A DNA stretch of 64,000 nucleotides, from positions 37,830 to 101,829 of the IMG/VR virus record IMGVR_UViG_3300010383_000113; one strand, given 5' to 3'. Made by a program: the position numbers and the translations under genes. Source of the DNA: a virus. Lineage: Duplodnaviria; Heunggongvirae; Uroviricota; Caudoviricetes. The notes below the pieces were generated by a model, which was given only the letters and a program-made list of their open reading frames with translations, ran no database searches and was not told the DNA's origin. This document shows, one piece after another, positions 1 through 64,000 of the stretch. Each line of letters opens with the position of its first letter. Position 1 is the first letter of the stretch.

Positions 1-225
1 GGACGGATCATCCCTTCGGGAAGCCGCCCCCGCCGTAGGTGTGGACGAACAAGACCCAGTGCGAGCCGGGATCGTCCTCATTCTCCCGGGCCGCCAAAGC
101 CTCGGCCTCGGCCTGCGTGTCGAAATCCGCGACGGGCCCGAATTCGTTATGCACTTGCCACATACCAACACCTCCACAAAAAACGGATCACCCCTACCAC
201 AATCCTAAACCACACCAGAACAAGA

Positions 226-259
226 GTAGCAGGGAGGGACCATCTCCACCCCCTGCTAC
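226..259 (-). terminator. Inverted repeat GTAGCAGGG-N16-CCCTGCTAC, a possible terminator for the gene ending at 284
   Basis: Perfect 9-bp stem 25 nt downstream of the - strand stop, followed on the - strand by TCTTGTTC. Both arms are copies of the genome-wide repeat motif. Confidence 0.4.
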
Positions 260-283
260 CCTACCGACGGACATTCCACGCGA

Positions 284-772
284 TCAGGCCGGAAGCTCGA
301 CGCCCAGCTTCGCCGCCATCAGCTTCATCAAAGCCTGCTGCTGGGCGATGGTGGCGAGAAGGGCCGCATTGGCACCGTTCCCGCCCTTGGATGCCTTCTC
401 CGCCGAGGGAATGGGCGTACCGTCGAAATGTTCCGGCTTCAGGACGTCTTTCATCTCGCCGGTCAGGGCCGCCCAGTAGTCTTTCCCCTGTCGCGTCCGC
501 TTGACCTTGATGGAACCGTCCTTGAAAAGACCGTACGTCTTCCCCTCATGATCGACCGTCTTCGACACCGTTTCGGCGTCGTCCTTGACGTCCGCGACCT
601 CATGCAGAATGTCCAGGAATCGCGTGCAATTGTCGTCGCTCAGAGCCTCGATCAGCTTCCGAGCCTTCGCTCGGCCGAACGTGAAGGACTCCGGGCGGGC
701 CGGATCGTCGTTTTCGATGATGACGACCGGAAAACCCTTGTACTCGCCCTTGCGAATGATGATGTTCGACAT
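284..772 (-). CDS. Hypothetical phage protein (162 aa)
   Basis: ATG start, strong GC3 codon bias, protein-like composition; no family recognised. Confidence 0.8.
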   Translation of the reverse strand: MSNIIIRKGEYKGFPVVIIENDDPARPESFTFGRAKARKLIEALSDDNCTRFLDILHEVADVKDDAETVSKTVDHEGKTYGLFKDGSIKVKRTRQGKDYWAALTGEMKDVLKPEHFDGTPIPSAEKASKGGNGANAALLATIAQQQALMKLMAAKLGVELPA

Positions 773-1680
773 CGTGAAACCCCTTATGCTCGACGTTCGT
801 GGTACTCATTCGGGCCCGTCCATCCGGGCCCATCCGCAAGGGTAGGAATCGAACCTACTAGGCTTTGGACTATGTCCGACGCCACCAAACCTGGCCTTGC
901 GGCACTTTGTATCGTTCTGTTAAGACCAGTCTTATTGAGCCCCTATGCCACCGTGTACCTACCTAGCATCGGCCGGTTTCTAATGGCTCTGACTGGAATC
1001 CCTCATTTCGCAACGGGTGCGTCCTTGTTCGTGGCCGCCCACAATCACGCCGCACCCTGTCACGATGCGACACCCCATCGAACGCCGGGGGGACCAGGAA
1101 TGGAGACCTGGATAAGCGGCGGCGGTTTGCGACCGGATGAACCCTTAGCGACGCTACGTACCCTTGCGGGCGGTTCTAATCATTCGCTGGGGATCGACAC
1201 GGAATATCGTCGTCCCCCCGCTCTTACGTTCTCCCGCATCCCATCCCCTGCATAGGGTAGACGGGTCGCGGGCCGCATGTTCATACATGCTCTCACACCC
1301 ATTTCTAAGGCGGGGTGCTGGTCCGACCGCCGAACGCTTGTTATCGCGTCCATCGCACGGCTTCCCCTCACTAATCGCACCGTCCCCCACCTGTCGTCGC
1401 CATGCTCCACTAGGAATGACATGGCAACTATCAAGGGTACTAGGCACGCATCGTTCGGCTTGGCTTGCGATCCTATGTTGTATGAGAGCCATCCCCTATG
1501 GGGTTAAGGCCCGTTGCGTGCCGTCCCATCCCGCACGCTGGACATTCCGCCGGCCCGTAGGCCACCCCCGGATGCCGCCGGGGCGGGATCTTTTGCGTCG
1601 GATTCTACCGACGTTCCCCGAAGGGATGACGCGGGCCGGTCTCGAAACCGGCCGGGGGCCCTATCCCTCGCGTCGCGTTC

Positions 1681-1845
1681 TCAGACCATGTACATGCCGC
1701 TAGGCCGGTCGTACCCGTTGGCGTCGGCGTAGGCGTTCGCCCGATCGAACGCGACTTCCCGCGTCTTGAACCGTCCGACGACGACGTCGCCGGCCTGGAT
1801 CGTGAACACGTCGTCGAGCCCGAGGATCACCTTGACTTCTCGCAT
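1681..1845 (-). CDS. Small hypothetical protein (54 aa, MREVKVILGLDD...)
   Basis: ATG at 1845 preceded by GAGGGAG; GC3-biased codons, within the 1681..2088 ORF frame. Confidence 0.55.
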   Translation of the reverse strand: MREVKVILGLDDVFTIQAGDVVVGRFKTREVAFDRANAYADANGYDRPSGMYMV

Positions 1846-2109
1846 CGTCTCGTCTCCCTCTCGCACCCCTAGGCCGGGCCGATTCGCGAGGGTCCGTCCC
1901 CCGCGTCTCTCGTCTCGTCTCGGCCCGCCTTGCACACCTAGGCCGGGGCGAATCGGGACCGAATGCGTGCAAGCATTGTGCAAGCTTGCAGAGGCCGGAG
2001 GAGGGGGGGTTTTTATGATCGGCGGGGCGAAAAACGAGGAGGGGGGCGAACACGCACCTCGTCCCCTTAAAACCGGACCCCTCCCCAACCTTTTCGCATC
2101 AGCGTAGCC

Positions 2110-2322
2110 TTATGCGTCCTCGTCCCGCTCGCGTCTCCAGTCCGGCTTCGCCAGGTTCGAGAAGCCGAGCCTCGCGAGTCGGTTGCGGACGGCCCGTTCG
2201 TTGACGTCGAGGCCGATGGCGTCCCGCAGCATGTGGGAGATCTCGCGATGGGTGTGGCTCTGGGCCCAGAGCAGCAGCAGGCTATCGGCGTCGGGGTTGT
2301 CGCCCCAGGGGGTCTTGGGCAC
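2110..2322 (-). CDS. Small HTH-type DNA-binding protein (GcrA-like N-terminus)
   Basis: LLLLWAQSHTHREISHML...VNERAVRNRLARLG matches a helix-turn-helix pattern; GTG start. Confidence 0.6.
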   Translation of the reverse strand: MPKTPWGDNPDADSLLLLWAQSHTHREISHMLRDAIGLDVNERAVRNRLARLGFSNLAKPDWRRERDEDA

Positions 2323-2383
2323 GGGCGTCTCATCCCTTTCGGTGTAATGGCGTATGTTGAGATGTCAAAGCGAGGATCCTGAG

Positions 2384-2623
2384 ATGCCGCGACCGATTCC
2401 CGTCCTGCCCACCATCACCCGCACCATCGAAAGTGCGGAGGCCCGCCTGTCGGCCGTCGAGGACCTCAAGGTCCCGGACCCGTCGGTCGGCGAGGCCGTT
2501 GCCATCCTCTCGGGGAGATTAAAGAAGCTTAATCCGCCTAAGCCGGAAGACGATGACGCCGACATTCCTGACGAAATACGCCGCCAAGATGGCGGAGAGG
2601 GCCGGGGGCCCGGTGACGCTTGA
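2384..2623 (+). CDS. Hypothetical protein
   Basis: ATG 2384 with GAGGA upstream; GC3-biased in the first half; follows a GGTGTAAT motif at 2341. Confidence 0.5.
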   Translation: MPRPIPVLPTITRTIESAEARLSAVEDLKVPDPSVGEAVAILSGRLKKLNPPKPEDDDADIPDEIRRQDGGEGRGPGDA

Positions 2624-3197
2624 GGAGGCGGAGCGGGAGGTCTACGCGATCATCGCGGAGGTGGCCCGTTCGATGTCCCTGACGCAGCCGTTCGGCTACC
2701 ACACGCCCGACGACGTGTCCCAGATCGCGTTCGAGGAGTCGATCGACGTCCTCACGAACCGGGACAAGTACGACTTCGAGCGGCCCCTGGCCAACTTCCT
2801 CTGGATCAACGCCCGCAACCGCATCCAGAACCTCAAGCGTCGCCAGTTCCACCGCAGCGAGGCCCCCTGCAAGTGCTGCGACCCCTACAACCCGGGGCCG
2901 TCGCCCTGCAAGCGTTGGGAGTCCTGGGCCCGGAACAACCAGAGCAAGCAGCGGATCATGTGCCCGGCCAGCCTGACGAGCGACGCCAACCTCCCTGCTC
3001 CGACCCCCTCGCCCGACGAGGGGGTCCTCTTCGACGAGCTGGACTCCTACATCACGGCCCGCTTGCCGCAGGAACTCCTAACCGAATATAGGACGTTCGT
3101 CGCCGAGGGGGACATGCCCAGGGCCCGCCACGCCCACGTCAAGGCCGTCCTACGCCGCATCCTGGAGGGTTCCCCCTATGACCCGGCCCGCCAATGA
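2553..3197 (+). CDS. Sigma-70/ECF-like RNA polymerase sigma factor (true start may be 2589 or 2613)
   Basis: Region-2-like segment DDVSQIAFEESIDVL...KYDFERPLANFLWINARNRIQNLKRR and a C-terminal region-4-like helix; Cys-rich insert (PCKCCDP...PCKRW). Confidence 0.65.
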   Translation: MTPTFLTKYAAKMAERAGGPVTLEEAEREVYAIIAEVARSMSLTQPFGYHTPDDVSQIAFEESIDVLTNRDKYDFERPLANFLWINARNRIQNLKRRQFHRSEAPCKCCDPYNPGPSPCKRWESWARNNQSKQRIMCPASLTSDANLPAPTPSPDEGVLFDELDSYITARLPQELLTEYRTFVAEGDMPRARHAHVKAVLRRILEGSPYDPARQ

Positions 3198-3993
3198 GAA
3201 GGGGCCCCTCAAGCGGGGAGCCCTCAACAAGGACGAGAAGCACAAGATCGAGCTGGAGTTCCGCAAGCGGTCGCCCGAGGCCATCGCGATGGACCTCAAC
3301 CGCTCGGTCGACCTGGTCCTCAAGTACATCGAGGAGATGGGGGACGCCAACCCCCACTCGCCGATCCTCCGCAACCTGCGGTCGACGACCTACTACCGGA
3401 CCCTCCAGAACAAGTACACGGCCGAAGAACTGGAGATGTTCGAGGTCATCTACGTGGACCTGGCCATGCAGCTCGGGGTCGAGGACCTCAAGGCGACCGA
3501 ACTCCGCCAGCTCTACGGCTACATCGACCTCGAAGTCCGCGAACACCGCCTGAGCCAGCAGGCCCGCCACCTCTTCGAGCAGATCGAGCGGGGCCAGCGG
3601 GAACTCGACGAGGCCCTGGGCCGGAAGAAGAACGCCGACGTGAACCGGAAGGTCGGCGACCTCAAGGCCGAACTCCAGGGGCTCCGGCAGCAGAACAAGC
3701 TGCTCGAAGGCCAGATGGACGCCATCGCGGTCAGCAAGCGGGCCGAGCTGAAGGCGTTGAAGGCCACCCGCGACCAGCGGATCGACAAGATCGACAACAC
3801 CAAGATCAACTTCCCCGAGCTGCTCAAGAACCTCCAGAACGAGGAATACCGCCGCTCCGAGGCCGAGATGAACCAGATGGCGATCGTGTCCGCACAGAAG
3901 GAGAAGGACCGCCTCGCCAGGCCGATCAAGTATGCGGACGGGATCATCGACCGGCCGCTCCTCACCCCGGAGACGGTCCAGCGTGACGACTAA
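3178..3993 (+). CDS. Coiled-coil protein with N-terminal HTH; candidate terminase small subunit
   Basis: SPEAIAMDLNRSVDLVLKYI HTH-like segment, long coiled coil, position upstream of the large terminase. Confidence 0.55.
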   Translation: MTRPANEKGPLKRGALNKDEKHKIELEFRKRSPEAIAMDLNRSVDLVLKYIEEMGDANPHSPILRNLRSTTYYRTLQNKYTAEELEMFEVIYVDLAMQLGVEDLKATELRQLYGYIDLEVREHRLSQQARHLFEQIERGQRELDEALGRKKNADVNRKVGDLKAELQGLRQQNKLLEGQMDAIAVSKRAELKALKATRDQRIDKIDNTKINFPELLKNLQNEEYRRSEAEMNQMAIVSAQKEKDRLARPIKYADGIIDRPLLTPETVQRDD

Positions 3994-4540
3994 CTTCACC
4001 ATCATCCGCGACACGAGGGAGAAGGACGGCAAGGGCTGGAATTTCCGGGCCTCGACCGGGTGCGACGGCATGGAGACGACGGCCCTCAAGACGGGCGACT
4101 ACGCCATCAGGGGGCTCGAAAACCTGGTCGTGATCGAACGCAAGGGGTCGATCGGTGAGGTCGTCACCAACGTCACCACCGACCTTCCCCGGTTCGAACG
4201 CGAACTGGTCCGGCTGGAGGCCGACGTCGCCCACCCGTTCATCCTGATCGAGGCGAACCTCGAAGACCTGGTCGGCTGGCCCCGCACGTCCGGGCTGTCG
4301 CAGCGTGTGCGATCCCGCATCAAGACGACGGGCTCCTACATCCTCAAGATCATCACCGGCCTCATGCTGAAGTATCCGCGTATCCGCTGGGTGTTCTGCG
4401 GGGCGGACGGGCAGAAGCTCGCACTCTCCATCTTCAAGAGGGCCTTCGAGGCGGCGACGCCTGCGGAGAAGGCGGTAGCAGGGGGCGAGGCCCCCGTCGG
4501 CAAGAAGTCGACGCGGAAGAAGGCGACGCCCGGGTCATGA
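3983..4540 (+). CDS. ERCC4/XPF-Mus81 family nuclease
   Basis: IIRDTREK...LKTGDYAI...VVIERKGSIGE signature (DxRE, GDY, ERK); GTG start overlapping the upstream stop. Confidence 0.85.
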   Translation: MTTNFTIIRDTREKDGKGWNFRASTGCDGMETTALKTGDYAIRGLENLVVIERKGSIGEVVTNVTTDLPRFERELVRLEADVAHPFILIEANLEDLVGWPRTSGLSQRVRSRIKTTGSYILKIITGLMLKYPRIRWVFCGADGQKLALSIFKRAFEAATPAEKAVAGGEAPVGKKSTRKKATPGS

Positions 4541-6576
4541 AGAAGTTCGACGAGAGGTCGGTGACCAGGCTCATCGACCTGGAATACTTCGGCATCGAGG
4601 AGTCCGACCTGGAGGGGCGTGAGATCGCCCTCGACTGGTTCCGCGACGACGAGCCGTACGAGAAGACGCTCCTCCGGATGATGAGGGATCCGGCCAACTT
4701 CCACTTCACCTGCCGGCACCTGCTGGGGTGGAAACCCTTCCCCTACCAGGTCGTCGCCCTGGAGACGCTCTGGACCCACAAATTCCCGATGCTCCTGGGC
4801 AGTCGCGGATTCGGCAAGTCGACGATCCTCGGCGTCTTCGCCCTGCTCTATGCGATCTTCAAGCAGGGGTCGAAGGTGGTCGTGACCGGGGCCGGGTTCC
4901 GCCAGGCCAAGCTGATCATCGAGGGCGTCGAGCAGATCATCCAGAAGTCGCCCGTCTTCCAGAGCATGTTCGGCAGGCCCGGCGACATCATCAGCAAGGG
5001 GAACGACCGCTGGGTCTGCCGGGTCGGCGATTCCCGGATCACCGCACTCCCCATGGGCGACGGCTCGACCATCCGTGGCGAGCGGGCCCACCTCGTCATC
5101 GGCGACGAATTCGCGTCCATCAATCGCGACGTCTTCGAGCAGGTCGTACGCGGGTTCGGCGTCGTCATGCAGGACCCGGACCAGAACGTCCGCCGCAAGG
5201 CCAGGATCCGCGTGCTCAAGCGGCTGGGCCTGTGGTCGCCGCAGCTCGAAGAGATCGAGCAGAACTCGATGAAGGGCAATCAGCTCATCATCAGCGGGAC
5301 CGCCTACTACCAGTTCAACCACTTCTACGACTACTGGAAGAAGTGGAAGCTGATCATCGAATCGCAGGGGGACGCCAAGGTCCTGCAAGACTCGGGGATC
5401 GACCCCGCCAAGACCAACTGGAAGGATTTCGCGATCATCCGGGCCCCGTGGGAGTCGCTGCCCGAGGGGTACTACGACGACGACCAGATCGAGCAGGCCC
5501 GGCACACCAACACGGCCAACAACTTCGCCATGGAGTACGACACCGTATTCCCCAGCGACACCCACGGCTTCTTCCCCCGAAGCCTCATCGAGTCCTGCAC
5601 GACCAACAGCCCCATCATCCCCTTCGAATCCGACGCCCCGATCATGTTCACGGCCAGGTCGCGGGGCGACGGGGACCTCCAGTACGTCTACGGCGTCGAC
5701 CCCGCCATGAACGAGGACAAGTTCGCGGTCGTCATCCTGGAGGTCCACCCGACGCATCGCCGCGTGGTCCACTGCTGGACGATCAACAAGAAGAACTACC
5801 GGGAACGCGAGAGGGCGGCCGGGGAGGAATTCGACGGGTACTTCGCCTTCTGTGCCCGCAAGATCCGCGACCTCATGAAGATCTTCCCCTGCTCCGTCAT
5901 CTCCATCGACAGCCAGGGCGGCGGCGGGGCCCTGCTGGAGGCCCTCGGCGACAAGTCCAAACTCCAGGCCGGCGAACGCCCCCTGCTCCCGATCTCCCCC
6001 GGCCACCCCCTCCACAACGGCAAGAAGCACCCGGACGACGACAAGAGCGGCCTGCACATCGTCGAACTCGTCAACTTCCGCGACTCGGCCTACACCTCCG
6101 GTGCCAACAACGACCTCCGCAAGGACATGGAGGACAGGGCGATCCTGTTCCCGTTCTTCGACCAGGCCGGGGTGGCGATCGACGTCGCCAAGAACGAGCT
6201 GTTCAAGGCCTCGCGATTCGACACGTACGACGACGTCTGCCACGAGATCCTCGAACTCCAGGACGAACTCTCCACCATCCAACTGCTGCCGTCGGCCAAC
6301 GGCCTGACCGAGAGGTGGGACACGCCCGAGATCAAGCTGCCGGGGGCGAAGAAAGGCCGCATGAGGAAGGACCGCTACTCCGCCCTCATCATGGCCAACT
6401 ACGCGGCCCGTCGGATGCACCGGGCCCCCGAGGACGAGCCGATCCGCGTCTTCGGCGGGGCGGTGATCGAGGGCCACGACATCTTCACGAGCAAGGACGA
6501 CGGCGTCGTGGTCTCCAACCCCGACTGGTGGAACTCCGACGTGCTGGCCAACCTCGACCTGTTCGGGGCCGTCTGA
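4537..6576 (+). CDS. terL: Terminase large subunit
   Basis: Walker A GSRGFGKS, Walker B LVIGDEF, coupling motif IISGTA, RNase H-like nuclease YVYGVDPA...IDSQGGG and C-terminal KDRYSAL. Confidence 0.9.
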   Translation: MKKFDERSVTRLIDLEYFGIEESDLEGREIALDWFRDDEPYEKTLLRMMRDPANFHFTCRHLLGWKPFPYQVVALETLWTHKFPMLLGSRGFGKSTILGVFALLYAIFKQGSKVVVTGAGFRQAKLIIEGVEQIIQKSPVFQSMFGRPGDIISKGNDRWVCRVGDSRITALPMGDGSTIRGERAHLVIGDEFASINRDVFEQVVRGFGVVMQDPDQNVRRKARIRVLKRLGLWSPQLEEIEQNSMKGNQLIISGTAYYQFNHFYDYWKKWKLIIESQGDAKVLQDSGIDPAKTNWKDFAIIRAPWESLPEGYYDDDQIEQARHTNTANNFAMEYDTVFPSDTHGFFPRSLIESCTTNSPIIPFESDAPIMFTARSRGDGDLQYVYGVDPAMNEDKFAVVILEVHPTHRRVVHCWTINKKNYRERERAAGEEFDGYFAFCARKIRDLMKIFPCSVISIDSQGGGGALLEALGDKSKLQAGERPLLPISPGHPLHNGKKHPDDDKSGLHIVELVNFRDSAYTSGANNDLRKDMEDRAILFPFFDQAGVAIDVAKNELFKASRFDTYDDVCHEILELQDELSTIQLLPSANGLTERWDTPEIKLPGAKKGRMRKDRYSALIMANYAARRMHRAPEDEPIRVFGGAVIEGHDIFTSKDDGVVVSNPDWWNSDVLANLDLFGAV

Positions 6577-6642
6577 GGCACGACCGGCCGGTGTATCTTA
6601 TTGCGTTGTGATCATATTACGATGCAATCAGGACGCCGGCCG

Positions 6643-8859
6643 ATGAAGAAGAAGCTCGGGCCCAACCCCTACGCCGCCGACGACGCCCCGATGCTCGCCC
6701 AGGAGGCCCTCGCCGAGCTGGGGGTCGTCTCGGAGGCGAATGCGGCCCGGGTGCCCACGCCCTCGGGCCCCGGCGTGACGTTCCGGCCGATGTCGAAGTG
6801 GTTCGACGGCGGCACCCCGACGCCCTACGGCACCGACGGCCGGCGGGAGCCCTGGGACGACTCCGCGACCCGGCGACGCAACGAGAAGCTCCGCATCGTC
6901 GACGAGATCTTCGAGCACAACGGCGAGGTCTCCTTCGTCATCGACATGTTCGTGAGCTTCGTCTGCCAGGGGATCGACATCCACCACACGTCGACCTCCA
7001 AGCAGGACCGCTACCGCCACTGGTGGAACAAGGTGGGGGGCAAGCACGTCAGCGAGCGGCTCGTCAGCGAGTTCCTCCGCCACGGGTTCGGGGCCGTCGA
7101 GGTGGCCTACGGGGACCTCAAGAAGAAGGACGTGGCGGACCTCGACGCGACCGAGGCCGCCCGCCCGGCCCCCGACCTGGCCTACGTCCGCTCCCAGCCC
7201 TCGCCCAGGGGCCGCATCCCCCTCCTCTACGAGATCCAGAGCCCCTACGACGTCGAGATGATCGGCGGCGAGCTGAACCGCGTCTCGCGGCGTAAGCGGT
7301 ACGGCATCCGGATGTCCGAGACGCTCCGGTCGATGATCCGGAGCCCCAACGAGTCGAACCGGGATCTCATCAAGGACCTGCCCAAGACCTGGATCGACGC
7401 GGCCGAGAGCAAGGACCCGGTCGTCCCGATGGACGCCGACCACCTGGTGGTCCTCCACTACAAGAAGGACGACTACAAGCCCTGGGCCGACCCGCTCATC
7501 TACTCGATCGTCGAAGACCTCCACATCTACCGCTGCATGAAGGCGGCCGACCTCGCCGCCCTCGAAGGGTCCATCTCCCGGCTCCGGCTCATCAAGCTCG
7601 GGATGATCTGGGACCAGCACAACAAGATCCTCCCCAGCCGCGACGACATCCAGTCGCTCCGCAACCAGCTCCTCGCCATCCGCAACGGGGCCTCCTCGGA
7701 CCTCATCTGGCACCCGGCCATCTCGATCGAGGAGACCGGCAGCGACGTCGCCAACTTCCTGGGGCCCGACAAGTACCGCCAGATCATCTCGGCCATCTAC
7801 GCCGGGCTCGGCATCCCCCAGACACTCGCCGGGGCGTCGAGCGAGGGCGGGATGACCAACAACGCCCTCAGCCTCAAGACCCTGATGGAGAGGCTCTCCT
7901 ACGCCCGAGACCTCCTGGTCAAGTTCTGGAGGGGCGAGTTCGAGAAGCTCCGCAGGGCCTTCGGGGACCGCTACGCCGCCGAGCTGAAGTTCGACCTCAT
8001 GAGCCTGGCCGACGAGGCCGCCGAGAAGAAGCTCTGGATCGACCTCTACGACCGCCACGTCATCTCCGAGGAGACGCTCCTGGGCCGGTTCGGCCAGCTC
8101 CCCCGGGTCGAGAACGCCCGGATCCGCCGCGAGGACGCCCAGCGTGCCGCCGGCACTCGGCCCGCCCGCCTCGGCGTCTTCACCGAGAACGAGACCCATC
8201 CCGACCAGATGAAGAAGGCCCTCCTCAACCAGGGCCACTTCGCCCCCTCGGAGGTCGGCGTCGAGGTCAAGCCCCGCAAGAAGGGCGAGAAGTCGCTGCT
8301 CGACCGCCAGGAGGAACTCGCCGCCAAGGCCGCCGCCGCGAAGCCCACGCCCGACTCGGGTTCGGGGAAGAAGGGAGTAGCAGGGGAGGGTCGACCCAAG
8401 GGCCGGACGGACGAGACCAAGCGGAAACGCCGCACCCCCAAGGTGAGGCAGGCCGCCGCCGGGCTGGTCGCCCTCCAGGCCAAGGCCCGCGAGGACCTGC
8501 GGGCGATCGACAGGGCCCTGACCCCCGCCTTCCTGGCCGCCGCCGGCAAGAAGAACCTCCGCCAGCTCACCTCGGCCGAGGCCTCCGCCCTCGAAGACGC
8601 CAAGTTCGCCGCCCTCATGGCCGTCCCGCCCGACGCCCGTGCGACCGCCGAATGGGCCGCGTCCGGCGAGGCCCCCTCCACCCCCCTGCTCCCGCATTCG
8701 GAATTGCTCAACTCCCTGATTGCTGATGCGTTCACCTCGCGAGGTGTAAATCCCACCATGGACGACGTCCGCGAGATGCAGGCGTCGGCCTACGCCCTCT
8801 TCCACACCGAGGACCCCACCGATGGCGATCCTGACCCTGACGGTCGACACGAAGGCTGA
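6643..8859 (+). CDS. Portal protein (putative)
   Basis: About 740-aa gene directly after terL and before the protease/capsid genes; helical core with a low-complexity basic tail. The call rests mainly on synteny. Confidence 0.7.
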   Translation: MKKKLGPNPYAADDAPMLAQEALAELGVVSEANAARVPTPSGPGVTFRPMSKWFDGGTPTPYGTDGRREPWDDSATRRRNEKLRIVDEIFEHNGEVSFVIDMFVSFVCQGIDIHHTSTSKQDRYRHWWNKVGGKHVSERLVSEFLRHGFGAVEVAYGDLKKKDVADLDATEAARPAPDLAYVRSQPSPRGRIPLLYEIQSPYDVEMIGGELNRVSRRKRYGIRMSETLRSMIRSPNESNRDLIKDLPKTWIDAAESKDPVVPMDADHLVVLHYKKDDYKPWADPLIYSIVEDLHIYRCMKAADLAALEGSISRLRLIKLGMIWDQHNKILPSRDDIQSLRNQLLAIRNGASSDLIWHPAISIEETGSDVANFLGPDKYRQIISAIYAGLGIPQTLAGASSEGGMTNNALSLKTLMERLSYARDLLVKFWRGEFEKLRRAFGDRYAAELKFDLMSLADEAAEKKLWIDLYDRHVISEETLLGRFGQLPRVENARIRREDAQRAAGTRPARLGVFTENETHPDQMKKALLNQGHFAPSEVGVEVKPRKKGEKSLLDRQEELAAKAAAAKPTPDSGSGKKGVAGEGRPKGRTDETKRKRRTPKVRQAAAGLVALQAKAREDLRAIDRALTPAFLAAAGKKNLRQLTSAEASALEDAKFAALMAVPPDARATAEWAASGEAPSTPLLPHSELLNSLIADAFTSRGVNPTMDDVREMQASAYALFHTEDPTDGDPDPDGRHEG

Positions 8860-9139
8860 GACCTGCACCGCGACCGTCGACGGCCGCACGATCGAGAACT
8901 TCGAGAGTGCCCGCGTCTACAACTTCGGCGTCCAGTCCGAGCCCCGCTACACGTTCACGCTCGAAACGCTGGACATCCAGGACGACGTCTACTTCCGCAC
9001 GTCGACCTCGGCATCCGACCGCTCGCCCGAGCACGCCCAGGCCTCCGAACTGGCCCCCGACCTCAAGAGCGTCAAGCGTCAGGCCGCCTCCCCCCTGGTG
9101 GAGATGCTGGCCCGGCGGTTCGCGGGGAAGGACTCCTGA
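8822..9139 (+). CDS. Hypothetical head-module protein
   Basis: ATG start, GC3 bias, stop overlaps the next start (TGATG). Confidence 0.7.
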   Translation: MAILTLTVDTKAETCTATVDGRTIENFESARVYNFGVQSEPRYTFTLETLDIQDDVYFRTSTSASDRSPEHAQASELAPDLKSVKRQAASPLVEMLARRFAGKDS

Positions 9140-10611
9140 TGCGGACCATCCCCGTCTTCCGGGCCGAGGTCGAGGCCGGGGTCGCCGAGGCCGTCCAGGC
9201 GTCGGCTTCGGTGGCCTACCTGAGCCCCATCGTCCGGCTCCGCGACCCGGCCCCCTCGCACGTCCAGGCGGCCGAGGCGGCGGCCGGCGGCAAGGTCGAG
9301 GACGCCACCCTGATCTACTTCGAGGACGTCCTGGCCACCTCCGGGTGGAACCTGAACCGCGACGTCTTCACGGCCGAGGAACTCTGGTCGGCCCGCCACA
9401 CCAGCGACCACAAGCCGATCAACATGCGGCACAAGTACGTCGAGATCGTCGGCCACGTCCTCGGCTCCCAGGCCGTCGACGCCGACTACGCCCCGATCGC
9501 CGACGACGCCGCCCTCGAAGACCTCCCCGGCCTCTTCCACGTCAAGAACCGGAGCGTCCTGTACCGCTACATCGGCGACCAGGACCGCGACGAGCTGATG
9601 GCGGCGGTCGAGCGGGAGATCGAGGAGGGCAAGTGGTTCGTCTCCATGGAGGCGTTCTTCAACGGCTTCGACTACGGCGTCTGGAGCGAGGACGACGGCA
9701 GCCGCACGATCGTCAAGCGGGACAGCACGACCGCCTTCCTCACCAAGCACCTCTGGCAGTACGGCGGCGACGGCTCCTACACCGACCCCGCCTCCGGCCG
9801 CGTCTTCAACCTCGGCCGCGTCCTCAAGGGCGTCCACTTCAAGGGCAAGGGCCTCGTCGAGAAGCCCGGCAACGCCCACTCCGTCATCTTCGCAAAAACG
9901 GAAGCATTTGATCATACCTACGCCTCTCTGGGGTATGTACATGCGACGGGGTCCGAGGAGGCCCCCCCGGACCACCAGCAGGAGACCGAACCCGTGACGG
10001 AACCCAGCACCGACGACAAGGCCGCCGAGATCGAGAAGCTCAGGGCCGAGGTCGAGGCCCTCAAGGGGGCCCAGGCCAGCCAGGCGATCGACGAACTCAA
10101 GGCCAAGGTCGCCGAACTCCAGGCGTCGCTCGACTCCGAGAAGGCCCGTGCCGAGAAGGCCGAGGCCGACCGCCTGGCCGCCAAGGCCCAGGCCGACACC
10201 TTCGAGTCGACCCTCAAGGAGCAGGGCGAGAAGCTCGCCGAGGCCGAGAAGCGGCTCGAAGAGAAGTCGACGGCCCTCGCCGGCTTCGAGGCCGAGAAGC
10301 GGAAGGCCGACCGGATCGCCTACATCCGCTCGCAGGGCGGCGGCGAGGCCCAGGCCGACAAGCTGGCCGCCGACCTCGCCGTGCTCGACGACGAGACCTT
10401 CCGGAGCACCATCGCGGCCGTCTCCCCGTCCTGGACGCCCAAGCCCGCCGCCGAGGCGAGCCGGGCCGAGGTCGAGAAGCAGGCCATCGACGAGGCCGAG
10501 ATCGAGGCCGGCGGCGACGTCGCCAAGGCCTCCCAGGAGGCCCCGCCCGCCGCCGACCCGGCCGACCAGGCCAAGAAGGGCCTCATCGCCCTTTTCACCA
10601 TCAATCGCTGA
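9139..10611 (+). CDS. Prohead protease fused to a C-terminal scaffold coiled coil
   Basis: N-terminal domain with NLNRDVF, KPINMRH...IVGHV and FVSME motifs (His/Ser protease-like); E/K/A-rich coiled coil at the C-terminus; precedes the capsid genes. Confidence 0.7.
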   Translation: MRTIPVFRAEVEAGVAEAVQASASVAYLSPIVRLRDPAPSHVQAAEAAAGGKVEDATLIYFEDVLATSGWNLNRDVFTAEELWSARHTSDHKPINMRHKYVEIVGHVLGSQAVDADYAPIADDAALEDLPGLFHVKNRSVLYRYIGDQDRDELMAAVEREIEEGKWFVSMEAFFNGFDYGVWSEDDGSRTIVKRDSTTAFLTKHLWQYGGDGSYTDPASGRVFNLGRVLKGVHFKGKGLVEKPGNAHSVIFAKTEAFDHTYASLGYVHATGSEEAPPDHQQETEPVTEPSTDDKAAEIEKLRAEVEALKGAQASQAIDELKAKVAELQASLDSEKARAEKAEADRLAAKAQADTFESTLKEQGEKLAEAEKRLEEKSTALAGFEAEKRKADRIAYIRSQGGGEAQADKLAADLAVLDDETFRSTIAAVSPSWTPKPAAEASRAEVEKQAIDEAEIEAGGDVAKASQEAPPAADPADQAKKGLIALFTINR

Positions 10612-10641
10612 GACGCCCAGGAACCTAGGAGACATCGGAAC

Positions 10642-11103
10642 ATGGCACTCGCGGCCGACATCTGGATCGTGGAAGACCGGACGGGCTTCACCTGCAACAC
10701 CGTCCTGGAGCGGGGCGGCGTCGTCTCGCAGACCTCCGGCGGCACCGGCGGCTATCCCGCCGACTCCGGCGTCGTGGACTACGTCGCCGACCCGGCCAAC
10801 GCCGTCCCCATCGGCGTCCTCTTCCCCAACGTCACCAACTGGTCCGCCGTCAAGGGCGGGCACCCGAATCCGGAGCAGGGGGGGTTCGAACAGCACATCG
10901 GCGACAAGGTCCGGATCGTCAACCGGGGCGAGGTCGTCACCAACATGATCCCGGGCGGCGTGACCCCGACCGCCGGGGCCAAGGCCTACCTCGCGGCCAA
11001 CGGGCTCATCAGCTCGACCCAGGCGAGCAACGCCCCGCAGGTCGGACGCTTCGTCACCGCCAAGAACGCGGCCGGCTACGCCCGCGTCAAGATCGAACTC
11101 TAA
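10642..11103 (+). CDS. Capsid decoration/cement protein (putative)
   Basis: 153 aa, Gly-rich beta protein immediately before the major capsid protein; ends in YARVKIEL. Confidence 0.6.
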   Translation: MALAADIWIVEDRTGFTCNTVLERGGVVSQTSGGTGGYPADSGVVDYVADPANAVPIGVLFPNVTNWSAVKGGHPNPEQGGFEQHIGDKVRIVNRGEVVTNMIPGGVTPTAGAKAYLAANGLISSTQASNAPQVGRFVTAKNAAGYARVKIEL

Positions 11104-11121
11104 TCCCGGAGATCTGAGACC

Positions 11122-12174
11122 ATGAGCAAGCCGTTCGCGAACACCGACGCCTTCGCCGAGAAGGAGGCGACCGAGGCCCTGCTCCGGCAGGCCGGCTCCA
11201 AGGACGTCGAGCAGGCCATGGCCGCCCACCAGCAGGTGGCCGCCGCCATCGACATCCCCCTCCGCGAGGTCCTCCTGAACGGGGCCGTCGCCGAGGGCAT
11301 CTTCTACTCGGACGAGCTGCCGATCGGCACCTCCCCCGAGTACCCGATCGACATCATCAAGCCCGGCGACGAGACCCAGTTCCTCGCCTACCACGTCCCG
11401 TCGAACGGCGACCTCCCCGAGCGTCTGGCCTTCGGCGACTTCTTCCAGATCCGGACCTTCGAGGTCGGCAACACCCAGCACTGGCCGCTCCGCATCCTCA
11501 AGACGGCCCGCTTCAACATCATGAAGCGGTACATGGAGCTGTACGAGCAGGGCTGGATCCAGAAGAACAACGACGACGCCTTCGCCGTCCTGCTGAAGGC
11601 GGCCAAGGATCGCAACCTGATCGTCTTCGACCCGGTCGCGGGCCAGGGCCAGTTCACCATCAAGCTGCTGACCAACCTCCAGCAGAAGATGAAGCGGGCC
11701 GGCGGCGGCAACTCCGCCACCCCGAATCGGTTCAAGCTCACCGACCTCTACATGAGCCCCGAGGGCCTCGCCGGCATGCGGTCCATGACCGTCGCCGAGC
11801 TGCCCGAGACGATCCGGAACCAGATCGCCGCCACCGCCAAGGGCTACATCGACACCCTCTGGGGCGTCACCTTCCACGAGCTGGAGGAGTTCGGCCCCGA
11901 CGGCAAGTACCAGAAGTATTACACGGACACGCTGGGCGGGGCCCTGATCGACGACCAGGTCGCCGGCCACACGGCCCACGACGACGTCGAGCTGGTCCTG
12001 GGCCTCGACCTGACGAACCGCGAGAGCGTCTTCATCAACCCGGTCGTCAGCCCGGTCGTGACCTACCCCGAGGGCGAGGCCTACTTCCGCAAGGGGATGG
12101 GCGGCGTCTGGGGCAAGGGCGAGTGGGGCTGGGGCGTGCTGGACAACCGCAACCTCATCCTCGGCTCGTTCTAA
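11122..12174 (+). CDS. Major capsid protein (HK97 fold, putative)
   Basis: 350 aa, extreme codon bias suggesting high expression, position after scaffold/decoration genes, followed by a hairpin. Confidence 0.8.
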   Translation: MSKPFANTDAFAEKEATEALLRQAGSKDVEQAMAAHQQVAAAIDIPLREVLLNGAVAEGIFYSDELPIGTSPEYPIDIIKPGDETQFLAYHVPSNGDLPERLAFGDFFQIRTFEVGNTQHWPLRILKTARFNIMKRYMELYEQGWIQKNNDDAFAVLLKAAKDRNLIVFDPVAGQGQFTIKLLTNLQQKMKRAGGGNSATPNRFKLTDLYMSPEGLAGMRSMTVAELPETIRNQIAATAKGYIDTLWGVTFHELEEFGPDGKYQKYYTDTLGGALIDDQVAGHTAHDDVELVLGLDLTNRESVFINPVVSPVVTYPEGEAYFRKGMGGVWGKGEWGWGVLDNRNLILGSF

Positions 12175-12208
12175 TTTCGAACCGTGGCTAAGGCTTCAAG
12201 TCTTGAAT

Positions 12209-12230
12209 CGAGGGGGCTTCGGCCCCCTCG
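12209..12230 (+). terminator. Hairpin after the capsid gene
   Basis: CGAGGGGGC-TTCG-GCCCCCTCG perfect stem with a UUCG loop; weak U-tract. Confidence 0.6.
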
Positions 12231-12304
12231 CTTCGTTCCCGGGCCACGCCCGGTGTAATTCACAGTGACCGATCTCTTCACCTGATCATTCAAGGGGGAA
12301 TCCC

Positions 12305-12730
12305 ATGGCTTTCCGGCTCGGCAACGGTTCGAACTCGGCCCGCAAGGCCTGCACCGACGCCCTGGTCGACGCGGTCGACGTCGGCTCGACCAACTCCAGC
12401 GGCCAGCTCAAGATCTACACCGGCACCCAGCCCGCCACGCCCGAGACCTCGGCGACCGGCACGCTGCTGGTGACCATCCCGTTCGCGAACCCCGCCTTCG
12501 GGGCCGCCGACGCCAACGCCTCCGCCGGCCTCGCGGGCGGCACGGCGATCTCGGCCACCGTCGCCGCCACCGGCACCGCCGGCTGGTTCCGCGTCGTCGA
12601 CCGGGGCAACGTCGCGATCATGGACGGCACGGTGGGCACCTCGGACACCGACATGATCTTCGACAACGTCAGCTTCGTGACCGGCGGCGTCGCCACCGTC
12701 AACAGCTTCAACGTCAGCACGCCCATGTGA
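12305..12730 (+). CDS. Virion structural protein (Thr/Gly/Ala-rich)
   Basis: LKIYTGTQPATPETSATGTLLV...GTAGWFRV pattern typical of small phage tail/fibre-associated proteins. Confidence 0.7.
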   Translation: MAFRLGNGSNSARKACTDALVDAVDVGSTNSSGQLKIYTGTQPATPETSATGTLLVTIPFANPAFGAADANASAGLAGGTAISATVAATGTAGWFRVVDRGNVAIMDGTVGTSDTDMIFDNVSFVTGGVATVNSFNVSTPM

Positions 12731-12824
12731 GCCCGGCCTTCGGCCGGGGCGATCGGACGGCGGAGGCGGGACGCGGGCGGCGACGGGCGGCCCGGCGTCT
12801 CCGGCCGGACACGGGGGACGAACC

Positions 12825-13073
12825 ATGCCCGACCTGAACCCATTCCTGCTGACCCCGACGGCCGAGCCGCCGCCGCCGGTCCAGTTCGGATTCGACGTGA
12901 TGCTCGCCGTGAGGATGATCGGGGACGGCGGGGCCGTCCTGCTGGACACGACCGACGACCCGGTCTCGGTGGTCGAACTGCTGTCCCACTGCGACGCGGC
13001 CGACCTCGCCCCCGTCATCGAGACCTGGGCCCTGCCGTGGCTCCTCAAGCAGCGGGGGGTGGGCGATGAGTGA
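12825..13073 (+). CDS. Hypothetical protein
   Basis: ATG with GGGGA upstream; overlaps the next start. Confidence 0.6.
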   Translation: MPDLNPFLLTPTAEPPPPVQFGFDVMLAVRMIGDGGAVLLDTTDDPVSVVELLSHCDAADLAPVIETWALPWLLKQRGVGDE

Positions 13074-14607
13074 CTACTACGTCTCGGCGTCTCGCGGCAG
13101 CGACGCGACGGGGGACGGCTCCGCCGCGAGCCCCTGGAAGACGATCGGCAAGGCCGCCGGCCCGACCCCGGCCGCCACCCTCTCGGGCCCGACGACGATC
13201 TACGTCGAGCCCGGCGTCTACTACGAGGGCTTCACGCTGGGCCTCGCCCCGACCTCGACGAACACGCTCCGGATCGTCGGCGACTGCGACGGGGCCGGCT
13301 TCGCGGCCGGCGGCTACGCGACGCCGAGGGTCGGGATCGTGGAGTGGGCGGCCTGGTCGGACGACGCGAACGTCATGGCGGTCCCCTGCCTGTCGGCGAC
13401 GTCCAAGGGCTTCGTGACGCTGGAGCGGATCAAGTTCATCGGCGGGATGGGCACGAGCACCTTCAAGGGCTCGTGCGTCTCCGTGGTCGGCGGGTCGGGC
13501 TGGACGGTCCGCGACTGCATCTTCCTCGCGAACGAGCGTAGCGGCAACGCCAACTCGGCCGTCTCCCTCGTCGGGGCGACGGGCGGCGGGGCGATGGACC
13601 ACGTCGTCGAGCGTTGCGACCTGACCTCGGCCGCACCCTACCAGTCGTCCTGCCTCGACCTGGCGGCCTACGAGCAGGCGGCCGAGTACGACGCCAACGT
13701 CGCGGTCCGCAACTGCCGCTTCATCCCGACCTGCGGCAACCAGGGCGTCGGGGTCACCGTGAGGTCGGCCGGGGGCACGGGCGGGAAGCTGGCCCGGGGC
13801 TTCCTGGTCGAGCACTGCACGGTGTTCGGCAACGGCTTCGGGATCCGGTTCTACCCCGGCGTCGCGGGCAAGCCGCTCTCGGCCCCGAACGTGGTGCGGG
13901 GCTGCCTGATCCAGGGGGTCGGCACCGGGATCGAGGCGGGCGACTCGACGCACGTCGCCGAGGATTACAACGTCCTCAACGCGGCGACGGTGCGGACGAA
14001 CGTGCCTGTCGGGGCCAATTCGGCCGCCAACGTCCGCCCGTCCCTGGACCTGGGCGACGGGAGGCTGGCCGGCGTCCCGTACCGGCCCTTCCTGGAGCCG
14101 ATCGCGGGCCCGCTGGGCACCGGCCGCGTCCCCTCGGGCTTCCCGGCGGCCGACCTGACGGGCCGGGCCCGGCCCGAGGGGCTGGGGTCGACCTCGGCGG
14201 CGGCGGGGGCCCTGGAGCGGCACGACACCGGGACGCCCGACGCGACCTACGCCGACGGGGGCTCGGGCCTCTGCCTCAAGCTGACCGGCCCGGCCTCCTC
14301 CGAGGTCACGGTGCCGGTCCCCGCGACGTCGACCACCCTGTCCGTCAAGGTCCGCTGGGACGGCGACCACGGCGACGCGGCCAAGCCCCAGGCCGTCCTG
14401 CTCGCCGACGCGGCGGCGGGCGTGGCGACCGCCCAGGTCGTGACGGCCTCCTCGACCGGCGGGGCGGGCTCGACGCCCAACGCCTACGAGACCCTGACCT
14501 TCGCCCCCTTCACGCCGCCGGCCGCCGGGGTGGTCCGGCTCCGCCTGGTCTCCCGTTCGGCCACGGGGACGGGCGTCGCCTACTTCGATTCGGTCGCCGT
14601 CGGCTAA
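13066..14607 (+). CDS. Right-handed beta-helix (pectate-lyase-like/DUF1565) protein; possible tailspike or depolymerase
   Basis: N-terminal YYVSASRGSDATGDGSAASPWKTIGKA motif, repeated V(RD/ER/RN)CxF beta-helix rungs, choice-of-anchor-Q-like DLTGRARP...AGALE. Confidence 0.7.
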   Translation: MSDYYVSASRGSDATGDGSAASPWKTIGKAAGPTPAATLSGPTTIYVEPGVYYEGFTLGLAPTSTNTLRIVGDCDGAGFAAGGYATPRVGIVEWAAWSDDANVMAVPCLSATSKGFVTLERIKFIGGMGTSTFKGSCVSVVGGSGWTVRDCIFLANERSGNANSAVSLVGATGGGAMDHVVERCDLTSAAPYQSSCLDLAAYEQAAEYDANVAVRNCRFIPTCGNQGVGVTVRSAGGTGGKLARGFLVEHCTVFGNGFGIRFYPGVAGKPLSAPNVVRGCLIQGVGTGIEAGDSTHVAEDYNVLNAATVRTNVPVGANSAANVRPSLDLGDGRLAGVPYRPFLEPIAGPLGTGRVPSGFPAADLTGRARPEGLGSTSAAAGALERHDTGTPDATYADGGSGLCLKLTGPASSEVTVPVPATSTTLSVKVRWDGDHGDAAKPQAVLLADAAAGVATAQVVTASSTGGAGSTPNAYETLTFAPFTPPAAGVVRLRLVSRSATGTGVAYFDSVAVG

Positions 14608-14622
14608 GGGGAGGAGCAGGGG

Positions 14623-16032
14623 ATGGCGATCGTCCAGGATTTCTCACGCTGGTATCGCGGGGCCGTCGCCCCGTTCGGCGACGCGGCGGCCTTCGCCGTG
14701 CTGCCGGCACCGTCGGGGACGCCCGGCTACTCGGGCGGGGCCCAGGTCCAGGTGGCCTCGGCCCTCGCGTCGTCCGGCGGCTCGTCCGTGCCCGCCTACG
14801 CGGGGTCCGCCTCGCGATCCGTCCCCCGGTCGCTCTCGGCCTCGGGCGTCTCGGCGACCCCTCCGGGCGGCACGGCCTCCCTGGCGTCCTCCCACGCCCT
14901 CGCGGCGGCCGGCGGGTCCACGCCCCCGGCGTACTCCGGGTCCACGACCCTCGTCGTCGCCCGCTCCCTGGCCTCCTCGGGATCGAGGGGCCTCCCCGCG
15001 ACCGGGTCGGCGGGCCTGGCCGTCGGGCGGGCCTTCGCGTCGGCCGGGGCCGCCACGCCCCCCGTCTTCACCGGGCACATCGACGTCGAATGCCACCCCG
15101 AGGTCATCCCCGGCTGCTTCGGCGGGGCGGGCCTGCTCGTCGAGGTCGCCTTCTCGTCCGGGGGGTCGTACACCCCGACCTTCGCCGGCACGGCCGCCCC
15201 CGAGGTCCGGCTGGCCGTCGCCTCCGAGGCCGGGCTCGCCAACCCGCCCGGCGGGACCGCCTCCCTGCTCCTCCCCGGCCGCGTCCTCGCGGCCTCCGGC
15301 TCCTCGACGGCCCCGATCTACGCCGGCACGGCCGCCGTCTCCCCGCCCCGCTCCGCCTCCTCGGGCGGCTCCTACGCCTTCACCCACCTCGCCGACGCGG
15401 CCGTCTCCGCGAGGCCCGCGATGGACGCCTCCGGGGCCCGGTCGCTCCCGGCCTCGGCCGGGGCCGAGCTGTCCGTCTCCGCCACGGCCGCCGCCTCCGG
15501 GTCCTGGTCGTCGCCCCCGTCCGGGTCCTCGACCCTCGCCGTCTCGGCCTCGATCCAGGCCTCGGGCTCGCTGTTCGGGGCCCCGGGGAACTACGCGGGC
15601 GTCCTGGTCGCCGCCCCGATCCGCCCCGTGCTCGCCGCCTCGGGCGGCAACAAGTTCGACCGATTCGTCTTCCGGGTCGTCGTCGACATGGTCCGGGGCG
15701 ACGAGGTCACGCCCGCCATCGCCCTCCAGGTCGGCGACGTCGGCGTGCCCTTCCAGGCCCAGCTCCAGACGCCCGAGGGCCGCGTGATCGACGTCTCCGA
15801 GTCGACCGTCCGCACCTTCCGGTTCCAGAAGCCCGACGGCGTCCTGATCGAGCGGGAGGCCTCGCTCCTCACCGACGGCAGGGACGGGATCCTCACCTAC
15901 GACTTCGCCGAGGGGGACCTCGACCTGGCCGGCACCTGGCGGTTCCAGCTCGTCGTCGGCTTCGGGGGCGACGTCAAGAGCGGCGAGATCAAGAAATTCA
16001 AGGTTTACGGCAACCTGCCGACGGGGGCGTGA
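14623..16032 (+). CDS. Ala/Ser/Gly-repeat virion protein with a C-terminal BppU-like beta domain
   Basis: Repeats such as LASSGGSSVPAYAG and LAASGSSTAPIYAG; C-terminus FRFQKPDG...ILTYDFAEGDLDLAGTWRFQL. Confidence 0.65.
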   Translation: MAIVQDFSRWYRGAVAPFGDAAAFAVLPAPSGTPGYSGGAQVQVASALASSGGSSVPAYAGSASRSVPRSLSASGVSATPPGGTASLASSHALAAAGGSTPPAYSGSTTLVVARSLASSGSRGLPATGSAGLAVGRAFASAGAATPPVFTGHIDVECHPEVIPGCFGGAGLLVEVAFSSGGSYTPTFAGTAAPEVRLAVASEAGLANPPGGTASLLLPGRVLAASGSSTAPIYAGTAAVSPPRSASSGGSYAFTHLADAAVSARPAMDASGARSLPASAGAELSVSATAAASGSWSSPPSGSSTLAVSASIQASGSLFGAPGNYAGVLVAAPIRPVLAASGGNKFDRFVFRVVVDMVRGDEVTPAIALQVGDVGVPFQAQLQTPEGRVIDVSESTVRTFRFQKPDGVLIEREASLLTDGRDGILTYDFAEGDLDLAGTWRFQLVVGFGGDVKSGEIKKFKVYGNLPTGA

Positions 16033-16033
16033 C

Positions 16034-16531
16034 ATGGCCTGGGACGACGAAGCACCGATCATCGTGAGGGCCCTCCTCCAGGACAAGGGGGCCACCCTCG
16101 TCTACGCGGACGACGCCATCCTGGAGATGTTCCTGGTCGCCGGCCTGACCCTCCAGCTCAAGCGGCCCTTCGAGGTCCGCTACGCCATCAACCTCGACGC
16201 CGAGTCCATCGCCCCCGACCCGACCGCCACGCCCCGCGACGACGCCTTCCTCGTGGCCGCCGCCTACGCGGCCGTCATCGCCTTCGTGAAGGCCGAGATC
16301 CGGTCCAACGTCCGACAGGGCATCCGCATCAAGGACGGCGACAGCGAACTCGACCTCAAGCGAGACCCCGCCTCCCTGAACCTCATGCTCCAGTCCTTCG
16401 AGCGGGAGCTGGACGGCGTCCTGGACGGCGGCTCGATCCTCAACACCGGCGGCGAGGCCGTGGTCGGCACCGCCCCCCACCCCTGGCGAATCCCCATCCT
16501 CGACCGTCGCGGCGACACCTGGTGCTATTGA
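16034..16531 (+). CDS. Head-tail connector (putative)
   Basis: 165-aa helical protein in neck position. Confidence 0.55.
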   Translation: MAWDDEAPIIVRALLQDKGATLVYADDAILEMFLVAGLTLQLKRPFEVRYAINLDAESIAPDPTATPRDDAFLVAAAYAAVIAFVKAEIRSNVRQGIRIKDGDSELDLKRDPASLNLMLQSFERELDGVLDGGSILNTGGEAVVGTAPHPWRIPILDRRGDTWCY

Positions 16532-17049
16532 TCATGGATAACCCCCTCTTCGTCCTCGGGCCCGACATCAAGGCGATCTTCCAGCAGGGGATCGACACGA
16601 TCATCGACCAGCTCGGGACCATCTGCACGGTCGTCTCCCCCGGGCCCCTCCTCCCCTGCTCCAACTGCCTCTTCGACCCCACCAAGGGGGCGAGTTCGGG
16701 CAAGTGGAAGCCGACCGGCGTCCGCCCGTTCACCTCGGGCCCCTGCCCCGTCTGCCGGGGGTCCGGCCACGAGCAGAACGAAGTGCGGACCGACGTCAAG
16801 GTCTCGGTCCGCCGCAACGTCAAGCTCTACGCCCCGGTCGCCGACGGCAAGGTCGTCAAGGCCGCCACCGTGATCCGCGTGAAAGGGCTGGTCGCCGACG
16901 CCGCCCCCTTCCGGACCATGGAGTACGCCCTGATCGCCCCCGACGACGGCACCGGCCTGGTCGAACGCTACACCGCCTACTCCGCCCCCGAGAAGACCGG
17001 CTCGATCGTGCAGGGCCGCTACTTCATCATGTACTTGCAGAAGGCCTGA
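16522..17049 (+). CDS. Head-closure/neck protein with CxxC motifs (putative)
   Basis: CSNC and CPVCRGSG motifs; neck synteny. Confidence 0.55.
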   Translation: MLLIMDNPLFVLGPDIKAIFQQGIDTIIDQLGTICTVVSPGPLLPCSNCLFDPTKGASSGKWKPTGVRPFTSGPCPVCRGSGHEQNEVRTDVKVSVRRNVKLYAPVADGKVVKAATVIRVKGLVADAAPFRTMEYALIAPDDGTGLVERYTAYSAPEKTGSIVQGRYFIMYLQKA

Positions 17050-17053
17050 ACCC

Positions 17054-17719
17054 TTGGGCGTCTCCCTCCGCCTCGCCAGCAGCCCCGACGAGATCCGCCG
17101 GCTGATCCTCCGCGAGGCCGCCGCCCGGCTCGCCCCCGCCTTCGACCGGGCCGCCCCCTCCATCCGGGGCCGCGTCGGGGCCCTGGCCCGCACCCTGATC
17201 GCCGCCACGCCCGAGTTCAAGTCCCTGGTCGACGGCGACCTCCGGGCCCACATGGGCCTCGCCGACCCCGAGTCGGCCCTCGCCCCCGTGCTCGACGCCG
17301 TCGCGGCGGCCGTCTTCGTCGAGGTGGAGCGGCCCAGGGCCTCGGGCGTCACGATCGCGGGCGGGATCTCCGTCGGGGTCCTCAAGTCGGGCTTCGACGA
17401 CCTGATCGCCCTCTCCGGCTCCTCCTACGTCAGCCCGCCGTCCGGCAGCCGCATCCGCTGGCTCGAATGGCTCCTCAAGGCGGGCGACCGGATCGTCATC
17501 AAGAACTACGGGATCACCTTCCGACTCGACCCCGACGAGCGGCGACGTTCGCGGACCGGCGAGGCCCTGATGTTCGCCGGGGGTAAAGGATGGCGGGTGC
17601 CGCCGGAGCATTCCGGCACCGAGGACGACAACTTCCTGACGCGGGCGTTCGAGGCCCCCGACGTGGAGGACCGCCTCCTCCGCGTCTTCCGCGAAGAGAT
17701 CGAGGCCCGACTGCGATGA
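17054..17719 (+). CDS. Neck/tail-completion protein (putative)
   Basis: IRWLEWLL and basic SRTG segment; synteny. Confidence 0.55.
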   Translation: MGVSLRLASSPDEIRRLILREAAARLAPAFDRAAPSIRGRVGALARTLIAATPEFKSLVDGDLRAHMGLADPESALAPVLDAVAAAVFVEVERPRASGVTIAGGISVGVLKSGFDDLIALSGSSYVSPPSGSRIRWLEWLLKAGDRIVIKNYGITFRLDPDERRRSRTGEALMFAGGKGWRVPPEHSGTEDDNFLTRAFEAPDVEDRLLRVFREEIEARLR

Positions 17720-18654
17720 AGCTCAAGAGGATCGCGAACTTCGACCGCCCGACCACGACCGAGCTGATCGAGGCCAACCTCCGCGACTACTTCGACTGGG
17801 GCTGCGTCCAGGCCGGCGGGTTCGTCGACGCCCCCGTCCTCGACCCCGGCCGCTCCGACCCCTACGCCGACTCCACCCTGACGGCCGTCGAGGCCCCCGG
17901 CTACGCCCCCTTCTCGGCCTGGCGGACGCGGCGGCCCAACTGGTGCCACGAGCGGAGGATGGCGGACGGCGTCGCCCCCGTCGTGCCCGACGGCGTCTAC
18001 GTGGACGGCGTCTTCCACGAGACCGCCTCGACCACGGGCGTGTTCGCCCACCGCCTGGACTTCGTGCGGGGCATGGTCGTGTTCGAGAACCCCCTGCTCC
18101 CGTCCTCGATCGTCCAGGTCGCCCACTCGTGGAAGCGGGTCGGTTTCCACCGCTCGACCACGCCCTGGTTCCAGGAGGTCGTGCTCGACGGCTGGGCCTA
18201 CGAGGAGGAGCAGGGAGGGTCGGGGGACTCGGCCGACGTCCTGGAGTTGAACCGCATCGCCGTCCCGGCCGTGGTCGTCGAGGTGGCCTCCTCCTCGGTG
18301 GACCGGGGCTACGAGGTCGGCGGGTCGGCCCTCTGGAAGCGTCCGATCGCCCTCCTCCACGTCCTCGCCGCCACGCCCGACGACCGCGACCGCGTCGCCG
18401 ACCTGATCGTCGACCAGTTCGGGGCCTCGATCCCGATGTACGACCTCGCCGCCCGCCGCCAGGCCGACGAGTTCGAACTCGACGCCTCCGGCGGCCTCCG
18501 CCCCGGCTCGCGGACCTACCCCGAGGCCGTCGCCGACTTCCCCTCCTGGGCCTTCTGGATCTCCAAGTCCTCGTCGGTCCGCCAGCCCCCCAGGGCCTCG
18601 ATCCAGATGGCGACCTGCCGGCTGACGCTGGAGGCGATCCACGCCTCGAACTGA
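17716..18654 (+). CDS. Tail terminator-like protein (putative)
   Basis: ATGA overlap with the upstream stop; C-terminal PAVVVEV...LHVLA...RDRVADLI pattern; directly before the tail tube gene. Confidence 0.55.
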   Translation: MKLKRIANFDRPTTTELIEANLRDYFDWGCVQAGGFVDAPVLDPGRSDPYADSTLTAVEAPGYAPFSAWRTRRPNWCHERRMADGVAPVVPDGVYVDGVFHETASTTGVFAHRLDFVRGMVVFENPLLPSSIVQVAHSWKRVGFHRSTTPWFQEVVLDGWAYEEEQGGSGDSADVLELNRIAVPAVVVEVASSSVDRGYEVGGSALWKRPIALLHVLAATPDDRDRVADLIVDQFGASIPMYDLAARRQADEFELDASGGLRPGSRTYPEAVADFPSWAFWISKSSSVRQPPRASIQMATCRLTLEAIHASN

Positions 18655-18760
18655 CGCATCCAAAGTTTCTCGCGTGTGGGTGTATTTAGACGTGGACCGT
18701 CGAGCGGCCCGGTCCGGGCCGTCGTCGACCGGGCGACGACACACCCCACGGAGTGCTTAG

Positions 18761-19885
18761 ATGAACAAGCGTCTGTTTTACGCCGCCATGCAGCTCGCCT
18801 TCTCGAAGGACGGTGCGACCCAGCCGTTCATCGCGGCACACGGCGTCCAGTCGGTCGGCCTCACGACCACCTTCAACCTGGAGCCGATCTTCGAGATCGG
18901 CCAGCTCAACGTCTACGAGTACCTGGAGCAGATCCCGGAAGTCGAGATGACCTGCGAGAAGGTCCTCGACGGCTACCCGCTGCTCTACCACCTGGCCACC
19001 AACGGGGCGACGATCGGCACCCTGGTGGGCCGCCAGAACATCACGACCGAGCCGGCCATCGGCGTCTTCGACGACACCGGCCTCTCGGCGGGCGACCCGG
19101 ATGCACCCAACGGCGGCGACCCCATCGCGGTGGTCCACTGCCCCCGGATGGTCCTCAACAGCTTCACCTACACGTTCAACGTCGACGGCCAGTTCACCGA
19201 GTCGATCACCCTCAGCGGCAATATCAAGCTCTGGAAGGACACCGAGGGGAGCGACACCCTCGCCACCTTCACCGGGGCGTTCACCGACGGCCTCGACAAG
19301 CCGAAGGTCAAGGTCCAGCAGCGTCAGGACCTCCTCTTCACCGACTACCCGGGCGAGACCTCGCCGTCGGGGGTCGACGAGAACGGGGCCACCAAGGCCT
19401 ACACGACCGTCCTGCCGCTCGACATCTACGGCGTCTCGAACACGGGCCGCAACGTCGTCGCGGCCGACGGCACCTGGACGGTCCCGGTCCAGTCGATCAC
19501 CGTCTCCTGCGACCTCAACCGCACCGACGTCAACCAGCTCGGCCGCAAGACCTACTACATCCGGTACATCAACTTCCCGGTCGAGATCCGGACCGAGATC
19601 GAGGTCCTGGCCACCAAGTGGGACGGCATCTCGGCCAGCGAGGCGGGCGGCCTGAACGGGGCCCCGGCCGGCTCCAACCTCAAGAACCAGACCATCCGGA
19701 TCCAGACGGCCGAGGGCACCCGGATCGACCTCGGGAGCCGCAACAAGCTCCAGAGCGTCGCGATGTCGGGCGGCGACGCCACCTCCGGCGGCTCCAACGT
19801 CGTGAACCGCTACTCCTACGTCGGCCAGAACTACGTCCTCATCACCCACCCCGAGGACCCGTCGTTCCCGCCCGAGACCCCCTGA
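18761..19885 (+). CDS. Major tail (tube) protein
   Basis: 374 aa, Thr/Gly-rich beta protein with strong codon bias, followed by a terminator and then chaperone/tape-measure genes. Confidence 0.7.
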   Translation: MNKRLFYAAMQLAFSKDGATQPFIAAHGVQSVGLTTTFNLEPIFEIGQLNVYEYLEQIPEVEMTCEKVLDGYPLLYHLATNGATIGTLVGRQNITTEPAIGVFDDTGLSAGDPDAPNGGDPIAVVHCPRMVLNSFTYTFNVDGQFTESITLSGNIKLWKDTEGSDTLATFTGAFTDGLDKPKVKVQQRQDLLFTDYPGETSPSGVDENGATKAYTTVLPLDIYGVSNTGRNVVAADGTWTVPVQSITVSCDLNRTDVNQLGRKTYYIRYINFPVEIRTEIEVLATKWDGISASEAGGLNGAPAGSNLKNQTIRIQTAEGTRIDLGSRNKLQSVAMSGGDATSGGSNVVNRYSYVGQNYVLITHPEDPSFPPETP

Positions 19886-19902
19886 CCCCCGCCTCGGACC
19901 GC

Positions 19903-19938
19903 GACGGCGGCGTATCTTCGGATGCGTCGCCGTTTTTT
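19903..19938 (+). terminator. Rho-independent terminator
   Basis: ACGGCGGCGTATC-TTCG-GATGCGTCGCCGT stem followed by a T run. Confidence 0.75.
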
Positions 19939-19955
19939 CATGCGAGGACATCAAC

Positions 19956-21071
19956 GTGACCGAATTCGAGCGGGCCGCCCTGGTCTCGCGGCTCACCTCC
20001 GGGGTCACGCCCCTCAAGGTCGGCGGGGTCCGCCTCTACGCCGGCCGCCCCTCCCCGGAACACCGGACGATCGCCTTCGAGGTCCGCGACGAGGCCTACC
20101 GCCGAGCCTGCTTCGAGGGGGCCTGGACCGCCGAGGCCGCCCGCACCCACCTGGTGGACGTCCTCAAGGCCTGGTCCGACGACCTGGACGAGCGGGAGAA
20201 GACCCTCGCCGCCCACGAGGACGACCTCCTGGCCGAACTATACAAGTCGCTGGCCGAGCCGGCCAAGACCGGGGGGCTGCGACGCGGGCTCCTGGCGATC
20301 CGCGACGAGCTGGCGGGCCTGCGGGCGAGGCGGACCCTGCTCGACGCCCACACCGCCGAGACGGCCGCCCGCCTGGCGATGGTCCGCTTCCTCACGGGCT
20401 GCTCGCTCCGGCACGCCGACGGCACCCCCTACTGGCCCGACCCCGACGCCGGCTGGGAGGAGCCCGACGTCCTCCTGGAGGCCGCCATGACGCGGCTCGC
20501 CGAGTTGCAGCCCACCCAGGGCCAGATCCGCGAGGTCGCCCGCTCGCCCGAGTGGGGCCAGGTCTGGTCGCTCCGCGACGCGGCGGCGGGCCTGGTCGAC
20601 GTGCCGGCCTCCGAGCTGATCGACGACCCCCTCGCCCCCCTGCTCCTCTGGACGTCCCTCTACCAGGAGGCCTCGCGTCGCCAGGACGGGCCGCCCCGGG
20701 CCGCGATCGAGGACGACGACCTGTTCGACGGCTGGCTCGTGATCGAGCGTCGGGGCCGCGAGATGGAGGACGACCCCACCGCCAGGCTCTACCGCAACAT
20801 CATCGGCCGCAACCCCCGGATGAACGGGGCCCAGGAGGTCTTCGTCCTCATGGACACGGCCAGGGAGAAGGGCTACGCCGCCGAGGCCGCCTCTCTCATC
20901 GACAGGTACACGGATGAAGAAGCACGTCGCATCAAGGCGGAACGGGCGGCGTATCTTAGGTCCGACGAGGCCCGCAGGCTCCGCGAGGAGCACGGCGGCA
21001 TCAACGACGTGTGCCTGCCCGACGTCAAGCGTCGGCTCCAGGCCGAATTCCTCAGCCAGAACAAGAGATGA
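19956..21071 (+). CDS. Tail assembly chaperone-region protein (putative)
   Basis: GTG start, GC3 bias, IEDDDLFDGWL motif; lies between tail tube and tape measure. Confidence 0.6.
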   Translation: MTEFERAALVSRLTSGVTPLKVGGVRLYAGRPSPEHRTIAFEVRDEAYRRACFEGAWTAEAARTHLVDVLKAWSDDLDEREKTLAAHEDDLLAELYKSLAEPAKTGGLRRGLLAIRDELAGLRARRTLLDAHTAETAARLAMVRFLTGCSLRHADGTPYWPDPDAGWEEPDVLLEAAMTRLAELQPTQGQIREVARSPEWGQVWSLRDAAAGLVDVPASELIDDPLAPLLLWTSLYQEASRRQDGPPRAAIEDDDLFDGWLVIERRGREMEDDPTARLYRNIIGRNPRMNGAQEVFVLMDTAREKGYAAEAASLIDRYTDEEARRIKAERAAYLRSDEARRLREEHGGINDVCLPDVKRRLQAEFLSQNKR

Positions 21072-21934
21072 CAATGGCCAAGAAGAAGATCGCCTTCAAG
21101 ACCATCGGCAGGGACCGCGACGGCGTCGAGGCCGAGGTCGAGCTGTGCGTCAAGGCCCCCAGTGCCGCCGTCCGCATCAACGCCGACCTCTACGGCAAGC
21201 GTCGCTACGCCGAGGCCGTCGAAAACAAGTGCCTCCTCATGGCCCACGTCGACGCCTACCTCCGCGAGCGTGAGATCTGGACCGACGCCGACCAGGAGGG
21301 CTTCGACGCCCTCTGCAAGGTGATCGCCGAGGGCGAGCTGAAGCTCAAGAAGGGGGGCGTCTCCAAGAAGGAGGCCCGCGACGTCGCCTTCGCCGTCCGT
21401 GCCGCCCGCCGGGCCTGCCACAACATGCTCATGGTCCGCCGCGACATCGAGAGCCGGACCGCCGAGGCGGTCGAGAACCAGGCCCGCTTCGAGTACCTGG
21501 TCGCCGGCTGCACCTTCTGGGACGGCGGCGACTGGCAGGGCTCCCCCTACTTCACGACCGACGGCCGCACCCCGTCCGTCGACCTCTACCTCGAACGGGG
21601 CGACGACGAGGACGCCCTGGCCGCCGCCGAGAAGGTCGCCGAGCTGCTCTACGGCGGGGACCGCGAGAAGACGCCCGAGGAGGCCTTCCTGCTCGAATAC
21701 GGCTTCGTGGACGCCGACGGCCGCCCCGTCGACAAGCAGGGCCGCCTGGTCGACCTCGACGGCAACCGGGTCGACGACGAGGGGTATTTAATCGACGAGG
21801 AGGGGCGACGCCTCGGACGCGACGGCAGGCCCTTCGAAGAGGTCGTCTTCACGCCCTTCCTGGACGACGAGGGCGAGGACGAGGCCGACGCCGAGGCCCC
21901 TCCGGACGGGGAGGAGCAGGGGGTCGAGGGCTGA
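21068..21934 (+). CDS. Tail assembly chaperone (putative)
   Basis: ATGA overlap; acidic C-terminus with DGRPVD/GRLVDLDGNRVDDEG repeats; immediately upstream of the tape measure gene. Confidence 0.6.
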   Translation: MTMAKKKIAFKTIGRDRDGVEAEVELCVKAPSAAVRINADLYGKRRYAEAVENKCLLMAHVDAYLREREIWTDADQEGFDALCKVIAEGELKLKKGGVSKKEARDVAFAVRAARRACHNMLMVRRDIESRTAEAVENQARFEYLVAGCTFWDGGDWQGSPYFTTDGRTPSVDLYLERGDDEDALAAAEKVAELLYGGDREKTPEEAFLLEYGFVDADGRPVDKQGRLVDLDGNRVDDEGYLIDEEGRRLGRDGRPFEEVVFTPFLDDEGEDEADAEAPPDGEEQGVEG

Positions 21935-22014
21935 CGGCGGGCGGGGCCGCAGCGGTTTCAAGAGGGCCGTGACCCGGGGTGCCGGCACGGCCCGCATCAC
22001 ATCGGCGGGGCGAC

Positions 22015-25000
22015 ATGGCCAAGGGCTTCCAGATCAACACGCGGCTCAACGTGGCCGGGGTCGACGGCATCGACGACGCCGTCCGCAAGATCCAGTCCCG
22101 CATCGGGGCGATCAAGGGCGGGCTCGACTTCCAGATCGACCCCTCGGCCCAGCGTCGGCTCCAGGGCCTCTCCAACCAGGTGACGGCCGTGGGCCGGTCG
22201 TCCCGGTCGGCCGCCCGCGAGATGTCCGGGCTCGGCGTCGCCGCCGGCTCGGTCTCCGTCCACGCCGACGTCGTCAACGTGGTCCAGAAGCTCGGCCGCG
22301 AGACCCGCAACGCGACCCGGGCGACCCGCGAATTGAAGTCCGAGGTCGACGCCCTCAAGAGCCAGAGCCGCCTGGCCGGCGAGGCGTTCGGCTCCACGGC
22401 CCGCCGCTACGGCACCTTCCTGGTCGTCGCCCGGGGCTTCCAGGCCGTCTCCTCGGCCATCGGCGACTCGATCTCCGAGGCCGTCAAGTTCCAGCACGAG
22501 ATGGTCCGGCTCTCGCAGATCGGCGGCACGTCGGCCAGGGCCGTCGCCGACATCGGGGCCGAGGTCGGGCGACTCGCCACCACGCTGGGGGCCTCGTCCC
22601 GCGACCTCTCCCAGGTCTCCGTGACCCTCCGCCAGGCGGGCCTCTCCGCGACCGAGACCAAGACCGCCCTCGAAGCCCTCGCCAAGACCACCCTCGCCCC
22701 CACCTTCGAGTCGCTCAAGAGCACGACCGAGGGCGTGATCGCGATGCGGCAGCAGTTCGGCGTCACGGCCGACGAGATCGAGAAGCGGCTCGGGGCCATC
22801 AACACGGTGTCGGGCGAGTTCGCCGTCGAGTCCGAGGACCTCGTCACCGCCATCAAGAAGGCGGGCGGGGCCTTCAAGGCGGCGTCGGGCGACCTCGTCT
22901 CCTCGGAGCAGAGCTTCAACCAGCTCCTCGCCCTCTTCACCTCGGTCCGGAACACCACCCGCGAGTCGGCCGACGAGATCGCGACCGGCATGCGGACCAT
23001 CTTCGCCCGCGTCCAGTCGAACGCGGTGGCCAACAGCCTCAAGGAGATGGGCGTCAACCTCCGGTACACCCGCGAGGAGGCCCAGGAGTTCGGCCGCGAC
23101 GTCGAGGGCCGGTTCGTCGGGGCCTACGAGGCCGTCCGCCGCCTGGCCGCCGCCACCAGCAACCTCCCCACGACCGACCCGCGATTCTCCCAGATCGTCG
23201 AGCAGCTCGGCGGTTTCCGCCAGATCTCCCGCGTGATCCCCCTGCTCCAGCAGTTCGGGACCGCCCAGAAGGCCTACACGACCGCCCAGGCCGGTGCCAA
23301 CTCCCTGACGGTCGACGCCGCGAAGGCCCAGGACTCGCTGATCGTCAAGACGTCCAAGCTCAAGGAAGAGTTGATGGACCTCGTCCGCACGTTCGCGGAC
23401 AACAAGGGCGTCCAGGCGATGGCGACCACCTTCCTCGACGCCGCCACGGCCGCCGTCAAGCTCGCCAAGTCCATCGAGCCCCTGGTCCCGCTCATCGCCG
23501 TGATCGGCTCCGCCAGGGCCCTCGGGGCCGCCAAGCAGTTCGGCATCGGGGCGATCGACAAGTTCCGCGACCTCGGGGCCCCGGCGACGAAGTACCCGAA
23601 GGAGGTCCGGCGACGCGACGGCGGCGTCATCCCCGGCCACGGCAGCGGCGACAAGGTCCCCCTCTGGGCCGAGCCCGGCGAGTTCGTCCTCCGCAAGTCG
23701 GCCGCCCGCAGGATCGGCTACGCCGCCCTCCAGGAGTGGAACGCCGGCAAGTACCAGCAGGGGGGCAGCGTCCGCAAGAAGCCCAGGGGCCACAGCCTGC
23801 CGATCCTCACCGAGCCCGGCGAATTCTACTTCGACCGCCGCGAGGTCGACCGCATCGGCCGCTCCCGCCTGGAGTACGCCAACCGCACGGGGCGGCTCCC
23901 CGAGGACGTCCTCGTCAAGATGGAGGAGGCCGACCCCCGCAACAAGCTCGCCCGGAAGCTGGCCGAGATCGGCGGCATGGGGGCGACCGTCGTCGGCCGC
24001 TACGCCAAGGGCGGGATCGTCCAGACCCCGTCGGCCCGGACCCTCGACTTCGAGCGGATCAAGCGGCTCCGCAGCATCGTGATCCCGACGCCCGCCGACG
24101 ACGGCGAGGGGGGCGTGGCCGGGAAGAAGCGGACCATGCAGGTCGACGGCGTCAGCCGCGTCCGCCGCCGGTTCGAGATCGACCCCGTCACCCGCCGGCC
24201 CACGGCCAGGGCCCGGTTCTACGCCAAGTCCCGCCAGATCCGCTACTCGGCCTCCAACATCGGCATGCCCGTCCCCGGCCACGTCCTCGGCGTCATCGGC
24301 CGGGGCGACGTGAAGCCGACCCCCGAGCAGCTCAAGAAGGTACTGGGATTCGCCAAGGGCGGGTCGATCAGCAAGGAGGAACTGGAGCGGCGGCTCAAAC
24401 TCCTCAACGAGAAACTCCCGCCCGAACTCCAGTCGTATGCCGAGCAACTCGCCCCTTTCTACGACACGGGCCGCAACACCCTCGCCAAGGGCAGGGGCAG
24501 CAAGTCCGTCCAATTCCGGGGCGTCATCAACGCCATCATCGGTTCGTCGCTCGGCGGATCCGCAGCGGGGCGTACGGGCACCCTGATCCAGCACATCGCC
24601 GACTCCGTCTCGGACATCTCGGACCCCCAGGATCTCACCGCCAGCCGCATCGAGATGATGGGGCGTTCCAATCGCAACCAGTTCATGACGAAGGGCGGTC
24701 GCCAGGCCGGGCTGATCGACGCCTTCGACTTCGGCGAGCTGGAAAGGATGATCGCCGAGGAGGCGGCGGCGGCCGTCTACGAAGCCCGCCACAAGCAGCT
24801 CGCCGACGTCAAGCGAGACCTGTCGGACGAGGAAGGGGGGTCGTGGCGTCGTCGTCGCAGCGGGGCGAAGAACTCGTTCCAGGCCTCCAACCCCCGCGTG
24901 ACCACGGCCGCCCAGGCCCGTGCGGAACGAGACGCCCTCGGGTTCACCGGCTTCAACGAGATGGTCGCCGCCCAGAGGGCCCGTCGCGAGGCCGAATCCC

Positions 25001-28000
25001 TCGTGCCCCCGGACCCGCGTCGCGTCGACGAGAGGGCCCGTCGCGGGCCGGCGTACCGCATCGGCGAGCAGGCGAACCAGGCCTCCGTCCGATCCGGGCT
25101 GGCGGGACGGGGACGCCTGCGGGGCCGGACGTCCGCGAGCGGAGGAGCAGGGATGGGGCCGTCTTCATCCCCTGCTCCCGCCTCCGCAGGAGGCGAACTG
25201 GCCCTCTATCGGCCGGGCGGGCGTGACCTGGTGCGGACTCCTCGCGGGCTGGCGACTTCCGGTGGCCGCGACCTGGCTTCGCGTGAGTTCCAGAAGACGG
25301 TCGAGCAGTTCGGCCGACACGTCGCGAAGTATGGACAATTCGGGGTCGAACTTTTCGACGGCCTGGAAGATGTCATCGACGTCGACTATCGCGTCGTCCG
25401 CCCCGCCGCCGCCCTGCCATCGCCGGGCATCCCGCTCGCCGACCGGGCCGACGCCTCGGTCGTCTTCGACGTCCCCGCGAATCGTGCGTCCGCCGGCTTC
25501 AAGCGGGTCGAGACGCCTCGCGGCACCACCTACGTCGCCGACGCCGACGGGTCCACGATCCCGCTGGCCTCGCAGGCGAGGATGGCGTCGCACCAGTTCT
25601 CGCCGTCGTCGCCCCCTCCCAAGCCGCCCGCGAAGCCGCCGATCCCCTTCGCCGGCCCCAAATCCCAGGGCATCGTGCCGCCGCGATTCGTCGACAGGCC
25701 CATCCCGGAGACCTACGCCCTCCTCGGCGAGGACCCGGCCGACTCGTACGCCCAGGGCGTGCGGACGAACCGGGCCCGGCTGATCGCGGGCATGGCCGTC
25801 GGGTCGCCGATGGACGCCGCACGCTACCAGGATCGTAACGCCGGCCGCATCCGCGAGGCCCTGGCCGACCGCTACTACCGAGCCCTCAAACCCCGGGTCG
25901 GCGTCGACATGTCCGACGAGGACGCCCGCAGTTATGCGGAGAGGGCCGTGGCCCGCCGCGAGCGGCGGGGCGGCATCTCCGGGGTCAACGACGCCCTCGT
26001 CAACTTCCTCTCGGCCGATCTCCGCCGCTCCGGCGTCGACGGCGGACGCTACGAAGAGGTCCTCGGCCGCCGCTACTCCCGGCTAACCGACATGGGCGGG
26101 GAGCGGCTCGGCCTGGAGAAGTACCATCGCGACCGCCTCCGGGCGTCCCGACCCGACGCGAATCCCGAGCGGATCGCACGGATCGCCCGCCGCCTGGCCG
26201 ACCGCAACATCCGGCACGACGCCTACGTGTCCCGCGAAGGCGACGACGTCTACCACGTCGGCCGCAACCAGAAGAGGTCCGGCGGTGCGTCGAACGCCGC
26301 CGTGGGACGCCGCTGGACGGGCCTCCTGTACGAGCGGGCCGCCTCGCGACTCGCGGGCGAGGCCGGGGTCGACGGGTCCATGCCGAGCCTCTGGGCCGAC
26401 CCGAACTACTCGCCGACCACGCCTCCGGCCCCGGCGAAGGGCGGCCGTTTCGGGCGTCTCGGCCGTGCGGGACGCGGCGTCGGTCGCCTGGCCCGGAAGG
26501 GGATCGGCCGGATCGGCCGCCGTGGCGGCCTGGGGCTGGGGGCTTCCGGGATCGCCGCCGCCGCCCTCTACGCGGACTACTTCGACCGCCAGGGCGGTGG
26601 CGACTACGACAGCGTCGAGGGGCTGGAGCGGAACCGGGGGTCGCGGACGACTCGCGGGGCCCTCACCTTCGGGGCCCTCGGCTTCCAGGCCGGGACGATG
26701 GCCGGCGGCCCCGTGGTCGGCGTCCTCGCGGGCCTGGCCGGGACGCTCTACGGCTTCGCGAACACCACCCGCGAGATCGACAAGGAGATCGCCGGGGTCA
26801 AGATCGGCGACTCGCTGGGCCGGCTTTCGAAGGCCATGGACGACGTGGCCGAGGGCCGCCGCTCGGTCGACGGCGTGGTGGGCGAGATCAACGCCCGGAG
26901 CAGGGAGGTCGGGAGGCTCTCCGCCGCCTCCGCCGTCGGGGCCGGGGACAACGCGGCCGACTCGATCTACAACGCCCTCGCCGACGTCCCGGTCCTGGGC
27001 CGCGTCGTCCAGTCGATCGACTCGGCGTCCTACGGGGGCCTGAGCTTCCTGGGCACGTCCGCCCTGGACAAGGAGAAGGCCGAGGCCGAGGCCCGGCTGA
27101 CGAAGGAGAGGGAGACCCTCAACCCCCTGCTCCCGCAGATCCGCCAGACCTTCCAGGAGTCGCTGTCCCGGAACGTCAAGCTCGACCCCAGCCTGTACCG
27201 GCTCACGCCCGGCGTGGACCCCGAGGAGCAGCGTCGGCGTCGGCGTTCGCTCATCCTGGGCGGGGGCGGCGGCGAGCTGATCCGGACGATCGCCCGGGTC
27301 CAGAAATCCTCGTTCGACGACGTCCTCCGGGACTTCGACCGCGACTTCGTCCAGGCGATGCGGAACCGACAGGCGGAGCAGGGGGCGAGGTTCCTGGAGA
27401 GCGACGGCGACCTCCAGCTCCGCCGCTTCGAGCGGCTCGGAGACGCCCTGGACGCGGCCACGTCCTCGCTGAAGGGCCTGCGTGAGGAGGCCGACGCCAT
27501 CGAGTCTCTGGCCACCGGGCGGGCCTCCTCGACCTCGATCTCCGGCATCTCCGACCGCGTCGACCTGATCGGCGGGCTCGACCCCTCGGCCGTCCGCGAC
27601 ACCACCCGGTTCGCCCGGGGTTCGCTCGGGTCCGTCGGGTCGGGCATCGTCGGCCGGTTCGGCGGCATGATCGAGGAGATGGACCAGGTCCGTCGCGAGC
27701 TGACGGGCCGGCTGGTCGACGCGGCGTCCGGTGGCGGCACGGGCGAGGGCGAGATCATCGGGACGCTCTCGAAGGCGTTCGAGGGCTTCTCGCCCGAGAC
27801 CCAGAAGCGGCTCAACAGCAAGCTCGACACGATGGACCCGAAGACGGTCCTCCAGGAGTTGACGGCGAACCCGGAGAAGCTCGCCCAGCAGATCGGCGAC
27901 AACGTCTTCAAGGAGACCGAGCAGGTCTGGAAGTCGGTCGTCAAGGGGCTGGAGGGGGCCTTCGCCGACTACGCGGGCGGCCGGAACCGGGGCCGCACCC

Positions 28001-30633
28001 TGCGGGGCCTGGCCGACGACACGTCCGACCGCCGCCAGGACCTCCTGCTCCAGGGCCGCGAACTCGCCGTCGAGAACCTCCGGAACCTGACGGGCCGCAA
28101 CTTCCGCGTCGGCGTCGAGGACCGCCTCTCGCCCGTCAACGCCGTCCAGGCCCGGCTCGCGGGGGACATCGCCTTCGACCCCGAGGCCATCGGCCGCCGC
28201 CTGGAGCAGATCAGCCGCGAGACGCTGGAGCAGCAGCGGATCGTCCAGGACCCCGGGACCGCCCGCGACGCCCGCAAGGCCGCCCAGGACGCCTTCGGCC
28301 GCCTGACCGACGAGTCGGCCGACCTGGTCAAGGCCCTCGAACGCCTCTCCGACTCCTCGTCCCGGCTCTCCGCCATCCAGGCCGAGGCCGCCGAGGTCGA
28401 GAAGGTCCGCGACAGCCGGCTGGGCCTCACCGAGAGGCTCCTCACGGCCGACCCCCGGGCCCGCATGGACTTCGAACGGGGCCTCTACGGGGCCCGGGTC
28501 GCCGGCTCCCAGGGCAGCTTCGCCGGGTTCGGCCCCGAGGAGATCAAGCTTACGCTCGACGCCCTGCGGGCCTTCGGCGACGCGAACATCATGGAGGGGC
28601 CCCTCAAGGGCTTCACGGGCAAGGGGGCGGCCGACCGCCTGATCGCCCGGTCGGGCGGGCTCGTCGGCGTCGACAACGCCTCGCCGGTCGCCGAACTCGC
28701 CACGCTGCAACGCGGGATGATGCAGGTCCAGGCCGACGCCCTCAAGGCGAACGAGGCCCTCGGCAAGTTCCAGAAGGACCGGGCCGACGAGTTCTTCGCC
28801 AACCTCGACAAGGGCTTCGAGAAGTTCTTCCGGGAGGCCGACACGCGGCTGGCCAGGGCCGACGTCGACGACGTGACCAAGCGGGTCCAGGCGGGCCGGG
28901 CCGAACTCGCCCGCCGCACCGACGTGCTCCAGAGGGCGTCCGGGGTCGCCGGGGCGTTCGCGGCCTCTCCCGACGACGACGGCCTGATGCGGGCCCGCCG
29001 CCTCGCCGCCAACGCCGACCTCCCCAAGCTGGCCGACGCCCTCTCCAGCCAGCGTCGCCTCGACGCGGCCGTCCAGCGTCCCTGGAAGCTCGACGGGCTC
29101 GAACTCGGGCTCGGCGACGCGGGGGACCTCCGGACCAACGCCGGCCGCCAGAAGTTCCTGGACGCCTACAAGGAGCGGGTCGATCGCGGCCGGGGCGGGG
29201 TCGCGGCCCGGACCGGACTGCCCCAGGACGTGGTCGACGACGCCTTCACGCGATACTACGCGAAAGTCCGCCAGGAGGCAGGCTCCGGAGACCTCTCGGG
29301 ATTCCAGACGAAAACGACCTTCAACCAGGTGCTCGCAAAGGCGGCCGAGGACGCCCAGATCCGGACGAACGGCGAGGTGGGCGGACTGACGGTCCGGATC
29401 GCCGAGGACGTCTACGGCTCCTACAACCAGGCCAACGGCGACCGGGTCGGCTACGGGGCCCTCAATCGCGGCCTGCTCGAAGACCGCCTGGGGGGCCTGG
29501 GCGGGGTCCGGAGCGTGAACGACGCCTCGGCCGCCGTGATCCTCCAGCAGCGGGACCTCACGAAGGCGAACGAGGACCTCAAGCAGGCCGTCGAGACCCT
29601 CAACAAGACCCTCGAACAAACCTCCCCTGCTCCTCCGGCCCAGTACCGGGCCGTCGGCGGGCCGATCTTCCGCCGTCGCGGCACCGACACCGTGCCGGCG
29701 ATGCTCACGCCGAAGGAACACGTCATCAACGCCCGGTCGGCCGAGGCGAATCGCCCCCTCCTTAACTTCATCAATACCAAGACGGGCCCGATCACCCCCA
29801 ACGATCTCGCCCGAATGTACGGGATCAAAGATGATCGGCCTATAGGCCCGAGCAAGTCTTTCCTGGACGGGCTCCGGAAGAGGACGGGGAAGGACATCGT
29901 CGGCCCTCCGAACCTCGGCCGCAGGCGTCGCCGCCGCTACGCCCGCCAGCCCTGGTCGACGGGGTGGAACGACCTGATGTGGGGAGGGCCGTTCGCCCCC
30001 CAGGCCGCGAGCTTCGACCCGCAGTTCTTCACGGGCCTGATGTGGGGGATGATCCCCGGCTTCTCGTCCGGCGGCGTGGTCCCGGGCGTCTCCTACCTCG
30101 CGGGCGGCGGCGTGGTCCCGACCCGCCCGGCGGGGGGCGGGGGCGTCGTCCCGGTCGGCGGCGACTTCCGCGACCGTCGGCTGGAGCAGATGTTCCCCCC
30201 GACGCAGTACCGTGCGGCGGGCGGCGTGATCCTCTCGCGGCCCCCGGCCGGCGGGATCGTCCCGGTGGTCGACTCCGACGGCGGCCCGGCCTCGTTCGCG
30301 TCGCCGCCCCGGGCGTCGGCCTCCTCCGCCCCGGCCCCGGACCTCCGGGCCTTCGCCTCCTCGGCCGCCTCGGTCGCGTCGAGCATGGAGCTGTTCGCCA
30401 AGCACGCCACGGCCTTCTCCGACGGGGCCGCCCGCCTCGCCGACGTGCTGGCCTCCAACCCGATCCCGAGCCAGATCAACGTCCAGACGAACCACCGGGT
30501 GGAGGTCCTGATCAACGGGGCCCAGCTCATCGCGGCGATCAAGGCGGACACGGCCGAGGTCGTCGCGGCCGAGGTCCTCGGGCGGCTCCAGTCCGAGATC
30601 ACCCGCCATCTCCGCGACATGCCGATGCGATGA
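22015..30633 (+). CDS. Tail tape measure protein (about 2,870 aa)
   Basis: N-terminal TP901-type helical domain (LRQAGLSA...INTVSGEFAVESEDL...IATGMRTIFARV), GGVIPGHGSGDKVP..AEPGEFV and GTDTVPAMLTPKEHV motifs; ATG at 22015. Confidence 0.9.
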   Translation: MAKGFQINTRLNVAGVDGIDDAVRKIQSRIGAIKGGLDFQIDPSAQRRLQGLSNQVTAVGRSSRSAAREMSGLGVAAGSVSVHADVVNVVQKLGRETRNATRATRELKSEVDALKSQSRLAGEAFGSTARRYGTFLVVARGFQAVSSAIGDSISEAVKFQHEMVRLSQIGGTSARAVADIGAEVGRLATTLGASSRDLSQVSVTLRQAGLSATETKTALEALAKTTLAPTFESLKSTTEGVIAMRQQFGVTADEIEKRLGAINTVSGEFAVESEDLVTAIKKAGGAFKAASGDLVSSEQSFNQLLALFTSVRNTTRESADEIATGMRTIFARVQSNAVANSLKEMGVNLRYTREEAQEFGRDVEGRFVGAYEAVRRLAAATSNLPTTDPRFSQIVEQLGGFRQISRVIPLLQQFGTAQKAYTTAQAGANSLTVDAAKAQDSLIVKTSKLKEELMDLVRTFADNKGVQAMATTFLDAATAAVKLAKSIEPLVPLIAVIGSARALGAAKQFGIGAIDKFRDLGAPATKYPKEVRRRDGGVIPGHGSGDKVPLWAEPGEFVLRKSAARRIGYAALQEWNAGKYQQGGSVRKKPRGHSLPILTEPGEFYFDRREVDRIGRSRLEYANRTGRLPEDVLVKMEEADPRNKLARKLAEIGGMGATVVGRYAKGGIVQTPSARTLDFERIKRLRSIVIPTPADDGEGGVAGKKRTMQVDGVSRVRRRFEIDPVTRRPTARARFYAKSRQIRYSASNIGMPVPGHVLGVIGRGDVKPTPEQLKKVLGFAKGGSISKEELERRLKLLNEKLPPELQSYAEQLAPFYDTGRNTLAKGRGSKSVQFRGVINAIIGSSLGGSAAGRTGTLIQHIADSVSDISDPQDLTASRIEMMGRSNRNQFMTKGGRQAGLIDAFDFGELERMIAEEAAAAVYEARHKQLADVKRDLSDEEGGSWRRRRSGAKNSFQASNPRVTTAAQARAERDALGFTGFNEMVAAQRARREAESLVPPDPRRVDERARRGPAYRIGEQANQASVRSGLAGRGRLRGRTSASGGAGMGPSSSPAPASAGGELALYRPGGRDLVRTPRGLATSGGRDLASREFQKTVEQFGRHVAKYGQFGVELFDGLEDVIDVDYRVVRPAAALPSPGIPLADRADASVVFDVPANRASAGFKRVETPRGTTYVADADGSTIPLASQARMASHQFSPSSPPPKPPAKPPIPFAGPKSQGIVPPRFVDRPIPETYALLGEDPADSYAQGVRTNRARLIAGMAVGSPMDAARYQDRNAGRIREALADRYYRALKPRVGVDMSDEDARSYAERAVARRERRGGISGVNDALVNFLSADLRRSGVDGGRYEEVLGRRYSRLTDMGGERLGLEKYHRDRLRASRPDANPERIARIARRLADRNIRHDAYVSREGDDVYHVGRNQKRSGGASNAAVGRRWTGLLYERAASRLAGEAGVDGSMPSLWADPNYSPTTPPAPAKGGRFGRLGRAGRGVGRLARKGIGRIGRRGGLGLGASGIAAAALYADYFDRQGGGDYDSVEGLERNRGSRTTRGALTFGALGFQAGTMAGGPVVGVLAGLAGTLYGFANTTREIDKEIAGVKIGDSLGRLSKAMDDVAEGRRSVDGVVGEINARSREVGRLSAASAVGAGDNAADSIYNALADVPVLGRVVQSIDSASYGGLSFLGTSALDKEKAEAEARLTKERETLNPLLPQIRQTFQESLSRNVKLDPSLYRLTPGVDPEEQRRRRRSLILGGGGGELIRTIARVQKSSFDDVLRDFDRDFVQAMRNRQAEQGARFLESDGDLQLRRFERLGDALDAATSSLKGLREEADAIESLATGRASSTSISGISDRVDLIGGLDPSAVRDTTRFARGSLGSVGSGIVGRFGGMIEEMDQVRRELTGRLVDAASGGGTGEGEIIGTLSKAFEGFSPETQKRLNSKLDTMDPKTVLQELTANPEKLAQQIGDNVFKETEQVWKSVVKGLEGAFADYAGGRNRGRTLRGLADDTSDRRQDLLLQGRELAVENLRNLTGRNFRVGVEDRLSPVNAVQARLAGDIAFDPEAIGRRLEQISRETLEQQRIVQDPGTARDARKAAQDAFGRLTDESADLVKALERLSDSSSRLSAIQAEAAEVEKVRDSRLGLTERLLTADPRARMDFERGLYGARVAGSQGSFAGFGPEEIKLTLDALRAFGDANIMEGPLKGFTGKGAADRLIARSGGLVGVDNASPVAELATLQRGMMQVQADALKANEALGKFQKDRADEFFANLDKGFEKFFREADTRLARADVDDVTKRVQAGRAELARRTDVLQRASGVAGAFAASPDDDGLMRARRLAANADLPKLADALSSQRRLDAAVQRPWKLDGLELGLGDAGDLRTNAGRQKFLDAYKERVDRGRGGVAARTGLPQDVVDDAFTRYYAKVRQEAGSGDLSGFQTKTTFNQVLAKAAEDAQIRTNGEVGGLTVRIAEDVYGSYNQANGDRVGYGALNRGLLEDRLGGLGGVRSVNDASAAVILQQRDLTKANEDLKQAVETLNKTLEQTSPAPPAQYRAVGGPIFRRRGTDTVPAMLTPKEHVINARSAEANRPLLNFINTKTGPITPNDLARMYGIKDDRPIGPSKSFLDGLRKRTGKDIVGPPNLGRRRRRRYARQPWSTGWNDLMWGGPFAPQAASFDPQFFTGLMWGMIPGFSSGGVVPGVSYLAGGGVVPTRPAGGGGVVPVGGDFRDRRLEQMFPPTQYRAAGGVILSRPPAGGIVPVVDSDGGPASFASPPRASASSAPAPDLRAFASSAASVASSMELFAKHATAFSDGAARLADVLASNPIPSQINVQTNHRVEVLINGAQLIAAIKADTAEVVAAEVLGRLQSEITRHLRDMPMR

Positions 30634-30641
30634 GGTAGACC

Positions 30642-33101
30642 TTGCCCACGCCCAAGTACGCCCGCCAATTCGACGTCTCCAGCCCCGAGTTCTACAAGAC
30701 CGGGTCGTGGACCAACCCGACCCTCGACATGTCGGGGTACGCCTACTTCGGCCCCAACCAGTGGTACGCGAACGGGGCGGGGTCGGGCTCCAATTTCGCG
30801 AGCTGGACGCTCACCGACGCCCCCGTCGGGGTGCCCCTCAAGGTCTATCTGACCTGGAATTCGCGTGCCCCGGAGACCCTGGGCGACGGCACGGCCTCGA
30901 CCGGCACCTACGTCAACGTCGACCCCGGGGACGGCGTCGGCTTCGGCTCGAACGTGAACCAGGCCCGCGTCCCGGTCCCGACGGCCGGCTATCCCGCCTA
31001 CTACGACCACGTCGCGTCCGGGGTCGGCTGGAAGCTGATCCAGACGGTGTCGTCGGCCGACGGCTGGCTTACGGTCTCGGTCTCGGACTTCGGGGCGACC
31101 GGCAAGATCTGGGTGGACGGCCTCCGCGTCGTCGACGCGACCCTCGACCAGCCCTGCAAGACCCCGGCCCCGTTCGAGGACGACTTCCAGGACGGCGTCG
31201 CGTCGACCTCGTGGCAGGCCTTCGGAGGGACGTGGGGCGAGTCGGGGGGGATCTATCGCCAGACCGCCACGGGGTCGTCGTCGCGGAAGGCACGCCAGTA
31301 TTACCAGGAATGGTCGAGGACGCACTGCGAGGTCCTGGCCAAGGTCCGCGTCGACTCCTGGACGGATTCCAACGCGAATTCGCGGGCCGGCGTCGCCCTC
31401 AACGTCAACGGCTCGGGGCAGGGATACGCCCTGACCTTCGACGGCCGGAGTGCGTCCCGGGACGCGATCGCCCTGGTCGACGACGCCTGGGGCTGGACCG
31501 CCGCCGCCCCCTTCGCCTGGTCGACCGCCACCTGGTACTGGTTCCGCCTGCGTCGCTCGGGCGGGCTGCTGCAAGGCCGCGTCTGGGCCGTCGGCGACGC
31601 GGAACCTTCGACGTGGGCCTGCGAGACGACGATCGGGTCGCCCTTCCTCGACCGCACCGACGGCTACCCAGCCCTCGTCGGCAACGCCCCCTCGTCGTTC
31701 GACGACGTCGCCATGTCGCAGTTCGACGGCGTGACGGCCTGCTCGGGCGTCCTGACGACCCAGAAGTCGCTGTCCGCGTCGGGGTCCGTGAGCATGGCCC
31801 CGAAGACGGGCACGGCCTCGCCCTCCCGCTCGAAGTCGACCCTCTCCGCGTCGGCGTCGTACTCGGGCCCGAAGTCCGGGTCCGCGACCAACTCCAAGCA
31901 CCCCCTGCTCCAGTCCGGGGGGACGTTCGCCCCCAGCCGGCAAGGCGGCCTGACCCGCACCATCGGCCATCCCGCGATGGGAGGAGCAGGGAGTTGGGCG
32001 TCCCTCACCTCGGCCGGCACGCTGGCGAAGTCCCGCCACCCCGAGGTCGCGGCCTCCGGCACGAGGACGGCCCCCGTCTATTCGGGGGACCTCGACCGGG
32101 CGACGTCCCCCAAGGCCCTGGCGGGGGCGGCCCAGAACGACAACTACATGCGGCACGGGTCGGCCTCCCCCAAGGCGAAGAAGGCCCTGGCCGGCGTCGG
32201 CACCTACAAGTACACGCTCCAGACCACCGGCGTCGATCTCTCGCACTCGCCCGAGGTCCAGGCGTTCGGAACCGGCTTCATGCCCGCCTGGGCCCCCGTC
32301 TCGATCGTCGGGTCGGAGGGCTGGAACGACGTCGGGTCGATCGCCCTGGCCGTCTCCGGGCACGAGCCCGAGGAGGCGTCGATCCCCCTGGCCCTGCCGG
32401 CCGTCGCCTCGACCGCGAACGCGGCCTCGATCCCCCTGGTCGTCACGTCGGTGGGCGGCCTCTCCGCGTCCCTCGGCGTCGCCCTCAAGGGGGCCTCGTG
32501 GGAGTCCCTGTCGCACGCGGTGCCGCTCTGGACGTTCGGCGACGGGGCCGATTCCGCCTTCCGCCAGGTCCCGCTCTCGATCCGGGGCTCCCGGGCCCGC
32601 TCGTCGGCCGCCCTCGGCCTGGCGATCTTCGGCGTGGACGAGGGGGAGTCGCGGGCCGCCCTGAACCTCGCGATCGTCGGCGGGGGCACCCCCTGCTCCT
32701 CCTCCCTGCCGGTCTTCATCGCGTCGAGGCCCCCGGTCGGCCGGTCGCTCCCCATCTTCCTGGCGGCCCCTCCCGGCACCCCCGGGGCGATCCCCGTGGG
32801 ACAGGCCCTCAACCTGTACTGCGAGTGGGGGCTCCAGGCCGTCGTGCCGCTCGTCTGCGGCGGCTTCGTCGCCGACGGCTCGGTCCCGCTGGCGATCCTC
32901 GGCTCGCAACCCCTGGAGTCCTCGGTCGACCTCCGGATCGTCGGCGAGGGCGGCGTAAGTTATGGCACGGCCGACCTCTGCCTGCCGCTGGTCGCGGACC
33001 TGACGGCCGCCGACGCCTCGCTCGACCTCGCCCTGCCCGGGGTCCTGGCCGCCCTCTCGGCCCGCACCAACCTCTTCATCAACGGCTGGAGGCCCTCCTG
33101 A
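30642..33101 (+). CDS. Tail adhesin: golvesin/CBM-like and ConA/LamG-like lectin domains plus a repeat stalk
   Basis: GSGSNFASWTLT...VYLTW...VNQA...LTVSVSD...IWVDGLRV (golvesin-like); FEDDFQDG...GGTW...WYWFRLRRSG (ConA-like). Confidence 0.65.
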   Translation: MPTPKYARQFDVSSPEFYKTGSWTNPTLDMSGYAYFGPNQWYANGAGSGSNFASWTLTDAPVGVPLKVYLTWNSRAPETLGDGTASTGTYVNVDPGDGVGFGSNVNQARVPVPTAGYPAYYDHVASGVGWKLIQTVSSADGWLTVSVSDFGATGKIWVDGLRVVDATLDQPCKTPAPFEDDFQDGVASTSWQAFGGTWGESGGIYRQTATGSSSRKARQYYQEWSRTHCEVLAKVRVDSWTDSNANSRAGVALNVNGSGQGYALTFDGRSASRDAIALVDDAWGWTAAAPFAWSTATWYWFRLRRSGGLLQGRVWAVGDAEPSTWACETTIGSPFLDRTDGYPALVGNAPSSFDDVAMSQFDGVTACSGVLTTQKSLSASGSVSMAPKTGTASPSRSKSTLSASASYSGPKSGSATNSKHPLLQSGGTFAPSRQGGLTRTIGHPAMGGAGSWASLTSAGTLAKSRHPEVAASGTRTAPVYSGDLDRATSPKALAGAAQNDNYMRHGSASPKAKKALAGVGTYKYTLQTTGVDLSHSPEVQAFGTGFMPAWAPVSIVGSEGWNDVGSIALAVSGHEPEEASIPLALPAVASTANAASIPLVVTSVGGLSASLGVALKGASWESLSHAVPLWTFGDGADSAFRQVPLSIRGSRARSSAALGLAIFGVDEGESRAALNLAIVGGGTPCSSSLPVFIASRPPVGRSLPIFLAAPPGTPGAIPVGQALNLYCEWGLQAVVPLVCGGFVADGSVPLAILGSQPLESSVDLRIVGEGGVSYGTADLCLPLVADLTAADASLDLALPGVLAALSARTNLFINGWRPS

Positions 33102-33102
33102 C

Positions 33103-35067
33103 ATGCCGGTCTTCTACGGCGACTTCGAACTCAGGCCCGTCCAGGGCGTGGCCCTCACCCACGAGCCCCGCTACGCCGGGGACGGGCGGCGGATCGCCCG
33201 GACCGTGGTCGCCACCGCCAGCGGCACCATCGTCGCCGAGAACCCGGACGGCGTCTTCACCCCCGTCGACCTCGACTCCCGCCTGACGGTCATCCTGCAA
33301 CGCCAGAAGGAGATCCGCGAGGCCCTCTCCCGCGACGGCGAGACCTTCCAGATCCAGGGCTGGGACGGCGGCGTCCCGGTCCGGTGGCCCGCCCGCGTCC
33401 GCGACGTCCAGTTCGCCGAGGGGGACTGGGTCAACGGCTGCCCCTACACGATCGTCTTCGAGGGCCCGGCCGTGGCCGGCGAGGAGGAGGACGCCCCCTT
33501 CGTCGAGAGCTTCTCGGAGTCCTGGCAGTTCGAGGAGGACGAGCAGACCTGGACGACCCGGGCCTCGCACTCGATCCAGGCCAAGGGCGTCACCGAGTAC
33601 GACGGCGTGGGCGGGGTCGCCAAGCACGCCTGGCAGCACGCCCGGGACTTCGCCAGGAATCAGCTCGGCCTGGGCTGGACGACGGTGGGCGACGCCTCCT
33701 GGTCCCCGCAGTCGGGCCAGGTCGTAGCAGGGGGGTCGGCGGCCGTCCTCTCGGGCACCTCGGCCTGGAACCCGGTCCGGTCGGACTCGGTGGACGAGAT
33801 CGAGGGGACGTATTCGGCCTCCGAATCCTTCGTCCTGAGCGACCAGCCCTGGTGGGAGGAGTACCAGGTCGTCTCGCGGGCCTCCGACGCCGAGCCGGCC
33901 GCCATCGTCACCGCCACCGTCTCGGGCGTGATCCACGGCCTCTTCGCGAACCCCGGCGACTTCCAGGCCAAGGCCGGCAACGCCCAGGCCGGATGGGACG
34001 CGATCAAGTCGCAGCTCCTCGCCAGGGCCCAGGCGACCGTGGCCGGGGCGACCCTGTCGGCCCCCAGCGTGAAGGAGCGGACCGTCGACCCCAAGGGGGG
34101 CACGATCAGCTACTCGGTCGAGTTCTCCAACCGGGCGATCGTCGACCAGACCTGGGAAGTCTGGGACGTCACCCCCCGCACCGCCCACGACGACTACAAG
34201 ACGGCCGTCACGGTCGCGGGCGTCGTCCACGGCGTCACCAACCTCGACGAGGAGGTCGACCCGGCGATCCGGCTGACGCGGGCCAAGCTCCGCTGGGAGG
34301 CCGTCAAGGGCCTGGTCTACGCGAGGGCCGTCCAGGGCTCGGGCGTGAACGACCTCAAACTCTTCCCCGTCGGGGCCCAGACGTCGTCGAACGCCGAGGA
34401 CGGATCGCTCTCGTACCAGTACGAGTTCGACAACCGCGAGCACGAGGGGGTCGACCACACCTTCACGGTCTCCAAGCGGACCTCCATCGAGGACGGGATC
34501 ACCTCCATCTCGGTCGACGGGACGATCAAGGGGCTCCGCACCGCGTCGCCCACGGCCCCCTTCGCGGCGGCCGACCGCGAGGAACGCTACCGCAACGCCA
34601 AGGCGTACTGGGCCGGCGTCCAGCCCAACCTCCTGGGCGTCGCCGCCCTCTACGTCGCCTCGGCCGGAGTCAACCCGAAGCCCCGCACGGCCGTCGACTC
34701 GCACGCCCCGTCCGACGGCGTCGTCACCTACCAGGCCGAGTTCACCACCCAGCCCGACCCGACCGTCCCCGGGGCCCTCTCCGAGATGATCACCGTGGCC
34801 GACACCCGGGCCGTCCCCGTGGTGGTCCAGCAGGCGATCCCCGGACGGGCCGACGGCCCCATCCTCCAGGACCTCAACACCGTGACCGCCAAGGAACGCG
34901 AGGTCTCCCTGGAGGCCGTCTTCCCCGCCGGCACGACGACGGCCCCCTCCGTCTCGCTCGACGCCTGGGCACCCGCCGGGGACGTCGTCAAGAAGTCGCG
35001 TGACGTCGCCACCTGGTCGCCCACGACCCGCCGCCTGGTCCAAACCACCTCCTGGATCTACGTATGA
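33103..35067 (+). CDS. Tail-tip/baseplate protein with internal repeats
   Basis: 654 aa; repeated TVSG.IHG ... W..(I/V)K ... Y..EF.N units. Confidence 0.6.
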   Translation: MPVFYGDFELRPVQGVALTHEPRYAGDGRRIARTVVATASGTIVAENPDGVFTPVDLDSRLTVILQRQKEIREALSRDGETFQIQGWDGGVPVRWPARVRDVQFAEGDWVNGCPYTIVFEGPAVAGEEEDAPFVESFSESWQFEEDEQTWTTRASHSIQAKGVTEYDGVGGVAKHAWQHARDFARNQLGLGWTTVGDASWSPQSGQVVAGGSAAVLSGTSAWNPVRSDSVDEIEGTYSASESFVLSDQPWWEEYQVVSRASDAEPAAIVTATVSGVIHGLFANPGDFQAKAGNAQAGWDAIKSQLLARAQATVAGATLSAPSVKERTVDPKGGTISYSVEFSNRAIVDQTWEVWDVTPRTAHDDYKTAVTVAGVVHGVTNLDEEVDPAIRLTRAKLRWEAVKGLVYARAVQGSGVNDLKLFPVGAQTSSNAEDGSLSYQYEFDNREHEGVDHTFTVSKRTSIEDGITSISVDGTIKGLRTASPTAPFAAADREERYRNAKAYWAGVQPNLLGVAALYVASAGVNPKPRTAVDSHAPSDGVVTYQAEFTTQPDPTVPGALSEMITVADTRAVPVVVQQAIPGRADGPILQDLNTVTAKEREVSLEAVFPAGTTTAPSVSLDAWAPAGDVVKKSRDVATWSPTTRRLVQTTSWIYV

Positions 35068-38000
35068 GCATCCTGTCCAGCTTCACGTCGCCGATCAAGT
35101 TCCTCGGGGCCTCGGTCCGGTCGGCGACCCACGCGGGGGGCAACGGCGGATCCCACCTGACCCTGACGGTCGACCTCGTCGAGGACCCGAAGGCCGGCGA
35201 CCACTTCTCGCCGCCGCCGGTGTGGCACCCCGTCACGTTCGAGGCCGGGGCGATGAAGTTCCGGGGGATCCTCCAGAACCACCTCCGGCAGGACGACTTC
35301 CAGGGCTACCCGGCCTACCGCGTCGTCGTCGCCGACCCCGCCCAGATCCTCGAAGGCGTGGCCGTCATCACCGCCGACGTCGCCGACCCCGTCGACACCC
35401 CCAACGTCCTCAACGTCTACGGCTACTGGGAGGACCGGCTGAACTTCGGCGGCTCGCTGGCCAACGACCTGGGCATGCTCTGGGACGGACGCTGGCCCGA
35501 CCTGGGCCTGACGCCCGACGACGTCGTGGTCGAGGACCCCCTCCCCCTGGGCCTCAAGCCCGGCCTGGAGATCCTCGCCAACCAGGACTCGCCCTTCTCG
35601 GGCGGGATCAATTTCCGGGGGCGTCGCTACGGGCTCGACCTCTCGGGCCTCCCCCGGGTGCCGGAGCCGTTCCGCCTGGGGGGCGGGGCCCCGGTGATCG
35701 GCCTCATGCAGCTCGTCGCCGACCTCTGCGACGCCGCCGGGGCCGACGTCCAGATCATCCTGGGCGACGACGACGTCATCCGGTTCCAGAGCCTCTCCCG
35801 CAACCGCCCCATGGCCCCGGGCGTCCTGGCCCACTGGGCGGGCATGCAGCCCGACGTCCAGTCGAAGTCGATCGGCGTCGAGCTGGTCTCGGAGACGGCC
35901 AACGTCCTCCTGCGGGGCGGCCTCGTCCGGACGCTCAACCAGATCTACGGCTACGATTCCGAGGTGATCTGGCCCTACTGGGGGCTCGACGCCGACGGGA
36001 ACACGATCTGGGGCGAGGGCGTCCCCGAGGAATCCCACACGTTCACGCTGCCATGCGACGCCGTGGCCGACGCGGTGGGCTCGACCTCCTACCCCTGCTC
36101 CATCGCCGAGCTGCGGGCCGCCGCCGTGGACATGGACAGTTGGGCCGCCTACCTGGTGCGACGCGAGCCCGAGAAGGCCGAACTGCTCAACGTCGCTTCG
36201 GCCATCGACCGCGACTCCGACATGGCCGCCCTCTTCGGCGACCTGGTCTTCCGCCGCGACCTCCTCTCGACCCGCAAGAAGGACGCCGAGCTTTTCGGGG
36301 CGATGAACGAGGGCGACTACTGGAGCCACAAGGTCCAGGGCCTCTACGACTTCGTCGCCTCCTACGCCCGCGAGTACATGGGCCGCAAATTCCTGGTCCG
36401 GATCCCGTTCTGGATCTACTGGAAGGTCGTCCCCGACCAGTTCGGCTACGTGGCCACCGACGAGATCGAGTCCGAGGGCGGCTACATGGCGGAGGACTCC
36501 TTCCCGCTCGGCCTGCCCTACGCCGAGGTCGACAAGTTCATGACCGGGGACGGCCGGTTCGGCTGCTTCGTCGCCTTCCCGCTCGACGAGCGGATGAACC
36601 TGGCGAGGCTCTCCCCCGAGAACTACACGGTCGTGGGCGACACCGTCTACATGAAGGCCGAGGCCGAGCCGGGCATCTTCTACGCCCCGGGCCGCGTCTT
36701 CCCCTACGCCGTCGTGACCCTCGCCGAGCCGATCTTCGCCGTGCCCCCCGACCCCCTGGGGGGGATCGAGGACGTGGCCGACATGCTGGGGATGACGCCC
36801 GAGCAGGTCCGGTCGATGGCCGGCTATCGCACGTCGTCCTTCCCGGTGAGGATCCACCCTCCCTGCTACCGCCCCGCCGCCGTCGCCCTCCCCACGAAGT
36901 CGAATCGCAAGCGATACGGCAGCGAACGCTGGCTGGCCGGGGACGGCACCGGCGGGCCCGCCCAGGTCTTGATCGACGAAGACTTGACGCCCTGGACGTG
37001 CGGCGACGTCGCCTCCATGCTGGCGGCCGGCGAGGCGTCCATCAAGTCGATGACCACGGGCCGGATGGAGATCGAGACCGCCGAGCTGACGATCGTCGAC
37101 CTGCCCCGCTGCTCGATCCGCGAAGCTCTGGTAGAGGGCGGTCCGGCGGTCACCTCGATCGACCTCTCCATCTCGACGAACGGCGGCGTCCTGACGTCCT
37201 ACTCGATGCGGACCTACACGCCCTCCCCCTGGTCGTTCAGCCGATACAACGCCGAGCGGATCAAGGTCATGGGCCGGAACGCCAGGATGATGAGGGCGAA
37301 CGTCCGGAACCTCTACCAGCGGCGACGCGAACGCCAGATGGCCCAGCTCCGGGCCTACTCCGGCCTCATGGAGAACACGTCGCGGGCCGTAGCCCAGCGA
37401 TCCCCCCACGAATGCCTCATGGGTTTCATGGTCAAGGGAGGCCCGGACGATCGCTACCGCACGGCGGTCGCCATGGGCTCGCCCGAGGAGCTGCTGGCCA
37501 ACATGAGGGCCGACTCCCGCGAGTATCGCAACTTCGCCGGGATGGGCCTGGAGGGGCTGCTCCGCCCCATCAGCACCAACTTCCACCCCGAGACCCATCC
37601 GGAGACGCCGCCCGAGGGGGAGGAGCAGGGAGGGTACGGGGACGACTACGGCCTGCCCCACTTCGAGGAGCCCCACGAGGACGTCCGGTCCGACAGGAAG
37701 CTCCTGACGACGAAGGACATGAACCCCTTCAAGGACTCCGACGTCGACCTCATGGTCTCGGGGAGGGAGTACGCCGGCAACCTCCACCGCAAGAAGGGCG
37801 AGGTCGACCAGGACGACCTGCGGCCCCTCGTGCTCCGGGGCCCCCTCGCCGTCAACGGCTGGGGCCTGGAGATGACCGGCAAGCCCGTCCCCAACGCCGA
37901 CCAGTTCGACGGCGAGGGGAACGAGCGGCCCGTCCACGAGTGGTCGGACGAGTTCCTCGAAGATCACACGCAGAGGCCGGAACGCTGGAAGGCCGGGGTC

Positions 38001-38261
38001 GTCGGCCTGGTCTGGAACAACTGGACCAAGTCCTGGATGTCGCCGGGATGCGTGATCGCCGGCAAGACCATCGACGAGATCGGTCCGAAAGGGGAGGGTG
38101 AGGCCTACATCGAGATCGCCCTCGACGAGTACAGCGAAGAGAAGATGCCGATCCGCAACAAAATGTCGATCACCATCCCGGCCGGATCCGGGGTCTTCAT
38201 CTCCTACTTCCCCAACACGGGCGAGTGGGGGATCAGCGGCCTCGACTGCCCCGAGTCGTAA
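35064..38261 (+). CDS. Large tail-tip/hub protein
   Basis: 1,065 aa, overlapping start; in the position expected for a Tal/hub protein. Confidence 0.6.
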   Translation: MSILSSFTSPIKFLGASVRSATHAGGNGGSHLTLTVDLVEDPKAGDHFSPPPVWHPVTFEAGAMKFRGILQNHLRQDDFQGYPAYRVVVADPAQILEGVAVITADVADPVDTPNVLNVYGYWEDRLNFGGSLANDLGMLWDGRWPDLGLTPDDVVVEDPLPLGLKPGLEILANQDSPFSGGINFRGRRYGLDLSGLPRVPEPFRLGGGAPVIGLMQLVADLCDAAGADVQIILGDDDVIRFQSLSRNRPMAPGVLAHWAGMQPDVQSKSIGVELVSETANVLLRGGLVRTLNQIYGYDSEVIWPYWGLDADGNTIWGEGVPEESHTFTLPCDAVADAVGSTSYPCSIAELRAAAVDMDSWAAYLVRREPEKAELLNVASAIDRDSDMAALFGDLVFRRDLLSTRKKDAELFGAMNEGDYWSHKVQGLYDFVASYAREYMGRKFLVRIPFWIYWKVVPDQFGYVATDEIESEGGYMAEDSFPLGLPYAEVDKFMTGDGRFGCFVAFPLDERMNLARLSPENYTVVGDTVYMKAEAEPGIFYAPGRVFPYAVVTLAEPIFAVPPDPLGGIEDVADMLGMTPEQVRSMAGYRTSSFPVRIHPPCYRPAAVALPTKSNRKRYGSERWLAGDGTGGPAQVLIDEDLTPWTCGDVASMLAAGEASIKSMTTGRMEIETAELTIVDLPRCSIREALVEGGPAVTSIDLSISTNGGVLTSYSMRTYTPSPWSFSRYNAERIKVMGRNARMMRANVRNLYQRRRERQMAQLRAYSGLMENTSRAVAQRSPHECLMGFMVKGGPDDRYRTAVAMGSPEELLANMRADSREYRNFAGMGLEGLLRPISTNFHPETHPETPPEGEEQGGYGDDYGLPHFEEPHEDVRSDRKLLTTKDMNPFKDSDVDLMVSGREYAGNLHRKKGEVDQDDLRPLVLRGPLAVNGWGLEMTGKPVPNADQFDGEGNERPVHEWSDEFLEDHTQRPERWKAGVVGLVWNNWTKSWMSPGCVIAGKTIDEIGPKGEGEAYIEIALDEYSEEKMPIRNKMSITIPAGSGVFISYFPNTGEWGISGLDCPES

Positions 38262-38320
38262 CAGTCAGGTGTAAATAGAAGGGGATTCTCACATGACTTG
38301 ACGACGAGGAGCGGAGCGAC

Positions 38321-38968
38321 GTGGCCACGATCACCTTCCAGGCTGGCGAGAACTTCACGATCAACACGCTGGGCGACGGCCAGGGGATCGGCTTCTACGG
38401 GGCCGGCGGCTTCGGCACCTCGGTCCGCGTCGGCGAGTATGCGGAGACGGCCTACATCACCAACTCGACCGGGACCGTCGAGGGGGCCCGGATCGACTGT
38501 GCCGTCTACACCGGGATCTCCTCGGCCAAGATCGGCACGGTGAACTACGACGCCCTCACCAAGATCCCGAACTACCTGGCGACGCTCCGCATCCAGTTCG
38601 AGCACGACACCCCGGTCCGGGTCCAGAACGCCCAACTCCGTGCCTTCAACCGCGTCGACATCGACGTCCCGCCCGTCGGCGTCACCACCAAGGCGGCCGA
38701 GATCATCCACCCCGGGACCACGGCCGACGACACCGGGACGGGCGACACGACCTGGTCGAGCATCGGCGGGGCCGGGGGCGTGATCTCTGGAACCACGTTC
38801 GATCCGCCCCTCAGCCTCGCCCCTTCGCCCGGCGTCAACGGCGAGAGCCCGGACGGCTCCATGACCCAGAGCACCCAGCATCACTGGTTCGTGCTGATCT
38901 CGCAGTCGCCCGACGTCCTGGGGGCCCGCACCGCCAACGGCCTCTGGTTCTCGTGCGAATACCTCTGA
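38321..38968 (+). CDS. Virion structural protein (hypothetical)
   Basis: Thr/Gly-rich 215 aa; GGAG RBS; preceded by GGTGTAAATA; last + strand gene. Confidence 0.65.
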   Translation: MATITFQAGENFTINTLGDGQGIGFYGAGGFGTSVRVGEYAETAYITNSTGTVEGARIDCAVYTGISSAKIGTVNYDALTKIPNYLATLRIQFEHDTPVRVQNAQLRAFNRVDIDVPPVGVTTKAAEIIHPGTTADDTGTGDTTWSSIGGAGGVISGTTFDPPLSLAPSPGVNGESPDGSMTQSTQHHWFVLISQSPDVLGARTANGLWFSCEYL

Positions 38969-38984
38969 CCCCCTGCTCCTCCCC

Positions 38985-39533
38985 TCAGCCGTGCTCGTAG
39001 ATCCCGGTCTGGAGTTTGACCATCACGACCTGGTGGGCCTTCTCGAACTCGGGCAGGACTTCCAGGCCGAGGATCTCGAAGACATCGAGCATGAAGCGAT
39101 AGACGAACAGGCCGATTGAGGGGTCGGTGAGGTGGCTGTTGCCAGCCACATTAAGCGTAATTGTACCCTCCGCGAGGAGCCAATCGGCGATCTCCCGGGG
39201 GGTTTTCGATTTCGTGCGGACATCGACTTTCTCGTCGGGGCGGCGGTACTCTTTGATGAGGCGTCGCGTCAGGAGTTCGCCCTTCGATCTCCAGTCCGAG
39301 GCGAAGCACAGCGTCGCGTCCGAATTCTTGACGTTCTCCTCGGTCCTCGGCGGATAGCGGCCGTCTGAGTGTGCGATCATGCCGAACATCTCGGCATACT
39401 GCGGCTTCGGCCCGTCGAGCGTGATGAAATTACGCGGCATTGTGCCGCCCGTGGCCAAGCCGACCATCTTCGCGGCCAGAACGCCCGCGACGTCGGCCCC
39501 GGTTTGTCCGCCTGAGATTGTCTTTTTAAGCAT
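38985..39533 (-). CDS. SLOG-family putative molybdenum-carrier-like protein
   Basis: ISGGQTGAD..G...A...GG..P...Y..RTEENVKNSDATL...TLNVAGN signature. Confidence 0.85.
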   Translation of the reverse strand: MLKKTISGGQTGADVAGVLAAKMVGLATGGTMPRNFITLDGPKPQYAEMFGMIAHSDGRYPPRTEENVKNSDATLCFASDWRSKGELLTRRLIKEYRRPDEKVDVRTKSKTPREIADWLLAEGTITLNVAGNSHLTDPSIGLFVYRFMLDVFEILGLEVLPEFEKAHQVVMVKLQTGIYEHG

Positions 39534-39545
39534 TGTCTCGATATC

Positions 39546-40049
39546 TTAGAGTTTGACGTACTTGCCGATCAGGCCACACGTCTGTAGGCAGACGGCGTTG
39601 AATCCGCCATAGGCGATCAGCACGGAAGGTGCCCCTCCGTTATCCTTGGCCCGGTTCCCGTCCACATGATGGAATCGGATCCTACCCTTCAGGAAGAAGA
39701 GGGCGTCGGCCCGGCTCCAAACATGATCGTAGAACATCGACGTCTCGGTCCTGGCGAATACCAGGGCGATCCCATCGCCGTGGATCGACAGTTTCTCAAG
39801 CCATCGACTCGCTTCCGGCCCATAGGGCGGGTTGCACCAGACGCGACCTTCCCAGTGCTGCGAAAGCCCGTCGTCTTCGATCGTGTAGTGCTTCTTGGCG
39901 GTCGGCCATGGCCTGTCGATCGGACTGCACGGATCAAGGTCGAACTCGCCGAGTGCTTCCAGGATGTAAGGAGGCGTCAGCCATTCGTCGGTAAGCCCTC
40001 GATAACCCGGTTGATGACCGCCGATTGTTTTCGCCATACCGCCGCTCAA
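39546..40049 (-). CDS. Phage DNA N6-adenine methyltransferase (lambdoid Dam family)
   Basis: DEWLTP...FDLDPC...DGL...W...VWCNPPYG...ARTET motifs. Confidence 0.9.
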   Translation of the reverse strand: MSGGMAKTIGGHQPGYRGLTDEWLTPPYILEALGEFDLDPCSPIDRPWPTAKKHYTIEDDGLSQHWEGRVWCNPPYGPEASRWLEKLSIHGDGIALVFARTETSMFYDHVWSRADALFFLKGRIRFHHVDGNRAKDNGGAPSVLIAYGGFNAVCLQTCGLIGKYVKL

Positions 40050-40060
40050 AAATCAAGTGG

Positions 40061-40607
40061 TTACAGTTCGACCAATTCCGCATCGATTCCTTCGATCATC
40101 TCTTCGATGTCGCCCTGAAGGTCTTCGATGTCTTCCATCAGGCAGTCGTGGTAGGCCGTCTCGCTGTCGTAGCGTCGCAGGTGGTCGCCCAGGCTTCTCA
40201 GGGCTTCGACGGCCAGGCGACATCTAAGATCGCGTTCTTCCAGGCAGACGCGATATTCATCCTCGTCGAGGTCGACGAGGGGGATCGCTCCGCTCGGGCA
40301 GCAGGGAGGGTCGCCCATGTCCACGAAGGGCATGTCGACGACCCGGTGGGCGTGGCGGTCGAGGAGTCGTGCCATGCGTTCTTCCGCGATGGTCTCGCAG
40401 GACCCCCGGAACAGCAGCCAGTAGCACGGGTCGGGGACGACGTCCTCGCGATGCCGGAAGTGCCGCCAGCCGTCGCCGACCTTGACGTAGAAGTGGGGCG
40501 TCCAGGCGTCGAAGAACCAGATCGCCCGGACCTTGAGGCTCCGGTGGGCCGCCATGAGGGCGAGGGCCGCCAGGAAGCAGTTGCCCACCCGGAGGGTCTT
40601 GTCATTC
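40061..40607 (-). CDS. Hypothetical protein (start approximate, MNDKTLRV...)
   Basis: GC3 bias; acidic coiled-coil C-terminus. Confidence 0.55.
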
Positions 40608-40880
40608 ATCGAGGGGGGCTTCCTCCTCGGATTCGATCGCCTCGTAGAGGGATTGGGCCTCCTTCGACAGCACGTCAATCATGCCGTTGAGTTCATCCTC
40701 GCCGTTAGACAGCATGTGCAGCAGCATTCGAGCGTCATCGGATTTCACGCAGTCGAGCGACATGAGACAAGTCCTGTCCACTCGCTCCAAGAAGCTGCCG
40801 ATTTCAAAAGCGAGATTGTCCATGCCGCCGATGATCAGACTGATACGATCGGCCTTCTCTTCCATTTCGTCGCGATTCAT
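40602..40880 (-). CDS. Hypothetical acidic protein
   Basis: ATG-started ORF packed in the operon. Confidence 0.6.
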   Translation of the reverse strand: MNRDEMEEKADRISLIIGGMDNLAFEIGSFLERVDRTCLMSLDCVKSDDARMLLHMLSNGEDELNGMIDVLSKEAQSLYEAIESEEEAPLDE

Positions 40881-40887
40881 GGGTGCC

Positions 40888-41238
40888 TCATTCTGAAGTG
40901 AGCCAGTCGAACAGGTCGGCGAACAATTCGGGGTTCGGGCTGTTGGTGCTGAAGGTGAAGGGCTTGCTCGTACGCCGGTGCCACATCCAGACGTCGATAT
41001 CCCCCTGGGGACCGACGTCGATCTCCAGGACGCGATCCTTGCGGGGCCACGAGAACCGGATCTCGCCCATCACCGTGGGGATGATCGCGGGAACGCCGCA
41101 CTCGACGAACGACATGAAGCGGAGCAGGTCGAAGGCGTAGTCGCAGGAGGACTTGGGCACGATGCTGTTGGTGCGAAAGTCCACGCCGGGCGATCCGTCC
41201 GCCCACTGGTAGATCCGCTCCTTGAGGCTCTGGGTCAT
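40888..41238 (-). CDS. Hypothetical protein
   Basis: ATG start, GC3 bias. Confidence 0.65.
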   Translation of the reverse strand: MTQSLKERIYQWADGSPGVDFRTNSIVPKSSCDYAFDLLRFMSFVECGVPAIIPTVMGEIRFSWPRKDRVLEIDVGPQGDIDVWMWHRRTSKPFTFSTNSPNPELFADLFDWLTSE

Positions 41239-41247
41239 GGAGATTCC

Positions 41248-41285
41248 AAAAAAGGAGCCGCACCAACCGGCGGGATGATGCGGCG
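41248..41285 (-). terminator. Probable intrinsic terminator
   Basis: On the - strand CCGCATCA...TGGTGCGG stem followed by CTCCTTTTTT. Confidence 0.5.
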
Positions 41286-41315
41286 TCTCGGTTGCTCAGG
41301 CTGCGACCTTGGGCG

Positions 41316-41690
41316 TCACTCGGCGTTCTTCTGCCCGGGGACGTACTTGACGAAGCCGTTATTCGGCAGCCAGTTGCCGTCCTTGTCCTTCCGCTTCGGG
41401 AAGAGGCCGCCACCCTTCTTGTTCTGGCCGTACGCCAAAACGGACCGGCACTTCGGATTGGTACAACAAATTTCGTGGTACGCGTTATCTTCGACCACGC
41501 GGACTCGCGGGAAGACTTCGCTCTTGCAGGCCCCGCACTCGGTCACGCCGAAGACTTCGTGGATGGCCGAGATCACCTTGAAGGCCTCGGCCTGGGTGTC
41601 GGCTTCCTCGGTGATGGTGATGTGCTCGTTGATCTTGTAGGCGATTTCCAAGGGTCGAACTCCCTGCTCCCCCGGCCGCAGGCCGGGCAC
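41316..41690 (-). CDS. Zn-finger-containing hypothetical protein (start uncertain)
   Basis: ECGAC...EICCTNPKC; GGLFPKRKDKDGNWLPNNG. Confidence 0.65.
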   Translation of the reverse strand: MPGLRPGEQGVRPLEIAYKINEHITITEEADTQAEAFKVISAIHEVFGVTECGACKSEVFPRVRVVEDNAYHEICCTNPKCRSVLAYGQNKKGGGLFPKRKDKDGNWLPNNGFVKYVPGQKNAE

Positions 41691-41743
41691 TGATTCGGCC
41701 GGGGGAATGGGCCGTGTCGCTACCCTCAGTCAACATACGCCGG

Positions 41744-42475
41744 TCAGGGCGTGGAGATGGGGGCCTCGTTGAGCACGCTCGGGTCGATCAGGTCACGCTT
41801 CTGGAACCAGTCGTTGAGGAGCTTGAGGGCCTTGGCCGCCTCCTCCTTCGTGAGCTGGGAGAGGTCCTGGGCCCCACGCCGGCTGTACTTGGCGAGGAAG
41901 GCGTCGGGGTTGATGTTGAGGTCCCGGAAGTTCTTCTCCAGCGAATTCTTCTGGACCGGCGTGATGGAACCCTCGGGAAGGGCCTTGGGAGGCCGCTGGC
42001 GGGGCTGATATGGCTTGCCCGCCATTTCCTCGGCCGCGACGCGATTGATGCCCAGGAGCTTACGCAGGACCCTTCCTGCCGCCCTGGTTGAGGCCGTCTG
42101 GGGACCGAACCGGGCGAACTCCGGGTTGTCGCGTTCCTCGTCCACGTCCGCCACGTCCGAGTAGTCGTAGATCACGTTCGCATCGCGATGGGAGCGGACC
42201 TTGATCCGATAGACGACCCTCGTGACGTATCCGTTGAGGTCCGATCCGTACTCGATCTGCTCAGGATTGCTGTAGATCACGTCCCCGATGAGCTTCATGA
42301 CCAGGCGGCGGAGCCCCGGGACTCGCGGGTAACGCTTGCCGTCGTCCTCCGTGTACTCGCCGTCGCCCAGGAGGGACATGCAGTAGTCGGTCCACTCGGG
42401 ATCGGTCGGGGAGGGCGTCGTCGCGGCGTCGGGCGGGACCTCCGTCTTGGCAGTCTTAGCGGGCGGCATGCTCAT
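41744..42475 (-). CDS. Single-strand annealing protein (Sak/Rad52/ERF-like)
   Basis: TASTRAAGRVLRKLLGI motif and a C-terminal helical DNA-binding tail (ITPVQK...LSQLTKEEA). Confidence 0.55.
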   Translation of the reverse strand: MSMPPAKTAKTEVPPDAATTPSPTDPEWTDYCMSLLGDGEYTEDDGKRYPRVPGLRRLVMKLIGDVIYSNPEQIEYGSDLNGYVTRVVYRIKVRSHRDANVIYDYSDVADVDEERDNPEFARFGPQTASTRAAGRVLRKLLGINRVAAEEMAGKPYQPRQRPPKALPEGSITPVQKNSLEKNFRDLNINPDAFLAKYSRRGAQDLSQLTKEEAAKALKLLNDWFQKRDLIDPSVLNEAPISTP

Positions 42476-43346
42476 CCTTCGGGCTGAAAAACTCGTTGTG
42501 ATCGCGATAGTACCAGGAGACCCCTTCGACCTCGGACGCCTCGCGGGCCTTCTGGTAGATGGGCTCGGCGATGTTGCCCCGGACGCGGGGGTTGAGGTGG
42601 AAGGCCCGATAGGCCACGAAGCCGTTCCCGTCGCCGTCGGGGCCGATCGCGAAGATCCGGTCCATCTCGACGTTCACAGCCTCGTCGACCCGGGAGAAGA
42701 AGTCCTCGGGCCACTCGTAGCCGGCCTGGGCCCCCGTGTAGAACAGGGTCCGGGAATGCCGGAGGGCCTCGTCGCAGCCCCGCAGCAGCGGGTCGCCGCC
42801 GTACTCACGCTCGGCCTCCTCGGAGATCGGCAGGAGGTTCACCACCTCCCAGGACTTGAAACCGTGCTCGGCCAGCCGACGCGAGATCGGGCCGGCGGAA
42901 CGCTCGTCGTCCTCCAGGACCACCGCGACGTGGACGACATAGTCTTTCTGGCGTGCCAGCGACTTCAGCGAGGCGTAGAGCTTGCGGATCGGGCCGCCGG
43001 TCTTGTGGCGGACGACGGCCGCGAACGTGGCCCGATTGATGGCCCGGACCGTCTTCGACAGGGCCTTGAAGGACGGGTCGGGCTGTTCGGCCGCCCACTT
43101 GTCGGACCGGATCGCGTTGCAGAAGCGATTGGCGATCTCGAAGTGGACGCCGTCCTCCTCGCGGGAGACCTCGTGCCCACGCTCGCGGAACTTGTCGATC
43201 CGCCCGAACCGGCAGCCGACCTGGAGCCCGTCCTCGACGACCTTGAAATGGCAGGTCTTGCAGGAGGTCGCCATGTATCCGACGGCCTTGCCGTTGGGCT
43301 CGACGATCGAAAGGGCGACGTAGTCTTTGTTGGTTTCAGACATCAT
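42456..43346 (-). CDS. Hypothetical protein with a Cys-rich N-terminus and possible GT-A-like C-terminus
   Basis: SCKTCHF...GC...FCN; LYASLKSLARQ...VAVVLED resembles a GT2 N-terminus. Confidence 0.5.
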   Translation of the reverse strand: MMSETNKDYVALSIVEPNGKAVGYMATSCKTCHFKVVEDGLQVGCRFGRIDKFRERGHEVSREEDGVHFEIANRFCNAIRSDKWAAEQPDPSFKALSKTVRAINRATFAAVVRHKTGGPIRKLYASLKSLARQKDYVVHVAVVLEDDERSAGPISRRLAEHGFKSWEVVNLLPISEEAEREYGGDPLLRGCDEALRHSRTLFYTGAQAGYEWPEDFFSRVDEAVNVEMDRIFAIGPDGDGNGFVAYRAFHLNPRVRGNIAEPIYQKAREASEVEGVSWYYRDHNEFFSPKDEHAAR

Positions 43347-43974
43347 ACTTCTTCCAGCGGTAATCCAATTCTTCCCGCGTCTCCCGGCGGAGCCGATCCA
43401 TCACCTCGTCGATGGGGCGGCCTCCCAGCAGCTCGCGGACGTTGCGACAATGACGCTCGATGACCGGCACGAGGTCCGGCTGGCCCGTGGCGTGGGCCCT
43501 GGCGATGCAGATCTCGGCCGGGACGTCGAACAGCACGGGTACGGCGTTGACGTCGACCTCCAGGAGTTGCTTGATGCTCCGGGCCGTCGTGTGCGTCCCG
43601 TCCACGAAGACGACGTGGCCCATGTCGAGGTGGGCCTTGAGGATCGCCGGCTTCAGGCCGTGGACGAGGGGTTCGAGGTGCTTGTTGTAGCGGCGGCCGT
43701 GGAGGCCGATCCGGAGGCTGTCCTGGCTCCACCGGACGCGATGGCCGAGGACCTCGGGCATCTCGAAGCCCTCCTCCCACCGGCGGGCGTAGGTCGACTT
43801 GCCGCAGCGGGCCGGGCCGACGGAGAAGAAAAGGCGGGGAGGAGCAGGGAGGGGCGAGCGGGGCGAGTCGGCCGCCGAGGGGAACGGCCAGTCGTTGGCG
43901 GGCTTGAAGCCGTTCGGGGTGAGTTCCCCGGACCAATCGCGGCTGAAGTAGAAGCCGCAGACGTCGTCAGTCAA
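43336..43974 (-). CDS. P-loop kinase (AAA_33/polynucleotide-kinase type)
   Basis: VGPARCGKST Walker A, SQDSLR, VFVDGTH, FDVPAEICIAR; TTG start overlapping the upstream stop. Confidence 0.8.
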   Translation of the reverse strand: MTDDVCGFYFSRDWSGELTPNGFKPANDWPFPSAADSPRSPLPAPPRLFFSVGPARCGKSTYARRWEEGFEMPEVLGHRVRWSQDSLRIGLHGRRYNKHLEPLVHGLKPAILKAHLDMGHVVFVDGTHTTARSIKQLLEVDVNAVPVLFDVPAEICIARAHATGQPDLVPVIERHCRNVRELLGGRPIDEVMDRLRRETREELDYRWKKYDV

Positions 43975-44233
43975 CCAAACCTCCCTTCGAGAAGCACCAA
44001 TCGCAAAACGCTGCGTCGATCGCCCACAACTCCTCGTCCGACTGGACCTCCTGGACTTTCTTAAGCCAGTCCTCCAGGACGTCTCGTTCTTCGGGGTGTT
44101 TCTCCAGGGCCGCCACGAGGTCGTCCATAAGGTCTTCCTGCGTGTAGAACTCCTCGTCGGGGTCCACGATCGTGGTGCCGTAGACCTCCGAGAAGAGTTC
44201 CGCGTCTTCCAGGTCGTCGTCGTCTTCGAACAT
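43967..44233 (-). CDS. Highly acidic small protein
   Basis: 88 aa, very D/E-rich; ATG start. Confidence 0.65.
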   Translation of the reverse strand: MFEDDDDLEDAELFSEVYGTTIVDPDEEFYTQEDLMDDLVAALEKHPEERDVLEDWLKKVQEVQSDEELWAIDAAFCDWCFSKGGLVD

Positions 44234-44288
44234 GATCCGCCTCCCGTGGGGTCGGCCCCCGCTTCCCTGCGGAGGCCCGTTTCCCTTG

Positions 44289-44738
44289 TCAGAAGCCCAT
44301 GGGGTTCGACGGATCTTCCTCGTCCTCGAAGGGCGGGTCGGGGGCCTTGCGGGAGGACGCCGGCTTGCGGGCTTCGCCCCCGCCCCCCTGCTCCTCCCCG
44401 GCCTGCTCGCGATCCCAGGACTTCAGTTTGAGGCCCTGATACTCGAACGACAGGAGGCGGAAATAGGCCTTCTTCCGCTTCTCGCCGGTCTTCTTGTCCT
44501 CCCACTGGTCGGTCTTGTACTCGCCAGTGAGGCCGACCTTGTCGCCCTTGGCCCAGTTCTCGACGATGAACTCGGCGTCCTTGTCCCACGCGGTGAAGTC
44601 GATGTACTCGACCTCGCCCTTCTTGCGGCCGTTGACGGCCACGGAGAAGTCGGTCACGGCCGTCCCCTGGGGGGTCCGCCGGATCTCGGGGTCTCGGGTC
44701 AGATTGCCGACACAGCGGAAGTTGTTGTTGAAAGCCAT
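44289..44738 (-). CDS. ssb: Single-stranded DNA-binding protein
   Basis: VGNLTRDPEIRRTPQGTAVTDFSVAVN...G.Y.TDQWEDK; acidic tail ending PMGF. Confidence 0.95.
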   Translation of the reverse strand: MAFNNNFRCVGNLTRDPEIRRTPQGTAVTDFSVAVNGRKKGEVEYIDFTAWDKDAEFIVENWAKGDKVGLTGEYKTDQWEDKKTGEKRKKAYFRLLSFEYQGLKLKSWDREQAGEEQGGGGEARKPASSRKAPDPPFEDEEDPSNPMGF

Positions 44739-44739
44739 C

Positions 44740-45222
44740 TCAGATCTCCTTGGCGATGGTGAGGCAGGATTCGAAGCCCTCGACGACGTCGAATTCGATC
44801 GCGAGTCGTTCCAGGTCTTCCTCGGTGAGGTCGCGGCAGTTTCGGAAAAGGTGGGACAGTTTGTCGGCCTTGAGCCGACGGTCGGGTTCGAGCTTCGGGA
44901 ACAGGCCCTCGGCGTCCTCGACCTCCTCGCCCGCCTCGTCCCGGAAGAAGGCGTAGGCGGAGTCATAGGGCGGGTCGACGGCCTGGCAGGCCGCCTCGAC
45001 GATCAGCTCGACGGCCGTCGGCAGGGCGTAGTCGGGCACCCCGAGGAACTCCTTGCCGCCGGGTGTCCCGACGTCGTAGGAGCCCTCGGGGCCCCCGTAA
45101 TACTGCGTGTACCAGGCCAGCTCGCCGCCGTCCGGCAGGACGAGCTTGAAACCCCCTTGGATCTTCCGGACGACGACGCGATAGCCGCCGTCCTCCAGGA
45201 TCTTCCTGACGGCTCGATTCAC
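44740..45222 (-). CDS. Hypothetical protein
   Basis: GTGA overlap with the dnaE-C stop; GC3 bias. Confidence 0.65.
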   Translation of the reverse strand: MNRAVRKILEDGGYRVVVRKIQGGFKLVLPDGGELAWYTQYYGGPEGSYDVGTPGGKEFLGVPDYALPTAVELIVEAACQAVDPPYDSAYAFFRDEAGEEVEDAEGLFPKLEPDRRLKADKLSHLFRNCRDLTEEDLERLAIEFDVVEGFESCLTIAKEI

Positions 45223-47198
45223 GAAAGGCTCCAGGCTTTGTTGATGAAGAACGTCCGGCCGTCGCGGTAGCTCCGCTTGCCTTCGACGGCGACGACGGCC
45301 TTGGGACGCATGAGGACGCTGGCGTACTGCTCCCAGGCGTCCGGGAAGGCGACGGCCCCTTCGATGACTTGATCGCCGTCTCCCAGGTCGAGGGTCGCCA
45401 TCTTGCGGCCCCGGTTGTCGCCGTTCTTGACCTCGCGAACCATGAAGTCCAGGACCTCGCAGGCGATGGTCATCGAATCGTCGTCCTTCCCCTCTATATA
45501 TTCTAGGACGGTCGTGTCGGCGATCGAGTCGTCGACCTCGTCCATCTGGCTCGCCGTGATCGCCACGCCCAGGAGGTTCTCCTCGTCGTTCGCGATCATG
45601 TAGGCGGTGTCTTCGAGGGGATAGGGGGGATTCCGGAGCAGGGAGAGGTGGCTCTCGACCTTCACGCGGCGACTCTTCAGGACGGCACCCGGCCTCGCCA
45701 GGAGGTTCTCCAGGGCCGTTTCGAGGTCGTGGCAGGGCCGGGCCGGGTCGACCAGGATCCGCTCCTCGCCGTCCTCGACCTTGACCTTCTTGAGCTTGAT
45801 CTTGGTCCCGATGGGCGTCGGCGGCGTCGGCTCGGGAGGATAGTCCGGGGCGTCGGCGTAGGCCTCGTCGTCGCACCCGAGGAGGCCCTCGTAGACCATG
45901 TCGACCTCATGACAATGATGCCGCCAGGCCTTCAGCTCCTCGTCGTAACGCTTCTTGGCCCCCTTCTCGAAGACCGGGACCTTCACCTCCTGCTCCTCCT
46001 CCCTGTACGTCTTCTCGCCCTTGTAGACCGGGTCGCCGAGGGCCATGACCGCCCCCTGCTCCTTCTCCGTGAGGCCGTTCCAGGCGTCCAGCTCGGCCAG
46101 CATCCGCAGGCGGGGCAGGTCGTACTCGTCCATCCCGCCGGCCTTGATGATGTTCCGGAGGTGGGAGGCCCCGCAGAGGGCCGATCCGAGGGTCAGGAAC
46201 TTCCACCAGTCCCAGGTCATCAGGGCCTCGCGTTGCAGGCCTTGCCGCATCTTGTCGACGGCCTTCTCGCCCACGCCCTTGATGTTGGCCAGGCCGAATC
46301 GGACTTTGACGTTGTCGGTCGAGAACCGAGGCTCCAGGTCGACGAATCGCGGGGTCAGCACCTTGATGCCGAAACGACGGGCGTCCCGGATCAACTTGCG
46401 GACCTCCTTGATGGGGTCCATCTTCTCGTTCGCATATTCCAGGTAGGACGCGAAGAAGTAGACGGGGAAGTGGACTTTGAGATATGCGGTTTCAAACGCA
46501 TTTAAGCCATATGCGACCGAGTGAGCTAAATTAAAGATGTATTTTCCTGACTTTTTGATGTTTTCGTACAAGGCGATTGCTTGTTCACGAGTGATCCTTC
46601 CAACCTCCTCGCAACGATCAACGAACAGAACGCCAAGCTCATTGACCAAATCAACCTTTTTCTTGCTAACGGCCGACCGCAATGAGTCCGCTTCGACCTT
46701 GTCAAATCTGGCAAGCCTAGCCGCTATTTTACATAACTGTTCCTGATACAACATGATCTGATAGGTTGGGCCCAGAATATCCTCGATATCCGGGATGTCG
46801 ACGACCACCGGCTCGACTCCATTCTTTCGATAGCAGAACAGGTCGGCCATGTTGACGCCCTTCTCGTCCTTGGCCTTGAGGACGCCGGGCCGGAGCAACG
46901 CCACGAGGGCCGCCAGGTGTTCGACCGACTCGGGCTTCAGCTTCTCGCTGTAACGCTTCCCGAGCGGCGATTCGAGCTGGAACACCCCGGTGGTCAGGCC
47001 CTCGGCGAAGAGGTCCCAGACCAGGGGGCAGGACTCGTCGTAGGCGTCCCGGTCGATCTCGATGGCGTGGTGGCCGTTGACGTCGGGCAGTTCGTCTCGG
47101 ACCTTGAAGCGGCAGCCGCAGGGGAATTCGTAGAGGCGATTCTCGGCGTCGTAGACCGGCTCGATCACTCGGGCCTTGTCCCCTTCGATGACTTTCAA
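45219..47198 (-). CDS. dnaE: DNA polymerase III alpha, C-terminal part (fingers, HhH, OB)
   Basis: TTGVFQLES, LVALLRPG, TYQIMLYQEQ, AVSKKK, FNLAHSVAYG, VRFGLANIKGVG, E..LLGVAIT, OB-fold DGRTFFIN. Confidence 0.9.
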   Translation of the reverse strand: MKVIEGDKARVIEPVYDAENRLYEFPCGCRFKVRDELPDVNGHHAIEIDRDAYDESCPLVWDLFAEGLTTGVFQLESPLGKRYSEKLKPESVEHLAALVALLRPGVLKAKDEKGVNMADLFCYRKNGVEPVVVDIPDIEDILGPTYQIMLYQEQLCKIAARLARFDKVEADSLRSAVSKKKVDLVNELGVLFVDRCEEVGRITREQAIALYENIKKSGKYIFNLAHSVAYGLNAFETAYLKVHFPVYFFASYLEYANEKMDPIKEVRKLIRDARRFGIKVLTPRFVDLEPRFSTDNVKVRFGLANIKGVGEKAVDKMRQGLQREALMTWDWWKFLTLGSALCGASHLRNIIKAGGMDEYDLPRLRMLAELDAWNGLTEKEQGAVMALGDPVYKGEKTYREEEQEVKVPVFEKGAKKRYDEELKAWRHHCHEVDMVYEGLLGCDDEAYADAPDYPPEPTPPTPIGTKIKLKKVKVEDGEERILVDPARPCHDLETALENLLARPGAVLKSRRVKVESHLSLLRNPPYPLEDTAYMIANDEENLLGVAITASQMDEVDDSIADTTVLEYIEGKDDDSMTIACEVLDFMVREVKNGDNRGRKMATLDLGDGDQVIEGAVAFPDAWEQYASVLMRPKAVVAVEGKRSYRDGRTFFINKAWSLS

Positions 47199-47404
47199 GA
47201 GGCACTCCAGATGGTTTGTCGGACGACGTCGGCCATGACGAGGAAGCAGACCAGGGCCAGCACGGACTGGCAGACGACCAGCGGGATCTTCTGATAGTCG
47301 GGCCGGATGCCGAACATGGAGTCGACGGCGAGCCAGAACATGAAGGACAGGGGCAGGACGAAGAGGCAGAGGCAGGACACGTAGAACTCGATTTCGTTTC
47401 TCAA
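47195..47404 (-). CDS. Small two-TM membrane protein (holin-like size)
   Basis: Two hydrophobic helices in 69 aa; translationally coupled on both sides. Confidence 0.6.
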   Translation of the reverse strand: MRNEIEFYVSCLCLFVLPLSFMFWLAVDSMFGIRPDYQKIPLVVCQSVLALVCFLVMADVVRQTIWSAS

Positions 47405-48129
47405 CGCCGCGAAAACTCCTTCTTCTTGACGGCCTTCCGACGCTCGACCTCGGCCTGGGCCTTCTCGTGGTCGAAGGCGTCCTTCCAGACGATGTTCTTG
47501 CCGACGCGACGTGACAGCTTCAGGAGCCGCTGCAAGATCCAGAAGGTGTCCTTGACGTCCTGCATCGCGTCGTGGCCCTTCTCCAGCGACTCCTTGGGCA
47601 TGCCCAGGTGCTTCCGCCAGTAGTCGAGGCTCAGCTTGTTCCCGTCGGGCAGGTCCTCCATCCAGTAGTTCAGGAGGTTGAGGGTGTCGTAGCAGCCCAT
47701 GGGGCTGAACAGGTTGGGGCGGACTTCACCGTTCGACTCGGTCCGGACCGTGCCGTACTTGCGGCAGTACCTCTCCATGATCGGGAGGTCGAAGTTGATG
47801 ATGTTGTGGCCGGCGGCGTCGGGCAGAACGTACTTCGAGGTCGAGGCCCCCAGCTTCCAGAACCGCGTCCAGGTCAGGAATCGATCCCAGACCTCCTCCG
47901 GGTGGGGGGCGTCGGCCAGCTCCTCCCGAGTCTTCTTGTTGACGGCGAGGGCCTGGTCCTCGACCTTGTCCCAGTCGAGGGGCCGCATCAGGGATTCGAA
48001 CCTGGCGTTCGGGATGGGCTCCAGGGTGGCCGGGTTCATCGCCATCGCGGCGATCTGGACGATCTCGGTCTCGGCGACCTTGTTGCTGGACGTCTCCAGG
48101 TCGAAGACGATGATGGTGTTGTTACGCAT
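47401..48129 (-). CDS. dnaQ: DEDDh 3'-5' exonuclease (DnaQ/epsilon-like)
   Basis: VFDLETS (Exo I), GHNIINFDL (Exo II), HDAMQDV (Exo III). Confidence 0.9.
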   Translation of the reverse strand: MRNNTIIVFDLETSSNKVAETEIVQIAAMAMNPATLEPIPNARFESLMRPLDWDKVEDQALAVNKKTREELADAPHPEEVWDRFLTWTRFWKLGASTSKYVLPDAAGHNIINFDLPIMERYCRKYGTVRTESNGEVRPNLFSPMGCYDTLNLLNYWMEDLPDGNKLSLDYWRKHLGMPKESLEKGHDAMQDVKDTFWILQRLLKLSRRVGKNIVWKDAFDHEKAQAEVERRKAVKKKEFSRR

Positions 48130-48352
48130 GGAGTTCGGCCTCGATCACCTCGGCCGACCTGGGGTCGCCCAATTCCGATTCCGAAGCGACGATCTTGGCC
48201 CTGGTCTCGTCCATGTAGACTCCGATGACCTCGCCGTTCCAACTGTTGTAGATATGACCGTCGAACCCGTTGTCGATCGTTGCACATCGCATGACGACGT
48301 AGACGCGACGGCCCGGCTCGGCCGTCAGATCGTAATTCTCCCGCAAATACAT
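48122..48352 (-). CDS. Small hypothetical protein
   Basis: ATG 48352 with AGGA RBS; overlaps the dnaQ start. Confidence 0.55.
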   Translation of the reverse strand: MYLRENYDLTAEPGRRVYVVMRCATIDNGFDGHIYNSWNGEVIGVYMDETRAKIVASESELGDPRSAEVIEAELHA

Positions 48353-48357
48353 GTCCT

Positions 48358-48915
48358 TCAATCCTCCAGATGTTCTTCGATGATGGAAACGGCCTCGGAG
48401 ATCCCCTCCAGGGGCCCCTTGAGGAGTTTGTCGAGGCCGTACATGGGGACGACGACCGTCTCGCCGCCGGGCAGGTAGGGCTGGGGTGAGGGCTTCCCGA
48501 CGACCTCGGCCAGGTCCGGCTTCGCCCGGAGGAGCAGGGAGGTCGGGCCCATCCCGAACGCGAACACGACTTTGGGCCTGACGAGGGTGAGTTCCCGCCA
48601 CAGCCATTTCTTGCACTGTTGGAGGTCGGCCTTGGTGGGAATCTTCCCCCTGGTGGGGCAGTGGAACAGGAACGTGGCCCACACCCTTTCATAGGACAGT
48701 CCCGCCGACCGGAGGAGTTTCCGGAGGAAGTCCCCCTTGAGTCCCCCTCCCTGCTCCGCGTCCGCCAGGACGCACATGACGTCCGCGTGGACCTCACCGA
48801 TCGGCGGGGTCGGGCTCGGACAGTTCGCCGCGAGGGGGCAGGCTCGGCAGGACGCCAGGGCCTCGTCCAGCGACTCTCTCGTCCACGATGAAGAACTGGA
48901 AGACGGCGGGGTCAT
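48358..48915 (-). CDS. Degenerate family-4 uracil-DNA-glycosylase-like Fe-S protein (start uncertain)
   Basis: CRACPL..NC, HCPTRG.IPT..DLQQCKKWL.RELTLVRPKVV..FG; lacks GEAPG and the TN asparagine. Confidence 0.7.
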   Translation of the reverse strand: MTPPSSSSSSWTRESLDEALASCRACPLAANCPSPTPPIGEVHADVMCVLADAEQGGGLKGDFLRKLLRSAGLSYERVWATFLFHCPTRGKIPTKADLQQCKKWLWRELTLVRPKVVFAFGMGPTSLLLRAKPDLAEVVGKPSPQPYLPGGETVVVPMYGLDKLLKGPLEGISEAVSIIEEHLED

Positions 48916-49075
48916 ACTTGTGCCGCTCGTAGTAGCAGAAGGCCGAGGCGAGGGCCGCAACGGCCAGGATGAAGTGGCGGAAATCCCAAACGCTGACGAC
49001 GAAATTGGCGAACGGACGACGCTCCACGTCCTCGGTGCCGGCCCTCGACGTCTTAAAGCCTCCCGGTGAGGGCAA
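48794..49075 (-). CDS. Small single-TM protein overlapping the UDG-like gene
   Basis: Hydrophobic helix FILAVAALASAFCYY; GC3 bias lasts only to about 48880. Confidence 0.45.
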   Translation of the reverse strand: MPSPGGFKTSRAGTEDVERRPFANFVVSVWDFRHFILAVAALASAFCYYERHKYDPAVFQFFIVDERVAGRGPGVLPSLPPRGELSEPDPADR

Positions 49076-50972
49076 GGTTCCGCACTCCTTCGCACTTGTC
49101 GAGCATGGCCACGCCCAGGACGTCCAACTTCATCAGGCCCATGGATTCGAGCTGGGGATATTCCATGTCGGCGATCCAGCAGTCGTCGGCCTCGTCGTAA
49201 CGCAGGGGGGCGATGTCGCAGAGGGGGCCGTCCGAGATGACCACGCCGGCCGCGTGCGTGCCCCGCGTCCGCTTGACGCCCTCCAGGCGGATCGCCTGCT
49301 CGAAGTAGGGGGCGAACTCCCCCTCGATCGAGCCGTCGTCGTTCATCGTCGCCCACTCGGACAGGTCGTCGCGGAAGTTGTCGAGGGTCCAGCGGATGAT
49401 GGAGGCGTTCTCGCCCATCTCCTCCAACTCCTCGCTGATCCGGGCCTTGTCCGGGAAGAACTGGGTGATCTGCTTGCGGACGTCGAAGCCGACCTCGTGG
49501 GCCGCGAACACCTCGTCGATCGCCGACTTGCCCTGCATCGTCCCGAACGTCGCGATCTTGCCCACCCGGTCGTGCCCATACTTCCCCTGCAAGTAGCGGA
49601 CGCAGGGCTTGCGGGCGTGCTGGGGCACGTCGCAGTCGATGTCGGGCATGGAGATGTGGCCCGGGGTATTCCGGCCCTCGTTGTAGAACCGCTCGATCAT
49701 CAGGTCGTAGTAAATCGGGTCGATCTCGGTGATGTTCGTGAGCCAGGCGACCAGCGAACCGCCGGCCGAACCACGGGCCCTGCCACACCACCAGCCTTGC
49801 GACTTGCACCAGTTCATGAAGTCCGAGACGATCAGGAAGTAGCTGGACAGGCCGGCTTCCTCGAAGATCTTGAGTTCCTGTTCGAGCCGGGCCTCGTACG
49901 TCTCGATCGGGTGCGACAGGTCGGCGTCGGCGATCAGGCGGTCCCAACCCTTGCGGCACAATTCGCGGAGGTAGCCCTCCTGGGTCCAGCCGTCGATCCC
50001 GGGGAACTTGGGGATCTTCGGATTCGACAAGATGTCGTAGTCCTCGATCATCTCGGCGATGACCATGCTCTGGCGAATCTCGTCGTCCGTGTGGTGCAGC
50101 CGCATCTCCTCGACCGAGGGCAGATGGAAGCTGTCGCCCTTGAAGAACCCTCCGAGGTCCACCTCCTCGTCCTGGTCGAGCTTGCGTCGGACTTGGTTGA
50201 GGGTCGTCCTGAGCTTGGAGCACAGCAGGATCCGCTGGTCGGCCGCATCCTCACGCCGGATGTAGTGGGTGTCGGCCGTCGCCACGCAGGGGATGCCCGT
50301 CTTCTTGGAGGCCCACCGGACGGCCTTGGCGATGGCCCTGGCGGCGGGGAAGGCGTCCGGGTCGAGGACCTGGACCTCCAGGAAGAAGTTCTCCCGGCCG
50401 AAAACGCTGACGTACTGCTCGATCATGCGGAGCATCCGCTCGGGGGCGTCGGCGTGGATGTGGTTGTCGCGGATCTCCTCATAGGACGTGCTTTTGTAAG
50501 CCGCCCGATAGTCCTTGAAGATGACGTTGCCGAGGTCGCTGCCGGGGTGGCCGCTGAAGGCGATCAGGTTGCCGCCGGCCGTGAAGTCGCGAAGTTCATC
50601 GAGTGATTGGCGGGGCGAGTAGTAGAAGTGGTCCTTGTCGTTCGACCGGCTGACCAGGCGGAGTAGGTCCTTCCACCCGGCCAGGTTTTTCGAGAGGACG
50701 ACGAGGTGGGAAAGGGGCCGATTCTCTGCGTTCTTGATCGTCGAGTGCTGCCGAGACAGGTAGATTTCGCAGCCGAGCGGTGCCTTCAGGCCGTGCTTGC
50801 CCATCTCCTTGCGGAAGCCGGCGGCCCCGGAAACCGACCCGTGATCCGTGATGGCACATCCCGGCAAGCCCAATTCAAGACAGCGTTTAGCGGCGTCTTT
50901 CGGATTGGCGATCGAGTCTAATAAGGAAAAAGCGTCGTGCCGGTGAAGCGGAAACCATTGCAGATCAGACAC
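49053..50972 (-). CDS. dnaE: DNA polymerase III alpha, N-terminal part (PHP and palm)
   Basis: LHRHDAFSLLD, ITDHG, TADTHY, GRARGSAGGS, MPDIDCD, GTHAAGVVIS, MKLDVLG. Confidence 0.92.
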   Translation of the reverse strand: MSDLQWFPLHRHDAFSLLDSIANPKDAAKRCLELGLPGCAITDHGSVSGAAGFRKEMGKHGLKAPLGCEIYLSRQHSTIKNAENRPLSHLVVLSKNLAGWKDLLRLVSRSNDKDHFYYSPRQSLDELRDFTAGGNLIAFSGHPGSDLGNVIFKDYRAAYKSTSYEEIRDNHIHADAPERMLRMIEQYVSVFGRENFFLEVQVLDPDAFPAARAIAKAVRWASKKTGIPCVATADTHYIRREDAADQRILLCSKLRTTLNQVRRKLDQDEEVDLGGFFKGDSFHLPSVEEMRLHHTDDEIRQSMVIAEMIEDYDILSNPKIPKFPGIDGWTQEGYLRELCRKGWDRLIADADLSHPIETYEARLEQELKIFEEAGLSSYFLIVSDFMNWCKSQGWWCGRARGSAGGSLVAWLTNITEIDPIYYDLMIERFYNEGRNTPGHISMPDIDCDVPQHARKPCVRYLQGKYGHDRVGKIATFGTMQGKSAIDEVFAAHEVGFDVRKQITQFFPDKARISEELEEMGENASIIRWTLDNFRDDLSEWATMNDDGSIEGEFAPYFEQAIRLEGVKRTRGTHAAGVVISDGPLCDIAPLRYDEADDCWIADMEYPQLESMGLMKLDVLGVAMLDKCEGVRNLALTGRL

Positions 50973-51354
50973 TTAGAGAAGCCTCAAATTTGTTGTCGGC
51001 GAGTTTTGCGAAGCACACGCACCAGTACCGAGACCCGTCCGGACCGGCCTCCATGCCCACGCCGATCGAGTCGAAATCGACGCTCAGGATGTTCGAGGCG
51101 TGTCTTGAACTGCCAAGCCAACGATCCATCATGTCGCCGACCCGGCCGTCGACGCCGATGTTCTCGGCCGCCGTCCCGAGGCCGTTCCGCCGGGCCCGAG
51201 AGGCGAAGCTCCCGCCCGTCGGCCCGTCGTGCGACAGGGTCTCGTGAGAGGCCATGTCCTCAGCGTGGGACGCGGCCATCCGGGCCAGGACGGGATCGTA
51301 GGCCAGGGGCTTCAACCCCCTCCCCTCGCGGACGTCGTTGTGTCCGTCGATCAT
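50965..51354 (-). CDS. CAP/SCP domain protein
   Basis: HNDVRE..GLKPL..D..LARMA..HAEDM...LSH...AENI...W..S..H..NIL...F..IGVG...YWC..F. Confidence 0.9.
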   Translation of the reverse strand: MIDGHNDVREGRGLKPLAYDPVLARMAASHAEDMASHETLSHDGPTGGSFASRARRNGLGTAAENIGVDGRVGDMMDRWLGSSRHASNILSVDFDSIGVGMEAGPDGSRYWCVCFAKLADNKFEASLSV

Positions 51355-51370
51355 CCGCCCGATCGGATTG

Positions 51371-51892
51371 TCAAGAATTCCCCACCTCCTTCTGTCGTTC
51401 GGAGACCCTATGGCAGAGCCACACGAACTTCTCCGGCGAATAACTTTGCTTCATCATGTTGACGTCCATGTGACACCAAACGACGTTTCCCGGGGTGTAG
51501 TCCCCGTCGGAGTCGAGGCGGTCCAGCGACGCCGTCAGCCCAGGCCCACGGCGGGCGGCTTCGAGGCCGAGCCCGCTGTAGTGGCATCGCCCTCCCTGCT
51601 CCTCCCACAGGACCACAACATCTTCATAGGACAGGGCCCAGGCGATCCGGCGACGTTCGGCGTTCCGCCGGAACCTCTCGAACAGCCATCGGCCCACGGG
51701 CCCGTCGTCGGGCCTGGACTTACGCCTGCGAGACCTCTTGCGACACCGGCATTCGTCCAGAACGACCCGGGAGAGGCTCCCGACCGAGACGTCGACGGAA
51801 CGACCGCAGACGCAACGGCAGCGATACCGGCCGTCTTCCAGGGGCCTCTCGACCGTCCAGGGGCCGTACACGTCATGAACTTCGATCGACAA
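51371..51892 (-). CDS. His-Me finger (HNH-like) endonuclease, possibly a free-standing homing endonuclease
   Basis: N-terminal YRCRCVCG; GRCHYSG...SLDRLDSDGDYTPGNVVWCHMDVNMMK. Confidence 0.75.
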   Translation of the reverse strand: MSIEVHDVYGPWTVERPLEDGRYRCRCVCGRSVDVSVGSLSRVVLDECRCRKRSRRRKSRPDDGPVGRWLFERFRRNAERRRIAWALSYEDVVVLWEEQGGRCHYSGLGLEAARRGPGLTASLDRLDSDGDYTPGNVVWCHMDVNMMKQSYSPEKFVWLCHRVSERQKEVGNS

Positions 51893-51950
51893 GGAGAGAG
51901 TCCCGGGCGACGGGGCTTCTCCCCTCGAAACGGACGCCGTTCACGACGCC

Positions 51951-52226
51951 CTAGTAGCCGACTTGCCGATAAATCCACCGGCCCTTCTCGTCCTTCTCGA
52001 TGGCGACTTCGAGCTTCCAGTCCTTCGGGCTGAGTTCATGGGACGACTGGTAGAAGTCCTCGTAGTTCACGTAGAGGGGCTGGCCGTTCTGGTCGAGGAC
52101 GGGCCTGAGTCGATATCCATCCGAGGTGAAACCCCTCATGCTGGAGGCCCCGCTCTCGATGGCCCACTGCTTGAAACTTTGGCCCGTGTCCTTCCGAGTC
52201 AGCCTGAACTTAATCGGAAACGCCAA
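51951..52226 (-). CDS. Hypothetical protein
   Basis: GGAGG RBS upstream; packed ORF. Confidence 0.6.
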   Translation of the reverse strand: MAFPIKFRLTRKDTGQSFKQWAIESGASSMRGFTSDGYRLRPVLDQNGQPLYVNYEDFYQSSHELSPKDWKLEVAIEKDEKGRWIYRQVGY

Positions 52227-53235
52227 GGGTCACCTCCGACTGCCGCCCGCCGCCCGATCCATATTGCCCAAACGCCCCAGGTATCCCATGTTTCGCCATG
52301 GTGGCATCCATACCGATCGTGTAGATGGAGTCGCGAATGATTTCGCATCGAGTCTTGCCGTCGACGATGGGACCTTTTTGGCCGTGGGCACAGGTATACT
52401 TGCACTTGAAGGCCATGTTCGAGGGGACTCGGCCCGGCCGTTCATTCGCCCTGATCTCGTCGAAGGCCTTCTTCAGCATCGCCTCGGCCTCGGCGTACTG
52501 TTCGTCCCCGAACATCATGCGGAACGGCCCGTCGAACTTGACGAACAGGATCGTCATCATGATCGCCTTATCCGGGAACAGTCGGCGGAGGGCGTAGTAG
52601 TACAGCAAGAGCTGCTTGTCGTGCCAGAGGCTCCAGTAGTCCTTTTCTATGCCGGTATTGAAGTCCGACTGCCTACCCGTCTTGTAGTCCACACATTCCA
52701 GAAGATTTGTGTCCATCTTGTCGGCAACGACCAGGTCCGTCGTGCCCTTGATGCCGAGGAAGCCCTCGATCGGCCCCTGGGGCGTCTCGTACGTGTACCT
52801 GGCCCAATCCTCTTCGATGACGAAGTCGAACTTGACCTCGGGCTCGACGACGATCTGGTTCATGGGGTCGAAGTAGCCGCCCCAGTCATTCAGGGCCTTG
52901 TACGTCCACTCCCGGCACTCCTTGAAGTGCGTGGCGTTCCAGTCGAGGTGGTCTTCGATCTTGACGTAGTAGTCGTAGGCGGCCTGAATGGCCCACTCGG
53001 GGGTGATGTCGGCGACCACGAGGGGGCCGAACGTCTCGTCCTCGTACTCGAAGACCCCCTCTCTCGTCATCTTGGACTTCCAGGCGAGGGTCTCCATCGC
53101 CTTGTGTACTGCGTTGCCTTTAGCAGCGGCAAGTCCGCTTTTGCCGCGATGACCGAGGACGTACGTGATGAAGTAATCGGTCTCGCAGCCATAGAAGCAG
53201 TTCAGGGACGATGACCTGAGATAGGTGACAATCAA
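52210..53235 (-). CDS. PD-(D/E)XK nuclease (RecB/Cas4-like)
   Basis: YLRSSSL...C, GNAVHKAME, PEVKF, IKGTTDLV, VDYKTG, QLLLY, terminal C..C...C. Confidence 0.85.
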   Translation of the reverse strand: MIVTYLRSSSLNCFYGCETDYFITYVLGHRGKSGLAAAKGNAVHKAMETLAWKSKMTREGVFEYEDETFGPLVVADITPEWAIQAAYDYYVKIEDHLDWNATHFKECREWTYKALNDWGGYFDPMNQIVVEPEVKFDFVIEEDWARYTYETPQGPIEGFLGIKGTTDLVVADKMDTNLLECVDYKTGRQSDFNTGIEKDYWSLWHDKQLLLYYYALRRLFPDKAIMMTILFVKFDGPFRMMFGDEQYAEAEAMLKKAFDEIRANERPGRVPSNMAFKCKYTCAHGQKGPIVDGKTRCEIIRDSIYTIGMDATMAKHGIPGAFGQYGSGGGRQSEVTLGVSD

Positions 53236-53876
53236 GAGTCACGTTCCTTCAAATCGAGAAACCGAATCTCTTCCGGCCAATAGCCAAGACTCCCATTGGA
53301 ATGATCCACGTCGAACGTCCGGACGATGAGATAGTCGTTCAACGTCCTTTTGATGAGCGACCCTCTCGTGCCGCCCCACTGAACAAGCCGGTTGTTCGAA
53401 TAAACGGCCGACTCGCCCATGGCATCATCAACGACCAGGACGGCCGCTGGCCGGGAGCAGGGAGGGGCGTACTCTTCGTCGACCCAGACGTTTTCCAGCC
53501 GCTTGGGCCAGTAGATCTCTCCTTGGCACTCCTTCGTCATGGACCCAATGATGCGACGGCACTTCTCGTCGATGTGCTCGGATTCCTTGTGGGTGGGCCA
53601 ACTGTTGACGTAGTCGCCGTCCAGATAGTAGGCCGTCTCGCCCCTACCCAGGTCATCGACGCAAACTCTCTGCGGGGGCGGCGTCCCGACGGCGATGTCG
53701 GAAGAGACATGCTTCGTCTCAAGATCATCATCGGCGACGAAGAATCGAACGAGGACTTCGATGCCTCGCTGTTCGTGACGCCTGACGGCCGTGATCTCCT
53801 GGACCTCCTCGACCCTCTCCCCTGCTTCGTTCTCGATGAACGGCATGTTGCCGTCGAGCCTGTAGAACAACTTCAT
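53232..53876 (-). CDS. Hypothetical protein
   Basis: Coupled ORF in the operon. Confidence 0.65.
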   Translation of the reverse strand: MKLFYRLDGNMPFIENEAGERVEEVQEITAVRRHEQRGIEVLVRFFVADDDLETKHVSSDIAVGTPPPQRVCVDDLGRGETAYYLDGDYVNSWPTHKESEHIDEKCRRIIGSMTKECQGEIYWPKRLENVWVDEEYAPPCSRPAAVLVVDDAMGESAVYSNNRLVQWGGTRGSLIKRTLNDYLIVRTFDVDHSNGSLGYWPEEIRFLDLKERDS

Positions 53877-54088
53877 GGCTTCGCCCTCTTCACTTTTTCA
53901 ATCGCCAGCGGCAGTCTGCCTACCTGGTGAATCCAGTCCTCGTCGCACCAGAGGATCTCGCCGTCGATGTCCAGGTGCTTGAACAGGTCGTAGTATTGGA
54001 TGTCGTGACCTTCCTCGACCAACACCCCATCGATGTACAGGCCGGTCCAGTTGTCGGCTCTCACGAGGTGAACCTTCTTCGTGGTCAT
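53873..54088 (-). CDS. Small hypothetical protein (paralog A)
   Basis: WTGLYIDGVL...YYDLFKHL. Confidence 0.65.
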   Translation of the reverse strand: MTTKKVHLVRADNWTGLYIDGVLVEEGHDIQYYDLFKHLDIDGEILWCDEDWIHQVGRLPLAIEKVKRAKP

Positions 54089-54744
54089 CCCTTCTCCTCG
54101 GGCTTCGCTAGGCTATAGCCCCAGTACGCCAGCAAGGCCTCGAATTCGCCGAAGTCGCCTGGAACCTCGATCGGTTCACCCCGAAATCCAGACGGATCGG
54201 ATTTGGATACATAGGTGTGAAGCCAGGCGTCGAACCCACAGCCTGTCGTCACATAAATGTACTCGGACCCGTTGAGAGGCGGCTCCATGTGATAGACGTC
54301 GTAACGCCAGCTAAAGTCGATGCCCCTCGCTCGCCTGACGTTCATCATGTGCGTGGCCACACCATGGTGGTCATCGGGGTCGGCGAGATCGAACATTTGC
54401 AGCCCGCCGCGAGCGTAGTTTTCGTACAGCCTGAGTTTATAGGACCTGGTCGACGTTGTCATTCGCCCGATCCATTCACGAGCCTCCTGGTATGATTTGA
54501 ACCGAAGGCCGTTGTATTCATACGGGTTTTCGGTGCCACACCCCACAACCTGGTAGTAGAAATAAGGCTTTAGGCCAAGATCCCCAAGGATGTTTTGGAC
54601 CTCATTTTTGACCGCTTCGACTTCGGCATCCGTCCAGCCTTTGGACGAGAAGTCAAAGTTCGGGAGATGTTGCTTGACGAGGCGTCGTATCACCCCGACC
54701 GCCTCCCAATAGGGGTAGTGGACCATGTTACTCACTTGGGACAT
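54085..54744 (-). CDS. Hypothetical protein (start may be 54726)
   Basis: Lower-GC ORF coupled to its neighbours. Confidence 0.6.
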   Translation of the reverse strand: MSQVSNMVHYPYWEAVGVIRRLVKQHLPNFDFSSKGWTDAEVEAVKNEVQNILGDLGLKPYFYYQVVGCGTENPYEYNGLRFKSYQEAREWIGRMTTSTRSYKLRLYENYARGGLQMFDLADPDDHHGVATHMMNVRRARGIDFSWRYDVYHMEPPLNGSEYIYVTTGCGFDAWLHTYVSKSDPSGFRGEPIEVPGDFGEFEALLAYWGYSLAKPEEKG

Positions 54745-54940
54745 CTCCCAAGACAGGCGGATACTCGCAGCCGCGTTCGGCCAACCACTTCTCGTCCACC
54801 GAGGATTCCTCGAACTTGAAGCCGAGGGCCTTGAACAGCTCGTCGTAGTCGAATGAGGAGTTCTGGAGCTTCAGGACGCCGTCCACGTAGAGCCCATGCC
54901 ATTCGGCGTCGCCGCCGTTCACGAAGGTGACCGTCTTCAA
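54728..54940 (-). CDS. Small hypothetical protein (paralog B)
   Basis: TTG start overlapping the upstream TGA; WHGLYVDGVL...YDELFKAL. Confidence 0.6.
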   Translation of the reverse strand: MKTVTFVNGGDAEWHGLYVDGVLKLQNSSFDYDELFKALGFKFEESSVDEKWLAERGCEYPPVLGDVPSE

Positions 54941-55617
54941 AGGACGCCGATCTCCCGGAGCCACGGGGCCAGACCACGCATCTGGGCCTCCGCGTCCTCC
55001 TGACTGTTGTCGTACACTTTGTCGAATCGAGCCCAATTGAACTTATCAGGGTCGAGTGCCGTCTCGCACTCATGGGTCGACTCGGGATAGGGGTTCCGCG
55101 TCAGCCGCAGCACATACCCTCCCTGCTCCTGGATTCCCTTCACTTCGTTCGGGAATCGGACGTCGGGGATGATGGCAATCAGCCGGCGTTCAATGCCGGG
55201 AAGCTCGCGTATTTGGCGTTCGCGATCCAGGATGTCAGCAAGGGATTTCCTCAGCCAAATATCGGGGTCGGACCTGCGGAAAATTTGAGTGCCCCACGCC
55301 TCCATGACCTGGCGTCCCGTCATGGGGCCTGATCTTCCGTTAGCAACCCCTGGGACCGGGAAGTTCTCCCATAGCAGGTGAGGTACGACGGAATTCTTCT
55401 GTTCATTGGTGCCGTCGACCTGTTCGGGCTTCAAGCCAAGCACGTCGACACAGAACCTCTTCAGGTGCTTGGCCATCGAGAACTCTTCCACAGCCACGAT
55501 CGGAAGAGACTTGTGGGCATGGAAGTGGTTGTCCCAGGCCGACGCGATGCCGAGGTAGGTCGTCGTCTTCCCGCTTTGCATCCTTCCGCTGACGCCCAGG
55601 ATGATCAATTTAGACAT
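54937..55617 (-). CDS. Deoxynucleoside monophosphate kinase (T4 gp1-like)
   Basis: GVSGRMQSGKTT, FS.A..LK, RQVME.WGT..FR..DPDIW, IIPDVRFPNE, HECE. Confidence 0.85.
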   Translation of the reverse strand: MSKLIILGVSGRMQSGKTTTYLGIASAWDNHFHAHKSLPIVAVEEFSMAKHLKRFCVDVLGLKPEQVDGTNEQKNSVVPHLLWENFPVPGVANGRSGPMTGRQVMEAWGTQIFRRSDPDIWLRKSLADILDRERQIRELPGIERRLIAIIPDVRFPNEVKGIQEQGGYVLRLTRNPYPESTHECETALDPDKFNWARFDKVYDNSQEDAEAQMRGLAPWLREIGVL

Positions 55618-55795
55618 CGTCCCTCACAGACAGCCTTTCCATCAGGGCGTTGTGTTCACACTCGATGATCTCGTAGGCGACGCCCCGGATCCGTTTCCGT
55701 TCCAGGGCGTCCTCGGCCGAACGCCGGTCGTCATAGGGCCCGTAAAAGCCCGCCCACCCGATCGGCGGCGGCCCGAAGGCGATATACCATTTCAT
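55610..55795 (-). CDS. Small hypothetical protein
   Basis: ATG ORF coupled to the primase stop. Confidence 0.5.
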   Translation of the reverse strand: MKWYIAFGPPPIGWAGFYGPYDDRRSAEDALERKRIRGVAYEIIECEHNALMERLSVRDDV

Positions 55796-56976
55796 TTCAT
55801 GTAGCCCTCGATGATTCGACGGTAGTTGTTCTTGACGTCGGCGGTCGTCATGTCGCCCAGGTCGCCCCCTTCAGGCTTGATCCGGTGGACCTTGGCCAGG
55901 CGTCGCCACTTGGCCTCGATCTGCTCGGCCGCCGCGTTGCCGGCGTCATCGTCGTCGGTCATGATCACGACGTGGGAGGGGCTGCACTCTTCGATCATGA
56001 CGTCCTGGAGGCCGCTAAGCTTGCTGCCCATGAGGGCCACGGCGTTCTGGACGCCGGCCTCGTCGAGCCGCCACACGTCGCCGGCCCCCTCCACCAGGAC
56101 GATGCAGCGGGACGTCACGATCCGCTTGCGGGCCCGCCAGAGGTTGTAGAGGTGGTGCTTGTCGTTGAAGCCGTCGGGCTGGACGACCCACCGCAGGTGC
56201 TTCTTGACCGAGGAGAACGGGGCGTCGCCCCGGGAGCAGGGAGGGCACTCCCCGAGGTGGCAGAACGAGCACTTCGGGCATCGGGGGTGGGGGGACCGGC
56301 AGAGGACTCCGATGATGACGGTGCCGTCTTCGTTGTAGATGGGCACGCTGGTCCGGCCGAAGTTGGGGCTCTGCTCGCAGATGTTCTCCCCGACCTCGAA
56401 CTTGGCGAGAGTCCGCTCCTCGTAGCCCCTACTCAGATAATAGGACGACGGGATCCGGTGCCAGCGGTGGAAGACCTCCCTGCTGCACAATTCCCCGGCC
56501 GGACGCCCCTCGGGCGACATCACCTCGACCCCGTGGATGAACGAACGGCGGGCGACCTTCTTGCCGTCGACCTTCACGTCGCCCAGGCTGACGCCCAGGA
56601 ACTTGCAGATCTCGTCGACGGCGGCCTTCGTCGTGACCGTCCTGTCGCCCTCGCGGCCCCATCCGTAGTGCTCGTGGGACATGATGCCCTTGGTGAAGCC
56701 GATCAGCGTCCTGGTGAAGGCCTTCTCGCACTTGTTGCTGTGGCACTCCCAGTTGCCCCGGACGGCGTAACCGTCGGGGTAGAGGTTGACGCCGCTGGAC
56801 GAGCTTCCGCCGTGGACCGGGCACCTCCCGATGTAGCGTTTGCCGTACCGTCTCAGGTCGAGCGAGAAGTAATCCAGGTAGCTTTCCAGCTTGTCGCAGG
56901 CCAAATTGCAGAGTTCGTTCAGTATCGCGTTGTCGCCGTACCTGTCAGAGGGATTGCGGCTCGACTTCGAGGGCAT
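55792..56976 (-). CDS. dnaG: DNA primase (DnaG-like; Zn finger and TOPRIM)
   Basis: CPVH...WECH..C zinc finger; VLVEGAGDVW, VALMG, DDDDAG; extra CPKC..C..C insert. Confidence 0.9.
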   Translation of the reverse strand: MPSKSSRNPSDRYGDNAILNELCNLACDKLESYLDYFSLDLRRYGKRYIGRCPVHGGSSSSGVNLYPDGYAVRGNWECHSNKCEKAFTRTLIGFTKGIMSHEHYGWGREGDRTVTTKAAVDEICKFLGVSLGDVKVDGKKVARRSFIHGVEVMSPEGRPAGELCSREVFHRWHRIPSSYYLSRGYEERTLAKFEVGENICEQSPNFGRTSVPIYNEDGTVIIGVLCRSPHPRCPKCSFCHLGECPPCSRGDAPFSSVKKHLRWVVQPDGFNDKHHLYNLWRARKRIVTSRCIVLVEGAGDVWRLDEAGVQNAVALMGSKLSGLQDVMIEECSPSHVVIMTDDDDAGNAAAEQIEAKWRRLAKVHRIKPEGGDLGDMTTADVKNNYRRIIEGYMK

Positions 56977-58453
56977 CGGGGAATTGCTCCACTTTCGGCT
57001 TCTTCAACTTTCGGGTCGATTTCTTCGAGGCGAACGTCTTCTCTTCCGAAGTCCTACTACCCCGCTCCTTGTAGATCTCGAACTTCGTCTTGGTCTCCTT
57101 CATCCGGCAGGTGGCCCCGTCGAAATCGAGGCTGATGTAGTTGCCGTCGGCCCCGGGGCCGTGGCGGGCGATGAGGCAGAGGAGCTTGCGATTCCCGTTC
57201 TCGGGCCCGTCGTGCTCGATCTCCTCCTCGGTCTTCTTCTTGAGGATCGTGAACGAGGAGCACTTCCAGATGATCCGGTCCGAGCCGGCCGCCACCGTGG
57301 TGGACTCCTTCTCGTCGCCCTCCCGGTTGAGCTGGAGCAGCGACAGGACCGCGACCTGATACTTCGAGGCCAGCCTGATGAGGGCCATCATCTGGAACCC
57401 GAGCATCTGGTACTCCTTGAAGTCCCCCTTGAACTCCGAGGCGTCGCTGACCTGGAGGTAGTCGTACACGATGAGGGCCTTCTCTCGTCGTCCGACCTCG
57501 CCGATCGGGACGTTCTTCACGATCCAGCGTCGCATCATCGCGAGCTGTTCCTCGAACGAGAGGTCCACCACCGACTTGTAGTGGTAGGGGAGTCGCTCCA
57601 GATCGTCCATGGCTCGACGTAGATCGGCCTTCTCCTCTTCGTTGACGCACCCCTTCTCGATATCATTGATCTTGATGCCCGTTTCATGAGCCAGGATGCG
57701 TGCCTGCTGTTCTTCGGGTGACATCTCAGTGTCAACATTCAGCACAAACGTGCCTGATTTGGCCACAAACATACAAACTTCGTTACTTAAGCTACTTTTG
57801 CCCTGCTTCGGTCTGGCCGCAAAGACCGTCACGCCGCCGACCCTGCAACCTCCGCCTACCTGCTCGTTCCATTTGGCAAACGGCAGAGGGATGCCGACGT
57901 GCTCGCGGGGATTGGCGAGAATCTCTTCGAGCCACTCTTTGCCGCCCGCCGCGATGTGGGTCGATGAATTGAGCCGGTCGTCGCTGACGCTCTGGGCGTA
58001 CTCCAGGATCGGCTTCTCGGCGATCGAGAGGATGAGGGCCAGGGCCTCGTCGCCCGTGATCTTCTGGAGGTCGATCCGGGACTGGCGGAGCTTGTCGTCC
58101 AGCTCGCGGCCGACGTGGAGCTTCAGGAGTTTGGCGGCGGCGGGCCGGACGCTCTGGATGTCGACGTTCTTCGCATAGTTGTAGAGGCCCCTGATGTACT
58201 TGCGTTCGTCCTCCTGGCAGAGGATGTGGTCGATCTTCTTGGTGCGGGCCAGGGACATGAGGGTGGCGTGGTCGAGCGGCCTCTCCTCCCCTGCTCCGAA
58301 ATGGTCGGCGGCACAGGCGTAGATCAGCCTGTTGGTGTCGTCCGTCATGGCGTCGGCGAAGACCAGCTCGTCGGCGTCGATGAAGGCGTCGCGTCCGTGT
58401 CGGAGGATCCCGGAAATGATGATGCGTTCGGCTTCGATGTCTTCGAAAGGCAT
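56945..58453 (-). CDS. dnaB: Replicative DNA helicase
   Basis: AARPKQGKS Walker A, DTEMS, IVYDYLQ, LLQLNR, AGSDRI, IARHG. Confidence 0.9.
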   Translation of the reverse strand: MPFEDIEAERIIISGILRHGRDAFIDADELVFADAMTDDTNRLIYACAADHFGAGEERPLDHATLMSLARTKKIDHILCQEDERKYIRGLYNYAKNVDIQSVRPAAAKLLKLHVGRELDDKLRQSRIDLQKITGDEALALILSIAEKPILEYAQSVSDDRLNSSTHIAAGGKEWLEEILANPREHVGIPLPFAKWNEQVGGGCRVGGVTVFAARPKQGKSSLSNEVCMFVAKSGTFVLNVDTEMSPEEQQARILAHETGIKINDIEKGCVNEEEKADLRRAMDDLERLPYHYKSVVDLSFEEQLAMMRRWIVKNVPIGEVGRREKALIVYDYLQVSDASEFKGDFKEYQMLGFQMMALIRLASKYQVAVLSLLQLNREGDEKESTTVAAGSDRIIWKCSSFTILKKKTEEEIEHDGPENGNRKLLCLIARHGPGADGNYISLDFDGATCRMKETKTKFEIYKERGSRTSEEKTFASKKSTRKLKKPKVEQFPDALEVEPQSL

Positions 58454-58459
58454 ACCGTC

Positions 58460-58954
58460 TCAGCGTCGTGAAAAGATCAGGTTGTTGATGGATTTCGCGA
58501 TCTCGGCGAGCCGGAACGACTGGCTCTCCAGGCGTGCGGCGGCCGTGTTGGCGTTCTGCATGGCTTGCCAGTAGTCCCAGGCTTTCTTGTTGGGGCTGTC
58601 TCTCGCGGCTTTCATCCACTTGTCCTCCCGGTTGTAGACTTCGGAACTGAGGGAACGGCCGACCAGGTGGGCGAGGGCCGCCTGGCAGCGGGCCGCGACC
58701 GACTTCTGGCGGTTGAATTCGTCCTGCACCGCGAACGCGGCGACGTTCAACTCGTAGGCGACCTCGCCGAGTTCATCCGTCGTCATCCGGCGGAGGTCTT
58801 CGCGGTCGTAGTTGAGGTGGGCGTCGACGTCACGCGGGCAGGGCTGGGGGTAGCCGACCTCCCTGATCTGCTCCCAGAGCATCTCGCCGTAGGCGGCGAT
58901 GGCCTCTTCAGCCGTCAAGGAGGAGGTCTCGCCACTGCTCGTCTGTTTGGTCAT
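58460..58954 (-). CDS. Helical hypothetical protein (possible recombination mediator)
   Basis: Coiled-coil 164 aa between the endonuclease and dnaB. Confidence 0.55.
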   Translation of the reverse strand: MTKQTSSGETSSLTAEEAIAAYGEMLWEQIREVGYPQPCPRDVDAHLNYDREDLRRMTTDELGEVAYELNVAAFAVQDEFNRQKSVAARCQAALAHLVGRSLSSEVYNREDKWMKAARDSPNKKAWDYWQAMQNANTAAARLESQSFRLAEIAKSINNLIFSRR

Positions 58955-59309
58955 GTCGGAATTCGATGAGGGTGATGCCGTTGGCCTCGCAGAACGACGC
59001 CTTCCGGCGGTCCCGGGCCCGCGACTTGTGGAAGCCACGGAGCCCGCCGTGCATGTAGGACGAGGGCTCGTAGTGCTGACGCCCCTGGACCTCGACGGCG
59101 AGCTTCCGGGCGGGCACGAGGAAGTCGAACCGCTGGCGGGAGTTCGGCAGGGGGACCTCCTCGTAGACCAGGTCGGTCGCGAAGAGGCCCTTGATCACGG
59201 CCCTGGCCCGGAGGTGGAGGCCGGACCTGGGCGTCGCGTCGTCGGCCCTCACCTCGAAGCCCTTGAGACGCCAGACGACCTCTCGGCCGTTGGAGTCAAG
59301 CACCCTCAT
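58908..59309 (-). CDS. PD-(D/E)XK endonuclease (DUF559/Vsr-like)
   Basis: EEV.LP..RQRFDF...LAVEVQGRQH...RD..K...C...GI.LI. Confidence 0.8.
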   Translation of the reverse strand: MRVLDSNGREVVWRLKGFEVRADDATPRSGLHLRARAVIKGLFATDLVYEEVPLPNSRQRFDFLVPARKLAVEVQGRQHYEPSSYMHGGLRGFHKSRARDRRKASFCEANGITLIEFRHDQTDEQWRDLLLDG

Positions 59310-60372
59310 CGCCGGGCTCCTCGTCGAAGGACATGCGGCGGACCTCGGCGTGGAGCTTCCGGCAGACGTCGGGGTTCTCCACGAGGAAGGTGCAGGCCTT
59401 GTCCATGCCGTTGGCCTTGGGCGGGTCGTCCCCCAGGAAGTCGAATGACAGCCAGGTCGAACCGTTGACGAGCCCGAGTTCCTTGGCCTGTTCGAGCAGT
59501 TCGAACTCCTTGTCGATCCCGTGGTCGTACCGCAGGATGGAGGTGAACTTGGTCCCGGGCGGGCCCAGGGGCGTCCGCTCGACCTTCCAGTGGATCTTCT
59601 GGCCCCAGGCCCGGGTCTCGTCGCCCTTGGTGAGGTACTCGACCCACTCGCAGACCATGCCGGTGGACCGGGCGTACTCGACCTTCTTGGGGAGCGAGAC
59701 GGCCCACTTCTTCTTGCCGCCGATGTTCGTGTACCAGTGGGCGATCCCGATGACCACGTTGTCGTTGATCGGGATGATGGGGGCCATCTTGCGGCAGAAC
59801 CGCCCGACGAGCCGGGGCGAGCCGCCGACCGGGGGCGACTTGTCGTAGTCCCCCATCTCCATCTCGGAGCTGTCGCTGAGGATCGAGAAGCTGTCGATGA
59901 TGATCATCGCGTGCTCCTCGGTCTTGATGATCTTCTCGGCGATCTCCAGGTACTTCTCGGCCGTGAGGATCTGGCCCTTGGTCGAGTGGACGATCTCCAT
60001 CCGGTCGGGGTCGAGCCCCTTGATGCCGGCGAGGTTCATCCGGTAGATGCGGGCCTCGGCGGCGATGTAGAAGAGGCGGCGTCCCATGGCCTGCCAGGCG
60101 GCCCCGGCCTGCAAGGCGGTCGAGGTCTTGCCGCAGCCGGCGTCGCCGGCCAGGGTCGCCAGGGTGCCGGTCACGAGCCCGCCGCCGAGGGCGGCGTCGA
60201 TGGCCGGGCTGATGCTGATGACTTCACGCTTCTTGTCGTAGACGTCGCGTCCGCTGACGATGACGCCTTCGCCGAAGGTCTTGCTGATGAGGGCCGCCGC
60301 TCGGGACGGCTTGGACGGGTCGTCTTGTACGACCGCCGCTTCGGGCTGTTTGTTCTTGGCGGGTCGGGCCAC
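59296..60372 (-). CDS. recA: RecA/UvsX-like recombinase
   Basis: ISISPAIDAALGGGL..G...LAGDAGCGKTS, IIIDSFS; GTG start at 60372. Confidence 0.85.
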   Translation of the reverse strand: MARPAKNKQPEAAVVQDDPSKPSRAAALISKTFGEGVIVSGRDVYDKKREVISISPAIDAALGGGLVTGTLATLAGDAGCGKTSTALQAGAAWQAMGRRLFYIAAEARIYRMNLAGIKGLDPDRMEIVHSTKGQILTAEKYLEIAEKIIKTEEHAMIIIDSFSILSDSSEMEMGDYDKSPPVGGSPRLVGRFCRKMAPIIPINDNVVIGIAHWYTNIGGKKKWAVSLPKKVEYARSTGMVCEWVEYLTKGDETRAWGQKIHWKVERTPLGPPGTKFTSILRYDHGIDKEFELLEQAKELGLVNGSTWLSFDFLGDDPPKANGMDKACTFLVENPDVCRKLHAEVRRMSFDEEPGDEGA

Positions 60373-60815
60373 TACACTCCTTCGAGTCGGGAACGGATGC
60401 TGCGACGGGCTCGGGGCGGGGGCGGGGCCGTCTCGGCGGCGTCGCCGGGGGGAGTAGCAGGGGGTGGGGTCCTCGCCTCGTCGACCTGCTCGCGGGACGC
60501 CTCGATCGTGCGGTCGATTCGGCGTTGTTCTTCGGAGGCGAGTTCGCCGAGCTTGGGGTAGGCGAGGGAGCGGATCCAGGCGTTCTTGGTCAGGGCCGCC
60601 GAGATCGCCTCGACGTCGTACACCCGGAGGAGGGCCCTGGCGTTGCGGAGCTGGGCCTTGAAGACCTTCTCCCAGCCCGGATCCCTCCAGAACTTGAAGA
60701 ACAGCGAACGCCCCTGGGCCTGGGCGATCCTCAAGCACATCACCTCGGCGAGTTTCTGCTCCGCCGTGATCTTGCCGTCGGCCCCGTAGTCCGAGTCGTA
60801 GCAGGCTTTTCCCAT
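60372..60815 (-). CDS. Hypothetical protein
   Basis: ATG start; Pro-rich linker; coupled to recA. Confidence 0.65.
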   Translation of the reverse strand: MGKACYDSDYGADGKITAEQKLAEVMCLRIAQAQGRSLFFKFWRDPGWEKVFKAQLRNARALLRVYDVEAISAALTKNAWIRSLAYPKLGELASEEQRRIDRTIEASREQVDEARTPPPATPPGDAAETAPPPPRARRSIRSRLEGV

Positions 60816-60820
60816 GAGGT

Positions 60821-61231
60821 TTAATTAAGAATGAGCATTTCGGATTCGGTGTCGATCGGCCGTTCGTCCCGGTCGATCACGGTCAGCTCGGGCACCTTGA
60901 AGTGGACGGTCTGGACGGAGTCGCCCTCGACCCAGCCGACCCGGAAGCCGGCGACCTGGAAGGTGCCGGCCCCGACCACCCCGCCGGCCGTCCGGGCGAA
61001 GAAGTAGCCGGGCATGTCGGGCGGGAGTTCCTCGATGTGGGAGCGGAACTGGACGCGGAGCCCCTTGATCGACCTCCCCTGCTCCCGACAATGCCGGCCG
61101 AGACGGATCCAGGCCGAAGGGGGCTCGACGCCGGGCCGATCGTCGTCGCCGAAGACCGTGGTCCCGTCGTCGAGGACGGCCACCCAGCGGGCCCGGTCGC
61201 GGACGTAGTGGTCGTCGACCGTGCAGATCAC
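60821..61231 (-). CDS. Hypothetical protein
   Basis: GTGA overlap; GC3 bias. Confidence 0.65.
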   Translation of the reverse strand: MICTVDDHYVRDRARWVAVLDDGTTVFGDDDRPGVEPPSAWIRLGRHCREQGRSIKGLRVQFRSHIEELPPDMPGYFFARTAGGVVGAGTFQVAGFRVGWVEGDSVQTVHFKVPELTVIDRDERPIDTESEMLILN

Positions 61232-61524
61232 TTCGGCTTCCTCCGGCGGGCCAACTCCTCGATCGAGCAGGAGTCGACGCCGGGGCGGGCCGACGCCGAG
61301 ACGCCGATGAGGGACTTGCTGAGGGCGTCCATCTCGCTCGACATCGCCCCGCTGCTCGTGACGGCCGTCGGGCGGGCCGGGGGCGGGGGCAGCGAGGCCA
61401 GGACCTCCTCGACCTGCACCTCGGTCAGGCCCGTGTCCTCCGCCAGCTTCGACGTGGCTTCCTCGCGGTTCTGCTCGATGTACTTGACCATGGCCGGGGG
61501 GACGGCCGCCTTACGCTTAGCCAT
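61228..61524 (-). CDS. Small HTH-like protein
   Basis: TSKLAEDTGLTEVQVEEVL. Confidence 0.55.
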   Translation of the reverse strand: MAKRKAAVPPAMVKYIEQNREEATSKLAEDTGLTEVQVEEVLASLPPPPARPTAVTSSGAMSSEMDALSKSLIGVSASARPGVDSCSIEELARRRKPK

Positions 61525-61939
61525 TGATGAGGTTCCTGACGAGCTTCTCGTAGATGGTCTTGTGCCGGGGGTTCTGGAGGTAGCTGAGGTAGAGATGGAA
61601 CTGGTCGAGCGTGACCTGCTTGAACTTGAAGGTCCGCTTCCGCTCCTCGTCCATGTGCTTGAGGAACGTGTGCATGTTGAAGTCGACGCCGAACGGGTCC
61701 ATCGGGGCCGGGTCCAGCCCGACCGAGTCGAGGAACCGGATGGAGAACACCGTCTCGCCCCCGAAGGTGACGGCCTTGGCCGCCATGTACCGCTCGTCGT
61801 CCATCGGCCGCCCCTTGTGGTCGTATCCCTCGACCGAGGCCTCGCCGACGCCCTCGCCGCCCTCCCTGCTCCCGTCTTCTTCCCTGCGGGGCACCCGGTA
61901 GAACCCGTCCCCGCTGCCGCTGCGGACGCGATCGTTCAT
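61517..61939 (-). CDS. Hypothetical protein
   Basis: ATG 61939 overlapping the upstream stop. Confidence 0.6.
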   Translation of the reverse strand: MNDRVRSGSGDGFYRVPRREEDGSREGGEGVGEASVEGYDHKGRPMDDERYMAAKAVTFGGETVFSIRFLDSVGLDPAPMDPFGVDFNMHTFLKHMDEERKRTFKFKQVTLDQFHLYLSYLQNPRHKTIYEKLVRNLING

Positions 61940-62244
61940 CGCTTCACTTTCTGGAGTTTGAACATCTGGAGGTTGCCGCTCGTCTCGACGTCGACGATCT
62001 CGTAGGCCGGGACGTCGCCGGGCACGCCGACCACCGTCTCGCCCTTCACCTCGACGACCTGGGAACGGTCGCCGCACGGGCAGTCGGACCGGAATCGCTT
62101 CACCCGCTCCGACTTCTTGACCACCATGACGTCGACGAGCTTCGCGTCGCACGCCTCGCAGACGAGGGTGTAGTGGCCGAGTTCCGACCAGCCCTTCGGG
62201 TGCTCAGACCTTTGGTCGATCTGCCTTGCCGACAATCTTGCCAA
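61936..62244 (-). CDS. Zn-ribbon protein
   Basis: CEAC...CPCG. Confidence 0.6.
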   Translation of the reverse strand: MARLSARQIDQRSEHPKGWSELGHYTLVCEACDAKLVDVMVVKKSERVKRFRSDCPCGDRSQVVEVKGETVVGVPGDVPAYEIVDVETSGNLQMFKLQKVKR

Positions 62245-62464
62245 GGGAGGGGTCTCCGGTTGCGTTCTTGAGGAATTGTTGGACCTTGGCGACGCACGCC
62301 TGCCGGTCGTCGGCCTCGATCGCCGCCGCCTCGACGCCGGTCGACTTGGGCCACGGCTGGATCCGGCCCTCGCCGTCCACCTCGTGGAGTTCCCAGCGGA
62401 TCGAGACCAGGGCGACGTGGCGGGCCGAGTCGTCCTCGGGTGGCTTCTTGGGGAGTCCGGCCAT
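62204..62464 (-). CDS. Hypothetical protein
   Basis: ATG ORF in the operon. Confidence 0.55.
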   Translation of the reverse strand: MAGLPKKPPEDDSARHVALVSIRWELHEVDGEGRIQPWPKSTGVEAAAIEADDRQACVAKVQQFLKNATGDPSLGKIVGKADRPKV

Positions 62465-62465
62465 C

Positions 62466-62834
62466 TCAGCCCCCCGTCGTGATCGAGGGGGTCAGGCCTT
62501 CGGTCGTCCGGCCCGTCATGATGTAACGCTCCTTCTGGGCGTCCGTGAGGTTCGCGAGGCCCTTGTTCGGCTCGCCGTCACGCCACCAGGGCTTGTAGGG
62601 CTCGGGGACGTCGCCACGCAGGTCTTCCCGCTGGCCCTTGAGCTTCGAGGTGTTGCGGTCGGCCAGGGCCCCCAGGGTCCTCGGCGTGGCGTCGAAGATG
62701 GTGGGGGGATGGAGGACTCGTCGGTAGTCCCCACTCTTACACTTAGGACAGGAGGTCAGGGCGTCGTCTCGAATCGACTGCACAACCTCGTCGACGGACT
62801 CGCAATCATGACACTTGTAGACGTAAAGGGGCAT
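62466..62834 (-). CDS. FmdB-family zinc-ribbon protein
   Basis: MPLYVYKCHDC...VVQSI.D..LTSCPKC..G..RRV signature. Confidence 0.85.
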   Translation of the reverse strand: MPLYVYKCHDCESVDEVVQSIRDDALTSCPKCKSGDYRRVLHPPTIFDATPRTLGALADRNTSKLKGQREDLRGDVPEPYKPWWRDGEPNKGLANLTDAQKERYIMTGRTTEGLTPSITTGG

Positions 62835-63115
62835 GGCTCGCCTTCGGCGGGAGCAGGGAGGGCGTTCTGCGTGAATCCTTCGACGACCTCTTCGTAGACG
62901 TCGAAATCCATGTAGGAGTTGAAATCGGGGAACGTCGGCACGTTGGTGACCAGGCCGCGAACGCCGTCCGCCCACCTCGGGACCATGTCGAACTCGAACG
63001 ACATCGGCACGCCCTTGATGAGCTTCCCCTGCGGAGCCCCACCCCCTGCTACCGCCGCCTTGGCGGCGAACGGCAGTGCCAGGAGCGAGGTCAGGAAGCC
63101 ACGACGGTCTTCCAT
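62756..63115 (-). CDS. Small protein with a twin-arginine (Tat) signal
   Basis: MEDRRGFLTSLLALPFAAKAAVA. Confidence 0.65.
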   Translation of the reverse strand: MEDRRGFLTSLLALPFAAKAAVAGGGAPQGKLIKGVPMSFEFDMVPRWADGVRGLVTNVPTFPDFNSYMDFDVYEEVVEGFTQNALPAPAEGEPCPFTSTSVMIASPSTRLCSRFETTP

Positions 63116-63117
63116 GA

Positions 63118-63393
63118 TCACTCGTCCTTCAAGATCGCGGCGTACAAGGCCTGAGCGGCCAAGAATCCCATGGTGATGGGACCGCCGAGGACACTTGCGA
63201 CGAGAATCAGGATTACCAGCACGGTGGCGACGGAGTCCGCCCATCGGCCGAGTCGATTCCGGAAAGAGTCGGCAAGGATGCGTCGGGCAAGTCGCAACTT
63301 CGCCGTTTCACTGGCCTCCCACCCAGTCAGAATGATCCAAATCCAAAGACCGATGCAGCCGACGTGGAAGATCGAATAAAGGATCAAGAACAA
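63118..63393 (-). CDS. Membrane protein with 2-3 TM helices (holin-like)
   Basis: TTG start with GGAG RBS; hydrophobic helices separated by a basic loop. Confidence 0.55.
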   Translation of the reverse strand: MFLILYSIFHVGCIGLWIWIILTGWEASETAKLRLARRILADSFRNRLGRWADSVATVLVILILVASVLGGPITMGFLAAQALYAAILKDE

Positions 63394-63395
63394 AT

Positions 63396-64000
63396 TCAGT
63401 TCTCCGAGAAGGGCGAATGGGGATCGATGCGGCACCCGACGTCGCCGGGCCAACGCTCCATGAGGCGACGCAGGAACTCTTCGCGGACGATGTCGGCGGC
63501 GGTCATGGCCACGGTGGCGACGCCGTCGACGCTGTTGTGCCCGGTCCACCAGCGGGCGAACATCTCGAAGGCCCCTCGGCGGTCGGGGTGGAGGTCGGAC
63601 TGGCTCTCGTCGCCGTTGATGACGAGCTTGGAGCCCTTGCCGAGCCGCGTGATGATCATCTTGAGCTGCTCGTGGGTGCAGTTCTGGGCCTCGTCCACGA
63701 TGATGAAGGACCGCTTGAACGTGAGGCCACGCATGAAATCGACCGGCTCGACGATGATGCTCGGCTGGTCGCCGCCGCGACGCCGCTTGAGGTCTTCGGG
63801 GGTGAAGTAGCGGCCGAGTTCGATCAGGATGGGCCGCAGGAAGGGGGCGTTCTTCTCCTCGGCGGTCCCGGGCAGGTAGCCCTGGTGGTCGCCGGCCCCG
63901 ACGCCCGGACGCACGCAGATGATCCGCTCGAACCCTCCCTGCTCCTGGGCCTTGATCGCCTCGGCGGCGGCCCCGCAGGCAAGGTGAGTCTTGCCGGTGC
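63396..64000 (-). CDS. phoH: PhoH-family ATPase (5' end outside the window)
   Basis: GTGKT at the window edge, GYLPGT.EEK..P, FMRGLTF...IIVDEAQN, IITRLG..SKLVINGD..QSDL. Confidence 0.92.
   Translation of the reverse strand, partial: TGKTHLACGAAAEAIKAQEQGGFERIICVRPGVGAGDHQGYLPGTAEEKNAPFLRPILIELGRYFTPEDLKRRRGGDQPSIIVEPVDFMRGLTFKRSFIIVDEAQNCTHEQLKMIITRLGKGSKLVINGDESQSDLHPDRRGAFEMFARWWTGHNSVDGVATVAMTAADIVREEFLRRLMERWPGDVGCRIDPHSPFSEN

Follow-up and report, generated by a model that had tools for sequence, protein, structure and literature searches.

A selected word on both strands

The genome of this virus carries a purine-rich word, GKAGCAGGGR, on both strands, and we asked whether its copies constitute a true system of cis-acting sites and, if so, what might read them. 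In the window, the whole 64-kb stretch of DNA analysed here (64,000 nt), a preliminary description had counted 47 copies by eye (19 plus, 28 minus) where a hand estimate predicted one or two. Exact search finds 49 (20 plus, 29 minus), which corrects the figure and upholds the abundance: 100 dinucleotide-preserving shuffles of the window average 0.84 copies and never exceed 4. The whole contig (165,829 bp) holds 135 copies, 57 plus and 78 minus, against 9.65 ± 2.8 (maximum 16) when synonymous codons are shuffled genome-wide with every protein and per-gene codon usage held fixed, so that the word is not a by-product of coding. Copies are spread over all six reading frames and intergenic DNA, in line with the several frames reported earlier, and their density is uncorrelated with local GC (rho -0.04).

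Genome-wide this density is about 0.8/kb, or one 13-nt word per ~1.2 kb. As had been proposed, it is similar in the late and early modules of the window (0.77 and 0.76/kb) and indifferent to the direction of transcription (64 sense and 71 antisense among the 135). Structural, replication and plasmid-maintenance genes match the rest of the genome, and the rep gene also carries the site. Together with under-dispersed spacing and a core conserved in relatives, described below, the codon-aware null, six-frame use and GC independence support GKAGCAGGGR as a selected cis-acting lattice, neither coding nor compositional in origin and independent of transcription direction. The observation that began this work is thus confirmed and its interpretation, a selected lattice of protein-binding sites, partly supported: the lattice stands, and its reading by a protein is something that we, too, only infer. 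The preliminary description put forward five functions without preferring one, and the present data establish none of them.

A sharply defined site of the phage lineage

A longer, asymmetric site of ~13–15 nt, about GA-GKAGCAGGGRGKG, has GKAGCAGGGR as its invariant part; conservation of the site reaches up to 22 nt in the early region, and its extended consensus is equally conserved in sense and antisense copies. Many copies had been said to extend further; the 13-mer GKAGCAGGGRGKG does match 19 of the 49 window copies, but the 18-mer GGGGAGGAGCAGGGAGGG is present only twice. A 15-nt model carries 19.1 bits, compared with the 11.3 bits required to locate 135 sites in the phage alone and 17.0 once a cell's chromosome of 8.5 Mb is counted in, and it yields only 17 near-cognates; a site this sharp, with so few near-cognates, fits a specific binder acting inside the host cell. 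One near-cognate, GCAGCAGGGA (plus strand, 40298-40307; one mismatch, 14.2 bits by the site model), is the near-match noted previously at 40300, and it fills the longest plus-strand gap.

Every mid- or high-GC relative examined (TerL identity 43–55%) has its own variant at 0.5–1 per kb—TTTGGAGCAGGGRGG, GGGGCAGGGAG, GAGGGGCAGGGGG, TAAGGCAGGGGAAAT, WAGGCAGGGG and GCAGGGAAG—with GCAGGG invariant in all. One site is syntenic: by alignment, the antisense copy in the C-terminal region of the portal-like gene, near the gene's 3′ end (minus strand, 8683-8692), occupies the same column in four of seven lineages, with a one-mismatch copy in a fifth; each carries its own lineage's variant, amid poorly conserved protein sequence. 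The conservation proposed as a check therefore holds for the core and the portal site, the flanks being lineage-specific. Judged from these sequences, the comparison shows a site restricted to the phage lineage, with GCAGGG fixed at its core while the variants drift around it.

One relative is a prophage integrated in a Gemmataceae contig, and its integration points to a temperate lifestyle; we regard the virus as a large phage of Planctomycetota, temperate or a phage-plasmid. That contig bears on whether the word was inherited from the host, as a Chi, an uptake sequence or a KOPS-like guide. In favour are its likeness to the G-rich, polar words of hosts and a density not far from the ~1 per kb of uptake sequences. 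The contig, however, has 23 copies in 40 kb of prophage and 1 in 38 kb of host flank; the 8.5-Mb host metagenome-assembled genome (MAG) has 270 against 219 for a reversed control; and 201 Planctomycetota genomes show no enrichment (at most about 0.04/kb, versus 0.55/kb in this phage), these hosts being Planctomycetota genomes and the relative's host contig and MAG, which may not include this phage's own host. The 8-mer core in 61 genomes ranges from 0.02 to 0.39/kb (ratio to control 0.25–5), and no strand polarity of GKAGCAGGGR was found along the phage genome. Flank, MAG, 201 genomes and lack of polarity largely refute a host-inherited word, which we consider extremely improbable, and the likeness drawn earlier to Chi and KOPS/SRS guides does not extend to membership among them. 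With sister words in related phages and no enrichment in the hosts examined, GKAGCAGGGR is a selected phage signal.

Placement within and between genes

By crude gene calls, 41 of the 135 sites are non-coding, within 14% of the genome (a 2.7-fold enrichment at junctions), and ~70% are intragenic. Along the window (exact matches unless another basis is named), a plus-strand site closes the ERCC4-like gene directly upstream of TerL (4475-4484), followed by two antisense sites in TerL itself (minus; 5886-5895 and 5980-5989), a sense site in the portal-like gene (plus, 8377-8386) and a plus-strand site in a 153-aa head gene (10872-10881). Coding regions beyond hold antisense copies on the minus strand (15262-15271, 16653-16662, 18091-18100, 20637-20646) and a sense copy on the plus (18207-18216). 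Immediately upstream of a 2884-aa gene lies a plus-strand site (21913-21922), and within that single gene are seven whose strands alternate -,+,-,+,-,+,-: 23239-23248, 25144-25153, 25169-25178 (the second and third being the left and right arms of a close pair), 26897-26906, 27124-27133, 27375-27384 and 29624-29633. Antisense minus-strand sites follow in an 819-aa gene (31902-31911, 32690-32699) and a 1065-aa gene (36092-36101 and, as a GT variant, 36860-36869), the latter also having a sense copy (plus, 37622-37631), as does a 654-aa gene (plus, GT variant, 33724-33733).

An intergenic minus-strand site stands at the border of the late and early modules (38970-38979). Past it are a plus-strand site (43841-43850), a minus-strand site outside called genes (44385-44394), an antisense and a sense site in the gene for the C-half of DnaE (plus, 45635-45644; minus, 46053-46062), sense copies in coding regions (minus; 51593-51602, 55120-55129), and sites in the genes for the DnaB-like helicase (minus, sense, 58288-58297), the RecA-like protein (plus, antisense, GT variant, 60454-60463) and the PhoH-like protein (minus, sense, 63936-63945), with three more at 61076-61085 (minus), 61863-61872 (minus) and 62850-62859 (plus).

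Sites crowd most closely in a small-gene region 4–10 kb upstream of TerL, where 5.4 kb contain 17 of them; in relatives, too, clustering is densest in the equivalent region, and gene content upstream of TerL varies strongly among them. Several convergent pairs in the early regions each enclose one small gene, the sense copy lying at its start and the antisense copy beyond its stop. Junction enrichment, bracketed genes and variable content upstream of TerL are what one would expect of recombination linkers, short shared module-edge sequences that promote cassette exchange among co-infecting relatives. Most copies, though, lie within conserved essential genes, and the differing variants of relatives would hinder exchange, leaving this account very unlikely.

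Some copies adjoin translational or structural elements. Of 64 sense copies, 16 have an ORF of ≥40 codons that starts with ATG 0–9 nt away, whereas 5 of the 71 antisense copies have one within 0–12 nt, and about a quarter of sense copies thus probably double as ribosome-binding sites; one candidate, from its sequence, is an intergenic site with the ATG of a 469-aa ORF directly after it (plus, 14613-14622). GC hairpins abut 27 of 135 sites (gap 0–2 nt; 2.3 expected), 18 of them with a TNC triloop and 19 on the sense strand of genes; in relatives the fused hairpin is weak or absent. On the minus strand of the window, a 9-bp hairpin terminates 1 nt before the 5′ edge of the site at 2992-3001, hairpins of 7 bp abut the third site of the 2884-aa gene and, with a TGC loop, 41661-41670, and 6-bp hairpins abut the intergenic sites 48748-48757 and 63043-63052 (the latter a GT variant). 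On the plus strand, a 5-bp hairpin stops 2 nt ahead of a sense site in the 819-aa gene (31983-31992), a short TTC-loop hairpin, CGGGC/GCCCG, lies 2 nt ahead of an intergenic site (48531-48540), a 5-bp hairpin abuts an antisense site (53454-53463), and a 6-bp hairpin abuts the antisense site in the Toprim primase gene (56233-56242).

These features raise the possibility of an RNA-level element, in which sense copies act as Shine–Dalgarno sequences (GGAGG) and antisense copies as anti-Shine–Dalgarno mimics (CCUCC), pairing within polycistronic mRNAs and so governing their translation or stability. The excess of start codons after sense copies, the sense bias of the hairpins and the convergent pairs around single early genes all agree with it. 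Yet a start codon is lacking beside three quarters of sense copies, copies lie deep within large genes in every frame (the seven of the 2884-aa gene included), the extended consensus is the same in both orientations, and spacing is even regardless of gene size; we therefore find RNA pairing quite improbable.

Spacing and alternating orientation

Sites on each strand are evenly spaced. The coefficient of variation (CV) of same-strand gaps is 0.40 (plus) and 0.53 (minus) in the window and 0.58 and 0.65 genome-wide, against a null of 0.97–0.98 ± 0.11–0.12 that came as low in none of 5,000 simulations on either strand, so the suspected under-dispersion is real. Mean same-strand spacing is 2.1 and 2.9 kb, with a minus-strand mode at 2.5–2.9 kb; 11 of 28 minus-strand gaps in the window fall between 2.50 and 2.90 kb, as had been seen by eye. 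The range of 1.7–6.2 kb claimed for plus-strand gaps fails at one gap of only 478 bp (26897 to 27375).

The strongest regularity of the lattice, missed by the preliminary description, is alternating orientation. Neighbouring sites switch strand in 103 of 134 pairs genome-wide (66 expected) and in 37 of 48 in the window (23.7 ± 3.4 expected). Two independent regular lattices predict 85.6 ± 4.0 switches (circular-shift null, p about 0.001–0.003), and the excess persists once close pairs are removed (91 versus 74.6). Two neighbours that converge lie nearer each other than two that diverge (median 583 versus 1113 bp, p 0.002), and in seven convergent pairs the members are only 18–53 bp apart; one such pair, GTAGCAGGGA (plus, 226-235) and GTAGCAGGGG (minus, 250-259), has a spacing of 24 bp. 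Alternation recurs in relatives (66 switches pooled, versus 51.4 ± 4.7; z 3.1), whereas the more distant Gemmataceae prophage is strand-biased (16 minus, 7 plus) without significant alternation.

Only inverted neighbours could pair, and alternation would be selected for that reason, if a phage protein bridged inverted sites and folded the genome into small loops that compact it, silence it or prepare it for packaging. The surplus of switches over two independent lattices, the proximity of convergent neighbours and the recurrence in relatives are all consistent with such an architectural lattice. Partner distances, however, range from 18 bp to >3 kb, the Gemmataceae prophage departs from the pattern, a candidate protein was not found, and we know of no phage precedent; we judge bridging unlikely.

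Even spacing on the scale of Okazaki fragments would also suit a priming signal, at which a DnaG-type primase and DnaB-like helicase would start lagging-strand primers, fixing Okazaki starts every 2–3 kb on either strand. The phage encodes both a Toprim primase (DnaG-type) and a DnaB-like helicase, and both strands are served everywhere, which would suit recombination-dependent or multi-directional forks and the RecA-like gene that is also present. The complementary strand of the site contains CTG, the triplet at which E. coli DnaG initiates, and the 18 TNC triloops read on the other strand as GNA, a very stable DNA mini-hairpin known from single-stranded DNA phage origins. But known DnaG-type primases read 3–5 nt rather than 13–15, the hairpins are weak or absent in relatives and, being sense-biased, look RNA-related, and priming does not predict the coupling of strands. 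We hold it, too, to be unlikely.

Candidate readers of the site

The remaining gene content offers other enzymes: a Cas4-like exonuclease, a Dam-family methyltransferase and several nucleases. A sharp, asymmetric site resembles an enzyme's recognition sequence, and a phage enzyme might nick or modify it strand-specifically, as at the nicks of T5, phiKMV and tf. Known nicked phages have 4–14 sites rather than 135, and the interruptions of tf are reportedly placed at a consensus on both strands. Phage tf is reported to have single-strand interruptions at localized positions (PMC3517423). Double nicking at the seven tight convergent pairs would risk double-strand breaks, and modification alone explains neither enrichment nor even spacing, making this role decidedly improbable.

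A phage-specific Chi-like signal would have a helicase-nuclease, of the phage or a host AddAB-type enzyme, read one orientation and switch from degradation to protection or recombination, marking the phage genome as self in both directions and leaving host DNA unmarked. A tracker that reads orientation would explain equal strand use, even coverage per orientation, uniform density and writing in all frames; the word is G-rich and asymmetric, as Chi is, its information content suits self/non-self discrimination against an 8.5-Mb host, and the RecA-like protein and Cas4-like exonuclease are the phage's own. The selected word, 13–15 nt with lineage-specific flanks, is nonetheless longer than any Chi known to us (5–8 nt). 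Phages accumulate host Chi, which in E. coli has an observed/expected ratio of 2.3 at 0.2/kb (PMC3784561). Here, in contrast to true Chi, the host chromosome shows no enrichment. The phage genes yielded a lone nuclease and the PhoH-like ATPase but nothing like RecBCD or AddAB, and strand coupling is again unpredicted; a Chi-like role is doubtful.

The reading that we favour, at a tentative probability of roughly 35%, is that the site docks a phage-encoded DNA-binding protein in a genome-wide, stoperator-like network. The sharp site, lineage variants, syntenic copy, non-host word, temperate lifestyle, junction enrichment and a density like that of L5 lead us to it. We take the L5 genome to be ~52 kb. 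It holds >20 stoperator sites (PMC9283540), a density of the same order as the 0.8/kb found here, and the lineage-specific variants recall the stoperator motifs of Cluster A phages, 'similar, but not identical' across genomes and tracking repressor distance (PMC6550527). Stoperators differ in that their orientation is tied to transcription in a 'striking' manner, reversed sites failing to repress (PMC9283540), unlike the 64 sense and 71 antisense copies here. The ~70% of sites in ORFs, seven of them in the 2884-aa gene, speak against this reading, and equal density in structural, replication and plasmid-maintenance genes, rep included, is odd for a lysogeny repressor; nor do we know of a repressor network with either even same-strand spacing or alternating orientation. 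Neither the small ORFs of the dense region nor the ORFs at 2110 and 61228, earlier called 'HTH' and proposed as binders, match a DNA-binding family, and no candidate binder was found among them.

We infer, then, a protein reader, its phage origin and a silencing or roadblocking effect. In a docking network the putative binder would take one asymmetric site at a time, sequence-specifically, and once bound would act by orientation on machines travelling along the DNA, RNA polymerase first, with both directions of travel covered about every 2–3 kb. Sites would be placed where they are cheap, at gene junctions, and written into genes where no junction offers, and some would hold second jobs, in ribosome binding (~1/4 of sense copies) or fused to a GC-rich hairpin (~1/5). 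The prophage or plasmid element may thereby be kept silent or organised.

Copy number and definition of the site

The lattice word, GKAGCAGGGR, has 49 exact matches in the window (20 on the plus strand and 29 on the minus strand), where dinucleotide-preserving shuffles predict 0.84. In the single 165,829-bp virus record of which the window forms bases 37830–101829, we found 135 copies, 57 plus and 78 minus. Shuffling synonymous codons within each predicted gene, with the proteins kept, yielded 9.65 ± 2.8 copies and never more than 16 against these 135, so the excess that the preliminary description had proposed lies far beyond a codon-aware expectation. Together with the lack of any tie between site density and local GC (0.54–0.74; Spearman −0.04), this shuffle rules out an artefact of composition or codon use. 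By crude gene calls, open reading frames (ORFs) contain 45 copies in sense and 49 in antisense orientation, and the other 41 fall between genes or at a gene edge, placing 94 of 135 inside ORFs while leaving the intergenic or gene-edge share (41/135) 2.7-fold enriched. The presence of copies in several reading frames as well as between genes, also remarked on from the sequence, is borne out: all six frames are used, with the peptides EEQG, GAGx, RSRE, PLLx, LPAP and PPCS.

When all copies are aligned, the site lengthens to about GA-GKAGCAGGGRGKG, and copies in the early region share up to 22 nt. A 15-nt weight matrix of the site carries 19.1 bits, whereas locating 135 sites takes 11.3 bits in the phage alone and 17.0 bits with an 8.5-Mb chromosome present. 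Only 17 further positions score as near-copies with this matrix, and the set of sites is therefore sharp.

Even same-strand spacing and alternating orientation

Every 5-kb bin of the genome holds one to nine copies, nearly always in both orientations and with no polarity switch, and the density in the window is 0.77 per kb in the late module and 0.76 per kb in the early/replication module; the preliminary description had been right on both points, that the word is not strand-polarised and that late and early modules are alike. Its impression of under-dispersed same-strand spacing also held: genome-wide, the coefficient of variation (CV) of the gaps is 0.58 on the plus strand and 0.65 on the minus strand, against 0.97–0.98 ± 0.11–0.12 for random placement, and none of 5,000 simulations was as low. 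Mean spacing per strand is 2.1–2.9 kb, and with both strands pooled the sites are barely regular (CV 0.88). On the minus strand of the window, 11 of 28 gaps (sites from 250 to 61076) fall within 2.50–2.90 kb, an interval picked post hoc; this modal spacing is poorly predicted by a simple regular (gamma-like) process.

A signal read by a machine moving along DNA either way would be expected to cover each orientation evenly, whatever the gene class, as is the case here. One reading, which we consider unlikely, is accordingly that the lattice is punctuation read by the phage's own DNA-tracking machine, whether as a Chi-like self word or as a primase start signal (the two taken jointly); the signal would be needed every 2–3 kb in each direction and would co-evolve with its reader in each phage lineage. 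The coupling that we find between the two strands counts against it. Genome-wide, 103 of 134 neighbouring pairs switch strand, compared with 65.8 ± 5.7 when strand labels are shuffled and 85.6 ± 4.0 when the sites of one strand are slid circularly so that the regularity of each strand is kept (p about 0.001). Without seven close pairs, 91 switches are seen against 74.6 ± 4.1 (p 0.003). Convergent neighbours (plus, then minus) lie a median of 583 bp apart and divergent neighbours 1113 bp (p 0.002). Because seven copies inside a single gene of 2884 codons also alternate, in the order −,+,−,+,−,+,− along the 2884-aa reading frame, alternation is not a by-product of gene junctions. The strand coupling favours cooperation of inverted neighbours, for example by looping.

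The densest cluster of sites in the phage genome, 17 in 5.4 kb, spans G000:C1:32700-38100, with window 226–259 at its right edge; its consensus of about 22 nt is AAGAGTAGCAGGGAGGGGCGAT, and the region contains small ORFs on both strands without family matches. The densest clusters of relatives occupy the equivalent place upstream of the large terminase (TerL) gene, and the cluster of 17 may be a control region.

Gene starts, hairpins and RNA

Of the 135 copies, 64 point along local transcription (sense) and 71 against it (antisense). An ORF that starts with ATG and runs for 40 codons or more follows 16 of the 64 sense copies at 0–9 nt and 5 of the 71 antisense copies within 0–12 nt; with ATG, GTG or TTG starts allowed, the two orientations are alike (27/64 and 24/71). 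Ribosome binding as the main function is rejected on this similarity, the ATG-only excess being a side use: a ribosome-binding role is restricted to about a quarter of sense copies, one example being the copy at window 14613. Pairing at the RNA level between Shine–Dalgarno-like and anti-Shine–Dalgarno-like copies accounts for the junction subset only, and an Rfam search of the window gave no family match anywhere.

A GC-rich hairpin of 5–9 bp abuts the 5′ side of 27 of the 135 sites (2.3 expected), directly in 23 cases and at 1–2 nt in four. Loops are of 3 nt in 22 of the 27, and 18 have the sequence TNC (GNA in the complement); since the stems differ in sequence, the structure is what is kept. 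Nineteen of the 27 fused sites are sense, most of them at gene ends. In relatives, hairpin fusion was weak or absent, leaving it unsupported as a clade-wide feature.

These hairpins, the 2.1–2.9-kb spacing of each strand and the encoded primase and helicase speak, though only indirectly, for the priming form of the tracking reading. Known signals for single-strand initiation or primase include the GTC-type sites of T7, the origin of phage G4 and ssiA/ssiB of RSF1010, which are strand-specific on exposed single strands and have hairpins beside the start, as here, and the spacing of the lattice matches Okazaki fragment length. Unlike in those signals, however, the hairpin stands beside just 20% of sites, and in relatives it is weak; DnaG-type recognition sites are 3–5 nt long, and we know of no phage that hard-wires priming at a 13-nt word.

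Lineage-specific variants around a fixed core

Relatives were drawn only from a protein database and an alignment-based scan. Terminase homologues number in the thousands; a scan of IMG/VR with the single TerL protein gave no match, and a search there for the inverted motif pair, a pattern too unspecific, returned 120 loci, all lone chance matches and none with a lattice. Several TerL homologues (P0010, P0020, P0022, P0023, P0059 and P0113) are 976–1122 aa long with intein/LAGLIDADG domains (PF14528, PF14890); inteins have invaded TerL in parts of the phage family.

The closest lineages (45–55% TerL identity, 48–58% GC) were taken as loci of 5.7–22 kb, the analysis covering 15–32 kb per relative. 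The most enriched asymmetric word differs from lineage to lineage and stands at 0.5–1 per kb (TTTGGAGCAGGGRGG, AGCAGGGG, GGGGCAGGGAG, GAGGGGCAGGGGG, TAAGGCAGGGGAAAT and WAGGCAGGGG), and GCAGGG is common to all of them; a more distant prophage relative (43% TerL identity, 60% GC) carries GCAGGGAAG. At least eight lineages have variants around GCAGGG, each its own, and conservation of the core in relatives, on which the preliminary description had let its idea of a selected lattice depend, is thereby seen. Any reader of the word would need a specificity that shifts slowly among lineages. Alternation recurs as well: pooled over relatives there are 66 switches against 51.4 ± 4.7 (z 3.1), with the strongest signal in lineages that share AGCAGGG.

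When five structural genes were aligned, 20 of their 24 sites proved to be confined to a single lineage. Towards its 3′ end the portal gene carries an antisense site whose alignment column is shared by four of seven lineages and, with one mismatch, by a fifth; every copy is written in the dialect of its own lineage, within a barely conserved stretch of protein. The private sites and the shared portal site together indicate that density is mainly maintained, with a few fixed positions. A peptide-level cause is ruled out by the use of six frames and by the portal site, where the DNA is kept and the protein drifts.

Low-GC relatives in IMG/VR (32–41% GC) showed no genome-wide word, and some have co-oriented repeats or clustered palindromes in the early small-gene region only. 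The 15-bp palindromes, CTGCCAWWWTGGCAG, occur at three loci (L127:420-3230, L148:580-4160 and L174:130-6250), where every early intergenic region has two or three of them clustered 29 bp apart; they look like operators. Their half-site, TGGCAG(G), and the GGCAGGG core of the lattice have GGCAG in common, a likeness that may or may not be coincidence. The junction repeats, mostly co-oriented and confined to the early small-gene region (L144:560-7930, L216:170-6480, L126:260-3420, L178:800-3380 and L181:1720-5750), include TAAGGACTTAcg, CGCCCTAAGTC and the hairpin GACCCCCCTAGCGAGGGGTC, and look like early promoter or terminator cassettes. At two low-GC loci the top enriched words arise from long collagen-like G-x-Q repeat tracts, CAAGGA/CAAGGT with a 9-nt periodicity, in putative tail-fibre genes (L155:18630-19580 and L156:14000-15740).

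A signal of the phage lineage

The more distant relative that carries GCAGGGAAG was found on a contig of 78.8 kb from a Gemmataceae metagenome-assembled genome (MAG) (G001:C5:1-78816; loci L229–L232). Host genes, encoding kinase–WD40 fusions, TPR proteins, an SNF2 helicase and a radical-SAM enzyme, fill the left ~38 kb; from about 38.8 kb onwards all genes up to the end of the contig are of phage type, which makes this relative an integrated prophage. Of the copies of its word on the contig, one falls in host DNA and 23 in the prophage, the density stepping up at the border, and in the whole 8.5-Mb MAG the word occurs 270 times against 219 for the reversed word used as control. The highest density of GGAGCAGGGR in 201 Planctomycetota genomes is about 0.04 per kb, similar to that of the control, compared with 0.55 per kb in this phage; the 8-mer core stands at 0.02–0.39 per kb in 61 genomes and at 0.98 per kb in the phage. 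Because neither the host flank of the relative nor the MAG nor the Planctomycetota genomes are enriched, the signal belongs to the phage lineage, and these counts largely rule out a host word of the Chi or KOPS/SRS kind, which the preliminary description had likened to the core.

The Chi-like form of the tracking reading, in which the word would tell a helicase-nuclease that phage DNA is self and that degradation should stop, has to be weighed separately. Phages that rely on RecBCD/AddAB accumulate host Chi (PMC3784561), but accumulated host Chi does not explain the lattice, since the host DNA examined shows no enrichment. Like Chi, which is thought to mark DNA as self, the lattice word is G-rich, asymmetric, read in one orientation and written through genes in any frame. 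Unlike Chi, it spans 13–15 nt with lineage-specific flanks, has no polarity and lacks enrichment in the host chromosome; compared with Chi in E. coli, its density is four times higher and its enrichment 14- to 160-fold as opposed to 2.3-fold (PMC3784561). The length of the word counts against the tracking readings, and the phage encodes no RecBCD- or AddAB-like enzyme, a further point against them. When the Gemmataceae MAG, the relative's host, was scanned for RecBCD/AddAB, RecC was not found and one AddB-like ORF fell below the family cut-off.

Uptake sequences (DUS/USS) and KOPS/SRS likewise occur at about 1 per kb, on both strands and through genes, but they are properties of host chromosomes, and KOPS/SRS are polar, whereas this word is absent from host DNA and non-polar. 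The known localized nick sites of phages (T5, phiKMV and tf) number 4–14, far below the 135 sites here.

Genes of the element

The window encodes a large terminase, a virion structural protein and an ERCC4-like nuclease overlapping the terminase start; a replication and recombination set of Toprim primase, DnaB-like helicase, RecA-like protein and Cas4-like exonuclease; and a PhoH-like ATPase and a Dam-family methyltransferase. The ERCC4-family nuclease gene (window 3932–4540) ends 4 nt inside the large-terminase gene (4537–6576). This pair was called in six of seven relatives with gene calls, the seventh (locus L205) having an un-annotated 200-aa gene in that place. A circularly permuted YpsA/SLOG-family protein and an adjacent phage Dam-family N6-adenine methyltransferase map to window 38985–40049 on the minus strand. 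The primase (PHROG DNA primase; window 55792–56976, minus strand) has its Toprim domain at residues 291–373, and its N-terminal stretch of about 290 residues has no Pfam match and no recognisable zinc-binding or DnaG polymerase domain.

Pfam and PHROGs scans for a DNA-binding family returned none in the ORFs near TerL, in those of the densest cluster or in the ORFs at window 2110 and 61228, which had earlier been put forward as helix-turn-helix binders. A comparison of gene presence and absence between lattice-bearing and lattice-free relatives returned only structural genes.

A stoperator-like reading and its implications

These facts call for a reader of ~13–15 nt, of DNA or of a single strand, that is orientation-sensitive and works against the host background. 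Tentatively, at a probability of roughly one in three, we rank first a stoperator-like lattice that would be bound by a phage-encoded DNA-binding protein, since Cluster A mycobacteriophages share most of its traits and a temperate lifestyle fits. In Cluster A, a monomeric repressor of the L5 gp71 type binds asymmetric 13-nt stoperators and operators present in tens of copies, with site orientation correlating with the direction of transcription (PMC9283540, PMC6550527). The likeness extends to an asymmetric ~13-nt site in more than 20 copies in a temperate phage, a density of roughly 0.5–0.8 per kb, enrichment at gene junctions, similar but distinct motifs between related phages and some syntenic sites. 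By contrast, orientation here is independent of transcription (64 sense, 71 antisense) and alternates; ~70% of copies are intragenic, with seven in a single gene, where Cluster A sites lie at promoters and in short intergenic spaces; same-strand spacing is even; sites also fall in plasmid-maintenance and structural genes; and no repressor was found among the scanned ORFs. With the tie to transcription absent, most sites in genes and no repressor found, this phage is not a Cluster A member as defined.

The phage-plasmid P1 has a C1 repressor with an asymmetric 17-bp operator and many scattered sites, some in inverted overlapping pairs; the operators number about 20, all at promoters, and unlike the present phage P1 has no lattice, in-gene sites or alternation. 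To our knowledge, the only genome-wide short signals described in phages and bacteria are dispersed repressor sites (stoperators and P1 operators) and polar host words (Chi, KOPS and uptake sequences). The lattice word fits neither class, being phage-specific, written in all frames through essential genes, even on each strand and alternating in orientation.

Should a tracking enzyme read the word, this would be the first Chi-like or priming code to belong to a phage, and the comparable words, even in spacing and alternating in orientation, of unrelated phages and phage-plasmids (TGGGGCAG is one), which suggest that the phenomenon may be general, would form one undescribed class of genome-wide cis-acting system. 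If instead the stoperator-like reading holds and the word is read by a protein network, the stoperator idea would extend to a far larger, orientation-balanced lattice. In practice, the word of a lineage is a strong marker by which such phages can be found and binned and the limits of a prophage drawn, as the step from 1 to 23 copies on the Gemmataceae contig illustrates. Phages of the planctomycete phylum are almost unstudied, and across a whole clade of large ones such a word is kept, its dialects drifting around a fixed GCAGGG core.
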